Shown here: in pieces, positions 1-64,000 of the stretch
How positions within the stretch are numbered: position 1 is the first letter of the stretch
How the letters are laid out: every line of letters begins with the position of its first letter
Virus record (IMG/VR): IMGVR_UViG_3300000318_000003
Length of the DNA stretch: 64,000 bases
DNA from: a virus
Reading direction: 5' to 3' (one strand)
Made by a program: the position numbers and the translations under genes
The notes under the pieces: model-generated
Told to the model about the DNA's origin: nothing
The model's database searches: none
Seen by the model: only the letters and a program-made list of their open reading frames with translations

Positions 1-326
1 ACTTTATGTCCTGGTTTGCAACGTGTAATTACACATCTTCCTATTCTGTCTCCCATGACTTGTCCCATGAGAGTGTGTATTACTGGTGATACTGGCAGCA
101 CAGAAGCAGCAGGGTACCAGTAGCTTTCGTAGTCATCTAGCATCTGCAGGTTATTATAACTTATTTCGTTAAATCTGACAATAATGTCATCTATGTCAGT
201 GTGTGGACTGTTAGGATGTGTAGTTCTTATATCTACATAGTTCCACAACTCTTCGTGTTCAGCAAGTGCTAGTAGAAATGGAGTAGTGTCTATACCTTGT
301 GCTATTAATTGAAAATTCTTATACAT
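1..326 (-). CDS. 5' part of hydroxylase-GNAT fusion gene (truncated by window start)
   Basis: Identical to 35462-35787. Confidence 0.85.
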   Translation of the reverse strand, partial: MYKNFQLIAQGIDTTPFLLALAEHEELWNYVDIRTTHPNSPHTDIDDIIVRFNEISYNNLQMLDDYESYWYPAASVLPVSPVIHTLMGQVMGDRIGRCVITRCKPGHK

Positions 327-340
327 TGTTTGTTGTCCTG

Positions 341-536
341 TTTTAAGCACGTAAGCACGGTTTGTGTGCTTTTCGCACTGTATTTACACAGTGGTCTAAA
401 CTTTACACTTTGTTTTTTAGCAATCTTAAAAAAGCGTGCTTAACGTGCTTACGTGCTTAAAATGCTGTATCTCATTGATTTATATAGGTTTTTTGTAAGC
501 ACGCTTTATTTTTGTACGTGCTTATTTTAAGCACGT
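341..536. repeat. Iteron-like element: 8 copies of AAGCACG/CGTGCTT arranged as inverted repeats
   Basis: Heptamers at 345, 353, 435, 444, 452, 497, 517, 529; perfect 19-bp inverted repeat 341-359/444-462; 12-bp IR 431-442/496-507; 9-bp hairpin 516-536. Confidence 0.9.
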
Positions 537-537
537 T

Positions 538-2007
538 TTACGCTTGTCCTACCTCTACATCAACGAATGCAGACAACATTTGTACTTTTACTGGTTCAGT
601 TACTGTAACTCTAAGCACTAAGTCACGTCCATAACCACAGCGAGGCCAACGTGCTCTAGTCCTGTAAGTACCTATTTTACCAATACGTGCATACATAGGG
701 TTCATCCATGTTTGTCCCCCATCTTTACTAATTTCTAATGTAACTCTAGGATCAACACTAGCTGGAGTATTGACATTGTTTTGCACAAGTCCTACACCGA
801 ATGTAAAGTCTACTTCCATAAGTCTTAAGAACATGTTGTTAAGATTTTCACTTACGTGTGGAGACTGTCTTATACGTCTAATCATATTACCGTTGTCAGT
901 ATAAGTTTCTAAGTCTAGCATATAGATATTGCCATTGCGATAATCACCAACAATGTGAACGTTGTTCAACACACAATGTCCTTCTGCTAAATTACGTCCT
1001 GTAATACCATTAACAGTGCTTTGTCTTTCGTGCCATTGTCCTACAGAAACATCGTAGACCCAAGTGGTATCGTTACCGGGGATGTTTAAGCAATAGAAGT
1101 AGTGCCCTTCTTGCTGATACGAATAAGCAGTTGCTTGACTTAAATCCCCTATGTTTTGCAAGTAATATTCTACAGCATTCGTAGAAACTCTAGCGGGTGC
1201 TGCATTACTTAATGTGTAGACTACCCCACCGCCCTGAGCATTAGAGCCTAGCCAAAAAATAGTCTCGCCTAAAATCTTAACACTTTGCGGAGCAACACAG
1301 CCAATTTGGCTGTTACGTCCATCTTGACGCTGAAACGGCGTGCTACCAGAGGCACCAGAGTCCCACCATATTTCAGTAGTTCTAGCTCCAAGGACATAAA
1401 GCTGTCTAGAAACACTAATAACAGCCATAAGAATATCACTGTTACCAGTTTTAGCTGCAAGATTAAGTGCAGGGAAAGTTACATCATACAAGTCACTAAT
1501 AAACAACTGAGTTGTTCCAACTCTATTAAAAATCAAGTATCCGTCCTGGAATGTAACAGTTGCAGCAGGATAGAAGTTATTAGAGATAATTTGTTGTATC
1601 TTAGTTTCACCTATAGTCTGGTAATAGCCATACTGACCATCAACAATCACTACTTGATTTCCGTTGTCAGCAATGCTAACTGGGCCTTCATGTGTAAGTA
1701 AATTACCTTCTAGTAATATAGGCTGCGCATTAGCACCACTAATTTGATACACCGAATTACCGCTAACAACAATTGCAACGTCCAAGTTACTAATAGTATA
1801 CAACCCGCGTATAGGCCCTGTTCCTAAGGTTTGTAGAAACTTTAGCCCTGGAGTTCCGATTAGTGTTGCAGGTTCTTGGCCTTTGCCTCCACCTGTTTCA
1901 TCTAACTCGATGTAATAGTTAATAAGGCGCTGGCAATCAAATCTATGCACTCTTGAAACGTACGATGGTCCGACAAAACCGGGTATTCTTTTCTTATTTT
2001 CTGCCAT
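538..2007 (-). CDS. Tail hub / packaged-DNA stabilization protein, P22 gp10-like
   Basis: 489 aa; beta-rich; motifs SYQQEGHYFYCL, TWVYD, SKDGGQTW, IGKIGTYRTRARW; position after adaptor gene. Confidence 0.85.
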   Translation of the reverse strand: MAENKKRIPGFVGPSYVSRVHRFDCQRLINYYIELDETGGGKGQEPATLIGTPGLKFLQTLGTGPIRGLYTISNLDVAIVVSGNSVYQISGANAQPILLEGNLLTHEGPVSIADNGNQVVIVDGQYGYYQTIGETKIQQIISNNFYPAATVTFQDGYLIFNRVGTTQLFISDLYDVTFPALNLAAKTGNSDILMAVISVSRQLYVLGARTTEIWWDSGASGSTPFQRQDGRNSQIGCVAPQSVKILGETIFWLGSNAQGGGVVYTLSNAAPARVSTNAVEYYLQNIGDLSQATAYSYQQEGHYFYCLNIPGNDTTWVYDVSVGQWHERQSTVNGITGRNLAEGHCVLNNVHIVGDYRNGNIYMLDLETYTDNGNMIRRIRQSPHVSENLNNMFLRLMEVDFTFGVGLVQNNVNTPASVDPRVTLEISKDGGQTWMNPMYARIGKIGTYRTRARWPRCGYGRDLVLRVTVTEPVKVQMLSAFVDVEVGQA

Positions 2008-2015
2008 AATTTTCC

Positions 2016-2528
2016 TTAAAGAGGTGTAGGACTAATAAATCCTATCCAGTCGTGATACTTACTAAGTGCAGGAATAACACAAGGAGTTCTATACTGTGCT
2101 CTAATATATCCCATAACCATGCCGTTGTAATCCTCGATCTGCACGTAATCAATTGCTCTACCACCTAAGGGTATAGTAGCATAGATGTAACCTACAAGAT
2201 TAGACTCAGGATCATACCACACCTGATCGTAACTAGGAGGACTAGGTGGGGGTGGTACCGGAACCCATCCTGGAACAGTCGAAGTATCATTGCTGGGAGG
2301 TTGTGGATTATCACTATTAGGGAACACGAATCCCATCGGCAACCCATCAACTGTGTCTAACTCGAAAGTCATGTTGTCGCCAGGAGTGTTGCGCAACCAC
2401 CCAGCATCTGAGCCATCATTAAATGTAAACTGGGTATAAGAACCCGAAGTTGCATTTATAGCAGAAGCATACCCAATAAGTTGCCCGTTGATGTCGGTAT
2501 ATTGTTGGCCAGTGTAAGGTAATGACAT
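2016..2528 (-). CDS. Hypothetical virion-module protein with four DxNG-x-x-G-Y/F repeats and a Pro-rich linker
   Basis: 170-aa ORF packed tightly between adaptor and hub genes. Confidence 0.7.
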   Translation of the reverse strand: MSLPYTGQQYTDINGQLIGYASAINATSGSYTQFTFNDGSDAGWLRNTPGDNMTFELDTVDGLPMGFVFPNSDNPQPPSNDTSTVPGWVPVPPPPSPPSYDQVWYDPESNLVGYIYATIPLGGRAIDYVQIEDYNGMVMGYIRAQYRTPCVIPALSKYHDWIGFISPTPL

Positions 2529-2529
2529 A

Positions 2530-3270
2530 TTAGTTGTTTCCGAAGGACCAGAAGTTACCTGTTATCCAGTTAAAGTATCGATTACGTCCACTTCTCGACA
2601 TTCCGCCATCACCACGCATGTAACGAGGAACAGAGTTAAGTCTTTCTAACTCAAGTTTAGCATTTATTGCAGTTTGTACTACTTCTGGGGCAACAGTCTT
2701 GCCGTATTCTGCAGCTAATTCTACTGCTAAGTTAAATCTAAAAGCACGTTCATAACCAGGAGGGTATGTAACTGGAGCATCGATGTCAGTCAAATCAAGC
2801 AAAGGTTCACGTAACCAAAGCACAATATCAGCAGGGCCGTTAGGAACAGGGAATAAAGTTACATTTCTAAGCGGATAATCACCGTCATCATAGTAAGCAA
2901 ATGGGAATGTACTAGGTGTGTTCTTAACTGCAACTCCAGCATACTGTTCAACGGTAAGTGGTTGCATTGCAATATCAAGTTGTTGTGGAGAATTAGGCTG
3001 CAATCTTGCATAAGCAGTTTCGATCGCCATCGGACGCTGAACATCCCAGTCACCACCGATACCAAGTGTATAAGTCTTTTGTCCAGTAAGTGGGAACACG
3101 TATTCTTTAATATTGTAAATCATCAGCCTATTATTAGACCAAGACTCAATTAAAGCATCCAGTGCATAAACAGCAGTGTTCATTTCTTCTGCACTAAGCG
3201 ACTCGTTTTGCTGAATGATATTAATAAGTCGAGCCGAACTATTAATCATATCTCGTAATGTTTTAGCCAT
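2530..3270 (-). CDS. Head-tail adaptor, P22 gp4-like
   Basis: Start MAKTLRD with AAGGA RBS; motifs LDALIESW, YPPGYERAFRFNLAVELAAEYG; follows the coat gene. Confidence 0.8.
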   Translation of the reverse strand: MAKTLRDMINSSARLINIIQQNESLSAEEMNTAVYALDALIESWSNNRLMIYNIKEYVFPLTGQKTYTLGIGGDWDVQRPMAIETAYARLQPNSPQQLDIAMQPLTVEQYAGVAVKNTPSTFPFAYYDDGDYPLRNVTLFPVPNGPADIVLWLREPLLDLTDIDAPVTYPPGYERAFRFNLAVELAAEYGKTVAPEVVQTAINAKLELERLNSVPRYMRGDGGMSRSGRNRYFNWITGNFWSFGNN

Positions 3271-3287
3271 ACGTGTTCCTTTTGATA

Positions 3288-3294
3288 TATTTAT
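3288..3294 (-). promoter_or_regulatory. ATAAATA motif 17 nt upstream of adaptor start, immediately after a terminator
   Basis: gcATAAATAtatcaaaaggaacacgtATG on minus strand. Confidence 0.55.
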
Positions 3295-3304
3295 GCGCAA
3301 TAAG

Positions 3305-3326
3305 AAAAGGGGCCGAAGCCCCTTTT
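3305..3326 (-). terminator. Intrinsic terminator with cUUCGg tetraloop
   Basis: AAAAGGGGC-TTCG-GCCCCTTTTCTT on minus strand after the head decoration gene. Confidence 0.85.
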
Positions 3327-3341
3327 AAGTAGTTTATCAGT

Positions 3342-3539
3342 TTAAGCTAAAAGGCCTAAAGCTTGAAGTGCTGCTACCACACCAGCCACAGTAGTAATAC
3401 CGGAACCAGCTTGCTGTGCTACACCTGTTGCACCGTAGAAACCAAGAGTTTCTGAAGCCTTTTGACCAACCACGACACCCATTTGCGATCCACCAGTTGC
3501 GGTAGGATTGCTTGTGCCTTCAATATTTGGAGCTGCCAT
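3342..3539 (-). CDS. Small head decoration / head fibre-like protein
   Basis: 65 aa directly after coat; LGFYGATGVAQ...VVAALQALGLL pattern; AAAGGA RBS. Confidence 0.6.
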   Translation of the reverse strand: MAAPNIEGTSNPTATGGSQMGVVVGQKASETLGFYGATGVAQQAGSGITTVAGVVAALQALGLLA

Positions 3540-3568
3540 AATATATTTTCCTTTAAAAGTGTTAAAAT

Positions 3569-3589
3569 GGGAGGACTATTAATCCTCCC
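3569..3589 (-). terminator. Hairpin / probable terminator after coat gene
   Basis: GGGAGGA-7nt-TCCTCCC followed by ATTTT on minus strand. Confidence 0.55.
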
Positions 3590-3596
3590 TACTTAC

Positions 3597-4841
3597 TTAG
3601 TTAGTTGCGATACGAACACCAAGTTGATCGTACAATGTAGCCCAGGCAAACATCACGTCGAAACGCAAGATTTCTTGGTTTGTACGAATATCAGGCATTT
3701 GTTGAACACGAATTGGAATACGTGTTTGATCATCAGTTGTAGTCTTGCCAAGACCAACGCTGTAGGGCATAAGTTCCTTAGCAGCAAGCACAATAGCATC
3801 GCGATCGAAAGCCAAAGCGTTCTGAGTTGTAACACCAGAAGCACCAGCGATAGTGATTGCGTCACCAGAAGCAGGAGCACGGGAAACGTTCTGGAAACCA
3901 CCAGTTGTAACAATAGCTGGGGAAACAGTCATTGTAATTGCACCAGAAGTATCAGAAACAGTGTTAACAACAGTGAATTGCTGCAATGTAGCAATTGTCT
4001 GCTTTGTTTGTGCGTTAACCATGTAAACACCAGCGATAGTGAACACGTCACCAGCGTTAAGTGTCGTAGCACCCGATGTCCAACCAGATGTGCTCAATGT
4101 AGAGCTTGTAGACCATGTGCTGTTAGCAGGGACAGTCGAAGCAACTACTGGAGTACCACCGTACACACCGTTAGTGTGGGACTGAACAAGCTGGTTCATG
4201 AAAACACGGAACGAGCTGAAGTCACCTTGGTAACCAGAAGTATACATCTTACTGATTTCAGCACCTGGGTGGAAATATGTAAGATTCGATGTTGCAAGAA
4301 CAGAGTTGAAATCCGGATCGTTAAGCAATGTCTTACGACCTGCTTCGTTAGGTGCAAGGTTCTTGTTAAGCAATGCAAGAGCCTTTGTGATTGCAGGAAG
4401 AGCGGTACCAGAAGCGCCACCAGTAAGTGCAACACCAGGAGTACCAACCAAGCCATAAAACTTGTTGATAAGTGCTTGACCTTGTGCTTCAACTTCAGAA
4501 GCGATACGCTGAACCGATGGCTCAACAACCTTAACGAAGTAGTCTTCTACAGAGAATGTCAATTCTTGCGAAGTAAGCGCATAGTCAGTACCAACTGGGT
4601 TAGTAAAGCTAAGTGGGCTGTAAGTTTCAGTAACTGCCTGAATATCAACCACAGAACCTGTACGCACTGTTGGGCGAATAGGACGACGAATGTTGATAGT
4701 CTGACCGATCTGAGCGGACTTAACGCCAAAATCAGAGTCGAAATCGCGGTTAACACGCTTTGCTAAGTCAAGAGTGTTACCAAGAACGATAGCAGCATCA
4801 CGAGAAATCATGCTGATCGTTAAGAGGGTATTAGCTGTCAT
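3597..4841 (-). CDS. Major capsid protein, P22 gp5 coat-like
   Basis: 414 aa after scaffold; MTANTLLTISMI start, IGQTINIRRP motif, C-terminal RFDVMFAWATL. Confidence 0.88.
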   Translation of the reverse strand: MTANTLLTISMISRDAAIVLGNTLDLAKRVNRDFDSDFGVKSAQIGQTINIRRPIRPTVRTGSVVDIQAVTETYSPLSFTNPVGTDYALTSQELTFSVEDYFVKVVEPSVQRIASEVEAQGQALINKFYGLVGTPGVALTGGASGTALPAITKALALLNKNLAPNEAGRKTLLNDPDFNSVLATSNLTYFHPGAEISKMYTSGYQGDFSSFRVFMNQLVQSHTNGVYGGTPVVASTVPANSTWSTSSTLSTSGWTSGATTLNAGDVFTIAGVYMVNAQTKQTIATLQQFTVVNTVSDTSGAITMTVSPAIVTTGGFQNVSRAPASGDAITIAGASGVTTQNALAFDRDAIVLAAKELMPYSVGLGKTTTDDQTRIPIRVQQMPDIRTNQEILRFDVMFAWATLYDQLGVRIATN

Positions 4842-4859
4842 AATAAAATTCCAAATAAA

Positions 4860-5756
4860 TTAAAAACGTTTCTTTTTAGCCATTCTAAGTTCGCGATACT
4901 CGGCTTGCGACAAGTTGGGATCCGTTAAGGACTTTACAACCGGTGCAGCACCTTTTTCAGAAGTAACTGGAGCAGGAGCTCTACTTACTTTAACGACCTT
5001 AGCAGGCTTGGTTTCCTTTGCACCCGCATTAGATAACCTATCCTCCAGTTTACCCAGCTCAATGAGTCTGCGATGGCCCGGTAATGCCGCGATACGATCC
5101 ATTTCATCAGTATTCGTAGCCAAATGATAAGCAATTTTAGGGCCTATATCGGACTCGAATGCAACTTGTAAAAACTCTGGTAACTTGCTTAAATCATAGT
5201 CCTCTTGAAGTTCTTGTATAACTTCGTAATAATCGGACTGTGCCTTAGCAAATTCCTCTTCGCGTTGCTTGTAATTTTGCTGAACACTCTTTTGTGTGTT
5301 CTTTTGCTCTATTTCTTGCAACTTGCTATTAAGTTTCCACTCAGTAACTGCATCTGTGTACGCTTCGATATCATTGTAATCTTCGAACTTAGGGCGAGTT
5401 TCTGTATTTGCGGCAGGTTTAGACTGTTCACCGTTAACTTTCTTAACCAGTTCCTCAATTACACGATCTCTTTCCGCAATCTTTCGATTCATACGCTCGA
5501 TGCGTTTTTCGAAACCACGCTTGGATTTCTTCTCTGTGTTCGTATCGTTTTCGCTATCAGTGCTATCATCGGCACTGTCATCACTAATGTCGTCCTCATT
5601 AGTAGCTTCGGAAGTAGCTGCATCCTCTGCACTTTCCACAGTTTCTGATTCTGTGTCCACAACTTCGGTGGTTTCAGCTGCAAAATGTCTCGGTGTTACA
5701 TCTGCAACTTCAGTGTTGTTTACCGGTTCGGTAGAACTTACTTGGTTTTCGATCAT
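4860..5756 (-). CDS. Scaffolding protein
   Basis: Acidic N-terminus, coiled coil (KRIERMNRKIAE), SDIGPKIAYHLATN motif; between portal and coat. Confidence 0.82.
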   Translation of the reverse strand: MIENQVSSTEPVNNTEVADVTPRHFAAETTEVVDTESETVESAEDAATSEATNEDDISDDSADDSTDSENDTNTEKKSKRGFEKRIERMNRKIAERDRVIEELVKKVNGEQSKPAANTETRPKFEDYNDIEAYTDAVTEWKLNSKLQEIEQKNTQKSVQQNYKQREEEFAKAQSDYYEVIQELQEDYDLSKLPEFLQVAFESDIGPKIAYHLATNTDEMDRIAALPGHRRLIELGKLEDRLSNAGAKETKPAKVVKVSRAPAPVTSEKGAAPVVKSLTDPNLSQAEYRELRMAKKKRF

Positions 5757-5817
5757 TTAAGCCAATCCTTTGATTGTAATTTTTACCGGATTAAGACAGT
5801 AATCCGTAACTGTTTCT

Positions 5818-5825
5818 TATTTATA
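5818..5825 (-). promoter_or_regulatory. TATAAATA motif upstream of scaffold/coat genes
   Basis: Exact T4 late consensus in the portal-scaffold gap; 5783-5809 hairpin lies in the leader. Confidence 0.55.
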
Positions 5826-5835
5826 TTCTGATAAG

Positions 5836-8019
5836 TTATTCTAATGACTTATCAAGGCCTTCAGTGTCACCTAATTGCGATTTTTCTGCAATTTCTGGTG
5901 CATTCATGCGGTCAATGTGCTGAATTTCTATTTCGTGAGCACCATGCAACATGTCAGTAGCAACTTCTACACCTGCAAGAGCAAGTTTTTCCTTCTCAAT
6001 AGCAAGTTGTTCCTTTTGAATCTTAATTTCTTGTTCCTTAACCAAGAACTCCAGTTCTGTCTTTTGTTCTTCAAGGGAAAGAGTCTTAATCTTCACGTCG
6101 TGATCAAGTTGCACCTTAGTCATGTCAACCTTGGACTTCATCTTTTCTAATTGCAATTCGTCCTTAGCAATCTTAAGTTCCTGTTCTACTTGCATAGCAT
6201 GAGCATTAAGAGCTTCAAGGTGTTGTTGCATCATTTGCACTTGCGATTTTAACTGCGGAACCAGTGCAGCAGCATCTTTTGGATTTGCCTTACGTGCTTG
6301 TAACACTTGTGGAGGTACCATAGCTTCAAGACTATCAGCAATTTGTTTAGCACCAGGCCAGTCCATGTGTCGAACAGCAATATCGGCAACTGCTGGAGCA
6401 GCTTGTGGATACACGCTAATAAGATTTGTAACTGCTTCTACAGTTTCTTGTCTCTTTGTGCCGAATCCAGGGCCAGTTTGAATGCTAACAGAGTAATCAC
6501 CTTCGGTGAGATCGTACTCTACAATACCTGCTTCGTTAGGCTGATTAATTGCAATGCTACGCTTCTTGCCGTCTTGGGACATAATTTGCACATTTCGTGC
6601 AGAGTCATAGATAACAGGGATAGCTTCAACAATAATACAACCTACGTGCTGAATAGATCTGCTAAGGTTATCGTAAAAGTGATAGTTCGAGTTGTATGCT
6701 TGATGCTGACGTGCTAAAATAGCTTTGCCCGACTCTGGCGCAACTTGTGATTGCGAAGGGTCAAACGTGCCGAATATGCTCTTAAGGTCTTCTTGAGCTT
6801 CTTCTACCATTCTAGTGCTAGCTTGTATAGGAACTTCGCCTAAATCTCTGCTAGGTGGAGGAGCACCTTCGTCTTTGTTGTAAGTCATGAAAGCTTGGTT
6901 ACTAACGTTAATATTAGCCCATTCTTGTTCATAAGTCTTAAACTGTGCAGCAGTACCAATGTAGGGAGCCTTGGGTGCCATTTGCAGCAACTGTGCTCTC
7001 CAGGACATAGCATAATTCAATTGCACTTGTGCTTCAACTGCTGGTTCAACAGCACCTACAAGTTTACGCTTGCCTTCTAACCAGTATTCATCGCCCTTTA
7101 CAGGAACAATAGGAATGTAGCTACCAGGCCACTCTGTCTCTTCAAGAACTTCTACATCGTTAAGTTTGCACCAGCGAATAATAGGTTCGTTTACAAGTCT
7201 TTCTTGAATAATACTAAGCTCACCAGCCTTAACCATGTCCTTATCTACATCATCTGTAACAAAGATTTCGCCAGTAAGATTGTTCAAGACTTGATAAAGC
7301 TTCTTAGTAACGTAATCCTTGTAGTAATATTCGCAAATAAGAATAGTACCATCGTTAGTCCACTTTTGATCACTAGAAACCCAGCCGATTTCCTTAAGTT
7401 CTTCAAGGTCTTCTAAAGTTTCTGTTCCCGATAACTTACGTGCAAGTTTAGTATGTCCATATCTGCGCTTGTAATCTTCAATCGACAGTGTTGTAGAAAT
7501 GAATGCATATTCGCAGTCGCTGCCATCAAGGCTTTGCTGATTGGGATCCAGCATAACTGTGTTAACATCTTCTACTGCTTCGATAACAATCTCTTGATCC
7601 ATGGACTTGTTATCTTTGTATTCGGATCTTACGCGAATATAACCGATACCCACGGATGCAGCACTTTCGGCAGCAGTGCAATAAGCAATTTCAGCCTTAG
7701 ATTCTTCTTGAATGTTGCGAATAAGATCGTTAAGCACTTCTGCTTTCTCTTCGTCAGCATCTGTTCTTGGATCTATTTGAATTTCAGGAGTATTCTTACG
7801 GATTTCGTTAGTAATTTGTCTTAGGAAAGTAGGAATACGATTGCTGGTCATTGCAGCATAACCAGCGTTTTCGAAGTTTTGCCTAGCAGTGTAGGTCCAT
7901 TGATCTCCAGCAATGAACTGCAACAGCTCACTGTTCTTTTGTTTCATTTCAGACCAGTAAGTGTGGCAGTGGTCGTAACGCTTCTTTGCCTCTTTTAGAA
8001 TTTCGTTATTCTTTGACAT
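5836..8019 (-). CDS. Portal protein, P22 gp1-like
   Basis: 727 aa; GDQW, NRIPTFLRQITNE, YIPIVPVKG, SGKAILARQ motifs; long C-terminal coiled-coil barrel. Confidence 0.92.
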   Translation of the reverse strand: MSKNNEILKEAKKRYDHCHTYWSEMKQKNSELLQFIAGDQWTYTARQNFENAGYAAMTSNRIPTFLRQITNEIRKNTPEIQIDPRTDADEEKAEVLNDLIRNIQEESKAEIAYCTAAESAASVGIGYIRVRSEYKDNKSMDQEIVIEAVEDVNTVMLDPNQQSLDGSDCEYAFISTTLSIEDYKRRYGHTKLARKLSGTETLEDLEELKEIGWVSSDQKWTNDGTILICEYYYKDYVTKKLYQVLNNLTGEIFVTDDVDKDMVKAGELSIIQERLVNEPIIRWCKLNDVEVLEETEWPGSYIPIVPVKGDEYWLEGKRKLVGAVEPAVEAQVQLNYAMSWRAQLLQMAPKAPYIGTAAQFKTYEQEWANINVSNQAFMTYNKDEGAPPPSRDLGEVPIQASTRMVEEAQEDLKSIFGTFDPSQSQVAPESGKAILARQHQAYNSNYHFYDNLSRSIQHVGCIIVEAIPVIYDSARNVQIMSQDGKKRSIAINQPNEAGIVEYDLTEGDYSVSIQTGPGFGTKRQETVEAVTNLISVYPQAAPAVADIAVRHMDWPGAKQIADSLEAMVPPQVLQARKANPKDAAALVPQLKSQVQMMQQHLEALNAHAMQVEQELKIAKDELQLEKMKSKVDMTKVQLDHDVKIKTLSLEEQKTELEFLVKEQEIKIQKEQLAIEKEKLALAGVEVATDMLHGAHEIEIQHIDRMNAPEIAEKSQLGDTEGLDKSLE

Positions 8020-8028
8020 ATGTTCCTT

Positions 8029-8562
8029 TTAAGGTGTTCTATAAGCAATTACTTCTTCGGCACCAGCATTATGCAGTTCCTTGCCATCAATCTTTAATGT
8101 ATAGCAATCCGATTTATAAGCAATTAATATTTCATCACCTTTATTTACTCCGGATTTGGGACCACATGCAATGACTTTGCACCACACTGGCTCGAATTCC
8201 TTTGTTACAGTCTTTTTAGCAAGAATAATGCCGGATTCTGTTACTTCTTCTGGCTTTGTAATGTGTTCATACAAGATTGTACCAGCAGTGCAGTTCAATT
8301 CGTCGTTGTGTTTATAAGCGATAACCGAAGCATCGCTTGTATTATTCAGCTTCTTGCCGTCTATGTTTAAATCCATTGTCGTTACTCTCTTACTCAATAG
8401 CAATTCATCACCAGCAGTAAGCACACTATCGGGTCCTGCTGCCACACACTTAGCCCAACCGGTTTCTTTACTAAGATCCTGTGTTAGGTAAATGCTACCG
8501 TGTTTCTTTTCACCTTCGGGTGGCCATTCGAATATTACGTTTGTTGTCGTACACTTAATCAT
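8029..8562 (-). CDS. Tandem two-domain GroES-like co-chaperonin
   Basis: Start MIKCTT (177 aa); two halves each with mobile-loop segment (KHGSIYL / TESGIIL), V(A/I)A(A/C)GP, GDE(L/I)L, IDGK and VIAY. Confidence 0.72.
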   Translation of the reverse strand: MIKCTTTNVIFEWPPEGEKKHGSIYLTQDLSKETGWAKCVAAGPDSVLTAGDELLLSKRVTTMDLNIDGKKLNNTSDASVIAYKHNDELNCTAGTILYEHITKPEEVTESGIILAKKTVTKEFEPVWCKVIACGPKSGVNKGDEILIAYKSDCYTLKIDGKELHNAGAEEVIAYRTP

Positions 8563-8762
8563 TTTAACCCTTGTTTTTTTGTGCGTAATCTGCAATATGC
8601 TTGAAATATATCATTTAAAGAACATTGTAGTTTGCCTTTTTCTTCAAGCTCAAGTATTTGTTTAATTGGTAATTTTATTACAGTATCAGCATAAGCTTTA
8701 TCTAAGTTGTATAATCCTAAAGGATCCCTAACAAATTTGCACAATGAGTAGTATAGTTTCAT
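8559..8762 (-). CDS. Hypothetical protein (67 aa)
   Basis: ATGA-coupled to neighbours, AAGGA RBS. Confidence 0.6.
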   Translation of the reverse strand: MKLYYSLCKFVRDPLGLYNLDKAYADTVIKLPIKQILELEEKGKLQCSLNDIFQAYCRLRTKKQGLK

Positions 8763-8935
8763 TTTGCTTCCTTAAGTGCTTTGATTTCTGCTTTGAGTTT
8801 TGCTATCTCTTGAAATGCTTTAGCTGCTACATTTGCTAAAGACTTAGGGACATCATCTATATCTCTAATTCTAATGTTCAAACCTGTTTCTTCATCATGA
8901 TAGTAAGATTCGTATTTTATAGGTGTTTGGTTCAT
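8759..8935 (-). CDS. Hypothetical protein (58 aa, not in ORF track)
   Basis: Own translation MNQTPIKYESYY...KALKEAK; ATGA overlaps at both ends. Confidence 0.6.
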   Translation of the reverse strand: MNQTPIKYESYYHDEETGLNIRIRDIDDVPKSLANVAAKAFQEIAKLKAEIKALKEAK

Positions 8936-9033
8936 TTGTTTTCCTTTTTGTTGCCGAATATTTTGTCGTAGTTGTCGCGAAACTTTTGTTGATCTTCGGG
9001 GCGTCGCTTGTCCCCTTTGCCGCCGTCACTCAT
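8932..9033 (-). CDS. Small hypothetical phage protein (33 aa, not in ORF track)
   Basis: MSDGGKGDKRRPEDQQKFRDNYDKIFGNKKENK; AAAGGA RBS; preceded by ATAAATA. Confidence 0.65.
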   Translation of the reverse strand: MSDGGKGDKRRPEDQQKFRDNYDKIFGNKKENK

Positions 9034-9055
9034 TGTATAGTTCCTTTAAGTGATG

Positions 9056-9062
9056 TATTTAT
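9056..9062 (-). promoter_or_regulatory. ATAAATA motif 22 nt upstream of the 9033 start
   Basis: Overlaps terminase stop; gcgATAAATAcatcacttaaaggaactatacaATG. Confidence 0.45.
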
Positions 9063-10525
9063 CGCCTAATTAGCGATTGCGGGCGATACTGAGTTGACAC
9101 CATACCCGGCATGTAAGGAGCAGGTGCAGCTTGCATTTCGTTCACAGCTAAGTCTCTGCCAGTCATTATGCCATAGCGAAAAGCGTCCATCAAGTGATCC
9201 TTTTCCTTAACAATTCTACCCTTATCATCCCTACGATAGATTTGATACTCATCAAAGAATTTCTTAAGGTCATCGAATATCTTAAGTCTTCCACTACTCA
9301 TTAGTTCCCAACAGGTGTAGAGTCCAGTTTCGACACTCTTATCCGCATTATGCAAATCTAATCCTAAGTCCTTGTACATGTCGAAAAGGTTCTTGCCGTC
9401 AATTTGACTACGTCCATGAGCGGCGTGGTCAATAGCAATAGGAATCCACTTACCAGGGAGAATAATACTTGCGGCATGAACAGCAGGTAACTCTCCTTCT
9501 CTATAGTATTCGTGATAAGCATAGTGAACACCGGTGTCGGGATTGATAGCAAACCATATTGCAGCAGTCTTGTTACCGACGTCCATGCCTGCATAGCGTT
9601 TCCAGTGCTTAGGGATTTCGAAGCGTGGAACTTTAATATCACTCATAGGAATAGGATAAATTGCACCGGATCCCATACTAGGAATACCACGTGTTCTTGC
9701 ATCACGTTGCCATGGAGGAATAGATGCCATTAATTGCACCTTATCGCTTTCGCTAAGATGCGGAACATCGTCCCAAGTACAGAATGTAGCGTGTTTACCA
9801 GGACCTACTTCGCCTTCGCGGAAGTCTGCTCCTTCAAAGAAGTTCTGCACTGTTCCTGAAATGCCATCTAACGGTGTGAAAGTCATCATTAAGATGAGTG
9901 GATCTACACTTGTCGAAGCAGTTCTTAGCAAACATTCTGTAAAGATAGGAAGCGGAGGCTCTTCGTCTAACCAAATATTAGCAGCAACTGACTGAAAAGT
10001 CCTGCGCCCAGATTCGTAACTCTTAAATTCTATGCTCGAAAATCCACCACTAGCGTGCTTAATCTTAAACACTTGAATGCCAGTATCGGCTTTCTTAGCT
10101 TCTTTAAGAGTATCAAAGTCTAAGCAGTCATAGGGTATCATGCCAGTGCCGAATTCACCCACTTTTCCAAGCAAAGCCGGTTGCAATGCTGATTGTATAA
10201 GTGCAGAATCAACACCGCACACCCACCAGTTATTAGGGTGTTCAAAGCGCTTACCTTGCCACCAGTGCGGATACCTGCCAGTCACGTGACAAGTAATTTC
10301 GAAGCTTGCTGCAAAGGTTTTACCGACACGGTTTGCTGCCTGAAAAAGGCGTAATTTATAGGCCGATCCCGCTTTAAAGAACTGCATATGCTTTGCATAG
10401 AGTTCCCTGCGATTTTCGCCAGAATCTGGGTAAAATTTGTCGATAGCGTTGCGTTTAATACGTAGATTGCGCTCTTCGATTAGTTGTAGTAGTTCTATTT
10501 TTTCTTCTGTTGTCAGTCCGAACAT
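9059..10525 (-). CDS. terL: Terminase large subunit
   Basis: Walker A AANRVGKT, Walker B WLDEEP, MTFTP, nuclease GMDVG and DHLMDAFRY. Confidence 0.95.
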   Translation of the reverse strand: MFGLTTEEKIELLQLIEERNLRIKRNAIDKFYPDSGENRRELYAKHMQFFKAGSAYKLRLFQAANRVGKTFAASFEITCHVTGRYPHWWQGKRFEHPNNWWVCGVDSALIQSALQPALLGKVGEFGTGMIPYDCLDFDTLKEAKKADTGIQVFKIKHASGGFSSIEFKSYESGRRTFQSVAANIWLDEEPPLPIFTECLLRTASTSVDPLILMMTFTPLDGISGTVQNFFEGADFREGEVGPGKHATFCTWDDVPHLSESDKVQLMASIPPWQRDARTRGIPSMGSGAIYPIPMSDIKVPRFEIPKHWKRYAGMDVGNKTAAIWFAINPDTGVHYAYHEYYREGELPAVHAASIILPGKWIPIAIDHAAHGRSQIDGKNLFDMYKDLGLDLHNADKSVETGLYTCWELMSSGRLKIFDDLKKFFDEYQIYRRDDKGRIVKEKDHLMDAFRYGIMTGRDLAVNEMQAAPAPYMPGMVSTQYRPQSLIRR

Positions 10526-10535
10526 GCTTAATCCA

Positions 10536-10985
10536 TTAAATGCAATCAGTGTTGTCTCTTATCATTCTAACAATATCGACACCTCTGTTGCCTACCTGTG
10601 TATACCACTGTGAATTTACTAAGGAGAGTGCTGCGGATGTGAAGACTTCCATGTTCATTGCTGTTAAGAAGTTCTTGAATGCCGATAACCTTGTTCTTCC
10701 AAGATTGTAGCACAAATCCACTATTGCACGTTGTCTTACATCACTAAGCTTATCGAAATTCTTTACTAGAAACTTAGCATCCGCAATTGCTGTTCTAATA
10801 TCACTGTCGAACCACGTTTGCACCTGTTCTTTACTCACAGTGCAGCCAAGAGGATACTTTGCTGCTTCGTCTCCTATCAGCAAATGTCCTATACCTACAG
10901 TGTTAAGGTTCTTTGTATCCTTATAGACAACGTACTTTACACCTTCGTGCTTGCATAGTTGTAGGAATAATTTGTTAAGATCCAT
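10536..10985 (-). CDS. Endolysin, T4-lysozyme-like (GH24)
   Basis: Catalytic E-D-T triad HEG..YKDTKNLNTVGIGH; YNLG; WYTQVGNRG. Confidence 0.9.
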   Translation of the reverse strand: MDLNKLFLQLCKHEGVKYVVYKDTKNLNTVGIGHLLIGDEAAKYPLGCTVSKEQVQTWFDSDIRTAIADAKFLVKNFDKLSDVRQRAIVDLCYNLGRTRLSAFKNFLTAMNMEVFTSAALSLVNSQWYTQVGNRGVDIVRMIRDNTDCI

Positions 10986-11325
10986 TGTCTTCCACCGGTT
11001 TCGCTATCGCAGCGAGTGTAAGAAGATTGTTGATCTTGTTATTGAGTTCCGCATCCGTAAGTTCTTCAGCACTGTTGCTTACCGTAACTTCCTGCACTGG
11101 TTGCTCTAAGATGCGTTTCGACATATTTTCGTTAAAGATGATGTATTCCTTAACATTTTTGTCATTTTGAAAGTCATCGAAAAGTTTCAAGAAAGTAATT
11201 GCTTGAATTTCTTGAAAAGTTTTACCGACGTGTTTCTCGATTGCTTCACGTAATTCCTTTACGTGAACTCTGTGCTGACCTTTCTTGGCCCCAGCACCTG
11301 GCCTTGCTCCGCCATGTCCTGCCAT
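10975..11325 (-). CDS. terS: Terminase small subunit
   Basis: HGGARPGAGAKKG N-terminus and ELTDAEL C-terminal motif; upstream of terL. Confidence 0.72.
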   Translation of the reverse strand: MAGHGGARPGAGAKKGQHRVHVKELREAIEKHVGKTFQEIQAITFLKLFDDFQNDKNVKEYIIFNENMSKRILEQPVQEVTVSNSAEELTDAELNNKINNLLTLAAIAKPVEDNGS

Positions 11326-11389
11326 ACTGCCTATCCTTTAAAATAGTAATTTTACCAGCTGAATGCTAAGATTAGCACTCACTGTAGCA

Positions 11390-11896
11390 TTATTTATTAG
11401 AAAGTGCGGAGTTTATAGTTAGAAGTGTGTTCCTACACGATTCATAAGCAATGTTAATGTTATCCGCTTCTAAAGTTAATTTTTGAAGTAGTCCAGTAAA
11501 GTCTGCTGGAAGTACCCCGCTTGCTTCGGAACTGTTTGTTGTACTATTTCCGGTGTTGGAGGTAGTTGAACTTGCGGTGTCACTACTGGAGGTATTGTGG
11601 GTTGGGAGGCGCAGCCTAATAGAAGCCAGCTGCTTATTAAGATTAGTGATAGTGTTCTTAGCATCGTTGTCTTTAACATCTTGTTGTTCCTTTGCTGTCT
11701 TTAGTTGTTCTTCTAAGTGGGAGATGTGTTCAAGTGCATTCTTAGCTGCTACGTCTTGTGCATCCAGTATTTGCTTGTAATAGGCTTGTCTTTCTGTGTA
11801 AGCATTGTGGTGCCCTACGAAGTAAGTTCCTGCTAATGAGGCAATAGTTAGTGCAATGATTATTAGAGTTGTGTTCATGCAGATATTTATGGCCAT
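11390..11896 (-). CDS. Rz: Inner-membrane spanin (Rz-like); start at 11896 or 11878
   Basis: N-terminal transmembrane helix, long coiled coil, C-terminal Cys; contains a nested lipoprotein gene. Confidence 0.78.
   Translation of the reverse strand: MAINICMNTTLIIIALTIASLAGTYFVGHHNAYTERQAYYKQILDAQDVAAKNALEHISHLEEQLKTAKEQQDVKDNDAKNTITNLNKQLASIRLRLPTHNTSSSDTASSTTSNTGNSTTNSSEASGVLPADFTGLLQKLTLEADNINIAYESCRNTLLTINSALSNK
11476..11679 (-). CDS. Rz1: Outer-membrane spanin lipoprotein (Rz1-like), fully embedded in Rz
   Basis: Lipobox LLG-C, Pro-rich mature part, AAGGA RBS, alternate frame inside Rz. Confidence 0.8.
   Translation of the reverse strand: MLKTTMLRTLSLILISSWLLLGCASQPTIPPVVTPQVQLPPTPEIVQQTVPKQAGYFQQTLLDYFKN
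11884..11890 (-). promoter_or_regulatory. ATAAATA motif 5 nt upstream of ATG 11878
   Basis: ggccATAAATAtctgcATG; lies just past a terminator. Confidence 0.45.
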
Positions 11897-11929
11897 AAAA
11901 ATACCCCTATACCGGTAAAAGTATAGGGG
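11897..11929 (-). terminator. Intrinsic terminator ahead of the spanin/terminase operon
   Basis: CCCCTATAC-8nt-GTATAGGGG followed by TATTTTT on minus strand. Confidence 0.7.
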
Positions 11930-12017
11930 AAACAAGAATGAGTATTAACTAGACACAAATCACCACACAGCAGGGAGAAAGTCTATGGGCGAAACTTTTA
12001 CTGCTGTGTAGTTATTT
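11897..12017 (-). ncRNA. Candidate ~120-nt structured small RNA or attenuator leader
   Basis: Bounded by a sigma70-like promoter and a terminator; 9-bp stem 11965-11973/12001-12009; no AUG. Confidence 0.45.
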
Positions 12018-12023
12018 ATATTG

Positions 12024-12052
12024 ATTGTAACATCGTGCTTGTGAATTTGCAA
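12024..12052 (-). promoter_or_regulatory. Sigma70-type promoter TTGCAA-N17-TACAAT with extended TG
   Basis: -35 at 12047-12052, -10 at 12024-12029 on minus strand; TATAAATA follows at 12013-12020. Confidence 0.6.
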
Positions 12053-12166
12053 ATAAAATTTAAACCTTAAAAATAAGGCAAAATTTAGGCATTTTAACAT
12101 CTCTCGCTGTGCTGCTATTGCTCAACACTGTTGTTCTTGTTTTTAGTGCGTTTTTGTAGCAAAAAA

Positions 12167-12195
12167 CCCTACTGCTGCGTATTACAACAGTAGGG
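12167..12195 (-). terminator. Intrinsic terminator
   Basis: CCCTACTG-13nt-CAGTAGGG followed by TTTTTT on minus strand. Confidence 0.7.
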
Positions 12196-12227
12196 CCCGA
12201 CAACAAAATGCTTGCAAATCAAGCACA

Positions 12228-12371
12228 CTATTTATTATCTGTGAGTCTTCTTATCGTGTCACTCTGTTCCTTAACACGCTGTACTAACTTTATTGTTCTT
12301 GCTTGCTGATACGTTTGTCCTTTGAGCTTTGCTATCAACATCTCTTCTTCAGTAAGATTGTAGCTGTCCAT
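12228..12371 (-). CDS. Hypothetical protein (47 aa; likely start MDSYNL)
   Basis: GGA RBS, coupled to the upstream ORF. Confidence 0.55.
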   Translation of the reverse strand: MDSYNLTEEEMLIAKLKGQTYQQARTIKLVQRVKEQSDTIRRLTDNK

Positions 12372-12372
12372 G

Positions 12373-12546
12373 TTATTTCCAGTTAAATCGTTGTGCATCT
12401 CTTTGATACCACTTTGTAAGTCTACTGTCGCAATCTTTGTATTCATCCCTGAACTCTTTGTTTGTTCTTAACAACTGATACAATTCTCCATTAGGTAGAT
12501 TCCCATACTTTAGTTTAAACATAAGTGCTTGCTCTGTGTTATACAT
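12373..12546 (-). CDS. Hypothetical protein (57 aa, not in ORF track)
   Basis: MYNTEQALMFKLKYG...QRFNWK; AAGGA RBS. Confidence 0.6.
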   Translation of the reverse strand: MYNTEQALMFKLKYGNLPNGELYQLLRTNKEFRDEYKDCDSRLTKWYQRDAQRFNWK

Positions 12547-12582
12547 ATTGTCCTTGTTGTAGTGTGCTTTACATCATAAAAG

Positions 12583-12776
12583 TTGCAAAACCCCGGTTTT
12601 GCAAAAAACCTCAAAACTCGTGCACAAGTGCGGCAAAAATCTTAAAAGTTGTTAAAATACATTGTTCTGTTTTTATAATTTACTAACTTATAGTTATTTG
12701 TAGCTAAAAGCGTGTGCACGTTTTGTGCATTGGGCTATTTTTGTGTGCACAAACTGCCTCAACTTGTGCACAAACT
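12583..12776. other. Putative replication origin downstream of helicase
   Basis: GTGCAC palindromes at 12620, 12714, 12745, 12766; TGTGCACAAACT twice; AT-rich core; perfect IR TTGCAAAACC-cc-GGTTTTGCAA at 12583-12604. Confidence 0.6.
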
Positions 12777-12780
12777 TGCG

Positions 12781-14499
12781 TTAATCCTTGTTGTAGATGA
12801 TATTTTCTGGAAAGCTCAACAGTATCTCTAAGTTCTTTAAATCAACAGGCTTCTTAAAGAGCACAGTGCTGATATCAAAGTCTCTATCACTGCTATTTGC
12901 TATCACATAGCTTGTTGCTTGCTTAGTTGCAACGATGTTACTCTTAAAGTTGTATTCAATTCTAGGACGTGCATTACCTTCTAAATATTCATACTCGATC
13001 TTGTTCTTTTCAAGATATAGCTTCCAATCATTCTTAAGTGAAGCATCTTTGTAGTTTTTAAATCCAGTGAGTGTAATTACAGTATGTTTCAGTACTTCCC
13101 AAGGTAAGCAGCTATTCTTTTGTAATACGCTAATCATGAAGTCGAATATAAGATCTTTGTTGCTCTTCTGATCACCAAAACGTGCCTTGTAATCTTGTCC
13201 ATGCAGTGGAGACAAAACATCCATACTAGCAACATCGTGTTTCATTATGATATGCGCAAGCCACTTACCTACTTCTGATCTGTTCTTAATAAGAGTGTTG
13301 ATACTATTCACAAAGACTTTTGCTTCCATTATATCCTTAGCAAATCCTTGTTTCATAGCTTCATCAATCATTACTAAATTAGTAGTCATCACACTATATC
13401 GTCTATCTTCACCGCCTATACCAGTACCAGCTAACTTAACAACACCGTTCTGATTATTACTAGTGAACAGAATGTTGTAATTTCTGTCAGCTACAGTAGC
13501 ATCGATACCCTTCTTTTCGATTCTAAGATCTTCGCTACCTGTTGCATTCTTTAACTTCCCTTCTGGGAGTTCGTTCTCCTTAGGCTCATCATAGTGCAGA
13601 ACAATAGCCATTTCCCAGTTTGCATTAAAACCATCCATGAGTTCTTTATATGCAGCAGGTTGCATGCAAGGATTAGTAAAAATAGTCTTCATTAGCTCCG
13701 CATATCTGCCCTTACCGTTACCGCCAGGATTGCCGCCAATGTCTAAGTTAGGAGTGTTAGCAACTTTATCGGGATTAAGATACTTAAATGCAATCCACTG
13801 TTCTAAGTGATTAATATTCTCTTGCTTGCCACCACCAATACAATTAAACAAGAAATCAAATCGCTTATCATAATTTTGCATGCCATCAAAGTCAGGTTGT
13901 ACCCAAAACTTAGTAATAACACTTGCCTTGTTATAGATGTCGACCTTGTCCCACTTGCTCTTATTAAAGCTACAAGTTGTAATAAGAAAGTCTCTATTAA
14001 GTGTCTGAACATAATCTGTAAGTTCGTTTCGCATTTCGGCCTGCCCGAGTGTTAATAAAGACCCTGCAAACTTGTTAAACATTCTGCCTACTTTATTAGC
14101 ATCGATCATTTCAAAGCGAGGATTACAGATGTTATCGTTTCCCTTTTCCGACATGTCTTTGCAATAGATAAACTTATTTTCTTGAATAAGATATCCGATA
14201 TGATACTTCTCTACAAGTGATTTAATAATTTCTTGCTCTTTTTGTATCTTTACATCTAAACTATCTTTCTTGTCTGCATTTGTAAGATTAGCCTTATCTT
14301 TGTTCAGTTCTATGATTGCTTGTTTTGCATTCTTAATAGCTTGAATAGCAGCATGTTTTTCGACATTATCCATAGGCAAAGACTTGCCCATAGTCTTTCT
14401 TAAATCTATTTCGGTTAACTTCTTATTCTCTTCCGCAATAATATGGGCTTGCGCATCGATTTGTTCTTGTATTTTCTTTAGTGTCTCTTCAATCTGCAT
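12781..14499 (-). CDS. Superfamily 3 (D5/NrS-1-type) DNA helicase
   Basis: Walker A GNPGGNGKG, Walker B HYDE, motif C FTSNN, arginine finger DRRY. Confidence 0.85.
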   Translation of the reverse strand: MQIEETLKKIQEQIDAQAHIIAEENKKLTEIDLRKTMGKSLPMDNVEKHAAIQAIKNAKQAIIELNKDKANLTNADKKDSLDVKIQKEQEIIKSLVEKYHIGYLIQENKFIYCKDMSEKGNDNICNPRFEMIDANKVGRMFNKFAGSLLTLGQAEMRNELTDYVQTLNRDFLITTCSFNKSKWDKVDIYNKASVITKFWVQPDFDGMQNYDKRFDFLFNCIGGGKQENINHLEQWIAFKYLNPDKVANTPNLDIGGNPGGNGKGRYAELMKTIFTNPCMQPAAYKELMDGFNANWEMAIVLHYDEPKENELPEGKLKNATGSEDLRIEKKGIDATVADRNYNILFTSNNQNGVVKLAGTGIGGEDRRYSVMTTNLVMIDEAMKQGFAKDIMEAKVFVNSINTLIKNRSEVGKWLAHIIMKHDVASMDVLSPLHGQDYKARFGDQKSNKDLIFDFMISVLQKNSCLPWEVLKHTVITLTGFKNYKDASLKNDWKLYLEKNKIEYEYLEGNARPRIEYNFKSNIVATKQATSYVIANSSDRDFDISTVLFKKPVDLKNLEILLSFPENIIYNKD

Positions 14500-15445
14500 T
14501 CTCGTATTTCCTCATTATTTGTTCTTTTATTTCTTTCGCACTCAATTGTTTCTTAGCCATTTTAAAATTAGGCTCATACTTTCTAATCATGTAGATAAGT
14601 GATCCTATGCCCAAGGGTCTACTTCTACTTCCCTTTGTGTTAACTTTTCTTTTGTACTCTCCCTGTTCTCGTTCTGGCCATAACTGCGATAGCAAGTTAA
14701 GTCCTGCATTAGTTCCTATTTCATTAGTAGTTGCAAAGATAATAGTAATCCACTGTGTGTAGTTAGGGTTAGGATAATATTGCTTAACTTTTTGCAGCAC
14801 TACTTCTAAATCAGTTTGTGCTACGAAATTATGCTCTTGCACTTCTCTTACTGCAGGTTCTCTACTTTCGAAGTTATCGGGACTTATTATTGCTCCTTTG
14901 TTCCATATAGAATAAGCAAAGTTTCTATTAGGACCACTGTGCAGATAAAAGCTCTGACTCACACTAAAACTTGCTGGATCTACATCCCTAAAAGTTTCTA
15001 GTATTGAGTCCTTCTTAAGATCGAACTCCTGCTTAGTCATCATTCTACTAAAGGGCAGCACTACCCTAAATCGTTCATTAGTAGGAGTGTGCCCAAAAGT
15101 TGTGTAAAGAACATACTCTAAGCCTGTAAGATCAGCAGTCACATCTGCTATTGTTACATCCTTATCGTAATCGAGCATTAGCGCCCAAAGTCCTTCAGCA
15201 TTCTCAGTGCATCTACGAATAGTACCGGGAATTTCTTCCCATGTACTTCTATCAGCACTTGTATATTTTCTGCCAGGTTGCCCATCTTGCTTGAATTGCC
15301 ATGTGTTGAATAGCATAATGTCTTCTTTAACTTTTGTTTCATTAAAAGTTGTAAGCACTTCTGCTATTTCTTCCCACTCAGCATCTAGATTTGTGTCATT
15401 AGTGGAGTATGCTTGTTGCACACTTCCGAACATCGTTAGTCTCAT
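14489..15445 (-). CDS. AEP primase(-polymerase) with PriCT-like C-terminal domain
   Basis: LMLDYD (DxD), YTTFGH, RFRVVLPFSR; C-terminal helical YTQWITI...LGIGSLIY; start MRLTMF by ATGA coupling. Confidence 0.8.
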   Translation of the reverse strand: MRLTMFGSVQQAYSTNDTNLDAEWEEIAEVLTTFNETKVKEDIMLFNTWQFKQDGQPGRKYTSADRSTWEEIPGTIRRCTENAEGLWALMLDYDKDVTIADVTADLTGLEYVLYTTFGHTPTNERFRVVLPFSRMMTKQEFDLKKDSILETFRDVDPASFSVSQSFYLHSGPNRNFAYSIWNKGAIISPDNFESREPAVREVQEHNFVAQTDLEVVLQKVKQYYPNPNYTQWITIIFATTNEIGTNAGLNLLSQLWPEREQGEYKRKVNTKGSRSRPLGIGSLIYMIRKYEPNFKMAKKQLSAKEIKEQIMRKYENAD

Positions 15446-15726
15446 TCTTCTCGATACCTTGCTTTTACATACTCTTCTACAGTCCAATGATGTGATTCTA
15501 TAATTTGTTCACAGTATTTTCTGATGGCAGTTTGAGTATCAGTTAGATTAATAGTTGTATAACCATTACCATAAGCATTCGCACCACCATATAACAATGA
15601 AGTTAAAATATGATATAAATCAACTTTAGTAGCTAAACAGCCATCAACTGCATCGAATACTGTTTGTGGATCACTTCTTTTAAGATGCCTTGCAAGTTTG
15701 TCTTCTTCTGATTCATTCATTGTCAT
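15442..15726 (-). CDS. Hypothetical protein, paralogue 3 of the ExxEDK...WTxEEY family
   Basis: MNESEEDKLARHLK ... HWTVEEY. Confidence 0.7.
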   Translation of the reverse strand: MTMNESEEDKLARHLKRSDPQTVFDAVDGCLATKVDLYHILTSLLYGGANAYGNGYTTINLTDTQTAIRKYCEQIIESHHWTVEEYVKARYREE

Positions 15727-15961
15727 CGTCCATCATCCTGCCATAAGCATCAATAAATTCATCTCTGGTCCAATAATTCTCTTCTAGCAACTTTGTGATG
15801 ACTGGATCATGCGCTTGTGCTTGACCTCCGTGCTTATATTTTGGAATACCTGGATGCCATGTTGTTGGTCTATTAGGGTAGTTGTTGATTATGGTTATCA
15901 TATCGTGGAGATTAGGTTTCTTAATGTGTCTGGCAAGTTTGTCTTCAGGAGTTTCGTTCAT
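15713..15961 (-). CDS. Hypothetical protein, paralogue 2
   Basis: MNETPEDKLARHIK ... YWTRDEF. Confidence 0.7.
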   Translation of the reverse strand: MNETPEDKLARHIKKPNLHDMITIINNYPNRPTTWHPGIPKYKHGGQAQAHDPVITKLLEENYWTRDEFIDAYGRMMDDDNE

Positions 15962-16181
15962 TTGTTTTCCTTGCCTGTTTCATTAGACTATCAAACACAT
16001 TAACCATGTTATCTTGAATTTTACGAATACTATATCCAAGATATTCTTCAGAGGTCCAACCGTATGGTTTTAAGTATTCTGCTAATTCTTCACCTTTAAT
16101 TTTAAACAAAGGTTCCGGTATATCTTCGAAGTTTGCTTTTTGTAATTTCTTAAATGTTTTGTCTTCTGGTGATTCACTCAT
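15945..16181 (-). CDS. Hypothetical protein, paralogue 1
   Basis: MSESPEDKTFKKLQ ... GWTSEEY. Confidence 0.7.
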   Translation of the reverse strand: MSESPEDKTFKKLQKANFEDIPEPLFKIKGEELAEYLKPYGWTSEEYLGYSIRKIQDNMVNVFDSLMKQARKTNERNS

Positions 16182-16732
16182 TTCTTTTTCCTCTTTTCTA
16201 ATAGTGCTCTTGTTCCTGCACTCATAAATCTATCTTGCGGTTTCTCAAAAGAATACAAAGGCTCTTGCCAGTCGAATAAATCTACACCTGGGTAGCCTGT
16301 TCTTGTTTTCTTAATTAGATTAGCGGCCTTTTTACGTGCTTCTGCTTCTTGAATTTCGCGGTCTCTTTCTTGCAAAAATTCTGCAGCAGTTGTAAACTGT
16401 TGGCCTTTGCCTCGCATAACAAGTATAGCGTCTCGTTCGGCTGCTTGCAACGAATCCCCGGCCTTCATGTTGGTAAGGTCATAGCCTTCCATGAGCAGGG
16501 TGTAGACCCAAAAGTCTTCATAGTGCTCAGTACATGGGCCCACTTCCGCTAAGGGTACAAGCTCCCATTGCTTGCCTTCTGCTTCTAGTTTTCGTATGTG
16601 CTGATACTTTGCTTCCGTGCCCTTAGTTTTGCTATAATTGTGTTCACGCAATCTGCGTGTCACATCTTTAGTTCTTCCTACGTAGAACGGAGCACCTTGT
16701 ACTTCACACAGTGCATAAATTGTTTCTATCAT
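16178..16732 (-). CDS. GIY-YIG nuclease domain protein
   Basis: IYAL...FYVGRT...RRLREH; start MIETIY with GAGGA RBS. Confidence 0.8.
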   Translation of the reverse strand: MIETIYALCEVQGAPFYVGRTKDVTRRLREHNYSKTKGTEAKYQHIRKLEAEGKQWELVPLAEVGPCTEHYEDFWVYTLLMEGYDLTNMKAGDSLQAAERDAILVMRGKGQQFTTAAEFLQERDREIQEAEARKKAANLIKKTRTGYPGVDLFDWQEPLYSFEKPQDRFMSAGTRALLEKRKKK

Positions 16733-16855
16733 ATAATTCCTCGTTAAATCCCACCTAGTGTTTAAAGAATATACTTGCTGGCCAGCAAGTATATTCACAT
16801 GAGGTAAGATACACTAACAACTGAGTGCTAATGTACTGAATAAAGTTCAGTCTAG

Positions 16856-16917
16856 TATTTATAATGTGAGTACAAAATTCGGGTTTAAACAGGCAAAAAA
16901 TGGCCACTTTATAAATA
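16856..16917. promoter_or_regulatory. Divergent pair of TATAAATA motifs (minus 16856-16863; plus 16910-16917)
   Basis: Only divergent intergenic region of the genome; each motif faces its operon; ACTGAA-5nt-TTCAGT IR at 16835-16851. Confidence 0.55.
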
Positions 16918-16938
16918 TGTAGTCAACAAAGGAGCCTT

Positions 16939-17547
16939 ATGACAACAAAACAACCCCAATCAACACAAGTTATGAAATTTATTTCTAAAGAACAAGTCTA
17001 TGCAGCCTATGCTAACGGAGTCTTTGACGAGGATATCATAGCAGAAGACACGTACGATACCTATGAAGAAAATCGCTTGCAAAATCCTTCAGGTCTTAGT
17101 GAGTGGAAAGTAAAGCAAGTCCTCGAAACTAACAAAGCAATCGAACTCTGGATGCTAATGGAAACTGATTACGATGTAGATTACACCGATGATATTATTA
17201 GCAAGTGGACACAGCTACCTATAAATCTTCGTAAAAAAGACTTAAATTCTGTCTCTAAACAACGTCTCGCACCCGTAACACCATTTAAGGCTGTTATGAA
17301 CAAAATTAGCGCGAAAAAGGCAGAAAAAACAAAGCTAGCGCGCATCGTAAAAGTGTTTACTAACGGGGATACAGAAGTTGTAGAGGCAGAAGAGCAAGAC
17401 TCAGATGGTCCAAGACTGGGCAAAGAAGTGTGCTACAAAGGCACAGTGATTGAATCGATAAGTGAGGCAGCACGACAGCACGGAGTAACACGCAATCACA
17501 TTCGTGCGTGGTGCAAAAAAGGAATTAACGGATGGAGTTTTAAGTAA
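16939..17547 (+). CDS. Protein with C-terminal NUMOD1-like helix-turn-helix DNA-binding domain
   Basis: KGTVIESISEAARQHGVTRNHIRAWCKKG..GWSF; AAAGGAG RBS. Confidence 0.65.
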   Translation: MTTKQPQSTQVMKFISKEQVYAAYANGVFDEDIIAEDTYDTYEENRLQNPSGLSEWKVKQVLETNKAIELWMLMETDYDVDYTDDIISKWTQLPINLRKKDLNSVSKQRLAPVTPFKAVMNKISAKKAEKTKLARIVKVFTNGDTEVVEAEEQDSDGPRLGKEVCYKGTVIESISEAARQHGVTRNHIRAWCKKGINGWSFK

Positions 17548-17822
17548 TGGCAAGACCTTCAAGACCAATAGAATTAACTTTAGATGGAAATACTGCGGCC
17601 ACTACTATTCAGTTTGCAGATACTTTGTATGTTATTACTTACAAAGGTAGATTTATGACAGAATGTCAGACTAGATACTCAACTAATCTACCTAGAATTA
17701 GATTCAAGACATTTTGTTCTAAGATATCTGCAGTAAAATCTGCAAAGAAGTTTAATGAGAAATTTAAAGTTAGCGATTTTGGCGTTCAAGAAATAACCAT
17801 GGAGATGCTTAATGAGCTTTAA
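17547..17822 (+). CDS. Hypothetical protein (91 aa)
   Basis: Coupled ORF in the plus-strand operon. Confidence 0.65.
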   Translation: MARPSRPIELTLDGNTAATTIQFADTLYVITYKGRFMTECQTRYSTNLPRIRFKTFCSKISAVKSAKKFNEKFKVSDFGVQEITMEMLNEL

Positions 17823-18312
17823 TGATGAAGAAATTACTGCTGAAATAATGGGATCAGAGCTCTGGGAAAAGTTCAACACTGAATTCCCCGATCTAAAGAA
17901 CAAATTAGAATCTGTTTACGTAGCAATGTCTTATCGCAACAGGGCTATAGAAAAGAGAAAAATTGAACTAGTCAAGAAAAATGAGTTGTTAGGACAGGCA
18001 ATTCAAGATCTTGCAGCATCTGAAAATCTTACTGAGAAAGAAAAAGATGCTAAAGAGCGAAAGATAAATTCTTTCATTATGCATAATGAAAAATATGCGA
18101 ATCACACTCAAACAATCACCCAGCAAAGAGATGTGCTAAAGAAGATTGTCGATCTTGCTAACTTAGCATTCGGCACAAGTGTTCATGAAAAGAAAGAAAA
18201 AACTATCGAGCCTTCTAAGCCTATTGAAGGAAAAGTTAGTCATAGCTTTATCTTTTATAGAAAAGTAGACAAGGAGTGGATTACTATTAAGGCAAATGCT
18301 AGGTACCACTAA
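17812..18312 (+). CDS. Hypothetical coiled-coil protein (166 aa)
   Basis: GGAG RBS, heptad-rich. Confidence 0.65.
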   Translation: MSFNDEEITAEIMGSELWEKFNTEFPDLKNKLESVYVAMSYRNRAIEKRKIELVKKNELLGQAIQDLAASENLTEKEKDAKERKINSFIMHNEKYANHTQTITQQRDVLKKIVDLANLAFGTSVHEKKEKTIEPSKPIEGKVSHSFIFYRKVDKEWITIKANARYH

Positions 18313-18316
18313 AAGA

Positions 18317-18350
18317 AAAGCCCCAAAGCTTCTTTACGCGATGGGGCTTT
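18317..18350. terminator. Probable bidirectional terminator between convergent operons
   Basis: AAAGCCCCA-16nt-TGGGGCTTT flanked by A and T runs. Confidence 0.65.
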
Positions 18351-18469
18351 CTGTTGACGCCTTAGCCGGGACTATCAACGGTACCAAGGTAGTGGTATTC
18401 TGTGAGTAGTGATAATAAAGACAGTTGCTCCAAAACTGAGTTCTTTTTCCATATTATATAATCTTCAAG

Positions 18470-18706
18470 TTATTTATTAGTTTTTGTAGCTTTTGGCTTT
18501 AATAGCTTTTCTTTTAGCTCTTCGACCATTGGCGCAATATCGGAGTGCTTATACTGCTTTGCTTCTTTCTCTAAAGTAGCGTAGCGATACATGTCGCCAT
18601 CACTAATGCTTATTACACGCCAGCCATCTTTAGCTTCTTCTGTGCATAATTTTTCAAGTGAGTCATAACCGTGCCCGGTGTCTTTTATTCGTTTGTATTC
18701 GTACAT
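18470..18706 (-). CDS. DUF4177-like small protein
   Basis: YEYK...EEAKDGWRVIS pattern. Confidence 0.55.
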   Translation of the reverse strand: MYEYKRIKDTGHGYDSLEKLCTEEAKDGWRVISISDGDMYRYATLEKEAKQYKHSDIAPMVEELKEKLLKPKATKTNK

Positions 18707-18969
18707 TACAGTTTCTGAATCAATGAGTTAATTAGAGGAGATGCACCGTTCTTACTAGGGGGAACAAGAATACCTGCTTTGACTGCCGACAACTCTTGTA
18801 GAGTCATTCCGCTGTCATCTAGCTTTTGCTTGAAGTCATTGAAGATGTTTACACGCGAAGTATGATCATCTTCGCTCTCACCTTCATAGTAGTTGGGATA
18901 AGATAGGAATGCGTACAGATCATTAATCTCTGTAGGCATTATTTTTGGAGGTGCTTTAAGTTTTTGCAT
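18706..18969 (-). CDS. Hypothetical protein (87 aa)
   Basis: TATAAATA at 18992-18999, 22 nt upstream of the start. Confidence 0.6.
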   Translation of the reverse strand: MQKLKAPPKIMPTEINDLYAFLSYPNYYEGESEDDHTSRVNIFNDFKQKLDDSGMTLQELSAVKAGILVPPSKNGASPLINSLIQKL

Positions 18970-19020
18970 AGTTACCCTGTTGTTGAGTAACTATTTATAC
19001 AGGCCACTTAATTTTGATTC

Positions 19021-19221
19021 TTATTTACGGCGCTTGCGCAGATCTGCTCTACGTGCTTCCATATCTTCTTCGTACTTCTTGTGATCTGAGTGCTTCTTTT
19101 CGTACTCACGCTTTTCAGAAAGAGCTATGGCCACCGCTTGCTTCTGCGGCTTGCCTGCTTCTACTTCTTTCTTAATATTTTCGCTAACAGTTTTATCTGA
19201 GCTACCTTTCTTTAATGGCAT
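19021..19221 (-). CDS. Small basic phage protein (MPLKKG...QAVAIAL family)
   Basis: Recognisable recurrent phage N-terminal motif; AAAGGA RBS. Confidence 0.7.
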   Translation of the reverse strand: MPLKKGSSDKTVSENIKKEVEAGKPQKQAVAIALSEKREYEKKHSDHKKYEEDMEARRADLRKRRK

Positions 19222-19223
19222 AA

Positions 19224-19478
19224 TTATTCCTTTGTATTATCGGTTGATTTTGGCATACTACGTTCTATATATCTCTCAAACGAGGTATGTCCAGCTATAA
19301 ATGCCAAATAGGCAATGTAGTATTCGGGATTAAGTGTTCCTGCCCAAGCAAGCTTCAACACAATAACCATTGCAACAATGTGTCCTATAATAGCAAGATA
19401 GCGGCGTATTAGAATACTACCGCGATTGCCATTAAGCGGATTTGTCTTTTTCGTCTGTACTGGTTTTTTCTGCAGCAT
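19224..19478 (-). CDS. Two-TM membrane protein (holin/antiholin candidate)
   Basis: Hydrophobic YLAIIGHIVAMVIVLKLAW and YYIAYLAFIAG; overlaps the upstream holin candidate. Confidence 0.5.
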   Translation of the reverse strand: MLQKKPVQTKKTNPLNGNRGSILIRRYLAIIGHIVAMVIVLKLAWAGTLNPEYYIAYLAFIAGHTSFERYIERSMPKSTDNTKE

Positions 19479-19740
19479 CACATGTCTCCGGATCACTTGC
19501 TCTATTATGGAAGTGACCACATACTGGGCAAACTTTTGGCTCAAGTGATGGCTTAATTAGCCTATCCCACACCCAGCCTACAATCATCAAAGAGGTGTAA
19601 ATCACTGTAAGCAAAATAGCCCACTGACTAAGGGGAACACCGAATAGAATTAATCCCGCAGTTGCCACCGGTGGTATAGTTTTTATCATAGCTGATCCTG
19701 TAATAGCATCTGCTGCACTTGAAGTAATCTCATCACGCAT
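19432..19740 (-). CDS. Holin candidate
   Basis: IPPVATAGLILFGVPLSQWAILLTVIYTSL resembles class II phage holins; CTAAATA at 19761-19767 upstream. Confidence 0.55.
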   Translation of the reverse strand: MRDEITSSAADAITGSAMIKTIPPVATAGLILFGVPLSQWAILLTVIYTSLMIVGWVWDRLIKPSLEPKVCPVCGHFHNRASDPETCDAAEKTSTDEKDKSA

Positions 19741-19780
19741 TTCTTGTCCCTTTAGTTTTATATTTAGCATATTTTTACCT

Positions 19781-19978
19781 TCAGAAGATTAAAAACATCC
19801 TTGTTGGAGTCAATCCTGTAGGCGCAACATATTGTTTTGCTCCCACAAATGGCACCCCATTATAAACGAAGTCGAGTGAATTTGTGTTCTGCCCGACTTT
19901 CGATTCCACTTGAACAAAAGGGACTCCTTCATATGCGAAGTCCAATGTTCCTAAATCATTTGCTGTAGGTAAACTCAT
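19781..19978 (-). CDS. Small tail-associated protein with internal LDFxYxGVPFV duplication
   Basis: 65 aa, coupled to the tailspike gene. Confidence 0.6.
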   Translation of the reverse strand: MSLPTANDLGTLDFAYEGVPFVQVESKVGQNTNSLDFVYNGVPFVGAKQYVAPTGLTPTRMFLIF

Positions 19979-22272
19979 GCCTGGCTCACTGTGAAATCGT
20001 CAACATAAACACTTGCATTAGCACCATAACATTGAACAAATAACTGAACCACACCTTGCACACTTGGTGTAAATGTAATTGTCAATTGTTCCCACGTATT
20101 GATCGCAGCCGATGCCGATGCCGAAGTAGTAGAAACACCCGCAATTTGCCCACCGGGACATACAAAGTTTGTTGTCAATGAAGTAGATGTTCTATAAACC
20201 CATATGCTTGCAGTAACTAAAGAAGAAGCATTGCAAGCAACAGTAGCCACAGGGAGACTAAGCGGCGAAGTACTGGTTGCAGCACCAAGAACAGTTGCAG
20301 CATTATTGCTTGTCATCTTCCAGCTAATACCGCTTGCAGTATGTCTTGTGCTTGTATCGGTTAAGATATTTCCGCGATATGTAGGATAGTAAATTCTATT
20401 ATCAGTAGAAGATGCATTATAACCTTGCCAGTAAACTGTAGGAAGTTCTGGCTGTGATGTAGATACTGTAAAAGTAGCAACAGTGCCCGAAGAAGAAGTG
20501 TTATTTAGTAACAGTGTTGAATTGCCATACATCTGAACTGCAGAAGCAGTTCCGCTTATTGTTCCATAATTTATAGTGTTGGAACCGTTACTTACACAAG
20601 TAACACCATAAGAAGTACCGGATACTGTAATACCACTTAAATTGACAATATTGTTCACTCCGTTAGCAAAAACAATATTCGAAGCTAAACCGGTTGCAGA
20701 TGGTGGCGCTGTCATTGCTGATGTGACATTGATTATATTGCCTAATGTAGATACTGTGATACTTCCTATAATGATATTTTGCGAAACATTATATTCAACT
20801 TTGCCAAGATTATAAGTGCTGTATGATCCACCAATTGACAATCCATATGAGTTAACTGTGGTTGTGTTACCACCGTTTCTTCTACAATTTGTTATTGTAT
20901 AAGTGTTGCCTGTAGAAGTTCCCGGCGATGATGCCAACAAATCTGTCTGTTGATTAGTAAGCCCACCACTCGAATTACTATTTAAATTTACAACTGTAAC
21001 CGATGACTGAAAACCACCAGCATTGGAATTTCTGATACCAATGGTAGCCTGTTGAATATTATTCACAGAAAGTGTGGAATTAGTAAAAGCACTGGATGTG
21101 TTAATTCCATAAGTCAATCCACATAAATTATCTGCAGTAAATGATATATTAAGTGGTCCACCACTTATATTCACACCTGCGTAAAATTTAGAAAAATTTA
21201 TGTTCGAGAATGTAACATAAGAAGCACCGATAGATAAAGCATAACCTTCACCATTATAACTTGCAATATAAGTATCACCGGTTTGTGTACTCATATCAGT
21301 AGTATTCCACCCACCACTAAAGGTAATAGGATTACCGGACGCACCACCTTTAGTAATATTGCCAAATGTTGTACCAGTAATTGAACTATCAACCAGCGAA
21401 CTAGGTAACACAATGGATTCGCGCTTGTATAATTCTACAGTTCCTGTAGTTCCAGAATATCCTTGTGCTTGAACAGTTGATAAGTCTTGGTTGAAAGCTT
21501 GCATTAACGAAATTGTGGTACCATTAATAGAATCAATGTTCCACCAGCCTTCTGTACTAGTATTTCTATTACTAATTAAGGAACTCAATGTTATAGAATC
21601 AGCCGAACTACTTGCTTTACAAGCAAGAATGTTGTTCAACAAAATAGTAGTGGCGCCGCGGTTTTGTGTCCTATACAAAGCAATAGATTGAATAGCAGAA
21701 CCAAGTGCTCCACCAGTATCTACTGTAATACAATTCCATGTTGCAGTAGCTTTAATATATGGAATATTAATTGTATTCACAACTGTAGAACCGGCAGTGT
21801 CTGAACATAAGCACAATTGATAATCATTGTCTGCTGCCATTGACCCTGCAGACATATACAACCAGAAACTAACCTGTTGATACGAACTAAAGTTCTGCGA
21901 AGAACCTAACGCAAAATAGGCAATTAATCCAGTTGTAAAAGAAGCAGTTGCTGATATGCTGGAACTAGTGGCACCCAATTTACGAGTTGTGCTAGTTGTA
22001 GAAGATGCGTTTGCATTTGTAGACCAAGCACCGGTAGCCTGAGAAATATTGCTTGTTACAGCCGTAGTCAAAGTAACAGTCTTAGATCCATCAGTCCATG
22101 TTGCATTCTGACCAGTATCAGTATAGGCTGGACTAGCAATAACACGCACTGAATCCCCAGATGTAGGTGCTTTAGCAGACCATCCTGTAAAACTTTTTAA
22201 GCGTGTAGCAAAAGAGGTGCCAGCAGAGGCATCATTGCCACCGGTAGGGTCAATATACCATGTTGTTGCCAT
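19975..22272 (-). CDS. Tailspike-like beta-helix protein with possible C-terminal carbohydrate-binding domain
   Basis: 765 aa, Ser/Thr/Asn-rich; YIDPTGGND N-terminus; WEQLTITFT...VYVDDF C-terminus. Confidence 0.6.
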   Translation of the reverse strand: MATTWYIDPTGGNDASAGTSFATRLKSFTGWSAKAPTSGDSVRVIASPAYTDTGQNATWTDGSKTVTLTTAVTSNISQATGAWSTNANASSTTSTTRKLGATSSSISATASFTTGLIAYFALGSSQNFSSYQQVSFWLYMSAGSMAADNDYQLCLCSDTAGSTVVNTINIPYIKATATWNCITVDTGGALGSAIQSIALYRTQNRGATTILLNNILACKASSSADSITLSSLISNRNTSTEGWWNIDSINGTTISLMQAFNQDLSTVQAQGYSGTTGTVELYKRESIVLPSSLVDSSITGTTFGNITKGGASGNPITFSGGWNTTDMSTQTGDTYIASYNGEGYALSIGASYVTFSNINFSKFYAGVNISGGPLNISFTADNLCGLTYGINTSSAFTNSTLSVNNIQQATIGIRNSNAGGFQSSVTVVNLNSNSSGGLTNQQTDLLASSPGTSTGNTYTITNCRRNGGNTTTVNSYGLSIGGSYSTYNLGKVEYNVSQNIIIGSITVSTLGNIINVTSAMTAPPSATGLASNIVFANGVNNIVNLSGITVSGTSYGVTCVSNGSNTINYGTISGTASAVQMYGNSTLLLNNTSSSGTVATFTVSTSQPELPTVYWQGYNASSTDNRIYYPTYRGNILTDTSTRHTASGISWKMTSNNAATVLGAATSTSPLSLPVATVACNASSLVTASIWVYRTSTSLTTNFVCPGGQIAGVSTTSASASAAINTWEQLTITFTPSVQGVVQLFVQCYGANASVYVDDFTVSQA

Positions 22273-22469
22273 TATTCAATTACCTCTTGCGTTATTACAG
22301 AACCGTCAGGAAGTGTATAAGCACTACCATCATCGTTCGGTGTTAATTCCATTGCTATTTTATTCTCCAGAGTGTCATCCATTAACGCCCTGAAGAAGTT
22401 ATCTATTTGTTCACGGGTAAAAATGCGATCATTCGCTATGATCGCATCAAGTAATTCTCTTGCTGTCAT
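22272..22469 (-). CDS. Small acidic protein, possible fibre assembly chaperone
   Basis: 65 aa between fibre and spike genes. Confidence 0.55.
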   Translation of the reverse strand: MTARELLDAIIANDRIFTREQIDNFFRALMDDTLENKIAMELTPNDDGSAYTLPDGSVITQEVIE

Positions 22470-25400
22470 TAGTATCCTCTTGCGTAGCTTACTACGTTGT
22501 ACTTACTATTTACGCTGGAATAAATCAAGCCTACAAAGTCCAAAGAACCAACCGCTGTGCTAGGCGTGAACGAAGTTACATCGGTACCAAACTTGGTTTC
22601 AGAAGTGAAACTTACTGTGTAACTACCGGAACCACCTTGCTTAATTTGCAAGTCCATTCTTTGACCATCAACAGCACCAGTGTTAGTGATTATGATGTTA
22701 CCGGTTAAGGTAATAGTTGTTGTATTCACACCAGTCCAGTTGATTGTCTTATTAGCAGCATAAGTTTCTGGATTAACAACCGGTGTTACAAAACCATTTA
22801 TAGCAGTGCTGACATCGATATTATCGGCATACAAAGTACCAGAACTAATATCGAATGTTAATGTATGAGCACCAGATGAAAGTCCAAGTGTTCCCGATCC
22901 TGTGCTTGCACCTAATGCGACACTGTAGGTACTGCTTGTGAAAGAGCTAACAGTGTACTGAGTAGAAGTTCCACTAAAGTAGTTTGCATACAAAGTACCG
23001 GTACTTGGCTGATAACCAAGGCTACCGGAGTCAGCCTTTAATGCTTGATTGCCAGAAGTAGCACCAACAAATGTAGGATACAAGATGCTTGCAGAAGTGC
23101 TATCATTTGTAATGGCCGATGTCGTAGAATTGATGCTTGTTGCATTACTTGCAGCAGTAATTCTACCATAAGCATCAACTGTGATACTTGCTGGAGAATA
23201 AGAACCAGCAGTTACAGCAGTAGTTGCAAGATCAAGAACAGGTGTAGCACCTCCGGTAGAAGTGATTCTACCGCTTGTTCCGCTTACCGATGTAACTACA
23301 GAACCATTGCTTGCTGCGGTTACACGTCCATAAGCATCGACAGTGATATTTGCAGCAGTATAGCTACCAGCAGTTACAGCAGTAGTTGCCAAGTCAAGTG
23401 TAATACTTCCCGAAGAAGTAATAGGACCACCTGTGTTTGTAAGTCTGCTGGAGTTAGTAAGAACAGCAACGTAAGTTACAGTTCCGTTACCACTACCTGG
23501 AGTATAACCAAGAGCAGTTGTAACGTCTGTAGAGGTAAGTGTGATAGCCCCAGTTCTGCCATTAAAGCTTGATACTGAAGAACTTGCTCCGTTACTTGCA
23601 GCAGTGATTCTGCCATACGCATCGACAGTAATATTCGCACTTGTGTAACTACCAGCACTCACTGCGGTCGTAGCAAGCGATAAAGTAGGAGTTGTAGTAC
23701 CAGTTACTGTAATTTGTCCACTTGTTCCGCTTACTGAAGTTACAGGAGCAGTTCCGCTACTTGCAGCAGTGATTCTGCCCTTGGAATCTACAGTCAAGGA
23801 AGCATAGGTATAGCTGCCAGGAGTTACGGCAGTTGTTGCAAGGTTAGCAGTAATAGAACCAGAAGTAGTAATTGGGCTACCGCTGATAGTAAAATCAGAA
23901 CTAATCAGACCTACGCTTGTTACAGTACCAGTGTTGGTTGTATAACCAGCAGGGTTTGTAGCATTGTAAGGAGTGTAACCAAGTGCAGAAATAACGTTAG
24001 CACTAGAAGCACTAGAAGCAGCAGTTAAGCGTCCTTTGCTATCAACAGTGATATTCGCAAGCGAATACGTTCCGGCACTTACCGCAGTGTTAGACAAGGT
24101 TGTAGCAAAAGAACCAGTTCCGCTACCGGTCACATCACCGGTTAAGGTAATTGTCTGATCACCAGTGTTTGTTCCGCTAAGGTTAGAAGCAGTAATGGTT
24201 CCAGTTGCAGTTACATTTCCGCCAAACTTAGAGTTACCTGCAGCAACATGCAATGCATATGGATTAGTAATTGTTACATTATGTCCATTTGTAGGAGCAT
24301 TCTCGATGTACAGTGTACTCGCTTCAGTATAAGTTACACCAGTATTGACTGCATCAAGAGTTAATCTACCTAAGCTAGCAACTACACCAAGTGAGTTTGT
24401 TCCGCTTGTGCTTGTGCTATTATCGTAGATTGTATCAGCAGGAGATCTAAATGCAGTACCCAGAGAGATATTCGATGCGGGCATTGCACCAGGGGAAGCA
24501 GAATAGAATGTGCCTGTCTTAACAGTTCCGTAGATACCACCGAACACATTGCCAGCAAGTTGCCCAGTTCCATAAACTTCGAAGTCACCAGTGTCACCTG
24601 CTCTACCTGCAAATGCATATCTCTGTCCAAATATAATCTGACCTTGAGTTGTAATAGGACCAAGGTTAGTACCGGCAGTGTTGACAGTAAATGTTCCTGC
24701 ACTTGCAGTTAAGACAGTGTAATTTCCATTGTAACCACTTGGCACAATACCACTTAAAGTAACAGTTTGCCCTGCAGAAATAACTTGCAAACTACCAGCG
24801 TAGTTGATAGTAGCAGTATGCGAAGCACTTGTTCCGCTTGTTGTGTTGATCTGAGTTGCACGATTGATATAACCAAGGGCACCACTTGTTACAACCGATC
24901 CAGTTGTAGTATTCGCATAGCTTACGCTTGTAGAAGTAGAAGCAGTTACAATGTAACTTCCATTAAATCCACTAGGTGTAACACCGTTTACTGTGATAAG
25001 TTGTCCAACTGCGTAAGGACCGGAGAATAAATTAAGAGTAGCAGTAGTACCGTTACCAGAACCACCGAGCACAATGTTGTTACCACCGACTGCATTATAG
25101 AAATCAGAGATAATACCGATATCAGCACCATTGTCAGTAGTGATCCAGCCACCGGACGAAGTGTTTAACGAAATTGTTGGGTTAACATAGTTAGTAACCG
25201 AAGAGTTACTTGTTGTAGTTGTCCCAAGAACGTTCAGGTTACCGCTAATTAAAGTATTTCCGTTTACTGACAAGTCACCACCGACTGTTACACCATCAGT
25301 TGTAGAAACACTGTAAGGAGTAATTGCGTTAAGACCGAAAGTTAATGTTCCAGAAGAAGTAATTGGGTTACCGGAAATTGTAATTCCGTTGTTCGCAATC

Positions 25401-27340
25401 ACGTCTACCGAAGTAACAGTGCCAGGAGTATAACCAAGAGCAGTTGTAACGTCAGTAGAAGTAAGTGTGATAGCACCTGTTCTTGTATTAAAAGATGTAA
25501 CTCCTCCACCAGTTCCGTTAGTAGCGCTTGTAATACGTCCTTTGCTATCGACAGTAATATTCGCGTTTGTATAAGAACCAGCAGTTACACCAGTTGTATT
25601 CAAATTAGCAGTTATTGTTCCGCTAGAGGTAATAGGACTTCCGCTAACAGTCAAATCAGTGCTAGACAAAGCAACCGAACTTACAGTTCCTAAAGGTGTA
25701 GAACTTCCGTTTACGTAAGCACCGGTAGAATCTACCTTAAGTCTAAGTGTGTTTGCAGCGCCAATAAGCACAGTATCGGTCATTGTCGAATTGCCGTAAA
25801 GGTTACCGATGATAGTGTTATTGCCATTTGTTGTTACAGAGTAACCTGCTTGAACACCGATTAAGATGTTACCGCTACCGGATGTAACTGCATTGCCGGC
25901 ATCGAAGCCGAGGAATGTGTTGTTAGAACCAGTTGTTAATGAGTTATCAGCAAAAGAACCTACACCGACGTTGTTACTACCAGTAGTAACATTACCTGCA
26001 GCACCGTAGCCTAAGAATGTGTTCGAAGAATCAAACTTGATATTACCATTAACTGCTGTATTCACATCAGCGTTTGTTAAAGTAATGGCACCTGTTCTTG
26101 TATTAAAGGATGTAACTCCGCCACCTGTGCCATTGCTTGCAGCAGTAATTCTACCGTAAGCGTCAACAGTAATATTCGCATTTGTATAAGAACCTGCAGC
26201 AACAGCAGTTGTCGAAAGATCAACAGTAATGCTACCACTAGAAGTAATTGGGCTACCGGATGTAGTAATTCTACCGCTTGCTCCATTAACTGAAATGCTT
26301 GTTACTGAACCTGGAGTGTAACCAAGAGCAGTTGTAACGTCTGTAGAAGTAAGAGTAACAGCACCTGTTCTAGAGTTAAAAGAAGTAACTCCGATAGGTG
26401 TAATCCACTTGAGTTGTCCACTAGAACCTTGTGAACTAAGAACTTGTCCACTAGAACCATAGCCATTTCCTGCAGTTCCAAGATACAACGCACCAGAACT
26501 ATTGTATTCGTAACTTAACGTTGGGCCTAAGTAGAAAACAAGATTAGTATCGGCATCGAAAACAATGTTATTTGCATTTATTCTTGCAGTTCCGCCAAGT
26601 CCTGCATTAACACTGTCACCTGCATTGATAGTAACGTCACCACCAGTACCGGACGTATTAGTCCCTGCATAATTTCCTGCGCTAATATCGATATTACCTG
26701 CTTGAGCAATACTTGTTGTAACTCCAGAACCCACTGCACCAGCATCGATGCTGATGTTCTTGTTATAGATAGTAGAAGTATTAGAGATGTTACTTGCAAA
26801 GATAGCAAGTCCGTTATTGTAAGATTCAATACCGGGTGCAACGTTAGTAGAGAAGTTACCATCGCTAGGAACACCAATAGTAAGCAAGTTAACACCGGTG
26901 CCACTATTTGTTGTGAAAATTAACTTGTTGTCACCTACAAGAGTACCGGCACTATTTCGCTGAACAGAACCAAGCACACCAGTAGGAGTTGCTCCACCAC
27001 CTGTGCCATTGCTTACAGCAGTAACTCTACCATATGAGTCAACACTGATATTCGCATTTGTATATGAACCTGGTGTTGCTCCCGATGGAGCAAGACCCAT
27101 TGTAATTGTTCCGCTAGAAGTGATTGGACCACCGCTAGAAGTAAGTTGTCCTGGAGAACCTGCAACTTGAACACTTGTAACTGAGCCAGTTCCGCCACCA
27201 ACTAAGTGACCACCGGGTGTTACACCATCTTGCAAGAACAATTGATTTGTGTCAGTCGCAACAAGCAACTCACCAGGAGCACCTACTGTTACAGCAACTT
27301 GGGCCGCAGTGCCGTTTCTTAATATAACTTCTGATGCCAT
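22469..27340 (-). CDS. Long tail fibre protein (1623 aa) with Mtd-like N-terminal anchor and modular repeats
   Basis: LRNGTAAQ...GELLVATD...DGVTPGG start; 8 GxYxxxxITVDxxGRxT repeats; 4 SFNxRTGAxTL repeats; YadA-like NTFLG/NNVGVG stack. Confidence 0.85.
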   Translation of the reverse strand: MASEVILRNGTAAQVAVTVGAPGELLVATDTNQLFLQDGVTPGGHLVGGGTGSVTSVQVAGSPGQLTSSGGPITSSGTITMGLAPSGATPGSYTNANISVDSYGRVTAVSNGTGGGATPTGVLGSVQRNSAGTLVGDNKLIFTTNSGTGVNLLTIGVPSDGNFSTNVAPGIESYNNGLAIFASNISNTSTIYNKNISIDAGAVGSGVTTSIAQAGNIDISAGNYAGTNTSGTGGDVTINAGDSVNAGLGGTARINANNIVFDADTNLVFYLGPTLSYEYNSSGALYLGTAGNGYGSSGQVLSSQGSSGQLKWITPIGVTSFNSRTGAVTLTSTDVTTALGYTPGSVTSISVNGASGRITTSGSPITSSGSITVDLSTTAVAAGSYTNANITVDAYGRITAASNGTGGGVTSFNTRTGAITLTNADVNTAVNGNIKFDSSNTFLGYGAAGNVTTGSNNVGVGSFADNSLTTGSNNTFLGFDAGNAVTSGSGNILIGVQAGYSVTTNGNNTIIGNLYGNSTMTDTVLIGAANTLRLKVDSTGAYVNGSSTPLGTVSSVALSSTDLTVSGSPITSSGTITANLNTTGVTAGSYTNANITVDSKGRITSATNGTGGGVTSFNTRTGAITLTSTDVTTALGYTPGTVTSVDVIANNGITISGNPITSSGTLTFGLNAITPYSVSTTDGVTVGGDLSVNGNTLISGNLNVLGTTTTSNSSVTNYVNPTISLNTSSGGWITTDNGADIGIISDFYNAVGGNNIVLGGSGNGTTATLNLFSGPYAVGQLITVNGVTPSGFNGSYIVTASTSTSVSYANTTTGSVVTSGALGYINRATQINTTSGTSASHTATINYAGSLQVISAGQTVTLSGIVPSGYNGNYTVLTASAGTFTVNTAGTNLGPITTQGQIIFGQRYAFAGRAGDTGDFEVYGTGQLAGNVFGGIYGTVKTGTFYSASPGAMPASNISLGTAFRSPADTIYDNSTSTSGTNSLGVVASLGRLTLDAVNTGVTYTEASTLYIENAPTNGHNVTITNPYALHVAAGNSKFGGNVTATGTITASNLSGTNTGDQTITLTGDVTGSGTGSFATTLSNTAVSAGTYSLANITVDSKGRLTAASSASSANVISALGYTPYNATNPAGYTTNTGTVTSVGLISSDFTISGSPITTSGSITANLATTAVTPGSYTYASLTVDSKGRITAASSGTAPVTSVSGTSGQITVTGTTTPTLSLATTAVSAGSYTSANITVDAYGRITAASNGASSSVSSFNGRTGAITLTSTDVTTALGYTPGSGNGTVTYVAVLTNSSRLTNTGGPITSSGSITLDLATTAVTAGSYTAANITVDAYGRVTAASNGSVVTSVSGTSGRITSTGGATPVLDLATTAVTAGSYSPASITVDAYGRITAASNATSINSTTSAITNDSTSASILYPTFVGATSGNQALKADSGSLGYQPSTGTLYANYFSGTSTQYTVSSFTSSTYSVALGASTGSGTLGLSSGAHTLTFDISSGTLYADNIDVSTAINGFVTPVVNPETYAANKTINWTGVNTTTITLTGNIIITNTGAVDGQRMDLQIKQGGSGSYTVSFTSETKFGTDVTSFTPSTAVGSLDFVGLIYSSVNSKYNVVSYARGY

Positions 27341-27357
27341 TTATATTCCTTTATTTC

Positions 27358-28107
27358 TTATCTAATTATTGTTCCGGTAACCGATCCCAGATTTACTACA
27401 ACATTGGGAAGATCTGTTACCGAACCAAAATCAATTCTTGCTGTAACAATTTCTGTGACTTTTCCGCAGTTTAAGTTGCCAACTATTACACCACTTTGAG
27501 CAGATCCACTTCCGCCACTTGTGGCTGATATCACTCTACCTTTCGAATCAACTGTAACAGTTGCATTGGTATAAGTGCCAGGAACTACTGTAGTATTGGA
27601 CAGCGTAGTATTTATAGTGCCGACACCTACACCAGTTACATCTCCTACTAATGTCGTTGTGCTACCAGAACCTCCACCTCCCCCGCCACTAGAACCACCT
27701 GCTTGAACAGCTTGTAAAGAAACATTAGTTATACGTCCTTTACTATCAACTGTGATTACAGGATAGTTATTAGGATCACCGAATGTTCCTATTGCTTTGT
27801 TAACAGTGGAAAGTTGAAGATTGTTGCTACCGACAGTATTATAAACGTCGCCAGTAAAGACAGGGAGAAGTTCAGTCCACGAAGTTCCATTACTAACATA
27901 GGTGTTGCCACTATCGTATGCTAGGTAGACTGAATTAGAATTTGTAGGTGCGCTAGGTAGATTTGCTTGTAAACCTACCTGAACATTGTTTGCACCGTTT
28001 GTTGAGTTATTACCAGTAGATTGAAACCAAAACGCCCACGGTTGAGTAACTCTCCCGTTTGCGTCAGCAATATTAAATCCTAATGGTATTTGAGATGTAT
28101 TCGACAT
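27358..28107 (-). CDS. Tail needle/fibre-like protein (possible displaced gp26 counterpart)
   Basis: GRVTQPWAFWFQ N-terminal motif; two TVDSKGR repeats. Confidence 0.5.
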   Translation of the reverse strand: MSNTSQIPLGFNIADANGRVTQPWAFWFQSTGNNSTNGANNVQVGLQANLPSAPTNSNSVYLAYDSGNTYVSNGTSWTELLPVFTGDVYNTVGSNNLQLSTVNKAIGTFGDPNNYPVITVDSKGRITNVSLQAVQAGGSSGGGGGGSGSTTTLVGDVTGVGVGTINTTLSNTTVVPGTYTNATVTVDSKGRVISATSGGSGSAQSGVIVGNLNCGKVTEIVTARIDFGSVTDLPNVVVNLGSVTGTIIR

Positions 28108-28111
28108 CTAC

Positions 28112-28118
28112 TATTTAT
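28112..28118 (-). promoter_or_regulatory. ATAAATA motif 4 nt upstream of ATG 28107 (no SD, possibly leaderless)
   Basis: taATAAATAgtagATG. Confidence 0.4.
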
Positions 28119-29677
28119 TAGTATTCGACGATGCATAATCCTGCAGTTCCGTACCCATTAGGACCAGTGCCTCCACCGAATAAAGAACCAAGAGGCCCAA
28201 TGCCTGCTCCACCCTTACCAGCAGTACCACCAACAATAGTATATGTTCCTACACCTACTCCGAAAGAACCAGTAATAGTAGCGCCATTTGCTCCGTCGGC
28301 TCCGTTGCCAGAACTAGAAGCACTCTCACCGCCTCTGCCACCAGAAGCAACAGCAATAGTTCCGAAACTACTTGTTCCACCAGTTCCGCCTACGCTTGCG
28401 CTAAGATCGAATGCAGAAGTTCCTCCTGCTCCGATAGTTACAGTGTAGACCGTGCCAGCAGTAGTTTGAACAGGAGTTACTGCAACTCCGCCATCGCCGC
28501 CGCGCCCGCCTGCATAAGTAGTAGCACCTTCGCCACCACTAGAACCTGCTTGTCCGTTACCGCCGCCACCACCTACAACAGTAACCTTTAAGTAGTTTAC
28601 TCCGCTAGGTACTGTAAAAGTTCCACTGCTTGTAAAGACATAGATACCATGTCCTGAAGTAGTGCCACCTCCACTTGTGCTTACATTATCAGCAACTTTG
28701 TCAAGCAAAATAAAGTAAGTTCCATTGTAAGCAACTTGCGACACCATACCTGTGTAAATTACAGGACTGGCAAGAGTACCATCGCTATTGTATTGCTTGA
28801 TATTCAACGGACCAATGTTGTTAATATTCAGTGTGCTTGCAGTTCCGCCATTACCAGCACCGAACTGAACAACAAATACTTGTCCAATCGAATAGCTTGT
28901 AATTGCAGCAAGTGCAGAAGCAGTGTAGATATTAGTACCATACGCGGTAGTTACTTTGTAACCTTGCAATATGGAATCACTAAGACCTTGAATATATCCC
29001 TTAGCAGCATTCAGTGCATTGCCTACAGTTCCTGCAGTCGTATAAGCATTTAGCGGATTGTAAGTTACAGCACCAGAATCTACTGTAATTCCGTTAGCAA
29101 CAAGAATACTCCATGCTACCGCAGTCATTGTTGTGCTCAAAGGCAAGCTGGTATCAGTCTGCACTGTTACCTGAGTATTAGGAGCAGAATAATTTACAGC
29201 AGTTACAGTTCCGTAAGTAATCGGTCCACTAGAGTTAGTAATTTTCACTCTATTGCTAATTGCGAAATTTACACTCTGATCTCCGCTAAGTAAGAACTTA
29301 TTCGAACTTACGAAAACAGGTGTAACTCCAGCATCAGTCCACACAGGAATTGTAGGAGAAGTTTGTGTGTTACTTGCTTGAACACCGATTACATTATCGA
29401 CGTAAGTAAGAACAGTAGTACCATCAGCAGCAGTAAGAACCAGGTTATATGCTAACCCATTTACTAAGTAAATTTCTGTAGGAACTCTACCACTACTATC
29501 CAATACTATAGGATTTGCATTAGGAACAACAGCGGAAGCATCAGTGTAGGTTGTTTGCTGAACACTTGTGCTTCCCGCTTCATATTGCCACAACTTTCCA
29601 CCAGCCAGTGGTAGGCCATTGTTATCGAATGCCTGATACCCGTTGAATACCGGGCTGATAGAAACTTGTACTGTCAT
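28118..29677 (-). CDS. Tail fibre/spike with N-terminal virion-binding domain and Gly-rich C-terminal domain
   Basis: FDNNGLPLAGGKL...NPIVLDSSGR; FTSSGTFTVPSGV..KVTVVGGGGG. Confidence 0.75.
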   Translation of the reverse strand: MTVQVSISPVFNGYQAFDNNGLPLAGGKLWQYEAGSTSVQQTTYTDASAVVPNANPIVLDSSGRVPTEIYLVNGLAYNLVLTAADGTTVLTYVDNVIGVQASNTQTSPTIPVWTDAGVTPVFVSSNKFLLSGDQSVNFAISNRVKITNSSGPITYGTVTAVNYSAPNTQVTVQTDTSLPLSTTMTAVAWSILVANGITVDSGAVTYNPLNAYTTAGTVGNALNAAKGYIQGLSDSILQGYKVTTAYGTNIYTASALAAITSYSIGQVFVVQFGAGNGGTASTLNINNIGPLNIKQYNSDGTLASPVIYTGMVSQVAYNGTYFILLDKVADNVSTSGGGTTSGHGIYVFTSSGTFTVPSGVNYLKVTVVGGGGGNGQAGSSGGEGATTYAGGRGGDGGVAVTPVQTTAGTVYTVTIGAGGTSAFDLSASVGGTGGTSSFGTIAVASGGRGGESASSSGNGADGANGATITGSFGVGVGTYTIVGGTAGKGGAGIGPLGSLFGGGTGPNGYGTAGLCIVEY

Positions 29678-29678
29678 A

Positions 29679-30371
29679 TTAGTTGTGGTTTACAACGGAG
29701 AAGAATGTGTTGACGTTTGCATAGCTACCATACTGAGCAGCACTTACAGTAATACCGGAAGTTTGCAAGTTAGCAACGATAGCAGCGTAGAACAGCTGGT
29801 CACCAGCACGGTATTGTCCAGCACCAGTAAACGAAGCAGTTGCTGTAAGAACGCCGTGAACCGCATCCCAGTCTTGGCTAGTTCCGCCTGCGTAACCAAC
29901 AACGGTACCACCATAGTTCAAGAATTGTCTGAACAACACGTTACCGCCGTTCTGGTTCTGCACGGTGTAAGCCTGTCCGCCAAATGTAGCAGTAGCGATA
30001 ACATTACGACTGAATGTAAACACACTGTTAGCAGGGAAGGAAATAGTTTGTGTGCTATTACCAACAATGGAGATTGTAAACGAAATGGGTGCTGTATTCC
30101 AAGAACCATAGTTGGTTGCTGCACCTACGTTATCCCATGCGATAGGGGTGATTGTAGCAGTGTCGGTGCCGTTTGTATAACCCAAGTTCTTACTGTAAAC
30201 AGTATTTGTAAGGTTAATACCACCGAAGCACTCTTGCACAGTATTCTGTGCTTGAATAATACCTGCATTTACCATTGCTGTCTGAAGTGCAGCATTTTGT
30301 GCAGAAGTAGAGGTATTAAGTGATTGAGTAAGACCCGCTACTGCCTGCGGTACTGTGACGATTGCTGTCAT
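29679..30371 (-). CDS. Hypothetical virion protein (230 aa)
   Basis: Beta-rich ORF in the tail module, AAAGGA RBS. Confidence 0.6.
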   Translation of the reverse strand: MTAIVTVPQAVAGLTQSLNTSTSAQNAALQTAMVNAGIIQAQNTVQECFGGINLTNTVYSKNLGYTNGTDTATITPIAWDNVGAATNYGSWNTAPISFTISIVGNSTQTISFPANSVFTFSRNVIATATFGGQAYTVQNQNGGNVLFRQFLNYGGTVVGYAGGTSQDWDAVHGVLTATASFTGAGQYRAGDQLFYAAIVANLQTSGITVSAAQYGSYANVNTFFSVVNHN

Positions 30372-30388
30372 AAAATTTCCTTTAAAAG

Positions 30389-30919
30389 TTAAGCGGGTGG
30401 GAACCCATATCCGATTGTGATGTTATTTGGATCAGTAAAGATCTGTGTCATGCCATTTGCTGAGTATGCACTAAACCACCCAGCAAAACTATTGTACTCA
30501 TCCAGATCACATGATTCATAGCTATTTATCGATGCATTGCTAGGTACAAACCCTGTAGTGAACCCCAACACAATTCCGTCCATATCATGTAAAGGGGTTC
30601 CTAGCGCAGGAACAGAAGTAGTGCCGACACCTATTATATCATCGATCTCATCTAAAACTGTTATTCCGTCTGCTGCGGTAAGAACAATGTGATAGGCGAC
30701 AGAAGTGTCCAGCCATATTGCGTAAGGAGGTCTTCCACTGCTATCCAGTACAATGGGATTAGAATTTGGTACATTGCCATCTTGAGTTGTATAAGTTGTT
30801 ACCTGTGTTGAAGTAGAACCCGCTAAGTAGGTAAAAATCTTACCTCCGTTAAGGGGTTTTCCGTTGTTATCGAAGTACTGAGCTTCGTTGAATACCGGCG
30901 ATAATGCGACTGATGCCAT
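30389..30919 (-). CDS. Short tail protein paralogous to the N-terminus of 28118-29677
   Basis: FDNNGKPLNGGKI...NPIVLDSSGR. Confidence 0.75.
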   Translation of the reverse strand: MASVALSPVFNEAQYFDNNGKPLNGGKIFTYLAGSTSTQVTTYTTQDGNVPNSNPIVLDSSGRPPYAIWLDTSVAYHIVLTAADGITVLDEIDDIIGVGTTSVPALGTPLHDMDGIVLGFTTGFVPSNASINSYESCDLDEYNSFAGWFSAYSANGMTQIFTDPNNITIGYGFPPA

Positions 30920-30939
30920 TAGAATTCCTTTTTAATCTG

Positions 30940-30968
30940 TTGCTGCAAACTGCTAAAGCAAATATAAT
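30940..30968 (+). promoter_or_regulatory. Sigma70-type promoter TTGCTG-N17-TATAAT, antisense to the late operon
   Basis: -35 at 30940-30945, -10 at 30963-30968. Confidence 0.6.
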
Positions 30969-30997
30969 AACTACATACAAACACAACAGGAGCTATT

Positions 30998-31054
30998 ATG
31001 ATTGTCTTTATTGCTATATTTCTCATTATTTTCTTCTACACTCTTCTTACTTAA
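30998..31054 (+). CDS. 18-aa hydrophobic peptide MIVFIAIFLIIFFYTLLT (not in ORF track)
   Basis: CAGGAG RBS 5 nt upstream and its own promoter. Confidence 0.55.
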   Translation: MIVFIAIFLIIFFYTLLT

Positions 31055-32078
31055 CGTAAGGATTAGAGAGATTATTATCAGGATTTAAGTATGAGTTGCT
31101 GTCATAGACATCATTCATTGCTCTAAATCTATCAGCCTGTTCTTGCAAACGTGTCTTAGGTGCCCTACTTAATTCAGTAAGAGCAGGTGTAACAGCACTT
31201 CTCATTACTGTAGAAGGCACTGTTGCTATTCCAGGATTAACTGCTGCATATGGTCCAATTGCAGCTTTACCCGCTGAACCAGCAATCTTGGCAAGAGTGC
31301 CACCAGCAATACCGTAACCCATGTCTTTAAGTGGGTCTCTGCCAGTTACTGCTGATTCTGCAGCACCTAATGCTGCGCCTGAGAGTGCGCTTGGTGCAAC
31401 TTGTCCGACTGCTTTGCCTGCTGCATTCAGCCCAAGCCTTACAGGACTAATCTGAGGTTCACTCTTTATAGTCTCTTTAATAAACTCTGGTGTTAACTTA
31501 TTGCCAGCAAGGTTATAACCAGGATTAGCAGGATTTTCTGCAATCTTCATCTGAGAACCTGCCCATGCTTTTCCGGCACGTTCAATCACGCCTTCCATAA
31601 CTTTACCTAGTCCAGCAGTTGCTGCGCCAAAAGTGCCGCCTAGTATTCCGCCTAATATAGCATCATTAGGGTTTTTCCTAGTTGCATAACCTTCATTGGC
31701 ACCTGCAACTACGCCCATGCCTATTTGTGGCAATAAACCAAGTCCACTTGTTGCAGCAGCAGTTCCTACACTTCCTGCAACATTACCTGCCGTAGCAGCA
31801 ATAGGGTGCTGTCTTTCCTCTTCAGCATTATGATAACCAGGCAGGTAGTTAGTTAATCCTAAAGAAGCACCTTTAAGCACATTCTTAGCAAAAACTCTAG
31901 AAGCATCCTCGTACGGAGCCTTTGCGGGTACTCCTTTAGGTGCTGCCGCATTAGGATTAACCATGGGAGGATTTATGTTGCCGCGACCAGAACCGCCCTG
32001 TTCATAATCTTCTTCCCATGGCATTTTACCCGCAGTAGTTGCAGGTGTAGTATCGTAGTCTTCTTCCCATGGCATCAT
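31047..32078 (-). CDS. Ejection/DNA transfer protein (gp16 position)
   Basis: Ala/Gly-rich with hydrophobic GxxxG segments; third gene of the ejection trio. Confidence 0.6.
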   Translation of the reverse strand: MMPWEEDYDTTPATTAGKMPWEEDYEQGGSGRGNINPPMVNPNAAAPKGVPAKAPYEDASRVFAKNVLKGASLGLTNYLPGYHNAEEERQHPIAATAGNVAGSVGTAAATSGLGLLPQIGMGVVAGANEGYATRKNPNDAILGGILGGTFGAATAGLGKVMEGVIERAGKAWAGSQMKIAENPANPGYNLAGNKLTPEFIKETIKSEPQISPVRLGLNAAGKAVGQVAPSALSGAALGAAESAVTGRDPLKDMGYGIAGGTLAKIAGSAGKAAIGPYAAVNPGIATVPSTVMRSAVTPALTELSRAPKTRLQEQADRFRAMNDVYDSNSYLNPDNNLSNPYVK

Positions 32079-32080
32079 AA

Positions 32081-33646
32081 TTATTTTACCTTCACGTAAT
32101 TATTCTTGTCCTTAGGGTCACCACCCTTGAACACATACTTGCTTCCATCAGATGCAGTTATAATTTCATTCTTCTTAGGCGGTGCCTTCTTACCAGTACT
32201 AGTTTCAGCGGGGGCTTCAATCTTGCCACCAGCACGTTGAATTTCACGCTGAATAGCGGCAATATCCTCTTTACTGTTACCTGGTTTATTAAGTTCAGAA
32301 CGCAAAATAGCAAGTCTATCAGCATCTCTTGCAGCTTGTTCATCCTTACTAACTTTTGTAGGCATACCTGCAACACTAGATGGAGAACTGTTGCTAGGGA
32401 ATTGCTGAGCACCTACAACATTAGACTGTCCCGATATCTTATTCTGCACAAGGGCCTGATCAGCCTGTAACTTGCGAAGAATTTGTCTTGGCGACATCAT
32501 TGTAACATCGATCTGATCATCCTTGAACAATGGATTAGCATTGTGTACTTGAACAAGAGTTCTCATACCTGCAAATTCAGGGTCATTTTCGAATCTAGAA
32601 CGCAGAGCATTTCCGATTTGTCCGATCTTAGTATCGTAATCCTTATCCTTAGCTAACTTTGAAGAAGCATTAATACCAGTCTGAAGTTGCTTGTTATAGC
32701 CTTCTAACTCACCGATATTGGCAAGTGCTCCAGCACGAGTAGCAGCAGGAACAATTTGACCAGTTTGTGCAGCAGTTGCAGTTTCTTTAGTACCAGCAAT
32801 TTGCTGTGCTTTCCAGATAGTCATGTTATCATCAACAGGCACCCCTGATTTACGCATAGTTTCGCGGAACATCTGGTTAACTTCACTCTTAGGATCTTGT
32901 CCTTCGGGCGTAAATCCTGCAGCAGCAAATTCTTTACCTTGTGCAGCTTGTCTGAGTGCCAAGTCTTGCTGACTAATTCCAAGCTGGCCATAGCTAATTC
33001 CCAACTGCCCCTTTTGAATGCCCAGTTGTTCTTGTTGCAATGCATTGATAGTTGCTTGCTTAATAGCCTTTACATTCTCTTGATTAACATCGATTGTACC
33101 TGTTTCTTTGTTAGGCTTACCGAATATTGTAGTAATCTGTTTACCTGAACCTGGGATCAAAGAATCAGCATACTGAGCATACTTTTGAAGCAGTTCAGGG
33201 CGTTGTTTTTCGCCAGCTGCATCCAATAGTGTAGCAGTTGTAGAAAGCAAGTCCTGTGTATATTTCGATGTCTTTAAGTTTCTATCTTGAATATCAGTGC
33301 TATTCTTAATTTGTGCAGCATCAGTTTGAAATTTATGTGCAGCAGCAGATTGTGCTTCATTAAAATATCCTGCACTGCTTGCATGGTTAATGATTGCATC
33401 CACATTAGGACTACCATCTTGATTGACTAACTTTGCCCTATTTTGAGTGAGCCAGTTATTAAAATCTGCAGCACGTTTCTTAATAGCAGAATCCGCTTCT
33501 ACTCCTGGCAATGCAGCCATTTTTGTGGCATATTCTGCTTGCAAGTTTTGATTTTGCTGTGCAAGATTTGCTAACTGGGCATACTTAGTGATGTCCAGTC
33601 CTTCTGGTGATTTAACACCTAAACTGATATTTGGATCAATTGCCAT
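32081..33646 (-). CDS. Ejection/DNA transfer protein (gp20 position)
   Basis: MAIDPNISLGVK start, Gln/Ala-rich helical. Confidence 0.6.
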   Translation of the reverse strand: MAIDPNISLGVKSPEGLDITKYAQLANLAQQNQNLQAEYATKMAALPGVEADSAIKKRAADFNNWLTQNRAKLVNQDGSPNVDAIINHASSAGYFNEAQSAAAHKFQTDAAQIKNSTDIQDRNLKTSKYTQDLLSTTATLLDAAGEKQRPELLQKYAQYADSLIPGSGKQITTIFGKPNKETGTIDVNQENVKAIKQATINALQQEQLGIQKGQLGISYGQLGISQQDLALRQAAQGKEFAAAGFTPEGQDPKSEVNQMFRETMRKSGVPVDDNMTIWKAQQIAGTKETATAAQTGQIVPAATRAGALANIGELEGYNKQLQTGINASSKLAKDKDYDTKIGQIGNALRSRFENDPEFAGMRTLVQVHNANPLFKDDQIDVTMMSPRQILRKLQADQALVQNKISGQSNVVGAQQFPSNSSPSSVAGMPTKVSKDEQAARDADRLAILRSELNKPGNSKEDIAAIQREIQRAGGKIEAPAETSTGKKAPPKKNEIITASDGSKYVFKGGDPKDKNNYVKVK

Positions 33647-33655
33647 GTTTATTCC

Positions 33656-34696
33656 TTATTGTAATCCCATCCAGTTAGCAAGTCCTTCACCGGCTGCATA
33701 ATAGCCTCCGCCAGTCCCGCTGCCACCGTACTTATTAAGTGCTTGCAATCCCATCCAGTTGTTAAGACCACTGTTGAATGCACCTGTAAGAGCATTAGTA
33801 GAACCTACACTACCTGCAGCTTGTGCAGCAGCTCCGCTTGTAAGATAGTTGTTACTTGCAGCAGTTCCTGACATTGTTGTATTTGCTATATTACTACCAG
33901 TAGATTGTGCAGCAGTACCAGCAGCAGTTGCAGCAGCACTACCTGGAGCAATAATACCTTGCAAGCGATTGTAGATATTGTTCTGATTTGTTTGATAGCG
34001 GTTAAATGCATTCTGATATTCTTGACTTGCAGCGCCTTGTGCGTAGTCATTAATATCTTTAAGTCCTTGTCCAGTCTGTAACATACCAGTAGCAGCACCG
34101 GATGCCTTTAATGCTTGTAAGCCTTGATTAAGACGCCATTGATAGCTAGGATCAGTAGTAAGATCGCTAGGCTTAAATGTTCCAGTAAGAGCACCAGCGT
34201 ATTGATCAGCAGCTTGGTTAAGTTGTGCTTGGCTAGCTCCGTAGTTTTGAGTAGCACCGTTAGTTAATCCAGTTACTGCATTACCCTTAGCATCAACTGT
34301 TTGTCCAGCAGCGTTTGTGTAATTACCAGTCTGAGTTCCGCCACTTGTGCTACCTGCTGTGCTCTGTCCTGCATTTAACCCACCCAGTCCCATAGCAGAA
34401 AGCAGGGCCTGATAGCCCATCTGCCCGCCCTGCATATAAGGGCTTTGATTAGCAAGTTGTTGCTGATACATTTGCCATTGCAACTGATTTGCTTCTCTTT
34501 GTGCTTGCAAGGTATTATTACTTGCTTGAGTGGCAGCATTTGCTTGTGTACTTGCAGCATCGCCAGCTGCCTGTGAACCTAGAATACCTGTAACAACGGA
34601 TCCGCCGATAGCTGCGGCTGCGACGTTACAATATTTTAAAGTGTCTTCGATCGCATTGCCGAAGCTATCTTCGAATGCCGTGTTAACTTTTTTCAT
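33656..34696 (-). CDS. Ejection/DNA transfer protein, P22 gp7-like
   Basis: AAAIGGS..GSQAAGDAASTQANA; DPSYQWRLNQG; YAQGAASQEYQNAFNR; ATAAATA at 34717-34723 upstream. Confidence 0.75.
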   Translation of the reverse strand: MKKVNTAFEDSFGNAIEDTLKYCNVAAAAIGGSVVTGILGSQAAGDAASTQANAATQASNNTLQAQREANQLQWQMYQQQLANQSPYMQGGQMGYQALLSAMGLGGLNAGQSTAGSTSGGTQTGNYTNAAGQTVDAKGNAVTGLTNGATQNYGASQAQLNQAADQYAGALTGTFKPSDLTTDPSYQWRLNQGLQALKASGAATGMLQTGQGLKDINDYAQGAASQEYQNAFNRYQTNQNNIYNRLQGIIAPGSAAATAAGTAAQSTGSNIANTTMSGTAASNNYLTSGAAAQAAGSVGSTNALTGAFNSGLNNWMGLQALNKYGGSGTGGGYYAAGEGLANWMGLQ

Positions 34697-34722
34697 AGTT
34701 TATTCCTTGAATAGTGTATTTA

Positions 34723-35787
34723 TTAGATTATTTTCATGTAAGTTTCGTCGGAGTGTGTATAGCCCAGTCTTTCGTGCAATACAGAATTATCTTTGTGACA
34801 CTTAGTACCAGTAATGATTTTAACTACACCTCTATCTTTAAGGGTTTTCTCCGCAAACTTTAGCAGTTTAATACCTGCCCATCCCCTTCTGTGTTCTTGC
34901 TCTACAAAATACAAATCTACCATGCCATGAAGTGTAGATTTATAGTGAAAGTGTCCACCCACAAAAGTAACGTGATATCCAACAAGTTTTCCGTCATGTC
35001 TTACTGTAACAGTGTGCAATTTATTATCGCGTTCCATTTGCACATAGCGTTGCCAGTCCATGTCTACAGGTACTTCTTCTCTAGTAAGTCCTAGTTCTGC
35101 CCAGTGTAGCGGAACAAAGCGCTGAAATTCTGGGATGCACTGTTCGAAGGACTCTACTTGATACGAATACCCTTGCTTGTATTCTACTTTGTTAACAAGT
35201 GGTTGAGTTGTAGTAGTTTTTAAAGTCTTCTTAATATGTTCGAAGTAAGGTGTTCTGATATCAATTATCATTGTAATTCTATCAGCATCAGAGTCGTTTT
35301 CTACAGAGTGTGTCTTGCTATTGTCGAAAACAAACAAATCACCCACTTTAGGCTCGAATACTTCGTCGCCGCAAATAAACTTAGCACCGGGTGCTTGTTG
35401 TAGTGCTAAGTGAAAGCGCTGATAGTAACTAACTGGGCTACCTGCGTCTACATGTGGCTTTACTTTATGTCCTGGTTTGCAACGTGTAATTACACATCTT
35501 CCTATTCTGTCTCCCATGACTTGTCCCATGAGAGTGTGTATTACTGGTGATACTGGCAGCACAGAAGCAGCAGGGTACCAGTAGCTTTCGTAGTCATCTA
35601 GCATCTGCAGGTTATTATAACTTATTTCGTTAAATCTGACAATAATGTCATCTATGTCAGTGTGTGGACTGTTAGGATGTGTAGTTCTTATATCTACATA
35701 GTTCCACAACTCTTCGTGTTCAGCAAGTGCTAGTAGAAATGGAGTAGTGTCTATACCTTGTGCTATTAATTGAAAATTCTTATACAT
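34723..35787 (-). CDS. Fusion of Asp/Asn beta-hydroxylase-like 2OG-Fe(II) oxygenase and GNAT acetyltransferase
   Basis: HVD...H facial triad (PHVDAG; FDNSKTHSVEN..DRITMIID); GNAT motif A HRRGWAGIKLL...ERLGY; start MYKNF with AGGA RBS. Confidence 0.85.
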   Translation of the reverse strand: MYKNFQLIAQGIDTTPFLLALAEHEELWNYVDIRTTHPNSPHTDIDDIIVRFNEISYNNLQMLDDYESYWYPAASVLPVSPVIHTLMGQVMGDRIGRCVITRCKPGHKVKPHVDAGSPVSYYQRFHLALQQAPGAKFICGDEVFEPKVGDLFVFDNSKTHSVENDSDADRITMIIDIRTPYFEHIKKTLKTTTTQPLVNKVEYKQGYSYQVESFEQCIPEFQRFVPLHWAELGLTREEVPVDMDWQRYVQMERDNKLHTVTVRHDGKLVGYHVTFVGGHFHYKSTLHGMVDLYFVEQEHRRGWAGIKLLKFAEKTLKDRGVVKIITGTKCHKDNSVLHERLGYTHSDETYMKII

Positions 35788-35801
35788 TGTTTGTTGTCCT
35801 G

Positions 35802-35997
35802 TTTTAAGCACGTAAGCACGGTTTGTGTGCTTTTCGCACTGTATTTACACAGTGGTCTAAACTTTACACTTTGTTTTTTAGCAATCTTAAAAAAGCGTGC
35901 TTAACGTGCTTACGTGCTTAAAATGCTGTATCTCATTGATTTATATAGGTTTTTTGTAAGCACGCTTTATTTTTGTACGTGCTTATTTTAAGCACGT
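35802..35997. repeat. Second copy of the AAGCACG iteron-like element
   Basis: Copy of 341-536. Confidence 0.9.
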
Positions 35998-35998
35998 T

Positions 35999-37468
35999 TT
36001 ACGCTTGTCCTACCTCTACATCAACGAATGCAGACAACATTTGTACTTTTACTGGTTCAGTTACTGTAACTCTAAGCACTAAGTCACGTCCATAACCACA
36101 GCGAGGCCAACGTGCTCTAGTCCTGTAAGTACCTATTTTACCAATACGTGCATACATAGGGTTCATCCATGTTTGTCCCCCATCTTTACTAATTTCTAAT
36201 GTAACTCTAGGATCAACACTAGCTGGAGTATTGACATTGTTTTGCACAAGTCCTACACCGAATGTAAAGTCTACTTCCATAAGTCTTAAGAACATGTTGT
36301 TAAGATTTTCACTTACGTGTGGAGACTGTCTTATACGTCTAATCATATTACCGTTGTCAGTATAAGTTTCTAAGTCTAGCATATAGATATTGCCATTGCG
36401 ATAATCACCAACAATGTGAACGTTGTTCAACACACAATGTCCTTCTGCTAAATTACGTCCTGTAATACCATTAACAGTGCTTTGTCTTTCGTGCCATTGT
36501 CCTACAGAAACATCGTAGACCCAAGTGGTATCGTTACCGGGGATGTTTAAGCAATAGAAGTAGTGCCCTTCTTGCTGATACGAATAAGCAGTTGCTTGAC
36601 TTAAATCCCCTATGTTTTGCAAGTAATATTCTACAGCATTCGTAGAAACTCTAGCGGGTGCTGCATTACTTAATGTGTAGACTACCCCACCGCCCTGAGC
36701 ATTAGAGCCTAGCCAAAAAATAGTCTCGCCTAAAATCTTAACACTTTGCGGAGCAACACAGCCAATTTGGCTGTTACGTCCATCTTGACGCTGAAACGGC
36801 GTGCTACCAGAGGCACCAGAGTCCCACCATATTTCAGTAGTTCTAGCTCCAAGGACATAAAGCTGTCTAGAAACACTAATAACAGCCATAAGAATATCAC
36901 TGTTACCAGTTTTAGCTGCAAGATTAAGTGCAGGGAAAGTTACATCATACAAGTCACTAATAAACAACTGAGTTGTTCCAACTCTATTAAAAATCAAGTA
37001 TCCGTCCTGGAATGTAACAGTTGCAGCAGGATAGAAGTTATTAGAGATAATTTGTTGTATCTTAGTTTCACCTATAGTCTGGTAATAGCCATACTGACCA
37101 TCAACAATCACTACTTGATTTCCGTTGTCAGCAATGCTAACTGGGCCTTCATGTGTAAGTAAATTACCTTCTAGTAATATAGGCTGCGCATTAGCACCAC
37201 TAATTTGATACACCGAATTACCGCTAACAACAATTGCAACGTCCAAGTTACTAATAGTATACAACCCGCGTATAGGCCCTGTTCCTAAGGTTTGTAGAAA
37301 CTTTAGCCCTGGAGTTCCGATTAGTGTTGCAGGTTCTTGGCCTTTGCCTCCACCTGTTTCATCTAACTCGATGTAATAGTTAATAAGGCGCTGGCAATCA
37401 AATCTATGCACTCTTGAAACGTACGATGGTCCGACAAAACCGGGTATTCTTTTCTTATTTTCTGCCAT
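35999..37468 (-). CDS. gp10-like tail hub (copy 2)
   Basis: Identical translation to 538-2007. Confidence 0.85.
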   Translation of the reverse strand: MAENKKRIPGFVGPSYVSRVHRFDCQRLINYYIELDETGGGKGQEPATLIGTPGLKFLQTLGTGPIRGLYTISNLDVAIVVSGNSVYQISGANAQPILLEGNLLTHEGPVSIADNGNQVVIVDGQYGYYQTIGETKIQQIISNNFYPAATVTFQDGYLIFNRVGTTQLFISDLYDVTFPALNLAAKTGNSDILMAVISVSRQLYVLGARTTEIWWDSGASGSTPFQRQDGRNSQIGCVAPQSVKILGETIFWLGSNAQGGGVVYTLSNAAPARVSTNAVEYYLQNIGDLSQATAYSYQQEGHYFYCLNIPGNDTTWVYDVSVGQWHERQSTVNGITGRNLAEGHCVLNNVHIVGDYRNGNIYMLDLETYTDNGNMIRRIRQSPHVSENLNNMFLRLMEVDFTFGVGLVQNNVNTPASVDPRVTLEISKDGGQTWMNPMYARIGKIGTYRTRARWPRCGYGRDLVLRVTVTEPVKVQMLSAFVDVEVGQA

Positions 37469-37476
37469 AATTTTCC

Positions 37477-37989
37477 TTAAAGAGGTGTAGGACTAATAAA
37501 TCCTATCCAGTCGTGATACTTACTAAGTGCAGGAATAACACAAGGAGTTCTATACTGTGCTCTAATATATCCCATAACCATGCCGTTGTAATCCTCGATC
37601 TGCACGTAATCAATTGCTCTACCACCTAAGGGTATAGTAGCATAGATGTAACCTACAAGATTAGACTCAGGATCATACCACACCTGATCGTAACTAGGAG
37701 GACTAGGTGGGGGTGGTACCGGAACCCATCCTGGAACAGTCGAAGTATCATTGCTGGGAGGTTGTGGATTATCACTATTAGGGAACACGAATCCCATCGG
37801 CAACCCATCAACTGTGTCTAACTCGAAAGTCATGTTGTCGCCAGGAGTGTTGCGCAACCACCCAGCATCTGAGCCATCATTAAATGTAAACTGGGTATAA
37901 GAACCCGAAGTTGCATTTATAGCAGAAGCATACCCAATAAGTTGCCCGTTGATGTCGGTATATTGTTGGCCAGTGTAAGGTAATGACAT
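37477..37989 (-). CDS. Hypothetical repeat protein (copy 2)
   Basis: Copy of 2016-2528. Confidence 0.7.
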   Translation of the reverse strand: MSLPYTGQQYTDINGQLIGYASAINATSGSYTQFTFNDGSDAGWLRNTPGDNMTFELDTVDGLPMGFVFPNSDNPQPPSNDTSTVPGWVPVPPPPSPPSYDQVWYDPESNLVGYIYATIPLGGRAIDYVQIEDYNGMVMGYIRAQYRTPCVIPALSKYHDWIGFISPTPL

Positions 37990-37990
37990 A

Positions 37991-38731
37991 TTAGTTGTTT
38001 CCGAAGGACCAGAAGTTACCTGTTATCCAGTTAAAGTATCGATTACGTCCACTTCTCGACATTCCGCCATCACCACGCATGTAACGAGGAACAGAGTTAA
38101 GTCTTTCTAACTCAAGTTTAGCATTTATTGCAGTTTGTACTACTTCTGGGGCAACAGTCTTGCCGTATTCTGCAGCTAATTCTACTGCTAAGTTAAATCT
38201 AAAAGCACGTTCATAACCAGGAGGGTATGTAACTGGAGCATCGATGTCAGTCAAATCAAGCAAAGGTTCACGTAACCAAAGCACAATATCAGCAGGGCCG
38301 TTAGGAACAGGGAATAAAGTTACATTTCTAAGCGGATAATCACCGTCATCATAGTAAGCAAATGGGAATGTACTAGGTGTGTTCTTAACTGCAACTCCAG
38401 CATACTGTTCAACGGTAAGTGGTTGCATTGCAATATCAAGTTGTTGTGGAGAATTAGGCTGCAATCTTGCATAAGCAGTTTCGATCGCCATCGGACGCTG
38501 AACATCCCAGTCACCACCGATACCAAGTGTATAAGTCTTTTGTCCAGTAAGTGGGAACACGTATTCTTTAATATTGTAAATCATCAGCCTATTATTAGAC
38601 CAAGACTCAATTAAAGCATCCAGTGCATAAACAGCAGTGTTCATTTCTTCTGCACTAAGCGACTCGTTTTGCTGAATGATATTAATAAGTCGAGCCGAAC
38701 TATTAATCATATCTCGTAATGTTTTAGCCAT
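37991..38731 (-). CDS. gp4-like adaptor (copy 2)
   Basis: Copy of 2530-3270. Confidence 0.8.
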   Translation of the reverse strand: MAKTLRDMINSSARLINIIQQNESLSAEEMNTAVYALDALIESWSNNRLMIYNIKEYVFPLTGQKTYTLGIGGDWDVQRPMAIETAYARLQPNSPQQLDIAMQPLTVEQYAGVAVKNTPSTFPFAYYDDGDYPLRNVTLFPVPNGPADIVLWLREPLLDLTDIDAPVTYPPGYERAFRFNLAVELAAEYGKTVAPEVVQTAINAKLELERLNSVPRYMRGDGGMSRSGRNRYFNWITGNFWSFGNN

Positions 38732-38802
38732 ACGTGTTCCTTTTGATATATTTATGCGCAATAAGAAAAGGGGCCGAAGCCCCTTTTAAGTAGTTTATCA
38801 GT

Positions 38803-39000
38803 TTAAGCTAAAAGGCCTAAAGCTTGAAGTGCTGCTACCACACCAGCCACAGTAGTAATACCGGAACCAGCTTGCTGTGCTACACCTGTTGCACCGTAGA
38901 AACCAAGAGTTTCTGAAGCCTTTTGACCAACCACGACACCCATTTGCGATCCACCAGTTGCGGTAGGATTGCTTGTGCCTTCAATATTTGGAGCTGCCAT
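38803..39000 (-). CDS. Head decoration-like protein (copy 2)
   Basis: Copy of 3342-3539. Confidence 0.6.
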   Translation of the reverse strand: MAAPNIEGTSNPTATGGSQMGVVVGQKASETLGFYGATGVAQQAGSGITTVAGVVAALQALGLLA

Positions 39001-39057
39001 AATATATTTTCCTTTAAAAGTGTTAAAATGGGAGGACTATTAATCCTCCCTACTTAC

Positions 39058-40302
39058 TTAGTTAGTTGCGATACGAACACCAAGTTGATCGTACAATGTA
39101 GCCCAGGCAAACATCACGTCGAAACGCAAGATTTCTTGGTTTGTACGAATATCAGGCATTTGTTGAACACGAATTGGAATACGTGTTTGATCATCAGTTG
39201 TAGTCTTGCCAAGACCAACGCTGTAGGGCATAAGTTCCTTAGCAGCAAGCACAATAGCATCGCGATCGAAAGCCAAAGCGTTCTGAGTTGTAACACCAGA
39301 AGCACCAGCGATAGTGATTGCGTCACCAGAAGCAGGAGCACGGGAAACGTTCTGGAAACCACCAGTTGTAACAATAGCTGGGGAAACAGTCATTGTAATT
39401 GCACCAGAAGTATCAGAAACAGTGTTAACAACAGTGAATTGCTGCAATGTAGCAATTGTCTGCTTTGTTTGTGCGTTAACCATGTAAACACCAGCGATAG
39501 TGAACACGTCACCAGCGTTAAGTGTCGTAGCACCCGATGTCCAACCAGATGTGCTCAATGTAGAGCTTGTAGACCATGTGCTGTTAGCAGGGACAGTCGA
39601 AGCAACTACTGGAGTACCACCGTACACACCGTTAGTGTGGGACTGAACAAGCTGGTTCATGAAAACACGGAACGAGCTGAAGTCACCTTGGTAACCAGAA
39701 GTATACATCTTACTGATTTCAGCACCTGGGTGGAAATATGTAAGATTCGATGTTGCAAGAACAGAGTTGAAATCCGGATCGTTAAGCAATGTCTTACGAC
39801 CTGCTTCGTTAGGTGCAAGGTTCTTGTTAAGCAATGCAAGAGCCTTTGTGATTGCAGGAAGAGCGGTACCAGAAGCGCCACCAGTAAGTGCAACACCAGG
39901 AGTACCAACCAAGCCATAAAACTTGTTGATAAGTGCTTGACCTTGTGCTTCAACTTCAGAAGCGATACGCTGAACCGATGGCTCAACAACCTTAACGAAG
40001 TAGTCTTCTACAGAGAATGTCAATTCTTGCGAAGTAAGCGCATAGTCAGTACCAACTGGGTTAGTAAAGCTAAGTGGGCTGTAAGTTTCAGTAACTGCCT
40101 GAATATCAACCACAGAACCTGTACGCACTGTTGGGCGAATAGGACGACGAATGTTGATAGTCTGACCGATCTGAGCGGACTTAACGCCAAAATCAGAGTC
40201 GAAATCGCGGTTAACACGCTTTGCTAAGTCAAGAGTGTTACCAAGAACGATAGCAGCATCACGAGAAATCATGCTGATCGTTAAGAGGGTATTAGCTGTC
40301 AT
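39058..40302 (-). CDS. Major capsid protein (copy 2)
   Basis: Copy of 3597-4841. Confidence 0.88.
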   Translation of the reverse strand: MTANTLLTISMISRDAAIVLGNTLDLAKRVNRDFDSDFGVKSAQIGQTINIRRPIRPTVRTGSVVDIQAVTETYSPLSFTNPVGTDYALTSQELTFSVEDYFVKVVEPSVQRIASEVEAQGQALINKFYGLVGTPGVALTGGASGTALPAITKALALLNKNLAPNEAGRKTLLNDPDFNSVLATSNLTYFHPGAEISKMYTSGYQGDFSSFRVFMNQLVQSHTNGVYGGTPVVASTVPANSTWSTSSTLSTSGWTSGATTLNAGDVFTIAGVYMVNAQTKQTIATLQQFTVVNTVSDTSGAITMTVSPAIVTTGGFQNVSRAPASGDAITIAGASGVTTQNALAFDRDAIVLAAKELMPYSVGLGKTTTDDQTRIPIRVQQMPDIRTNQEILRFDVMFAWATLYDQLGVRIATN

Positions 40303-40320
40303 AATAAAATTCCAAATAAA

Positions 40321-41217
40321 TTAAAAACGTTTCTTTTTAGCCATTCTAAGTTCGCGATACTCGGCTTGCGACAAGTTGGGATCCGTTAAGGACTTTACAA
40401 CCGGTGCAGCACCTTTTTCAGAAGTAACTGGAGCAGGAGCTCTACTTACTTTAACGACCTTAGCAGGCTTGGTTTCCTTTGCACCCGCATTAGATAACCT
40501 ATCCTCCAGTTTACCCAGCTCAATGAGTCTGCGATGGCCCGGTAATGCCGCGATACGATCCATTTCATCAGTATTCGTAGCCAAATGATAAGCAATTTTA
40601 GGGCCTATATCGGACTCGAATGCAACTTGTAAAAACTCTGGTAACTTGCTTAAATCATAGTCCTCTTGAAGTTCTTGTATAACTTCGTAATAATCGGACT
40701 GTGCCTTAGCAAATTCCTCTTCGCGTTGCTTGTAATTTTGCTGAACACTCTTTTGTGTGTTCTTTTGCTCTATTTCTTGCAACTTGCTATTAAGTTTCCA
40801 CTCAGTAACTGCATCTGTGTACGCTTCGATATCATTGTAATCTTCGAACTTAGGGCGAGTTTCTGTATTTGCGGCAGGTTTAGACTGTTCACCGTTAACT
40901 TTCTTAACCAGTTCCTCAATTACACGATCTCTTTCCGCAATCTTTCGATTCATACGCTCGATGCGTTTTTCGAAACCACGCTTGGATTTCTTCTCTGTGT
41001 TCGTATCGTTTTCGCTATCAGTGCTATCATCGGCACTGTCATCACTAATGTCGTCCTCATTAGTAGCTTCGGAAGTAGCTGCATCCTCTGCACTTTCCAC
41101 AGTTTCTGATTCTGTGTCCACAACTTCGGTGGTTTCAGCTGCAAAATGTCTCGGTGTTACATCTGCAACTTCAGTGTTGTTTACCGGTTCGGTAGAACTT
41201 ACTTGGTTTTCGATCAT
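40321..41217 (-). CDS. Scaffolding protein (copy 2)
   Basis: Copy of 4860-5756. Confidence 0.82.
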   Translation of the reverse strand: MIENQVSSTEPVNNTEVADVTPRHFAAETTEVVDTESETVESAEDAATSEATNEDDISDDSADDSTDSENDTNTEKKSKRGFEKRIERMNRKIAERDRVIEELVKKVNGEQSKPAANTETRPKFEDYNDIEAYTDAVTEWKLNSKLQEIEQKNTQKSVQQNYKQREEEFAKAQSDYYEVIQELQEDYDLSKLPEFLQVAFESDIGPKIAYHLATNTDEMDRIAALPGHRRLIELGKLEDRLSNAGAKETKPAKVVKVSRAPAPVTSEKGAAPVVKSLTDPNLSQAEYRELRMAKKKRF

Positions 41218-41296
41218 TTAAGCCAATCCTTTGATTGTAATTTTTACCGGATTAAGACAGTAATCCGTAACTGTTTCTTATTTATATTCTGATAAG

Positions 41297-43480
41297 TTAT
41301 TCTAATGACTTATCAAGGCCTTCAGTGTCACCTAATTGCGATTTTTCTGCAATTTCTGGTGCATTCATGCGGTCAATGTGCTGAATTTCTATTTCGTGAG
41401 CACCATGCAACATGTCAGTAGCAACTTCTACACCTGCAAGAGCAAGTTTTTCCTTCTCAATAGCAAGTTGTTCCTTTTGAATCTTAATTTCTTGTTCCTT
41501 AACCAAGAACTCCAGTTCTGTCTTTTGTTCTTCAAGGGAAAGAGTCTTAATCTTCACGTCGTGATCAAGTTGCACCTTAGTCATGTCAACCTTGGACTTC
41601 ATCTTTTCTAATTGCAATTCGTCCTTAGCAATCTTAAGTTCCTGTTCTACTTGCATAGCATGAGCATTAAGAGCTTCAAGGTGTTGTTGCATCATTTGCA
41701 CTTGCGATTTTAACTGCGGAACCAGTGCAGCAGCATCTTTTGGATTTGCCTTACGTGCTTGTAACACTTGTGGAGGTACCATAGCTTCAAGACTATCAGC
41801 AATTTGTTTAGCACCAGGCCAGTCCATGTGTCGAACAGCAATATCGGCAACTGCTGGAGCAGCTTGTGGATACACGCTAATAAGATTTGTAACTGCTTCT
41901 ACAGTTTCTTGTCTCTTTGTGCCGAATCCAGGGCCAGTTTGAATGCTAACAGAGTAATCACCTTCGGTGAGATCGTACTCTACAATACCTGCTTCGTTAG
42001 GCTGATTAATTGCAATGCTACGCTTCTTGCCGTCTTGGGACATAATTTGCACATTTCGTGCAGAGTCATAGATAACAGGGATAGCTTCAACAATAATACA
42101 ACCTACGTGCTGAATAGATCTGCTAAGGTTATCGTAAAAGTGATAGTTCGAGTTGTATGCTTGATGCTGACGTGCTAAAATAGCTTTGCCCGACTCTGGC
42201 GCAACTTGTGATTGCGAAGGGTCAAACGTGCCGAATATGCTCTTAAGGTCTTCTTGAGCTTCTTCTACCATTCTAGTGCTAGCTTGTATAGGAACTTCGC
42301 CTAAATCTCTGCTAGGTGGAGGAGCACCTTCGTCTTTGTTGTAAGTCATGAAAGCTTGGTTACTAACGTTAATATTAGCCCATTCTTGTTCATAAGTCTT
42401 AAACTGTGCAGCAGTACCAATGTAGGGAGCCTTGGGTGCCATTTGCAGCAACTGTGCTCTCCAGGACATAGCATAATTCAATTGCACTTGTGCTTCAACT
42501 GCTGGTTCAACAGCACCTACAAGTTTACGCTTGCCTTCTAACCAGTATTCATCGCCCTTTACAGGAACAATAGGAATGTAGCTACCAGGCCACTCTGTCT
42601 CTTCAAGAACTTCTACATCGTTAAGTTTGCACCAGCGAATAATAGGTTCGTTTACAAGTCTTTCTTGAATAATACTAAGCTCACCAGCCTTAACCATGTC
42701 CTTATCTACATCATCTGTAACAAAGATTTCGCCAGTAAGATTGTTCAAGACTTGATAAAGCTTCTTAGTAACGTAATCCTTGTAGTAATATTCGCAAATA
42801 AGAATAGTACCATCGTTAGTCCACTTTTGATCACTAGAAACCCAGCCGATTTCCTTAAGTTCTTCAAGGTCTTCTAAAGTTTCTGTTCCCGATAACTTAC
42901 GTGCAAGTTTAGTATGTCCATATCTGCGCTTGTAATCTTCAATCGACAGTGTTGTAGAAATGAATGCATATTCGCAGTCGCTGCCATCAAGGCTTTGCTG
43001 ATTGGGATCCAGCATAACTGTGTTAACATCTTCTACTGCTTCGATAACAATCTCTTGATCCATGGACTTGTTATCTTTGTATTCGGATCTTACGCGAATA
43101 TAACCGATACCCACGGATGCAGCACTTTCGGCAGCAGTGCAATAAGCAATTTCAGCCTTAGATTCTTCTTGAATGTTGCGAATAAGATCGTTAAGCACTT
43201 CTGCTTTCTCTTCGTCAGCATCTGTTCTTGGATCTATTTGAATTTCAGGAGTATTCTTACGGATTTCGTTAGTAATTTGTCTTAGGAAAGTAGGAATACG
43301 ATTGCTGGTCATTGCAGCATAACCAGCGTTTTCGAAGTTTTGCCTAGCAGTGTAGGTCCATTGATCTCCAGCAATGAACTGCAACAGCTCACTGTTCTTT
43401 TGTTTCATTTCAGACCAGTAAGTGTGGCAGTGGTCGTAACGCTTCTTTGCCTCTTTTAGAATTTCGTTATTCTTTGACAT
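41297..43480 (-). CDS. Portal protein (copy 2)
   Basis: Copy of 5836-8019. Confidence 0.92.
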   Translation of the reverse strand: MSKNNEILKEAKKRYDHCHTYWSEMKQKNSELLQFIAGDQWTYTARQNFENAGYAAMTSNRIPTFLRQITNEIRKNTPEIQIDPRTDADEEKAEVLNDLIRNIQEESKAEIAYCTAAESAASVGIGYIRVRSEYKDNKSMDQEIVIEAVEDVNTVMLDPNQQSLDGSDCEYAFISTTLSIEDYKRRYGHTKLARKLSGTETLEDLEELKEIGWVSSDQKWTNDGTILICEYYYKDYVTKKLYQVLNNLTGEIFVTDDVDKDMVKAGELSIIQERLVNEPIIRWCKLNDVEVLEETEWPGSYIPIVPVKGDEYWLEGKRKLVGAVEPAVEAQVQLNYAMSWRAQLLQMAPKAPYIGTAAQFKTYEQEWANINVSNQAFMTYNKDEGAPPPSRDLGEVPIQASTRMVEEAQEDLKSIFGTFDPSQSQVAPESGKAILARQHQAYNSNYHFYDNLSRSIQHVGCIIVEAIPVIYDSARNVQIMSQDGKKRSIAINQPNEAGIVEYDLTEGDYSVSIQTGPGFGTKRQETVEAVTNLISVYPQAAPAVADIAVRHMDWPGAKQIADSLEAMVPPQVLQARKANPKDAAALVPQLKSQVQMMQQHLEALNAHAMQVEQELKIAKDELQLEKMKSKVDMTKVQLDHDVKIKTLSLEEQKTELEFLVKEQEIKIQKEQLAIEKEKLALAGVEVATDMLHGAHEIEIQHIDRMNAPEIAEKSQLGDTEGLDKSLE

Positions 43481-43489
43481 ATGTTCCTT

Positions 43490-44023
43490 TTAAGGTGTTC
43501 TATAAGCAATTACTTCTTCGGCACCAGCATTATGCAGTTCCTTGCCATCAATCTTTAATGTATAGCAATCCGATTTATAAGCAATTAATATTTCATCACC
43601 TTTATTTACTCCGGATTTGGGACCACATGCAATGACTTTGCACCACACTGGCTCGAATTCCTTTGTTACAGTCTTTTTAGCAAGAATAATGCCGGATTCT
43701 GTTACTTCTTCTGGCTTTGTAATGTGTTCATACAAGATTGTACCAGCAGTGCAGTTCAATTCGTCGTTGTGTTTATAAGCGATAACCGAAGCATCGCTTG
43801 TATTATTCAGCTTCTTGCCGTCTATGTTTAAATCCATTGTCGTTACTCTCTTACTCAATAGCAATTCATCACCAGCAGTAAGCACACTATCGGGTCCTGC
43901 TGCCACACACTTAGCCCAACCGGTTTCTTTACTAAGATCCTGTGTTAGGTAAATGCTACCGTGTTTCTTTTCACCTTCGGGTGGCCATTCGAATATTACG
44001 TTTGTTGTCGTACACTTAATCAT
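43490..44023 (-). CDS. Tandem GroES-like protein (copy 2)
   Basis: Copy of 8029-8562. Confidence 0.72.
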   Translation of the reverse strand: MIKCTTTNVIFEWPPEGEKKHGSIYLTQDLSKETGWAKCVAAGPDSVLTAGDELLLSKRVTTMDLNIDGKKLNNTSDASVIAYKHNDELNCTAGTILYEHITKPEEVTESGIILAKKTVTKEFEPVWCKVIACGPKSGVNKGDEILIAYKSDCYTLKIDGKELHNAGAEEVIAYRTP

Positions 44024-44519
44024 TTTAACCCTTGTTTTTTTGTGCGTAATCTGCAATATGCTTGAAATATATCATTTAAAGAACATTGTAGTTTGCCTTT
44101 TTCTTCAAGCTCAAGTATTTGTTTAATTGGTAATTTTATTACAGTATCAGCATAAGCTTTATCTAAGTTGTATAATCCTAAAGGATCCCTAACAAATTTG
44201 CACAATGAGTAGTATAGTTTCATTTTGCTTCCTTAAGTGCTTTGATTTCTGCTTTGAGTTTTGCTATCTCTTGAAATGCTTTAGCTGCTACATTTGCTAA
44301 AGACTTAGGGACATCATCTATATCTCTAATTCTAATGTTCAAACCTGTTTCTTCATCATGATAGTAAGATTCGTATTTTATAGGTGTTTGGTTCATTTGT
44401 TTTCCTTTTTGTTGCCGAATATTTTGTCGTAGTTGTCGCGAAACTTTTGTTGATCTTCGGGGCGTCGCTTGTCCCCTTTGCCGCCGTCACTCATTGTATA
44501 GTTCCTTTAAGTGATGTAT

Positions 44520-45986
44520 TTATCGCCTAATTAGCGATTGCGGGCGATACTGAGTTGACACCATACCCGGCATGTAAGGAGCAGGTGCAGCTTGCATTTC
44601 GTTCACAGCTAAGTCTCTGCCAGTCATTATGCCATAGCGAAAAGCGTCCATCAAGTGATCCTTTTCCTTAACAATTCTACCCTTATCATCCCTACGATAG
44701 ATTTGATACTCATCAAAGAATTTCTTAAGGTCATCGAATATCTTAAGTCTTCCACTACTCATTAGTTCCCAACAGGTGTAGAGTCCAGTTTCGACACTCT
44801 TATCCGCATTATGCAAATCTAATCCTAAGTCCTTGTACATGTCGAAAAGGTTCTTGCCGTCAATTTGACTACGTCCATGAGCGGCGTGGTCAATAGCAAT
44901 AGGAATCCACTTACCAGGGAGAATAATACTTGCGGCATGAACAGCAGGTAACTCTCCTTCTCTATAGTATTCGTGATAAGCATAGTGAACACCGGTGTCG
45001 GGATTGATAGCAAACCATATTGCAGCAGTCTTGTTACCGACGTCCATGCCTGCATAGCGTTTCCAGTGCTTAGGGATTTCGAAGCGTGGAACTTTAATAT
45101 CACTCATAGGAATAGGATAAATTGCACCGGATCCCATACTAGGAATACCACGTGTTCTTGCATCACGTTGCCATGGAGGAATAGATGCCATTAATTGCAC
45201 CTTATCGCTTTCGCTAAGATGCGGAACATCGTCCCAAGTACAGAATGTAGCGTGTTTACCAGGACCTACTTCGCCTTCGCGGAAGTCTGCTCCTTCAAAG
45301 AAGTTCTGCACTGTTCCTGAAATGCCATCTAACGGTGTGAAAGTCATCATTAAGATGAGTGGATCTACACTTGTCGAAGCAGTTCTTAGCAAACATTCTG
45401 TAAAGATAGGAAGCGGAGGCTCTTCGTCTAACCAAATATTAGCAGCAACTGACTGAAAAGTCCTGCGCCCAGATTCGTAACTCTTAAATTCTATGCTCGA
45501 AAATCCACCACTAGCGTGCTTAATCTTAAACACTTGAATGCCAGTATCGGCTTTCTTAGCTTCTTTAAGAGTATCAAAGTCTAAGCAGTCATAGGGTATC
45601 ATGCCAGTGCCGAATTCACCCACTTTTCCAAGCAAAGCCGGTTGCAATGCTGATTGTATAAGTGCAGAATCAACACCGCACACCCACCAGTTATTAGGGT
45701 GTTCAAAGCGCTTACCTTGCCACCAGTGCGGATACCTGCCAGTCACGTGACAAGTAATTTCGAAGCTTGCTGCAAAGGTTTTACCGACACGGTTTGCTGC
45801 CTGAAAAAGGCGTAATTTATAGGCCGATCCCGCTTTAAAGAACTGCATATGCTTTGCATAGAGTTCCCTGCGATTTTCGCCAGAATCTGGGTAAAATTTG
45901 TCGATAGCGTTGCGTTTAATACGTAGATTGCGCTCTTCGATTAGTTGTAGTAGTTCTATTTTTTCTTCTGTTGTCAGTCCGAACAT
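44520..45986 (-). CDS. terL: Terminase large subunit (copy 2)
   Basis: Copy of 9059-10525. Confidence 0.95.
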   Translation of the reverse strand: MFGLTTEEKIELLQLIEERNLRIKRNAIDKFYPDSGENRRELYAKHMQFFKAGSAYKLRLFQAANRVGKTFAASFEITCHVTGRYPHWWQGKRFEHPNNWWVCGVDSALIQSALQPALLGKVGEFGTGMIPYDCLDFDTLKEAKKADTGIQVFKIKHASGGFSSIEFKSYESGRRTFQSVAANIWLDEEPPLPIFTECLLRTASTSVDPLILMMTFTPLDGISGTVQNFFEGADFREGEVGPGKHATFCTWDDVPHLSESDKVQLMASIPPWQRDARTRGIPSMGSGAIYPIPMSDIKVPRFEIPKHWKRYAGMDVGNKTAAIWFAINPDTGVHYAYHEYYREGELPAVHAASIILPGKWIPIAIDHAAHGRSQIDGKNLFDMYKDLGLDLHNADKSVETGLYTCWELMSSGRLKIFDDLKKFFDEYQIYRRDDKGRIVKEKDHLMDAFRYGIMTGRDLAVNEMQAAPAPYMPGMVSTQYRPQSLIRR

Positions 45987-45996
45987 GCTTAATCCA

Positions 45997-46446
45997 TTAA
46001 ATGCAATCAGTGTTGTCTCTTATCATTCTAACAATATCGACACCTCTGTTGCCTACCTGTGTATACCACTGTGAATTTACTAAGGAGAGTGCTGCGGATG
46101 TGAAGACTTCCATGTTCATTGCTGTTAAGAAGTTCTTGAATGCCGATAACCTTGTTCTTCCAAGATTGTAGCACAAATCCACTATTGCACGTTGTCTTAC
46201 ATCACTAAGCTTATCGAAATTCTTTACTAGAAACTTAGCATCCGCAATTGCTGTTCTAATATCACTGTCGAACCACGTTTGCACCTGTTCTTTACTCACA
46301 GTGCAGCCAAGAGGATACTTTGCTGCTTCGTCTCCTATCAGCAAATGTCCTATACCTACAGTGTTAAGGTTCTTTGTATCCTTATAGACAACGTACTTTA
46401 CACCTTCGTGCTTGCATAGTTGTAGGAATAATTTGTTAAGATCCAT
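45997..46446 (-). CDS. Endolysin (copy 2)
   Basis: Copy of 10536-10985. Confidence 0.9.
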   Translation of the reverse strand: MDLNKLFLQLCKHEGVKYVVYKDTKNLNTVGIGHLLIGDEAAKYPLGCTVSKEQVQTWFDSDIRTAIADAKFLVKNFDKLSDVRQRAIVDLCYNLGRTRLSAFKNFLTAMNMEVFTSAALSLVNSQWYTQVGNRGVDIVRMIRDNTDCI

Positions 46447-46786
46447 TGTCTTCCACCGGTTTCGCTATCGCAGCGAGTGTAAGAAGATTGTTGATCTTGT
46501 TATTGAGTTCCGCATCCGTAAGTTCTTCAGCACTGTTGCTTACCGTAACTTCCTGCACTGGTTGCTCTAAGATGCGTTTCGACATATTTTCGTTAAAGAT
46601 GATGTATTCCTTAACATTTTTGTCATTTTGAAAGTCATCGAAAAGTTTCAAGAAAGTAATTGCTTGAATTTCTTGAAAAGTTTTACCGACGTGTTTCTCG
46701 ATTGCTTCACGTAATTCCTTTACGTGAACTCTGTGCTGACCTTTCTTGGCCCCAGCACCTGGCCTTGCTCCGCCATGTCCTGCCAT
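46436..46786 (-). CDS. terS: Terminase small subunit (copy 2)
   Basis: Copy of 10975-11325. Confidence 0.72.
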   Translation of the reverse strand: MAGHGGARPGAGAKKGQHRVHVKELREAIEKHVGKTFQEIQAITFLKLFDDFQNDKNVKEYIIFNENMSKRILEQPVQEVTVSNSAEELTDAELNNKINNLLTLAAIAKPVEDNGS

Positions 46787-46850
46787 ACTGCCTATCCTTT
46801 AAAATAGTAATTTTACCAGCTGAATGCTAAGATTAGCACTCACTGTAGCA

Positions 46851-47357
46851 TTATTTATTAGAAAGTGCGGAGTTTATAGTTAGAAGTGTGTTCCTACACG
46901 ATTCATAAGCAATGTTAATGTTATCCGCTTCTAAAGTTAATTTTTGAAGTAGTCCAGTAAAGTCTGCTGGAAGTACCCCGCTTGCTTCGGAACTGTTTGT
47001 TGTACTATTTCCGGTGTTGGAGGTAGTTGAACTTGCGGTGTCACTACTGGAGGTATTGTGGGTTGGGAGGCGCAGCCTAATAGAAGCCAGCTGCTTATTA
47101 AGATTAGTGATAGTGTTCTTAGCATCGTTGTCTTTAACATCTTGTTGTTCCTTTGCTGTCTTTAGTTGTTCTTCTAAGTGGGAGATGTGTTCAAGTGCAT
47201 TCTTAGCTGCTACGTCTTGTGCATCCAGTATTTGCTTGTAATAGGCTTGTCTTTCTGTGTAAGCATTGTGGTGCCCTACGAAGTAAGTTCCTGCTAATGA
47301 GGCAATAGTTAGTGCAATGATTATTAGAGTTGTGTTCATGCAGATATTTATGGCCAT
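46851..47357 (-). CDS. Rz: Rz-like spanin (copy 2)
   Basis: Copy of 11390-11896. Confidence 0.78.
   Translation of the reverse strand: MAINICMNTTLIIIALTIASLAGTYFVGHHNAYTERQAYYKQILDAQDVAAKNALEHISHLEEQLKTAKEQQDVKDNDAKNTITNLNKQLASIRLRLPTHNTSSSDTASSTTSNTGNSTTNSSEASGVLPADFTGLLQKLTLEADNINIAYESCRNTLLTINSALSNK
46937..47140 (-). CDS. Rz1: Rz1-like spanin (copy 2)
   Basis: Copy of 11476-11679. Confidence 0.8.
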   Translation of the reverse strand: MLKTTMLRTLSLILISSWLLLGCASQPTIPPVVTPQVQLPPTPEIVQQTVPKQAGYFQQTLLDYFKN

Positions 47358-48241
47358 AAAAATACCCCTATACCGGTAAAAGTATAGGGGAAACAAGAAT
47401 GAGTATTAACTAGACACAAATCACCACACAGCAGGGAGAAAGTCTATGGGCGAAACTTTTACTGCTGTGTAGTTATTTATATTGATTGTAACATCGTGCT
47501 TGTGAATTTGCAAATAAAATTTAAACCTTAAAAATAAGGCAAAATTTAGGCATTTTAACATCTCTCGCTGTGCTGCTATTGCTCAACACTGTTGTTCTTG
47601 TTTTTAGTGCGTTTTTGTAGCAAAAAACCCTACTGCTGCGTATTACAACAGTAGGGCCCGACAACAAAATGCTTGCAAATCAAGCACACTATTTATTATC
47701 TGTGAGTCTTCTTATCGTGTCACTCTGTTCCTTAACACGCTGTACTAACTTTATTGTTCTTGCTTGCTGATACGTTTGTCCTTTGAGCTTTGCTATCAAC
47801 ATCTCTTCTTCAGTAAGATTGTAGCTGTCCATGTTATTTCCAGTTAAATCGTTGTGCATCTCTTTGATACCACTTTGTAAGTCTACTGTCGCAATCTTTG
47901 TATTCATCCCTGAACTCTTTGTTTGTTCTTAACAACTGATACAATTCTCCATTAGGTAGATTCCCATACTTTAGTTTAAACATAAGTGCTTGCTCTGTGT
48001 TATACATATTGTCCTTGTTGTAGTGTGCTTTACATCATAAAAGTTGCAAAACCCCGGTTTTGCAAAAAACCTCAAAACTCGTGCACAAGTGCGGCAAAAA
48101 TCTTAAAAGTTGTTAAAATACATTGTTCTGTTTTTATAATTTACTAACTTATAGTTATTTGTAGCTAAAAGCGTGTGCACGTTTTGTGCATTGGGCTATT
48201 TTTGTGTGCACAAACTGCCTCAACTTGTGCACAAACTTGCG

Positions 48242-49960
48242 TTAATCCTTGTTGTAGATGATATTTTCTGGAAAGCTCAACAGTATCTCTAAGTTCTTTA
48301 AATCAACAGGCTTCTTAAAGAGCACAGTGCTGATATCAAAGTCTCTATCACTGCTATTTGCTATCACATAGCTTGTTGCTTGCTTAGTTGCAACGATGTT
48401 ACTCTTAAAGTTGTATTCAATTCTAGGACGTGCATTACCTTCTAAATATTCATACTCGATCTTGTTCTTTTCAAGATATAGCTTCCAATCATTCTTAAGT
48501 GAAGCATCTTTGTAGTTTTTAAATCCAGTGAGTGTAATTACAGTATGTTTCAGTACTTCCCAAGGTAAGCAGCTATTCTTTTGTAATACGCTAATCATGA
48601 AGTCGAATATAAGATCTTTGTTGCTCTTCTGATCACCAAAACGTGCCTTGTAATCTTGTCCATGCAGTGGAGACAAAACATCCATACTAGCAACATCGTG
48701 TTTCATTATGATATGCGCAAGCCACTTACCTACTTCTGATCTGTTCTTAATAAGAGTGTTGATACTATTCACAAAGACTTTTGCTTCCATTATATCCTTA
48801 GCAAATCCTTGTTTCATAGCTTCATCAATCATTACTAAATTAGTAGTCATCACACTATATCGTCTATCTTCACCGCCTATACCAGTACCAGCTAACTTAA
48901 CAACACCGTTCTGATTATTACTAGTGAACAGAATGTTGTAATTTCTGTCAGCTACAGTAGCATCGATACCCTTCTTTTCGATTCTAAGATCTTCGCTACC
49001 TGTTGCATTCTTTAACTTCCCTTCTGGGAGTTCGTTCTCCTTAGGCTCATCATAGTGCAGAACAATAGCCATTTCCCAGTTTGCATTAAAACCATCCATG
49101 AGTTCTTTATATGCAGCAGGTTGCATGCAAGGATTAGTAAAAATAGTCTTCATTAGCTCCGCATATCTGCCCTTACCGTTACCGCCAGGATTGCCGCCAA
49201 TGTCTAAGTTAGGAGTGTTAGCAACTTTATCGGGATTAAGATACTTAAATGCAATCCACTGTTCTAAGTGATTAATATTCTCTTGCTTGCCACCACCAAT
49301 ACAATTAAACAAGAAATCAAATCGCTTATCATAATTTTGCATGCCATCAAAGTCAGGTTGTACCCAAAACTTAGTAATAACACTTGCCTTGTTATAGATG
49401 TCGACCTTGTCCCACTTGCTCTTATTAAAGCTACAAGTTGTAATAAGAAAGTCTCTATTAAGTGTCTGAACATAATCTGTAAGTTCGTTTCGCATTTCGG
49501 CCTGCCCGAGTGTTAATAAAGACCCTGCAAACTTGTTAAACATTCTGCCTACTTTATTAGCATCGATCATTTCAAAGCGAGGATTACAGATGTTATCGTT
49601 TCCCTTTTCCGACATGTCTTTGCAATAGATAAACTTATTTTCTTGAATAAGATATCCGATATGATACTTCTCTACAAGTGATTTAATAATTTCTTGCTCT
49701 TTTTGTATCTTTACATCTAAACTATCTTTCTTGTCTGCATTTGTAAGATTAGCCTTATCTTTGTTCAGTTCTATGATTGCTTGTTTTGCATTCTTAATAG
49801 CTTGAATAGCAGCATGTTTTTCGACATTATCCATAGGCAAAGACTTGCCCATAGTCTTTCTTAAATCTATTTCGGTTAACTTCTTATTCTCTTCCGCAAT
49901 AATATGGGCTTGCGCATCGATTTGTTCTTGTATTTTCTTTAGTGTCTCTTCAATCTGCAT
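48242..49960 (-). CDS. SF3 helicase (copy 2)
   Basis: Copy of 12781-14499. Confidence 0.85.
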   Translation of the reverse strand: MQIEETLKKIQEQIDAQAHIIAEENKKLTEIDLRKTMGKSLPMDNVEKHAAIQAIKNAKQAIIELNKDKANLTNADKKDSLDVKIQKEQEIIKSLVEKYHIGYLIQENKFIYCKDMSEKGNDNICNPRFEMIDANKVGRMFNKFAGSLLTLGQAEMRNELTDYVQTLNRDFLITTCSFNKSKWDKVDIYNKASVITKFWVQPDFDGMQNYDKRFDFLFNCIGGGKQENINHLEQWIAFKYLNPDKVANTPNLDIGGNPGGNGKGRYAELMKTIFTNPCMQPAAYKELMDGFNANWEMAIVLHYDEPKENELPEGKLKNATGSEDLRIEKKGIDATVADRNYNILFTSNNQNGVVKLAGTGIGGEDRRYSVMTTNLVMIDEAMKQGFAKDIMEAKVFVNSINTLIKNRSEVGKWLAHIIMKHDVASMDVLSPLHGQDYKARFGDQKSNKDLIFDFMISVLQKNSCLPWEVLKHTVITLTGFKNYKDASLKNDWKLYLEKNKIEYEYLEGNARPRIEYNFKSNIVATKQATSYVIANSSDRDFDISTVLFKKPVDLKNLEILLSFPENIIYNKD

Positions 49961-50906
49961 TCTCGTATTTCCTCATTATTTGTTCTTTTATTTCTTTCGC
50001 ACTCAATTGTTTCTTAGCCATTTTAAAATTAGGCTCATACTTTCTAATCATGTAGATAAGTGATCCTATGCCCAAGGGTCTACTTCTACTTCCCTTTGTG
50101 TTAACTTTTCTTTTGTACTCTCCCTGTTCTCGTTCTGGCCATAACTGCGATAGCAAGTTAAGTCCTGCATTAGTTCCTATTTCATTAGTAGTTGCAAAGA
50201 TAATAGTAATCCACTGTGTGTAGTTAGGGTTAGGATAATATTGCTTAACTTTTTGCAGCACTACTTCTAAATCAGTTTGTGCTACGAAATTATGCTCTTG
50301 CACTTCTCTTACTGCAGGTTCTCTACTTTCGAAGTTATCGGGACTTATTATTGCTCCTTTGTTCCATATAGAATAAGCAAAGTTTCTATTAGGACCACTG
50401 TGCAGATAAAAGCTCTGACTCACACTAAAACTTGCTGGATCTACATCCCTAAAAGTTTCTAGTATTGAGTCCTTCTTAAGATCGAACTCCTGCTTAGTCA
50501 TCATTCTACTAAAGGGCAGCACTACCCTAAATCGTTCATTAGTAGGAGTGTGCCCAAAAGTTGTGTAAAGAACATACTCTAAGCCTGTAAGATCAGCAGT
50601 CACATCTGCTATTGTTACATCCTTATCGTAATCGAGCATTAGCGCCCAAAGTCCTTCAGCATTCTCAGTGCATCTACGAATAGTACCGGGAATTTCTTCC
50701 CATGTACTTCTATCAGCACTTGTATATTTTCTGCCAGGTTGCCCATCTTGCTTGAATTGCCATGTGTTGAATAGCATAATGTCTTCTTTAACTTTTGTTT
50801 CATTAAAAGTTGTAAGCACTTCTGCTATTTCTTCCCACTCAGCATCTAGATTTGTGTCATTAGTGGAGTATGCTTGTTGCACACTTCCGAACATCGTTAG
50901 TCTCAT
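49950..50906 (-). CDS. AEP primase (copy 2)
   Basis: Copy of 14489-15445. Confidence 0.8.
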   Translation of the reverse strand: MRLTMFGSVQQAYSTNDTNLDAEWEEIAEVLTTFNETKVKEDIMLFNTWQFKQDGQPGRKYTSADRSTWEEIPGTIRRCTENAEGLWALMLDYDKDVTIADVTADLTGLEYVLYTTFGHTPTNERFRVVLPFSRMMTKQEFDLKKDSILETFRDVDPASFSVSQSFYLHSGPNRNFAYSIWNKGAIISPDNFESREPAVREVQEHNFVAQTDLEVVLQKVKQYYPNPNYTQWITIIFATTNEIGTNAGLNLLSQLWPEREQGEYKRKVNTKGSRSRPLGIGSLIYMIRKYEPNFKMAKKQLSAKEIKEQIMRKYENAD

Positions 50907-51642
50907 TCTTCTCGATACCTTGCTTTTACATACTCTTCTACAGTCCAATGATGTGATTCTATAATTTGTTCACAGTATTTTCTGATGGCAGTTTGAGTAT
51001 CAGTTAGATTAATAGTTGTATAACCATTACCATAAGCATTCGCACCACCATATAACAATGAAGTTAAAATATGATATAAATCAACTTTAGTAGCTAAACA
51101 GCCATCAACTGCATCGAATACTGTTTGTGGATCACTTCTTTTAAGATGCCTTGCAAGTTTGTCTTCTTCTGATTCATTCATTGTCATCGTCCATCATCCT
51201 GCCATAAGCATCAATAAATTCATCTCTGGTCCAATAATTCTCTTCTAGCAACTTTGTGATGACTGGATCATGCGCTTGTGCTTGACCTCCGTGCTTATAT
51301 TTTGGAATACCTGGATGCCATGTTGTTGGTCTATTAGGGTAGTTGTTGATTATGGTTATCATATCGTGGAGATTAGGTTTCTTAATGTGTCTGGCAAGTT
51401 TGTCTTCAGGAGTTTCGTTCATTTGTTTTCCTTGCCTGTTTCATTAGACTATCAAACACATTAACCATGTTATCTTGAATTTTACGAATACTATATCCAA
51501 GATATTCTTCAGAGGTCCAACCGTATGGTTTTAAGTATTCTGCTAATTCTTCACCTTTAATTTTAAACAAAGGTTCCGGTATATCTTCGAAGTTTGCTTT
51601 TTGTAATTTCTTAAATGTTTTGTCTTCTGGTGATTCACTCAT
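50903..51642 (-). other. Three tandem paralogous small genes (copy 2)
   Basis: Copy of 15442-16181. Confidence 0.7.
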
Positions 51643-52193
51643 TTCTTTTTCCTCTTTTCTAATAGTGCTCTTGTTCCTGCACTCATAAATCTATCTTGCG
51701 GTTTCTCAAAAGAATACAAAGGCTCTTGCCAGTCGAATAAATCTACACCTGGGTAGCCTGTTCTTGTTTTCTTAATTAGATTAGCGGCCTTTTTACGTGC
51801 TTCTGCTTCTTGAATTTCGCGGTCTCTTTCTTGCAAAAATTCTGCAGCAGTTGTAAACTGTTGGCCTTTGCCTCGCATAACAAGTATAGCGTCTCGTTCG
51901 GCTGCTTGCAACGAATCCCCGGCCTTCATGTTGGTAAGGTCATAGCCTTCCATGAGCAGGGTGTAGACCCAAAAGTCTTCATAGTGCTCAGTACATGGGC
52001 CCACTTCCGCTAAGGGTACAAGCTCCCATTGCTTGCCTTCTGCTTCTAGTTTTCGTATGTGCTGATACTTTGCTTCCGTGCCCTTAGTTTTGCTATAATT
52101 GTGTTCACGCAATCTGCGTGTCACATCTTTAGTTCTTCCTACGTAGAACGGAGCACCTTGTACTTCACACAGTGCATAAATTGTTTCTATCAT
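51639..52193 (-). CDS. GIY-YIG nuclease (copy 2)
   Basis: Copy of 16178-16732. Confidence 0.8.
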   Translation of the reverse strand: MIETIYALCEVQGAPFYVGRTKDVTRRLREHNYSKTKGTEAKYQHIRKLEAEGKQWELVPLAEVGPCTEHYEDFWVYTLLMEGYDLTNMKAGDSLQAAERDAILVMRGKGQQFTTAAEFLQERDREIQEAEARKKAANLIKKTRTGYPGVDLFDWQEPLYSFEKPQDRFMSAGTRALLEKRKKK

Positions 52194-52399
52194 ATAATTC
52201 CTCGTTAAATCCCACCTAGTGTTTAAAGAATATACTTGCTGGCCAGCAAGTATATTCACATGAGGTAAGATACACTAACAACTGAGTGCTAATGTACTGA
52301 ATAAAGTTCAGTCTAGTATTTATAATGTGAGTACAAAATTCGGGTTTAAACAGGCAAAAAATGGCCACTTTATAAATATGTAGTCAACAAAGGAGCCTT

Positions 52400-53008
52400 A
52401 TGACAACAAAACAACCCCAATCAACACAAGTTATGAAATTTATTTCTAAAGAACAAGTCTATGCAGCCTATGCTAACGGAGTCTTTGACGAGGATATCAT
52501 AGCAGAAGACACGTACGATACCTATGAAGAAAATCGCTTGCAAAATCCTTCAGGTCTTAGTGAGTGGAAAGTAAAGCAAGTCCTCGAAACTAACAAAGCA
52601 ATCGAACTCTGGATGCTAATGGAAACTGATTACGATGTAGATTACACCGATGATATTATTAGCAAGTGGACACAGCTACCTATAAATCTTCGTAAAAAAG
52701 ACTTAAATTCTGTCTCTAAACAACGTCTCGCACCCGTAACACCATTTAAGGCTGTTATGAACAAAATTAGCGCGAAAAAGGCAGAAAAAACAAAGCTAGC
52801 GCGCATCGTAAAAGTGTTTACTAACGGGGATACAGAAGTTGTAGAGGCAGAAGAGCAAGACTCAGATGGTCCAAGACTGGGCAAAGAAGTGTGCTACAAA
52901 GGCACAGTGATTGAATCGATAAGTGAGGCAGCACGACAGCACGGAGTAACACGCAATCACATTCGTGCGTGGTGCAAAAAAGGAATTAACGGATGGAGTT
53001 TTAAGTAA
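52400..53008 (+). CDS. NUMOD1-like HTH protein (copy 2)
   Basis: Copy of 16939-17547. Confidence 0.65.
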   Translation: MTTKQPQSTQVMKFISKEQVYAAYANGVFDEDIIAEDTYDTYEENRLQNPSGLSEWKVKQVLETNKAIELWMLMETDYDVDYTDDIISKWTQLPINLRKKDLNSVSKQRLAPVTPFKAVMNKISAKKAEKTKLARIVKVFTNGDTEVVEAEEQDSDGPRLGKEVCYKGTVIESISEAARQHGVTRNHIRAWCKKGINGWSFK

Positions 53009-53283
53009 TGGCAAGACCTTCAAGACCAATAGAATTAACTTTAGATGGAAATACTGCGGCCACTACTATTCAGTTTGCAGATACTTTGTATGTTATTACT
53101 TACAAAGGTAGATTTATGACAGAATGTCAGACTAGATACTCAACTAATCTACCTAGAATTAGATTCAAGACATTTTGTTCTAAGATATCTGCAGTAAAAT
53201 CTGCAAAGAAGTTTAATGAGAAATTTAAAGTTAGCGATTTTGGCGTTCAAGAAATAACCATGGAGATGCTTAATGAGCTTTAA
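53008..53283 (+). CDS. Hypothetical protein (copy 2)
   Basis: Copy of 17547-17822. Confidence 0.65.
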   Translation: MARPSRPIELTLDGNTAATTIQFADTLYVITYKGRFMTECQTRYSTNLPRIRFKTFCSKISAVKSAKKFNEKFKVSDFGVQEITMEMLNEL

Positions 53284-53773
53284 TGATGAAGAAATTACTG
53301 CTGAAATAATGGGATCAGAGCTCTGGGAAAAGTTCAACACTGAATTCCCCGATCTAAAGAACAAATTAGAATCTGTTTACGTAGCAATGTCTTATCGCAA
53401 CAGGGCTATAGAAAAGAGAAAAATTGAACTAGTCAAGAAAAATGAGTTGTTAGGACAGGCAATTCAAGATCTTGCAGCATCTGAAAATCTTACTGAGAAA
53501 GAAAAAGATGCTAAAGAGCGAAAGATAAATTCTTTCATTATGCATAATGAAAAATATGCGAATCACACTCAAACAATCACCCAGCAAAGAGATGTGCTAA
53601 AGAAGATTGTCGATCTTGCTAACTTAGCATTCGGCACAAGTGTTCATGAAAAGAAAGAAAAAACTATCGAGCCTTCTAAGCCTATTGAAGGAAAAGTTAG
53701 TCATAGCTTTATCTTTTATAGAAAAGTAGACAAGGAGTGGATTACTATTAAGGCAAATGCTAGGTACCACTAA
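53273..53773 (+). CDS. Coiled-coil hypothetical protein (copy 2)
   Basis: Copy of 17812-18312. Confidence 0.65.
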   Translation: MSFNDEEITAEIMGSELWEKFNTEFPDLKNKLESVYVAMSYRNRAIEKRKIELVKKNELLGQAIQDLAASENLTEKEKDAKERKINSFIMHNEKYANHTQTITQQRDVLKKIVDLANLAFGTSVHEKKEKTIEPSKPIEGKVSHSFIFYRKVDKEWITIKANARYH

Positions 53774-54892
53774 AAGAAAAGCCCCAAAGCTTCTTTACGC
53801 GATGGGGCTTTCTGTTGACGCCTTAGCCGGGACTATCAACGGTACCAAGGTAGTGGTATTCTGTGAGTAGTGATAATAAAGACAGTTGCTCCAAAACTGA
53901 GTTCTTTTTCCATATTATATAATCTTCAAGTTATTTATTAGTTTTTGTAGCTTTTGGCTTTAATAGCTTTTCTTTTAGCTCTTCGACCATTGGCGCAATA
54001 TCGGAGTGCTTATACTGCTTTGCTTCTTTCTCTAAAGTAGCGTAGCGATACATGTCGCCATCACTAATGCTTATTACACGCCAGCCATCTTTAGCTTCTT
54101 CTGTGCATAATTTTTCAAGTGAGTCATAACCGTGCCCGGTGTCTTTTATTCGTTTGTATTCGTACATTACAGTTTCTGAATCAATGAGTTAATTAGAGGA
54201 GATGCACCGTTCTTACTAGGGGGAACAAGAATACCTGCTTTGACTGCCGACAACTCTTGTAGAGTCATTCCGCTGTCATCTAGCTTTTGCTTGAAGTCAT
54301 TGAAGATGTTTACACGCGAAGTATGATCATCTTCGCTCTCACCTTCATAGTAGTTGGGATAAGATAGGAATGCGTACAGATCATTAATCTCTGTAGGCAT
54401 TATTTTTGGAGGTGCTTTAAGTTTTTGCATAGTTACCCTGTTGTTGAGTAACTATTTATACAGGCCACTTAATTTTGATTCTTATTTACGGCGCTTGCGC
54501 AGATCTGCTCTACGTGCTTCCATATCTTCTTCGTACTTCTTGTGATCTGAGTGCTTCTTTTCGTACTCACGCTTTTCAGAAAGAGCTATGGCCACCGCTT
54601 GCTTCTGCGGCTTGCCTGCTTCTACTTCTTTCTTAATATTTTCGCTAACAGTTTTATCTGAGCTACCTTTCTTTAATGGCATAATTATTCCTTTGTATTA
54701 TCGGTTGATTTTGGCATACTACGTTCTATATATCTCTCAAACGAGGTATGTCCAGCTATAAATGCCAAATAGGCAATGTAGTATTCGGGATTAAGTGTTC
54801 CTGCCCAAGCAAGCTTCAACACAATAACCATTGCAACAATGTGTCCTATAATAGCAAGATAGCGGCGTATTAGAATACTACCGCGATTGCCA

Positions 54893-55201
54893 TTAAGCGG
54901 ATTTGTCTTTTTCGTCTGTACTGGTTTTTTCTGCAGCATCACATGTCTCCGGATCACTTGCTCTATTATGGAAGTGACCACATACTGGGCAAACTTTTGG
55001 CTCAAGTGATGGCTTAATTAGCCTATCCCACACCCAGCCTACAATCATCAAAGAGGTGTAAATCACTGTAAGCAAAATAGCCCACTGACTAAGGGGAACA
55101 CCGAATAGAATTAATCCCGCAGTTGCCACCGGTGGTATAGTTTTTATCATAGCTGATCCTGTAATAGCATCTGCTGCACTTGAAGTAATCTCATCACGCA
55201 T
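54893..55201 (-). CDS. Holin candidate (copy 2)
   Basis: Copy of 19432-19740. Confidence 0.55.
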   Translation of the reverse strand: MRDEITSSAADAITGSAMIKTIPPVATAGLILFGVPLSQWAILLTVIYTSLMIVGWVWDRLIKPSLEPKVCPVCGHFHNRASDPETCDAAEKTSTDEKDKSA

Positions 55202-55435
55202 TTCTTGTCCCTTTAGTTTTATATTTAGCATATTTTTACCTTCAGAAGATTAAAAACATCCTTGTTGGAGTCAATCCTGTAGGCGCAACATATTGTTTTG
55301 CTCCCACAAATGGCACCCCATTATAAACGAAGTCGAGTGAATTTGTGTTCTGCCCGACTTTCGATTCCACTTGAACAAAAGGGACTCCTTCATATGCGAA
55401 GTCCAATGTTCCTAAATCATTTGCTGTAGGTAAAC

Positions 55436-57733
55436 TCATGCCTGGCTCACTGTGAAATCGTCAACATAAACACTTGCATTAGCACCATAACATTGAACAA
55501 ATAACTGAACCACACCTTGCACACTTGGTGTAAATGTAATTGTCAATTGTTCCCACGTATTGATCGCAGCCGATGCCGATGCCGAAGTAGTAGAAACACC
55601 CGCAATTTGCCCACCGGGACATACAAAGTTTGTTGTCAATGAAGTAGATGTTCTATAAACCCATATGCTTGCAGTAACTAAAGAAGAAGCATTGCAAGCA
55701 ACAGTAGCCACAGGGAGACTAAGCGGCGAAGTACTGGTTGCAGCACCAAGAACAGTTGCAGCATTATTGCTTGTCATCTTCCAGCTAATACCGCTTGCAG
55801 TATGTCTTGTGCTTGTATCGGTTAAGATATTTCCGCGATATGTAGGATAGTAAATTCTATTATCAGTAGAAGATGCATTATAACCTTGCCAGTAAACTGT
55901 AGGAAGTTCTGGCTGTGATGTAGATACTGTAAAAGTAGCAACAGTGCCCGAAGAAGAAGTGTTATTTAGTAACAGTGTTGAATTGCCATACATCTGAACT
56001 GCAGAAGCAGTTCCGCTTATTGTTCCATAATTTATAGTGTTGGAACCGTTACTTACACAAGTAACACCATAAGAAGTACCGGATACTGTAATACCACTTA
56101 AATTGACAATATTGTTCACTCCGTTAGCAAAAACAATATTCGAAGCTAAACCGGTTGCAGATGGTGGCGCTGTCATTGCTGATGTGACATTGATTATATT
56201 GCCTAATGTAGATACTGTGATACTTCCTATAATGATATTTTGCGAAACATTATATTCAACTTTGCCAAGATTATAAGTGCTGTATGATCCACCAATTGAC
56301 AATCCATATGAGTTAACTGTGGTTGTGTTACCACCGTTTCTTCTACAATTTGTTATTGTATAAGTGTTGCCTGTAGAAGTTCCCGGCGATGATGCCAACA
56401 AATCTGTCTGTTGATTAGTAAGCCCACCACTCGAATTACTATTTAAATTTACAACTGTAACCGATGACTGAAAACCACCAGCATTGGAATTTCTGATACC
56501 AATGGTAGCCTGTTGAATATTATTCACAGAAAGTGTGGAATTAGTAAAAGCACTGGATGTGTTAATTCCATAAGTCAATCCACATAAATTATCTGCAGTA
56601 AATGATATATTAAGTGGTCCACCACTTATATTCACACCTGCGTAAAATTTAGAAAAATTTATGTTCGAGAATGTAACATAAGAAGCACCGATAGATAAAG
56701 CATAACCTTCACCATTATAACTTGCAATATAAGTATCACCGGTTTGTGTACTCATATCAGTAGTATTCCACCCACCACTAAAGGTAATAGGATTACCGGA
56801 CGCACCACCTTTAGTAATATTGCCAAATGTTGTACCAGTAATTGAACTATCAACCAGCGAACTAGGTAACACAATGGATTCGCGCTTGTATAATTCTACA
56901 GTTCCTGTAGTTCCAGAATATCCTTGTGCTTGAACAGTTGATAAGTCTTGGTTGAAAGCTTGCATTAACGAAATTGTGGTACCATTAATAGAATCAATGT
57001 TCCACCAGCCTTCTGTACTAGTATTTCTATTACTAATTAAGGAACTCAATGTTATAGAATCAGCCGAACTACTTGCTTTACAAGCAAGAATGTTGTTCAA
57101 CAAAATAGTAGTGGCGCCGCGGTTTTGTGTCCTATACAAAGCAATAGATTGAATAGCAGAACCAAGTGCTCCACCAGTATCTACTGTAATACAATTCCAT
57201 GTTGCAGTAGCTTTAATATATGGAATATTAATTGTATTCACAACTGTAGAACCGGCAGTGTCTGAACATAAGCACAATTGATAATCATTGTCTGCTGCCA
57301 TTGACCCTGCAGACATATACAACCAGAAACTAACCTGTTGATACGAACTAAAGTTCTGCGAAGAACCTAACGCAAAATAGGCAATTAATCCAGTTGTAAA
57401 AGAAGCAGTTGCTGATATGCTGGAACTAGTGGCACCCAATTTACGAGTTGTGCTAGTTGTAGAAGATGCGTTTGCATTTGTAGACCAAGCACCGGTAGCC
57501 TGAGAAATATTGCTTGTTACAGCCGTAGTCAAAGTAACAGTCTTAGATCCATCAGTCCATGTTGCATTCTGACCAGTATCAGTATAGGCTGGACTAGCAA
57601 TAACACGCACTGAATCCCCAGATGTAGGTGCTTTAGCAGACCATCCTGTAAAACTTTTTAAGCGTGTAGCAAAAGAGGTGCCAGCAGAGGCATCATTGCC
57701 ACCGGTAGGGTCAATATACCATGTTGTTGCCAT
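55436..57733 (-). CDS. Tailspike-like protein (copy 2)
   Basis: Copy of 19975-22272. Confidence 0.6.
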   Translation of the reverse strand: MATTWYIDPTGGNDASAGTSFATRLKSFTGWSAKAPTSGDSVRVIASPAYTDTGQNATWTDGSKTVTLTTAVTSNISQATGAWSTNANASSTTSTTRKLGATSSSISATASFTTGLIAYFALGSSQNFSSYQQVSFWLYMSAGSMAADNDYQLCLCSDTAGSTVVNTINIPYIKATATWNCITVDTGGALGSAIQSIALYRTQNRGATTILLNNILACKASSSADSITLSSLISNRNTSTEGWWNIDSINGTTISLMQAFNQDLSTVQAQGYSGTTGTVELYKRESIVLPSSLVDSSITGTTFGNITKGGASGNPITFSGGWNTTDMSTQTGDTYIASYNGEGYALSIGASYVTFSNINFSKFYAGVNISGGPLNISFTADNLCGLTYGINTSSAFTNSTLSVNNIQQATIGIRNSNAGGFQSSVTVVNLNSNSSGGLTNQQTDLLASSPGTSTGNTYTITNCRRNGGNTTTVNSYGLSIGGSYSTYNLGKVEYNVSQNIIIGSITVSTLGNIINVTSAMTAPPSATGLASNIVFANGVNNIVNLSGITVSGTSYGVTCVSNGSNTINYGTISGTASAVQMYGNSTLLLNNTSSSGTVATFTVSTSQPELPTVYWQGYNASSTDNRIYYPTYRGNILTDTSTRHTASGISWKMTSNNAATVLGAATSTSPLSLPVATVACNASSLVTASIWVYRTSTSLTTNFVCPGGQIAGVSTTSASASAAINTWEQLTITFTPSVQGVVQLFVQCYGANASVYVDDFTVSQA

Positions 57734-57929
57734 TATTCAATTACCTCTTGCGTTATTACAGAACCGTCAGGAAGTGTATAAGCACTACCATCATCGTTCG
57801 GTGTTAATTCCATTGCTATTTTATTCTCCAGAGTGTCATCCATTAACGCCCTGAAGAAGTTATCTATTTGTTCACGGGTAAAAATGCGATCATTCGCTAT
57901 GATCGCATCAAGTAATTCTCTTGCTGTCA

Positions 57930-60900
57930 TTAGTATCCTCTTGCGTAGCTTACTACGTTGTACTTACTATTTACGCTGGAATAAATCAAGCCTACAAAGT
58001 CCAAAGAACCAACCGCTGTGCTAGGCGTGAACGAAGTTACATCGGTACCAAACTTGGTTTCAGAAGTGAAACTTACTGTGTAACTACCGGAACCACCTTG
58101 CTTAATTTGCAAGTCCATTCTTTGACCATCAACAGCACCAGTGTTAGTGATTATGATGTTACCGGTTAAGGTAATAGTTGTTGTATTCACACCAGTCCAG
58201 TTGATTGTCTTATTAGCAGCATAAGTTTCTGGATTAACAACCGGTGTTACAAAACCATTTATAGCAGTGCTGACATCGATATTATCGGCATACAAAGTAC
58301 CAGAACTAATATCGAATGTTAATGTATGAGCACCAGATGAAAGTCCAAGTGTTCCCGATCCTGTGCTTGCACCTAATGCGACACTGTAGGTACTGCTTGT
58401 GAAAGAGCTAACAGTGTACTGAGTAGAAGTTCCACTAAAGTAGTTTGCATACAAAGTACCGGTACTTGGCTGATAACCAAGGCTACCGGAGTCAGCCTTT
58501 AATGCTTGATTGCCAGAAGTAGCACCAACAAATGTAGGATACAAGATGCTTGCAGAAGTGCTATCATTTGTAATGGCCGATGTCGTAGAATTGATGCTTG
58601 TTGCATTACTTGCAGCAGTAATTCTACCATAAGCATCAACTGTGATACTTGCTGGAGAATAAGAACCAGCAGTTACAGCAGTAGTTGCAAGATCAAGAAC
58701 AGGTGTAGCACCTCCGGTAGAAGTGATTCTACCGCTTGTTCCGCTTACCGATGTAACTACAGAACCATTGCTTGCTGCGGTTACACGTCCATAAGCATCG
58801 ACAGTGATATTTGCAGCAGTATAGCTACCAGCAGTTACAGCAGTAGTTGCCAAGTCAAGTGTAATACTTCCCGAAGAAGTAATAGGACCACCTGTGTTTG
58901 TAAGTCTGCTGGAGTTAGTAAGAACAGCAACGTAAGTTACAGTTCCGTTACCACTACCTGGAGTATAACCAAGAGCAGTTGTAACGTCTGTAGAGGTAAG
59001 TGTGATAGCCCCAGTTCTGCCATTAAAGCTTGATACTGAAGAACTTGCTCCGTTACTTGCAGCAGTGATTCTGCCATACGCATCGACAGTAATATTCGCA
59101 CTTGTGTAACTACCAGCACTCACTGCGGTCGTAGCAAGCGATAAAGTAGGAGTTGTAGTACCAGTTACTGTAATTTGTCCACTTGTTCCGCTTACTGAAG
59201 TTACAGGAGCAGTTCCGCTACTTGCAGCAGTGATTCTGCCCTTGGAATCTACAGTCAAGGAAGCATAGGTATAGCTGCCAGGAGTTACGGCAGTTGTTGC
59301 AAGGTTAGCAGTAATAGAACCAGAAGTAGTAATTGGGCTACCGCTGATAGTAAAATCAGAACTAATCAGACCTACGCTTGTTACAGTACCAGTGTTGGTT
59401 GTATAACCAGCAGGGTTTGTAGCATTGTAAGGAGTGTAACCAAGTGCAGAAATAACGTTAGCACTAGAAGCACTAGAAGCAGCAGTTAAGCGTCCTTTGC
59501 TATCAACAGTGATATTCGCAAGCGAATACGTTCCGGCACTTACCGCAGTGTTAGACAAGGTTGTAGCAAAAGAACCAGTTCCGCTACCGGTCACATCACC
59601 GGTTAAGGTAATTGTCTGATCACCAGTGTTTGTTCCGCTAAGGTTAGAAGCAGTAATGGTTCCAGTTGCAGTTACATTTCCGCCAAACTTAGAGTTACCT
59701 GCAGCAACATGCAATGCATATGGATTAGTAATTGTTACATTATGTCCATTTGTAGGAGCATTCTCGATGTACAGTGTACTCGCTTCAGTATAAGTTACAC
59801 CAGTATTGACTGCATCAAGAGTTAATCTACCTAAGCTAGCAACTACACCAAGTGAGTTTGTTCCGCTTGTGCTTGTGCTATTATCGTAGATTGTATCAGC
59901 AGGAGATCTAAATGCAGTACCCAGAGAGATATTCGATGCGGGCATTGCACCAGGGGAAGCAGAATAGAATGTGCCTGTCTTAACAGTTCCGTAGATACCA
60001 CCGAACACATTGCCAGCAAGTTGCCCAGTTCCATAAACTTCGAAGTCACCAGTGTCACCTGCTCTACCTGCAAATGCATATCTCTGTCCAAATATAATCT
60101 GACCTTGAGTTGTAATAGGACCAAGGTTAGTACCGGCAGTGTTGACAGTAAATGTTCCTGCACTTGCAGTTAAGACAGTGTAATTTCCATTGTAACCACT
60201 TGGCACAATACCACTTAAAGTAACAGTTTGCCCTGCAGAAATAACTTGCAAACTACCAGCGTAGTTGATAGTAGCAGTATGCGAAGCACTTGTTCCGCTT
60301 GTTGTGTTGATCTGAGTTGCACGATTGATATAACCAAGGGCACCACTTGTTACAACCGATCCAGTTGTAGTATTCGCATAGCTTACGCTTGTAGAAGTAG
60401 AAGCAGTTACAATGTAACTTCCATTAAATCCACTAGGTGTAACACCGTTTACTGTGATAAGTTGTCCAACTGCGTAAGGACCGGAGAATAAATTAAGAGT
60501 AGCAGTAGTACCGTTACCAGAACCACCGAGCACAATGTTGTTACCACCGACTGCATTATAGAAATCAGAGATAATACCGATATCAGCACCATTGTCAGTA
60601 GTGATCCAGCCACCGGACGAAGTGTTTAACGAAATTGTTGGGTTAACATAGTTAGTAACCGAAGAGTTACTTGTTGTAGTTGTCCCAAGAACGTTCAGGT
60701 TACCGCTAATTAAAGTATTTCCGTTTACTGACAAGTCACCACCGACTGTTACACCATCAGTTGTAGAAACACTGTAAGGAGTAATTGCGTTAAGACCGAA
60801 AGTTAATGTTCCAGAAGAAGTAATTGGGTTACCGGAAATTGTAATTCCGTTGTTCGCAATCACGTCTACCGAAGTAACAGTGCCAGGAGTATAACCAAGA

Positions 60901-62801
60901 GCAGTTGTAACGTCAGTAGAAGTAAGTGTGATAGCACCTGTTCTTGTATTAAAAGATGTAACTCCTCCACCAGTTCCGTTAGTAGCGCTTGTAATACGTC
61001 CTTTGCTATCGACAGTAATATTCGCGTTTGTATAAGAACCAGCAGTTACACCAGTTGTATTCAAATTAGCAGTTATTGTTCCGCTAGAGGTAATAGGACT
61101 TCCGCTAACAGTCAAATCAGTGCTAGACAAAGCAACCGAACTTACAGTTCCTAAAGGTGTAGAACTTCCGTTTACGTAAGCACCGGTAGAATCTACCTTA
61201 AGTCTAAGTGTGTTTGCAGCGCCAATAAGCACAGTATCGGTCATTGTCGAATTGCCGTAAAGGTTACCGATGATAGTGTTATTGCCATTTGTTGTTACAG
61301 AGTAACCTGCTTGAACACCGATTAAGATGTTACCGCTACCGGATGTAACTGCATTGCCGGCATCGAAGCCGAGGAATGTGTTGTTAGAACCAGTTGTTAA
61401 TGAGTTATCAGCAAAAGAACCTACACCGACGTTGTTACTACCAGTAGTAACATTACCTGCAGCACCGTAGCCTAAGAATGTGTTCGAAGAATCAAACTTG
61501 ATATTACCATTAACTGCTGTATTCACATCAGCGTTTGTTAAAGTAATGGCACCTGTTCTTGTATTAAAGGATGTAACTCCGCCACCTGTGCCATTGCTTG
61601 CAGCAGTAATTCTACCGTAAGCGTCAACAGTAATATTCGCATTTGTATAAGAACCTGCAGCAACAGCAGTTGTCGAAAGATCAACAGTAATGCTACCACT
61701 AGAAGTAATTGGGCTACCGGATGTAGTAATTCTACCGCTTGCTCCATTAACTGAAATGCTTGTTACTGAACCTGGAGTGTAACCAAGAGCAGTTGTAACG
61801 TCTGTAGAAGTAAGAGTAACAGCACCTGTTCTAGAGTTAAAAGAAGTAACTCCGATAGGTGTAATCCACTTGAGTTGTCCACTAGAACCTTGTGAACTAA
61901 GAACTTGTCCACTAGAACCATAGCCATTTCCTGCAGTTCCAAGATACAACGCACCAGAACTATTGTATTCGTAACTTAACGTTGGGCCTAAGTAGAAAAC
62001 AAGATTAGTATCGGCATCGAAAACAATGTTATTTGCATTTATTCTTGCAGTTCCGCCAAGTCCTGCATTAACACTGTCACCTGCATTGATAGTAACGTCA
62101 CCACCAGTACCGGACGTATTAGTCCCTGCATAATTTCCTGCGCTAATATCGATATTACCTGCTTGAGCAATACTTGTTGTAACTCCAGAACCCACTGCAC
62201 CAGCATCGATGCTGATGTTCTTGTTATAGATAGTAGAAGTATTAGAGATGTTACTTGCAAAGATAGCAAGTCCGTTATTGTAAGATTCAATACCGGGTGC
62301 AACGTTAGTAGAGAAGTTACCATCGCTAGGAACACCAATAGTAAGCAAGTTAACACCGGTGCCACTATTTGTTGTGAAAATTAACTTGTTGTCACCTACA
62401 AGAGTACCGGCACTATTTCGCTGAACAGAACCAAGCACACCAGTAGGAGTTGCTCCACCACCTGTGCCATTGCTTACAGCAGTAACTCTACCATATGAGT
62501 CAACACTGATATTCGCATTTGTATATGAACCTGGTGTTGCTCCCGATGGAGCAAGACCCATTGTAATTGTTCCGCTAGAAGTGATTGGACCACCGCTAGA
62601 AGTAAGTTGTCCTGGAGAACCTGCAACTTGAACACTTGTAACTGAGCCAGTTCCGCCACCAACTAAGTGACCACCGGGTGTTACACCATCTTGCAAGAAC
62701 AATTGATTTGTGTCAGTCGCAACAAGCAACTCACCAGGAGCACCTACTGTTACAGCAACTTGGGCCGCAGTGCCGTTTCTTAATATAACTTCTGATGCCA
62801 T
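57930..62801 (-). CDS. Long tail fibre (copy 2)
   Basis: Copy of 22469-27340. Confidence 0.85.
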   Translation of the reverse strand: MASEVILRNGTAAQVAVTVGAPGELLVATDTNQLFLQDGVTPGGHLVGGGTGSVTSVQVAGSPGQLTSSGGPITSSGTITMGLAPSGATPGSYTNANISVDSYGRVTAVSNGTGGGATPTGVLGSVQRNSAGTLVGDNKLIFTTNSGTGVNLLTIGVPSDGNFSTNVAPGIESYNNGLAIFASNISNTSTIYNKNISIDAGAVGSGVTTSIAQAGNIDISAGNYAGTNTSGTGGDVTINAGDSVNAGLGGTARINANNIVFDADTNLVFYLGPTLSYEYNSSGALYLGTAGNGYGSSGQVLSSQGSSGQLKWITPIGVTSFNSRTGAVTLTSTDVTTALGYTPGSVTSISVNGASGRITTSGSPITSSGSITVDLSTTAVAAGSYTNANITVDAYGRITAASNGTGGGVTSFNTRTGAITLTNADVNTAVNGNIKFDSSNTFLGYGAAGNVTTGSNNVGVGSFADNSLTTGSNNTFLGFDAGNAVTSGSGNILIGVQAGYSVTTNGNNTIIGNLYGNSTMTDTVLIGAANTLRLKVDSTGAYVNGSSTPLGTVSSVALSSTDLTVSGSPITSSGTITANLNTTGVTAGSYTNANITVDSKGRITSATNGTGGGVTSFNTRTGAITLTSTDVTTALGYTPGTVTSVDVIANNGITISGNPITSSGTLTFGLNAITPYSVSTTDGVTVGGDLSVNGNTLISGNLNVLGTTTTSNSSVTNYVNPTISLNTSSGGWITTDNGADIGIISDFYNAVGGNNIVLGGSGNGTTATLNLFSGPYAVGQLITVNGVTPSGFNGSYIVTASTSTSVSYANTTTGSVVTSGALGYINRATQINTTSGTSASHTATINYAGSLQVISAGQTVTLSGIVPSGYNGNYTVLTASAGTFTVNTAGTNLGPITTQGQIIFGQRYAFAGRAGDTGDFEVYGTGQLAGNVFGGIYGTVKTGTFYSASPGAMPASNISLGTAFRSPADTIYDNSTSTSGTNSLGVVASLGRLTLDAVNTGVTYTEASTLYIENAPTNGHNVTITNPYALHVAAGNSKFGGNVTATGTITASNLSGTNTGDQTITLTGDVTGSGTGSFATTLSNTAVSAGTYSLANITVDSKGRLTAASSASSANVISALGYTPYNATNPAGYTTNTGTVTSVGLISSDFTISGSPITTSGSITANLATTAVTPGSYTYASLTVDSKGRITAASSGTAPVTSVSGTSGQITVTGTTTPTLSLATTAVSAGSYTSANITVDAYGRITAASNGASSSVSSFNGRTGAITLTSTDVTTALGYTPGSGNGTVTYVAVLTNSSRLTNTGGPITSSGSITLDLATTAVTAGSYTAANITVDAYGRVTAASNGSVVTSVSGTSGRITSTGGATPVLDLATTAVTAGSYSPASITVDAYGRITAASNATSINSTTSAITNDSTSASILYPTFVGATSGNQALKADSGSLGYQPSTGTLYANYFSGTSTQYTVSSFTSSTYSVALGASTGSGTLGLSSGAHTLTFDISSGTLYADNIDVSTAINGFVTPVVNPETYAANKTINWTGVNTTTITLTGNIIITNTGAVDGQRMDLQIKQGGSGSYTVSFTSETKFGTDVTSFTPSTAVGSLDFVGLIYSSVNSKYNVVSYARGY

Positions 62802-62818
62802 TTATATTCCTTTATTTC

Positions 62819-63568
62819 TTATCTAATTATTGTTCCGGTAACCGATCCCAGATTTACTACAACATTGGGAAGATCTGTTACCGAACCAAAATCAATTCTT
62901 GCTGTAACAATTTCTGTGACTTTTCCGCAGTTTAAGTTGCCAACTATTACACCACTTTGAGCAGATCCACTTCCGCCACTTGTGGCTGATATCACTCTAC
63001 CTTTCGAATCAACTGTAACAGTTGCATTGGTATAAGTGCCAGGAACTACTGTAGTATTGGACAGCGTAGTATTTATAGTGCCGACACCTACACCAGTTAC
63101 ATCTCCTACTAATGTCGTTGTGCTACCAGAACCTCCACCTCCCCCGCCACTAGAACCACCTGCTTGAACAGCTTGTAAAGAAACATTAGTTATACGTCCT
63201 TTACTATCAACTGTGATTACAGGATAGTTATTAGGATCACCGAATGTTCCTATTGCTTTGTTAACAGTGGAAAGTTGAAGATTGTTGCTACCGACAGTAT
63301 TATAAACGTCGCCAGTAAAGACAGGGAGAAGTTCAGTCCACGAAGTTCCATTACTAACATAGGTGTTGCCACTATCGTATGCTAGGTAGACTGAATTAGA
63401 ATTTGTAGGTGCGCTAGGTAGATTTGCTTGTAAACCTACCTGAACATTGTTTGCACCGTTTGTTGAGTTATTACCAGTAGATTGAAACCAAAACGCCCAC
63501 GGTTGAGTAACTCTCCCGTTTGCGTCAGCAATATTAAATCCTAATGGTATTTGAGATGTATTCGACAT
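62819..63568 (-). CDS. Tail needle/fibre-like protein (copy 2)
   Basis: Copy of 27358-28107. Confidence 0.5.
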   Translation of the reverse strand: MSNTSQIPLGFNIADANGRVTQPWAFWFQSTGNNSTNGANNVQVGLQANLPSAPTNSNSVYLAYDSGNTYVSNGTSWTELLPVFTGDVYNTVGSNNLQLSTVNKAIGTFGDPNNYPVITVDSKGRITNVSLQAVQAGGSSGGGGGGSGSTTTLVGDVTGVGVGTINTTLSNTTVVPGTYTNATVTVDSKGRVISATSGGSGSAQSGVIVGNLNCGKVTEIVTARIDFGSVTDLPNVVVNLGSVTGTIIR

Positions 63569-63578
63569 CTACTATTTA

Positions 63579-64000
63579 TTAGTATTCGACGATGCATAAT
63601 CCTGCAGTTCCGTACCCATTAGGACCAGTGCCTCCACCGAATAAAGAACCAAGAGGCCCAATGCCTGCTCCACCCTTACCAGCAGTACCACCAACAATAG
63701 TATATGTTCCTACACCTACTCCGAAAGAACCAGTAATAGTAGCGCCATTTGCTCCGTCGGCTCCGTTGCCAGAACTAGAAGCACTCTCACCGCCTCTGCC
63801 ACCAGAAGCAACAGCAATAGTTCCGAAACTACTTGTTCCACCAGTTCCGCCTACGCTTGCGCTAAGATCGAATGCAGAAGTTCCTCCTGCTCCGATAGTT
63901 ACAGTGTAGACCGTGCCAGCAGTAGTTTGAACAGGAGTTACTGCAACTCCGCCATCGCCGCCGCGCCCGCCTGCATAAGTAGTAGCACCTTCGCCACCAC
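63579..64000 (-). CDS. 3' part of Gly-rich tail protein (copy 2, truncated by window end)
   Basis: Copy of 28118-28539. Confidence 0.7.
   Translation of the reverse strand, partial: GGEGATTYAGGRGGDGGVAVTPVQTTAGTVYTVTIGAGGTSAFDLSASVGGTGGTSSFGTIAVASGGRGGESASSSGNGADGANGATITGSFGVGVGTYTIVGGTAGKGGAGIGPLGSLFGGGTGPNGYGTAGLCIVEY

Follow-up and report, generated by a model that had tools for sequence, protein, structure and literature searches.

A T4-late-type TAAATA box on the transcription units of a clade of freshwater phages without detectable gp55

The late promoters of T4-family phages, which carry TATAAATA at positions -13 to -6, are read by gp55 together with gp33 and the gp45 clamp. Such promoters have been held to belong to phages that encode gp55. 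Phage sigma factors of the phiEco32 gp36 type read promoters that consist of a -10 element only, and these proteins are recognisable ECF-like sigma factors with a different consensus. The group-1 sigma factors need A at -11 and T at -7 of the -10 hexamer, in combination with either a -35 element or an extended TG, and we know of no bacterial lineage with an [A/C]TAAATA -10 consensus. The published range of T4-family late promoters comprises TATAAATA, a variable base at -13, and CTAAATA in Aeh1 (PMC1524935). In the Thermus phage P23-45, the holoenzyme-binding protein gp39 is reported to enable -35-independent phage promoters (PMC3950348). Here we describe a widespread clade of freshwater phages in which the same box is found on all transcription units, early and late, with no detectable gp55.

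The window (the whole stretch of 64,000 nucleotides that was analysed) is made up of 1.8 copies of a circular phage genome of 35,461 bp, the copies differing by 0 mismatches, and hence each site recurs at +35,461. The genome carries modules for replication (prim-pol, helicase and iteron spacers), packaging and head (viz. TerL, portal, scaffold, coat, and adaptor), tail and ejection (tail and ejection proteins and fibres), and lysis (holin, lysozyme, and Rz/Rz1). The virion module is that of a P22-like podophage, with P22-type portal, coat, scaffold, gp10-like and ejection proteins (phrog_156, 283, 8865, 578, and 598), and the closest cultured portal and coat proteins are merely ~30–33% identical to those of the window phage. 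The embedded Rz1 has the lipobox LLGC and AAGGA precedes most of the genes, which indicates a diderm host with strong SD use. The genes to which the argument below refers are as follows.

12781–14499, (-) strand: DUF5906 NrS-1-like helicase, part of the replication module 12781..15445
14489–15445, (-) strand: prim-pol, part of the same module
16178..16732, (-) strand: GIY-YIG protein, first gene past the leftward box at 16856
16939..18312, (+) strand: rightward three-gene unit encoding proteins of 202, 91, and 166 aa

The 202-aa protein of the rightward unit has a C-terminal NUMOD1-type HTH and the 166-aa protein is a coiled-coil; the proteins of this unit are candidate regulators. A preliminary description of this DNA had suggested that the phage may be a transcription-level satellite of a co-infecting T4-like phage, with which it would share a gene pool. 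A satellite lacks at least one essential phage module and makes use of that of its helper, whereas here all of the phage modules are present and nothing that a helper would usually provide is absent. The shared gene pool is also weakly founded, since the best cultured matches of the lysozyme are from Pelagibacter siphophages (37% identity), the GroES-like protein, like the GIY-YIG, prim-pol, and helicase proteins, has zero matches among cultured phages, and no protein is specifically T4-like.

The TAAATA-containing sites of the window phage are the following.

16856..16863, (-) strand: TATAAATA box, candidate leftward early promoter heading the GIY-YIG/small ORFs/prim-pol/helicase operon
16910..16917, (+) strand: TATAAATA box, candidate rightward promoter; the gene of the 202-aa NUMOD1/HTH protein has its ATG 21 nt downstream
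18992..18999, (-) strand: TATAAATA box; the ATG at 18969 lies 22 nt downstream
12013..12020, (-) strand: TATAAATA box heading the lysis/packaging/head operon
5818..5825, (-) strand: TATAAATA box separating the portal gene from the scaffold gene, whose ATG lies 61 nt downstream
27609..27616, (-) strand: sole in-gene TATAAATA, within the gene of a 249-aa tail protein; either chance or an internal promoter
3288..3294, (-) strand: ATAAATA box directly past the cUUCGg terminator 3309–3322; the adaptor gene has its ATG (3270) 17 nt downstream
11884..11890, (-) strand: ATAAATA box directly past the terminator 11904–11929, 5 nt before the Rz spanin ATG at 11878, which has no SD (leaderless class)
9056..9062, (-) strand: ATAAATA box that overlaps the stop codon of TerL; the ATG of an unannotated 33-aa ORF (8932–9033) lies 22 nt downstream
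28112..28121, (-) strand: CTAATAAATA (stop codon plus box); the ATG at 28107 lies 4 nt downstream and has no SD (leaderless class)
34717..34726, (-) strand: CTAATAAATA (stop codon plus box); the ejection-protein gene has its ATG (34696) 20 nt downstream
11391..11400, (-) strand: CTAATAAATA (Rz stop codon plus box), 64 nt before the TerS-like gene
18471..18480, (-) strand: CTAATAAATA (stop codon plus box), facing a convergent spacer
12229..12235, (-) strand: ATAAATA overlapping the TAG stop of the gene 12228–12446 and directly followed by two terminator hairpins; probably not a working promoter
19761..19767, (-) strand: CTAAATA variant; the holin gene has its ATG (19740) 20 nt downstream
381..387 (=35842), (-) strand: GTAAATA within a short inverted repeat of the spacer 327–537, which is rich in iterons; a weak promoter candidate
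8142, 19022, 20502, 20979, and 22507: copies of TAAATA only

Every ATAAATA or TATAAATA box that had been listed previously (3288 to 34717, with 16910 on the (+) strand) is real and lies on the strand given, as are the CTAAATA and GTAAATA variants and the in-gene copies at 27609 and 30523; two ATAAATA that overlap stop codons (12229 and 18471) had been missed. These two copies and that at 381 face no obvious gene. Five of the boxes (3288, 9056, 16910, 18992, and 34717) lie 17–22 nt before an ATG and two (3288 and 11884) follow intrinsic terminators, as had been observed. Both sides of the sole divergent region (16733–16938) carry an exact TATAAATA, the boxes at 16856 and 16910 standing back-to-back, the former with no -35 element. 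The box at 12013 lies 3 nt past a sigma70-like TTGCAA-17-TACAAT (12024–12052) and ~85 nt before the terminator 11904–11929.

The chance expectation of 10–15 heptamers per genome proposed earlier agrees with the 15 ATAAATA counted in the unique genome, and the signal indeed lies, as was argued, in the location and facing of the copies and not in their number. With stop codons fixed and only intergenic bases shuffled (5000 single-base and 2000 dinucleotide-preserving shuffles), the 2 kb of sense-oriented intergenic DNA contains 12 TAAATA (3.2–3.6 expected), 9 ATAAATA (1.0 expected), and 5 TATAAATA (0.25 expected), counts attained by 0 shuffles. On the mostly coding (-) strand there are 21 TAAATA vs. 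2 on the other strand, and TATAAATA is the top dispersed intergenic 8-mer when the RBS and one local repeat cluster are set aside. The antisense form TATTTA occurs once inside window-phage genes vs. 15.5 times expected under codon shuffling, ranking 2nd in depletion among the 64 A/T hexamers in this phage and 3rd in its relatives, a pattern that fits selection against stray promoters and is suggestive only, because A/T hexamers are generally depleted relative to the codon-shuffle null.

The geometry of the box is that of a -10-type promoter. Across 47 sites, the region from -50 to -2 upstream of the box carries no information, and hence no -35 element, and a weak TAT is found 3–5 nt downstream. 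Two classes of box-to-ATG distance can be distinguished: in one the ATG lies 4–6 nt away and has no SD, which indicates leaderless mRNA, and in the other it lies 18–28 nt away and has an SD. Sigma70-type sites occur at chance level (47 vs. 48.8 and 35 vs. 41.2), and TAAATA lacks both the A-N3-T register of group-1 sigma promoters and an upstream signal.

An independent test was provided by nine related loci that have only the prim-pol/DUF5906-helicase module in common with the window phage. TAAATA tops the enriched sense intergenic hexamers in these loci (41 vs. 8.7 expected, with 16 antisense), CTAAATA and ATAAATA being equally frequent (17 each), and is not enriched in five unrelated phages (viz. 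HTVC010P, Kolga, MW202520, DSL-LC05, and Chlorobiaceae phage CV-1-33). Back-to-back boxes are found in the divergent regions of the window phage and of the relatives L004 and L007, and boxes directly past terminators in the window phage (twice), L001, L003, L004, and L005; the GIY-YIG protein is kept at a similar position in L001, L003, L004, and L007. Between the window phage and the syntenic L001 the box is an island of conservation: the block ATAAATATGTA at box 16910 is kept at the equivalent site while its flanks have diverged, the block GGGTATTTTTAYGRYCATAAATA at box 11884 is conserved, the box at 5818 has a CTAAATA counterpart at the same position (L001 15288), and the site equivalent to box 3288 has a terminator followed by CTAAATA. 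The box characterises an entire clade of uncultured freshwater phages that have a prim-pol/DUF5906-helicase/iteron-origin module in common, and it is the prim-pol/DUF5906-helicase replication module that defines this clade. The clade is large and mosaic, consisting of ~33–43-kb phages of three virion types (podo-, sipho-, and SU10-like); there are 224 helicase relatives and many contigs of 33–43 kb.

No sigma factor, RNA polymerase, gp33, or clamp was found by PHROG and Pfam scans of the ORFs, in agreement with the earlier observation, and the same scans gave no Sigma70_r2/r4 match in the window phage. HMMs built from 22 and 144 gp55 family members gave best E values of 0.48 and 1.4 in the window phage and its nine relatives, whereas T4, the positive control, scored 6.5e-83 and 7.6e-57. 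BLAST detected no small protein family common to the clade, even at E<=5, so that either a phage factor common to these genomes evolves very fast or the host supplies the reader.

Our preferred, if tentative, reading is that the boxes are the own promoters of an autonomous phage and its clade, read by the host core polymerase with a phage-encoded factor in a gp55-like role. The signal, its placement and facing, its conservation, and the lack of a -35 element and of gp55 are observed; promoter function, start-site position, and the identity of the reader are what we infer. The [A/C]TAAATA boxes, of which TATAAATA is the fullest form, would act as -10-type elements without a -35, with transcription starting ~5–7 nt downstream. 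Two kinds of mRNA would result, viz. leaderless mRNAs, whose ATG lies 4–6 nt past the box without an SD, and mRNAs with a 10–25-nt leader and an AAGGA ribosome-binding site. The boxes would restart transcription past terminators and drive every unit, early and late, the likeliest reader being host core RNA polymerase with a phage specificity factor that does the work of gp55 in T4 and is unrecognisable by sequence. It is possible, though somewhat doubtful, that the same box is read by a new RNA-polymerase specificity factor which is encoded by the clade and has no sequence relationship to gp55. First expression might come from weak use by host sigma70 of the early boxes, those nearest a -10 hexamer: early boxes resemble this hexamer, with TATAAA in the window phage and, in L007 and L004, a TATAAT that overlaps the box or lies next to it. 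This step is speculative because all early units are boxed and the divergent region of the window has no clear sigma70 promoter.

Direct reading by the host RNA polymerase holoenzyme, whose primary or alternative sigma would have an [A/C]TAAATA -10 specificity, is the strongest alternative and in our estimation an unlikely one. The host would be a Gram-negative freshwater bacterium and the clade-wide motif would reflect a common host lineage. The early divergent units are boxed, where host machinery alone is on hand, the searches detected no small phage protein that is conserved, canonical sigma70 sites show no enrichment, one replication module extends across podo-, sipho-, and SU10-like virion types, and the tail-fibre segments common to the window phage and L004 fit the gene pool of one host. 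However, TAAATA cannot give the A at -11 and T at -7 needed by nearly all group-1 sigmas, a diderm host with strong SD use excludes Bacteroidota, the main known exception, and the range of phage GC across the clade (36 to 49%) suggests several hosts. An unrecognised phage factor is favoured over an unusual host sigma as the reader of the box.

It is improbable that the boxes are not DNA-level promoters at all, i.e., that they are RNA processing sites (e.g., AU-rich RNase E sites adjoining protective hairpins) or arise incidentally from TAA stops in AT-rich spacers. In six window copies the box does share bases with a stop codon (TAA or TAG), and four of these read CTAATAAATA, many boxes lie directly past hairpins, and the sense-strand bias fits an RNA signal; however, the enrichment persists with stop codons fixed, the 4–6-nt spacing to SD-less ATGs fits transcription start and not cleavage, and the strong depletion of the antisense form in genes is unexpected for an RNA-only signal. 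Divergent regions, moreover, need promoters, and the box, in both orientations, is the sole element shared there.

The preliminary interpretation stands as regards a positioned, orientation-specific signal of T4-late range without gp55, whereas dependence on a helper phage is not supported: that the boxes stay silent until a co-infecting T4-like phage brings gp55, gp33, and a loaded clamp is very improbable, for although the box matches gp55-family specificity, its CTAAATA and variable -13 forms included, and gp55 is not encoded, under this model no gene would be expressed in a cell infected by the phage alone, the early replication operon is boxed too, so that a lone genome, in which no integrase or partition genes were found, could neither replicate nor persist, obligatory simultaneous co-infection seems implausible at natural densities, and the span of the trait over a large, diverse clade fits an autonomous lineage.

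Three outcomes can thus be envisaged: a new family of polymerase-redirecting factors, an unusual bacterial sigma specificity, or (least likely) helper dependence, which, if true, would make this the first transcription-level satellite of T4-like phages, virion-encoding throughout the clade. In practical terms, the box predicts transcription units and leaderless genes and could link genomes to hosts or factors.

Among known systems, P23-45 gp39 offers the precedent that a small non-sigma phage protein could lift the -35 requirement in the window phage, although the -10 element in P23-45 is host-like, whereas the window-phage box lacks the -11A/-7T spacing. The phiEco32 type is likewise a small podophage that redirects the host core polymerase to short -35-less promoters; it does so with a recognisable sigma, whereas the window phage has no Sigma70_r2/r4 match. 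T4-like myoviruses differ from the phages of this clade, which are ~35 kb in size with P22-like, sipho or SU10-like virions, and the window phage differs further in having no gp55, gp33, or clamp gene and in that its boxes also head the early replication operon and not late genes alone. With the T4 late promoters, however, its boxes share the core sequence, the variants that are tolerated (A/T at -13, C at -12), the absence of any -35 element, and a location near the RBS and often directly past terminators; the start predicted indirectly, from the SD-less ATGs 4–6 nt past the box, would lie ~6 nt downstream.

The occurrence of TAAATA-type boxes at the gene boundaries of this phage genome, which the preliminary description compared with the T4 late promoter read by gp55 together with gp33 and the gp45 clamp, is confirmed by our analyses and extended from one phage to a clade. 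Since an exact repeat of the window's first 28,539 bases begins 35,461 bases further on, the window represents a single genome of 35,461 bp, circular or concatemeric, read 1.8 times. This genome has a GC content of 40.9% and about 44 gene calls, which are on the minus strand throughout except for three genes at 16939–18312. The main functions assigned by PHROG and Pfam scans of its ORFs are given below.

Functions assigned in the window's phage genome by PHROG and Pfam scans
12781–14499, minus strand: DUF5906 NrS-1-like helicase
14489–15445, minus strand: prim-pol
16178–16732, minus strand: GIY-YIG protein
Virion: P22-type portal, scaffold, coat, adaptor, gp10-like and ejection proteins
Packaging: TerL and a TerS-like protein
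Long fibres: a 1623-aa protein with an Mtd_N domain and a 519-aa Gly_rich_2 protein
Lysis: holin and T4-type lysozyme
Other: a GroES-like protein; a 202-aa protein with a NUMOD1-type helix-turn-helix at its C-terminus

No tRNA genes were found in this genome, an Rfam search gave no match, and a nucleotide search against cultured phages was likewise negative. The nearest portal and coat proteins of cultured phages are about 30–33% identical to its own, and the helicase, prim-pol, GIY-YIG and GroES-like proteins have no match among cultured phages. Three tandem small ORFs in the early operon directly before prim-pol (15442–16181; 94, 82, and 78 aa) are paralogues that have in common an N-terminal E-(S/T)-P-E-D-K-L-A-R-H-L-K-K motif and a C-terminal W-T-x-E-E-(Y/F) motif. 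An unannotated ORF that follows a box (8932–9033) encodes a basic peptide of 33 aa, its stop overlapping the ATG of the next gene (ATGA), and a possible 25-aa hydrophobic peptide, also unannotated, follows the 18471 box within the convergent spacer (about 18370–18446).

All of the box coordinates in the preliminary description were correct on re-checking, and two further ATAAATA copies (12229 and 18471) can be added to them. The unique genome contains 23 copies of TAAATA (strand split 21 vs. 2), 15 of ATAAATA (14 on the coding strand), and 6 of the fullest form of the box, TATAAATA, of which 5 are intergenic. An enrichment control with stop codons preserved had been proposed at the outset. After refinement of the gene starts, about 2 kb of intergenic DNA was left, oriented along the downstream gene, and its bases alone were shuffled while upstream stop codons stayed fixed. 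The enrichment holds under this control (TAAATA, 12 observed vs. 3.2–3.6 expected; ATAAATA, 9 vs. 1.0; TATAAATA, 5 vs. 0.25), and the observed counts were attained by none of 5000 single-base or 2000 dinucleotide-preserving shuffles. Among intergenic 8-mers, TATAAATA ranks just below one local repeat cluster and level with the ribosome-binding word TTAAAGGA. Inside the genes, the antisense word TATTTA occurs once vs. 15.5 copies expected from codon shuffling, and its depletion ranks second among the 64 A/T-only hexamers in this genome and third in its relatives; as all A/T hexamers are somewhat depleted under the same null, this is only suggestive of selection against stray antisense promoters.

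Metagenomic relatives of the helicase number 224, many of them on contigs of 33–43 kb, and nine loci (L001, L003, L004, L005, L006, L007, L010, L011, and L012), whose pooled intergenic DNA had no role in framing the hypothesis, were taken for an independent test. L001 is syntenic with the window's genome (coat proteins 89% identical), L003, L004, and L005 carry siphovirus-type virion genes, and the remaining five carry SU10-type virion genes. In BLAST comparisons of the window's genome with these loci, prim-pol and the helicase alone are common to most or all of them, the GIY-YIG protein being found in four as well. The clade has a GC range of 36–49%, and the samples were taken from lakes and reservoirs. 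TAAATA is the top enriched sense-strand hexamer in the pooled intergenic DNA of the nine loci (41 copies vs. 8.7 expected; 16 antisense), and since the leading heptamers, CTAAATA and ATAAATA, are equally frequent (17 copies each), the core of the box is [A/C]TAAATA. The same procedure detected no TAAATA enrichment in five control phages, viz. the distant P22-like phages MW202520 and DSL-LC05, the Pelagibacter phages HTVC010P and Kolga, and the Chlorobiaceae phage CV-1-33. The box signal is a trait of a clade with a common replication module, not of P22-like virions or AT-rich spacers generally. A relative in fibre genes, L017, exhibits only weak enrichment and was excluded from the counts. No close relative of the helicase was found in IMG/VR. 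Homologues of the tail fibres are all on phage-sized contigs, and fibre segments at 22469–27340 and 19975–22272 of the window's podophage are shared (36–47% identity) with positions 1–3504 of the siphovirus-type L004, which suggests overlapping host range and module exchange across morphotypes.

The spacer just 3' of the helicase gene contains iterons in several of these genomes, consisting of GTTTGTGCACA/TGCACA repeats in the window (12547–12780) and of tandem and inverted 9-bp (GA)TGTTGACGA units in L006 (11657–11765), L010 (11628–11821), and L011 (2707–2724). This spacer is probably the replication origin of the common module. A second cluster in the window (327–537), which lies within the tail module, has about 8 copies of AAGCACG/CGTGCTT. 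Because this word is also repeated at the post-helicase position of L001 (about 9400–9460), the window's genome seems to hold an L001-type origin-like element in an odd location.

The host is Gram-negative and makes use of Shine-Dalgarno (SD) sites, as indicated by AAGGA before most genes and by a spanin pair (Rz, 11390–11878; embedded Rz1, 11476–11679) in which Rz1 has a lipoprotein signal (lipobox LLGC) and a proline-rich body. The spanin pair led us to set aside a Gram-positive host, and the strong SD usage a member of the Bacteroidota. A SAR11 host, suggested by the matches of the lysozyme to Pelagibacter phages, and a Chlorobiaceae host, suggested by a weak coat-protein match, were rejected in view of the absence of TAAATA enrichment in HTVC010P and Kolga and in CV-1-33, respectively. 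Neither single-protein nor profile searches found relatives in GTDB genomes.

Several features of the boxes bear upon their function. An alignment of 47 boxes, each located no more than 70 nt from a start codon, has no information content from −50 to −2, hence no −35 element or UP-like pattern, and a weak TAT is found 3–5 nt 3' of the box; sigma70-type hexamer pairs occur at chance-level frequency. The spacing between these boxes and the start codon is bimodal, viz. 18–28 nt with an intervening SD site or 4–6 nt without one. The short class includes the boxes at 28112 (before the ATG at 28107) and 11884 (before the Rz ATG at 11878) in the window and those at L001 2308, L003 13413, L010 11978, L011 5888, and L012 1600. 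It points to a probable RNA start about 5–7 nt past the box, which would produce leaderless mRNAs with AUG at their 5' end; such an mRNA appears to be the template for Rz translation. Boxes also lie directly 3' of intrinsic terminators in the window (3288 and 11884), L001, L003, L004, and L005, with a conserved terminator-to-box spacer (TTTTTAYGnnn). Divergent regions must contain promoters, and opposed box pairs are located there in the window, L004, and L007, as is a single box in L001. Lastly, the box is an island of identity within the otherwise diverged spacers of the window and L001. The promoter reading is thus well supported, and we consider it probable that the boxes are promoters.

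Other regulatory features were noted beside the boxes. In L003 (12854 and 13413) and L005 (3841 and 4106) a longer variant, TTCTACTAAATAC, precedes small genes downstream of the helicase. Both of these siphovirus-type relatives also have GATAAATA boxes at other places, and the longer variant may mark a second temporal class. At 11904–12052 of the window, the order of elements is a sigma70-like TTGCAA-17-TACAAT, a TATAAATA box, a leader of about 85 nt, a strong terminator, and then a second box. This arrangement is reminiscent of lambda pR'-tR', so the late genes may additionally be under antitermination control. A perfect 30-bp palindrome (GAATATACTTGCTGG followed by CCAGCAAGTATATTC; 16767–16796), located between the GIY-YIG start and the TATAAATA box that faces leftward, could serve as operator to a repressor dimer or form a hairpin in the 5' leader.

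The earlier statement that no cognate sigma factor is encoded is borne out at the level of sequence profiles. No sigma factor, RNA polymerase, gp33, or clamp was found when the ORFs were scanned with PHROG and Pfam, the small early ORFs being examined at E≤1 to E≤10. Two gp55 profiles (22 family members, and 144 representatives at 50% identity, from a family with 4380 representative clusters in the public library) were run with filters off on every stop-to-stop frame of the window's genome and its nine relatives. Their best E values were 0.48 and 1.4, respectively, compared with 6.5e-83 and 7.6e-57 for the T4 positive control, which supports the absence of gp55 at this level. For the three largest uncharacterised early proteins (202, 184, and 166 aa), the look-alikes in the ESM Atlas had NUMOD/HTH, GIY-YIG, and coiled-coil folds, respectively, none of them sigma-like. 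The 1623-aa protein was rejected as a hidden virion RNA polymerase, its Mtd_N domain being accompanied by fibre-like matches only. A by-eye check for sigma28, sigma54, sporulation-sigma, and archaeal TATA-box elements found partner elements or the right spacing absent.

Group-1 sigmas need A at −11 and T at −7, which the TAAATA core cannot provide. The reading that we favour, tentatively, is that an unrecognised phage-encoded factor redirects the host core polymerase to the boxes. Among sigmas, gp55 is itself highly divergent, and early proteins of small size are fast-evolving. Of all the boxes, the early ones look most like a −10 element (TATAAA in the window; in L007, TATAAT overlaps the box in both copies, and in L004 it adjoins one copy of two), which could allow weak first transcription by host sigma70. 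The main rival, in which an unusual host sigma reads the boxes directly, has in its favour that no small protein is conserved across the clade and that replication and fibre modules are shared in a mosaic fashion, which suggests a common host gene pool; we nevertheless regard it as rather unlikely. It is improbable that the boxes act at the RNA level or are a by-product of stop codons; the identical 10-mer CTAATAAATA at four box copies has the upstream gene's stop codon as its first TAA, and such codons were held fixed in the shuffles. The dependence on a co-infecting T4-like helper phage that was originally proposed from the likeness of the boxes is very improbable, because the boxes also head the replication operon, so that a lone genome would be inert, while the phage has no integrase or partition genes for waiting, carries a complete set of phage modules, and shares the box trait with a large, diverse and abundant clade. 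The T4 gene-pool links that accompanied this proposal did not hold either, the best cultured matches of the lysozyme being Pelagibacter siphophages (37% identity) and the GroES-like protein having no phage match.

In its geometry the predicted start matches T4 late promoters and −10-type elements. Published specificities of the gp55 family include TATAAATA, forms in which the −13 base varies, and, in Aeh1, CTAAATA (PMC1524935), and the box of the present clade falls within this spread.
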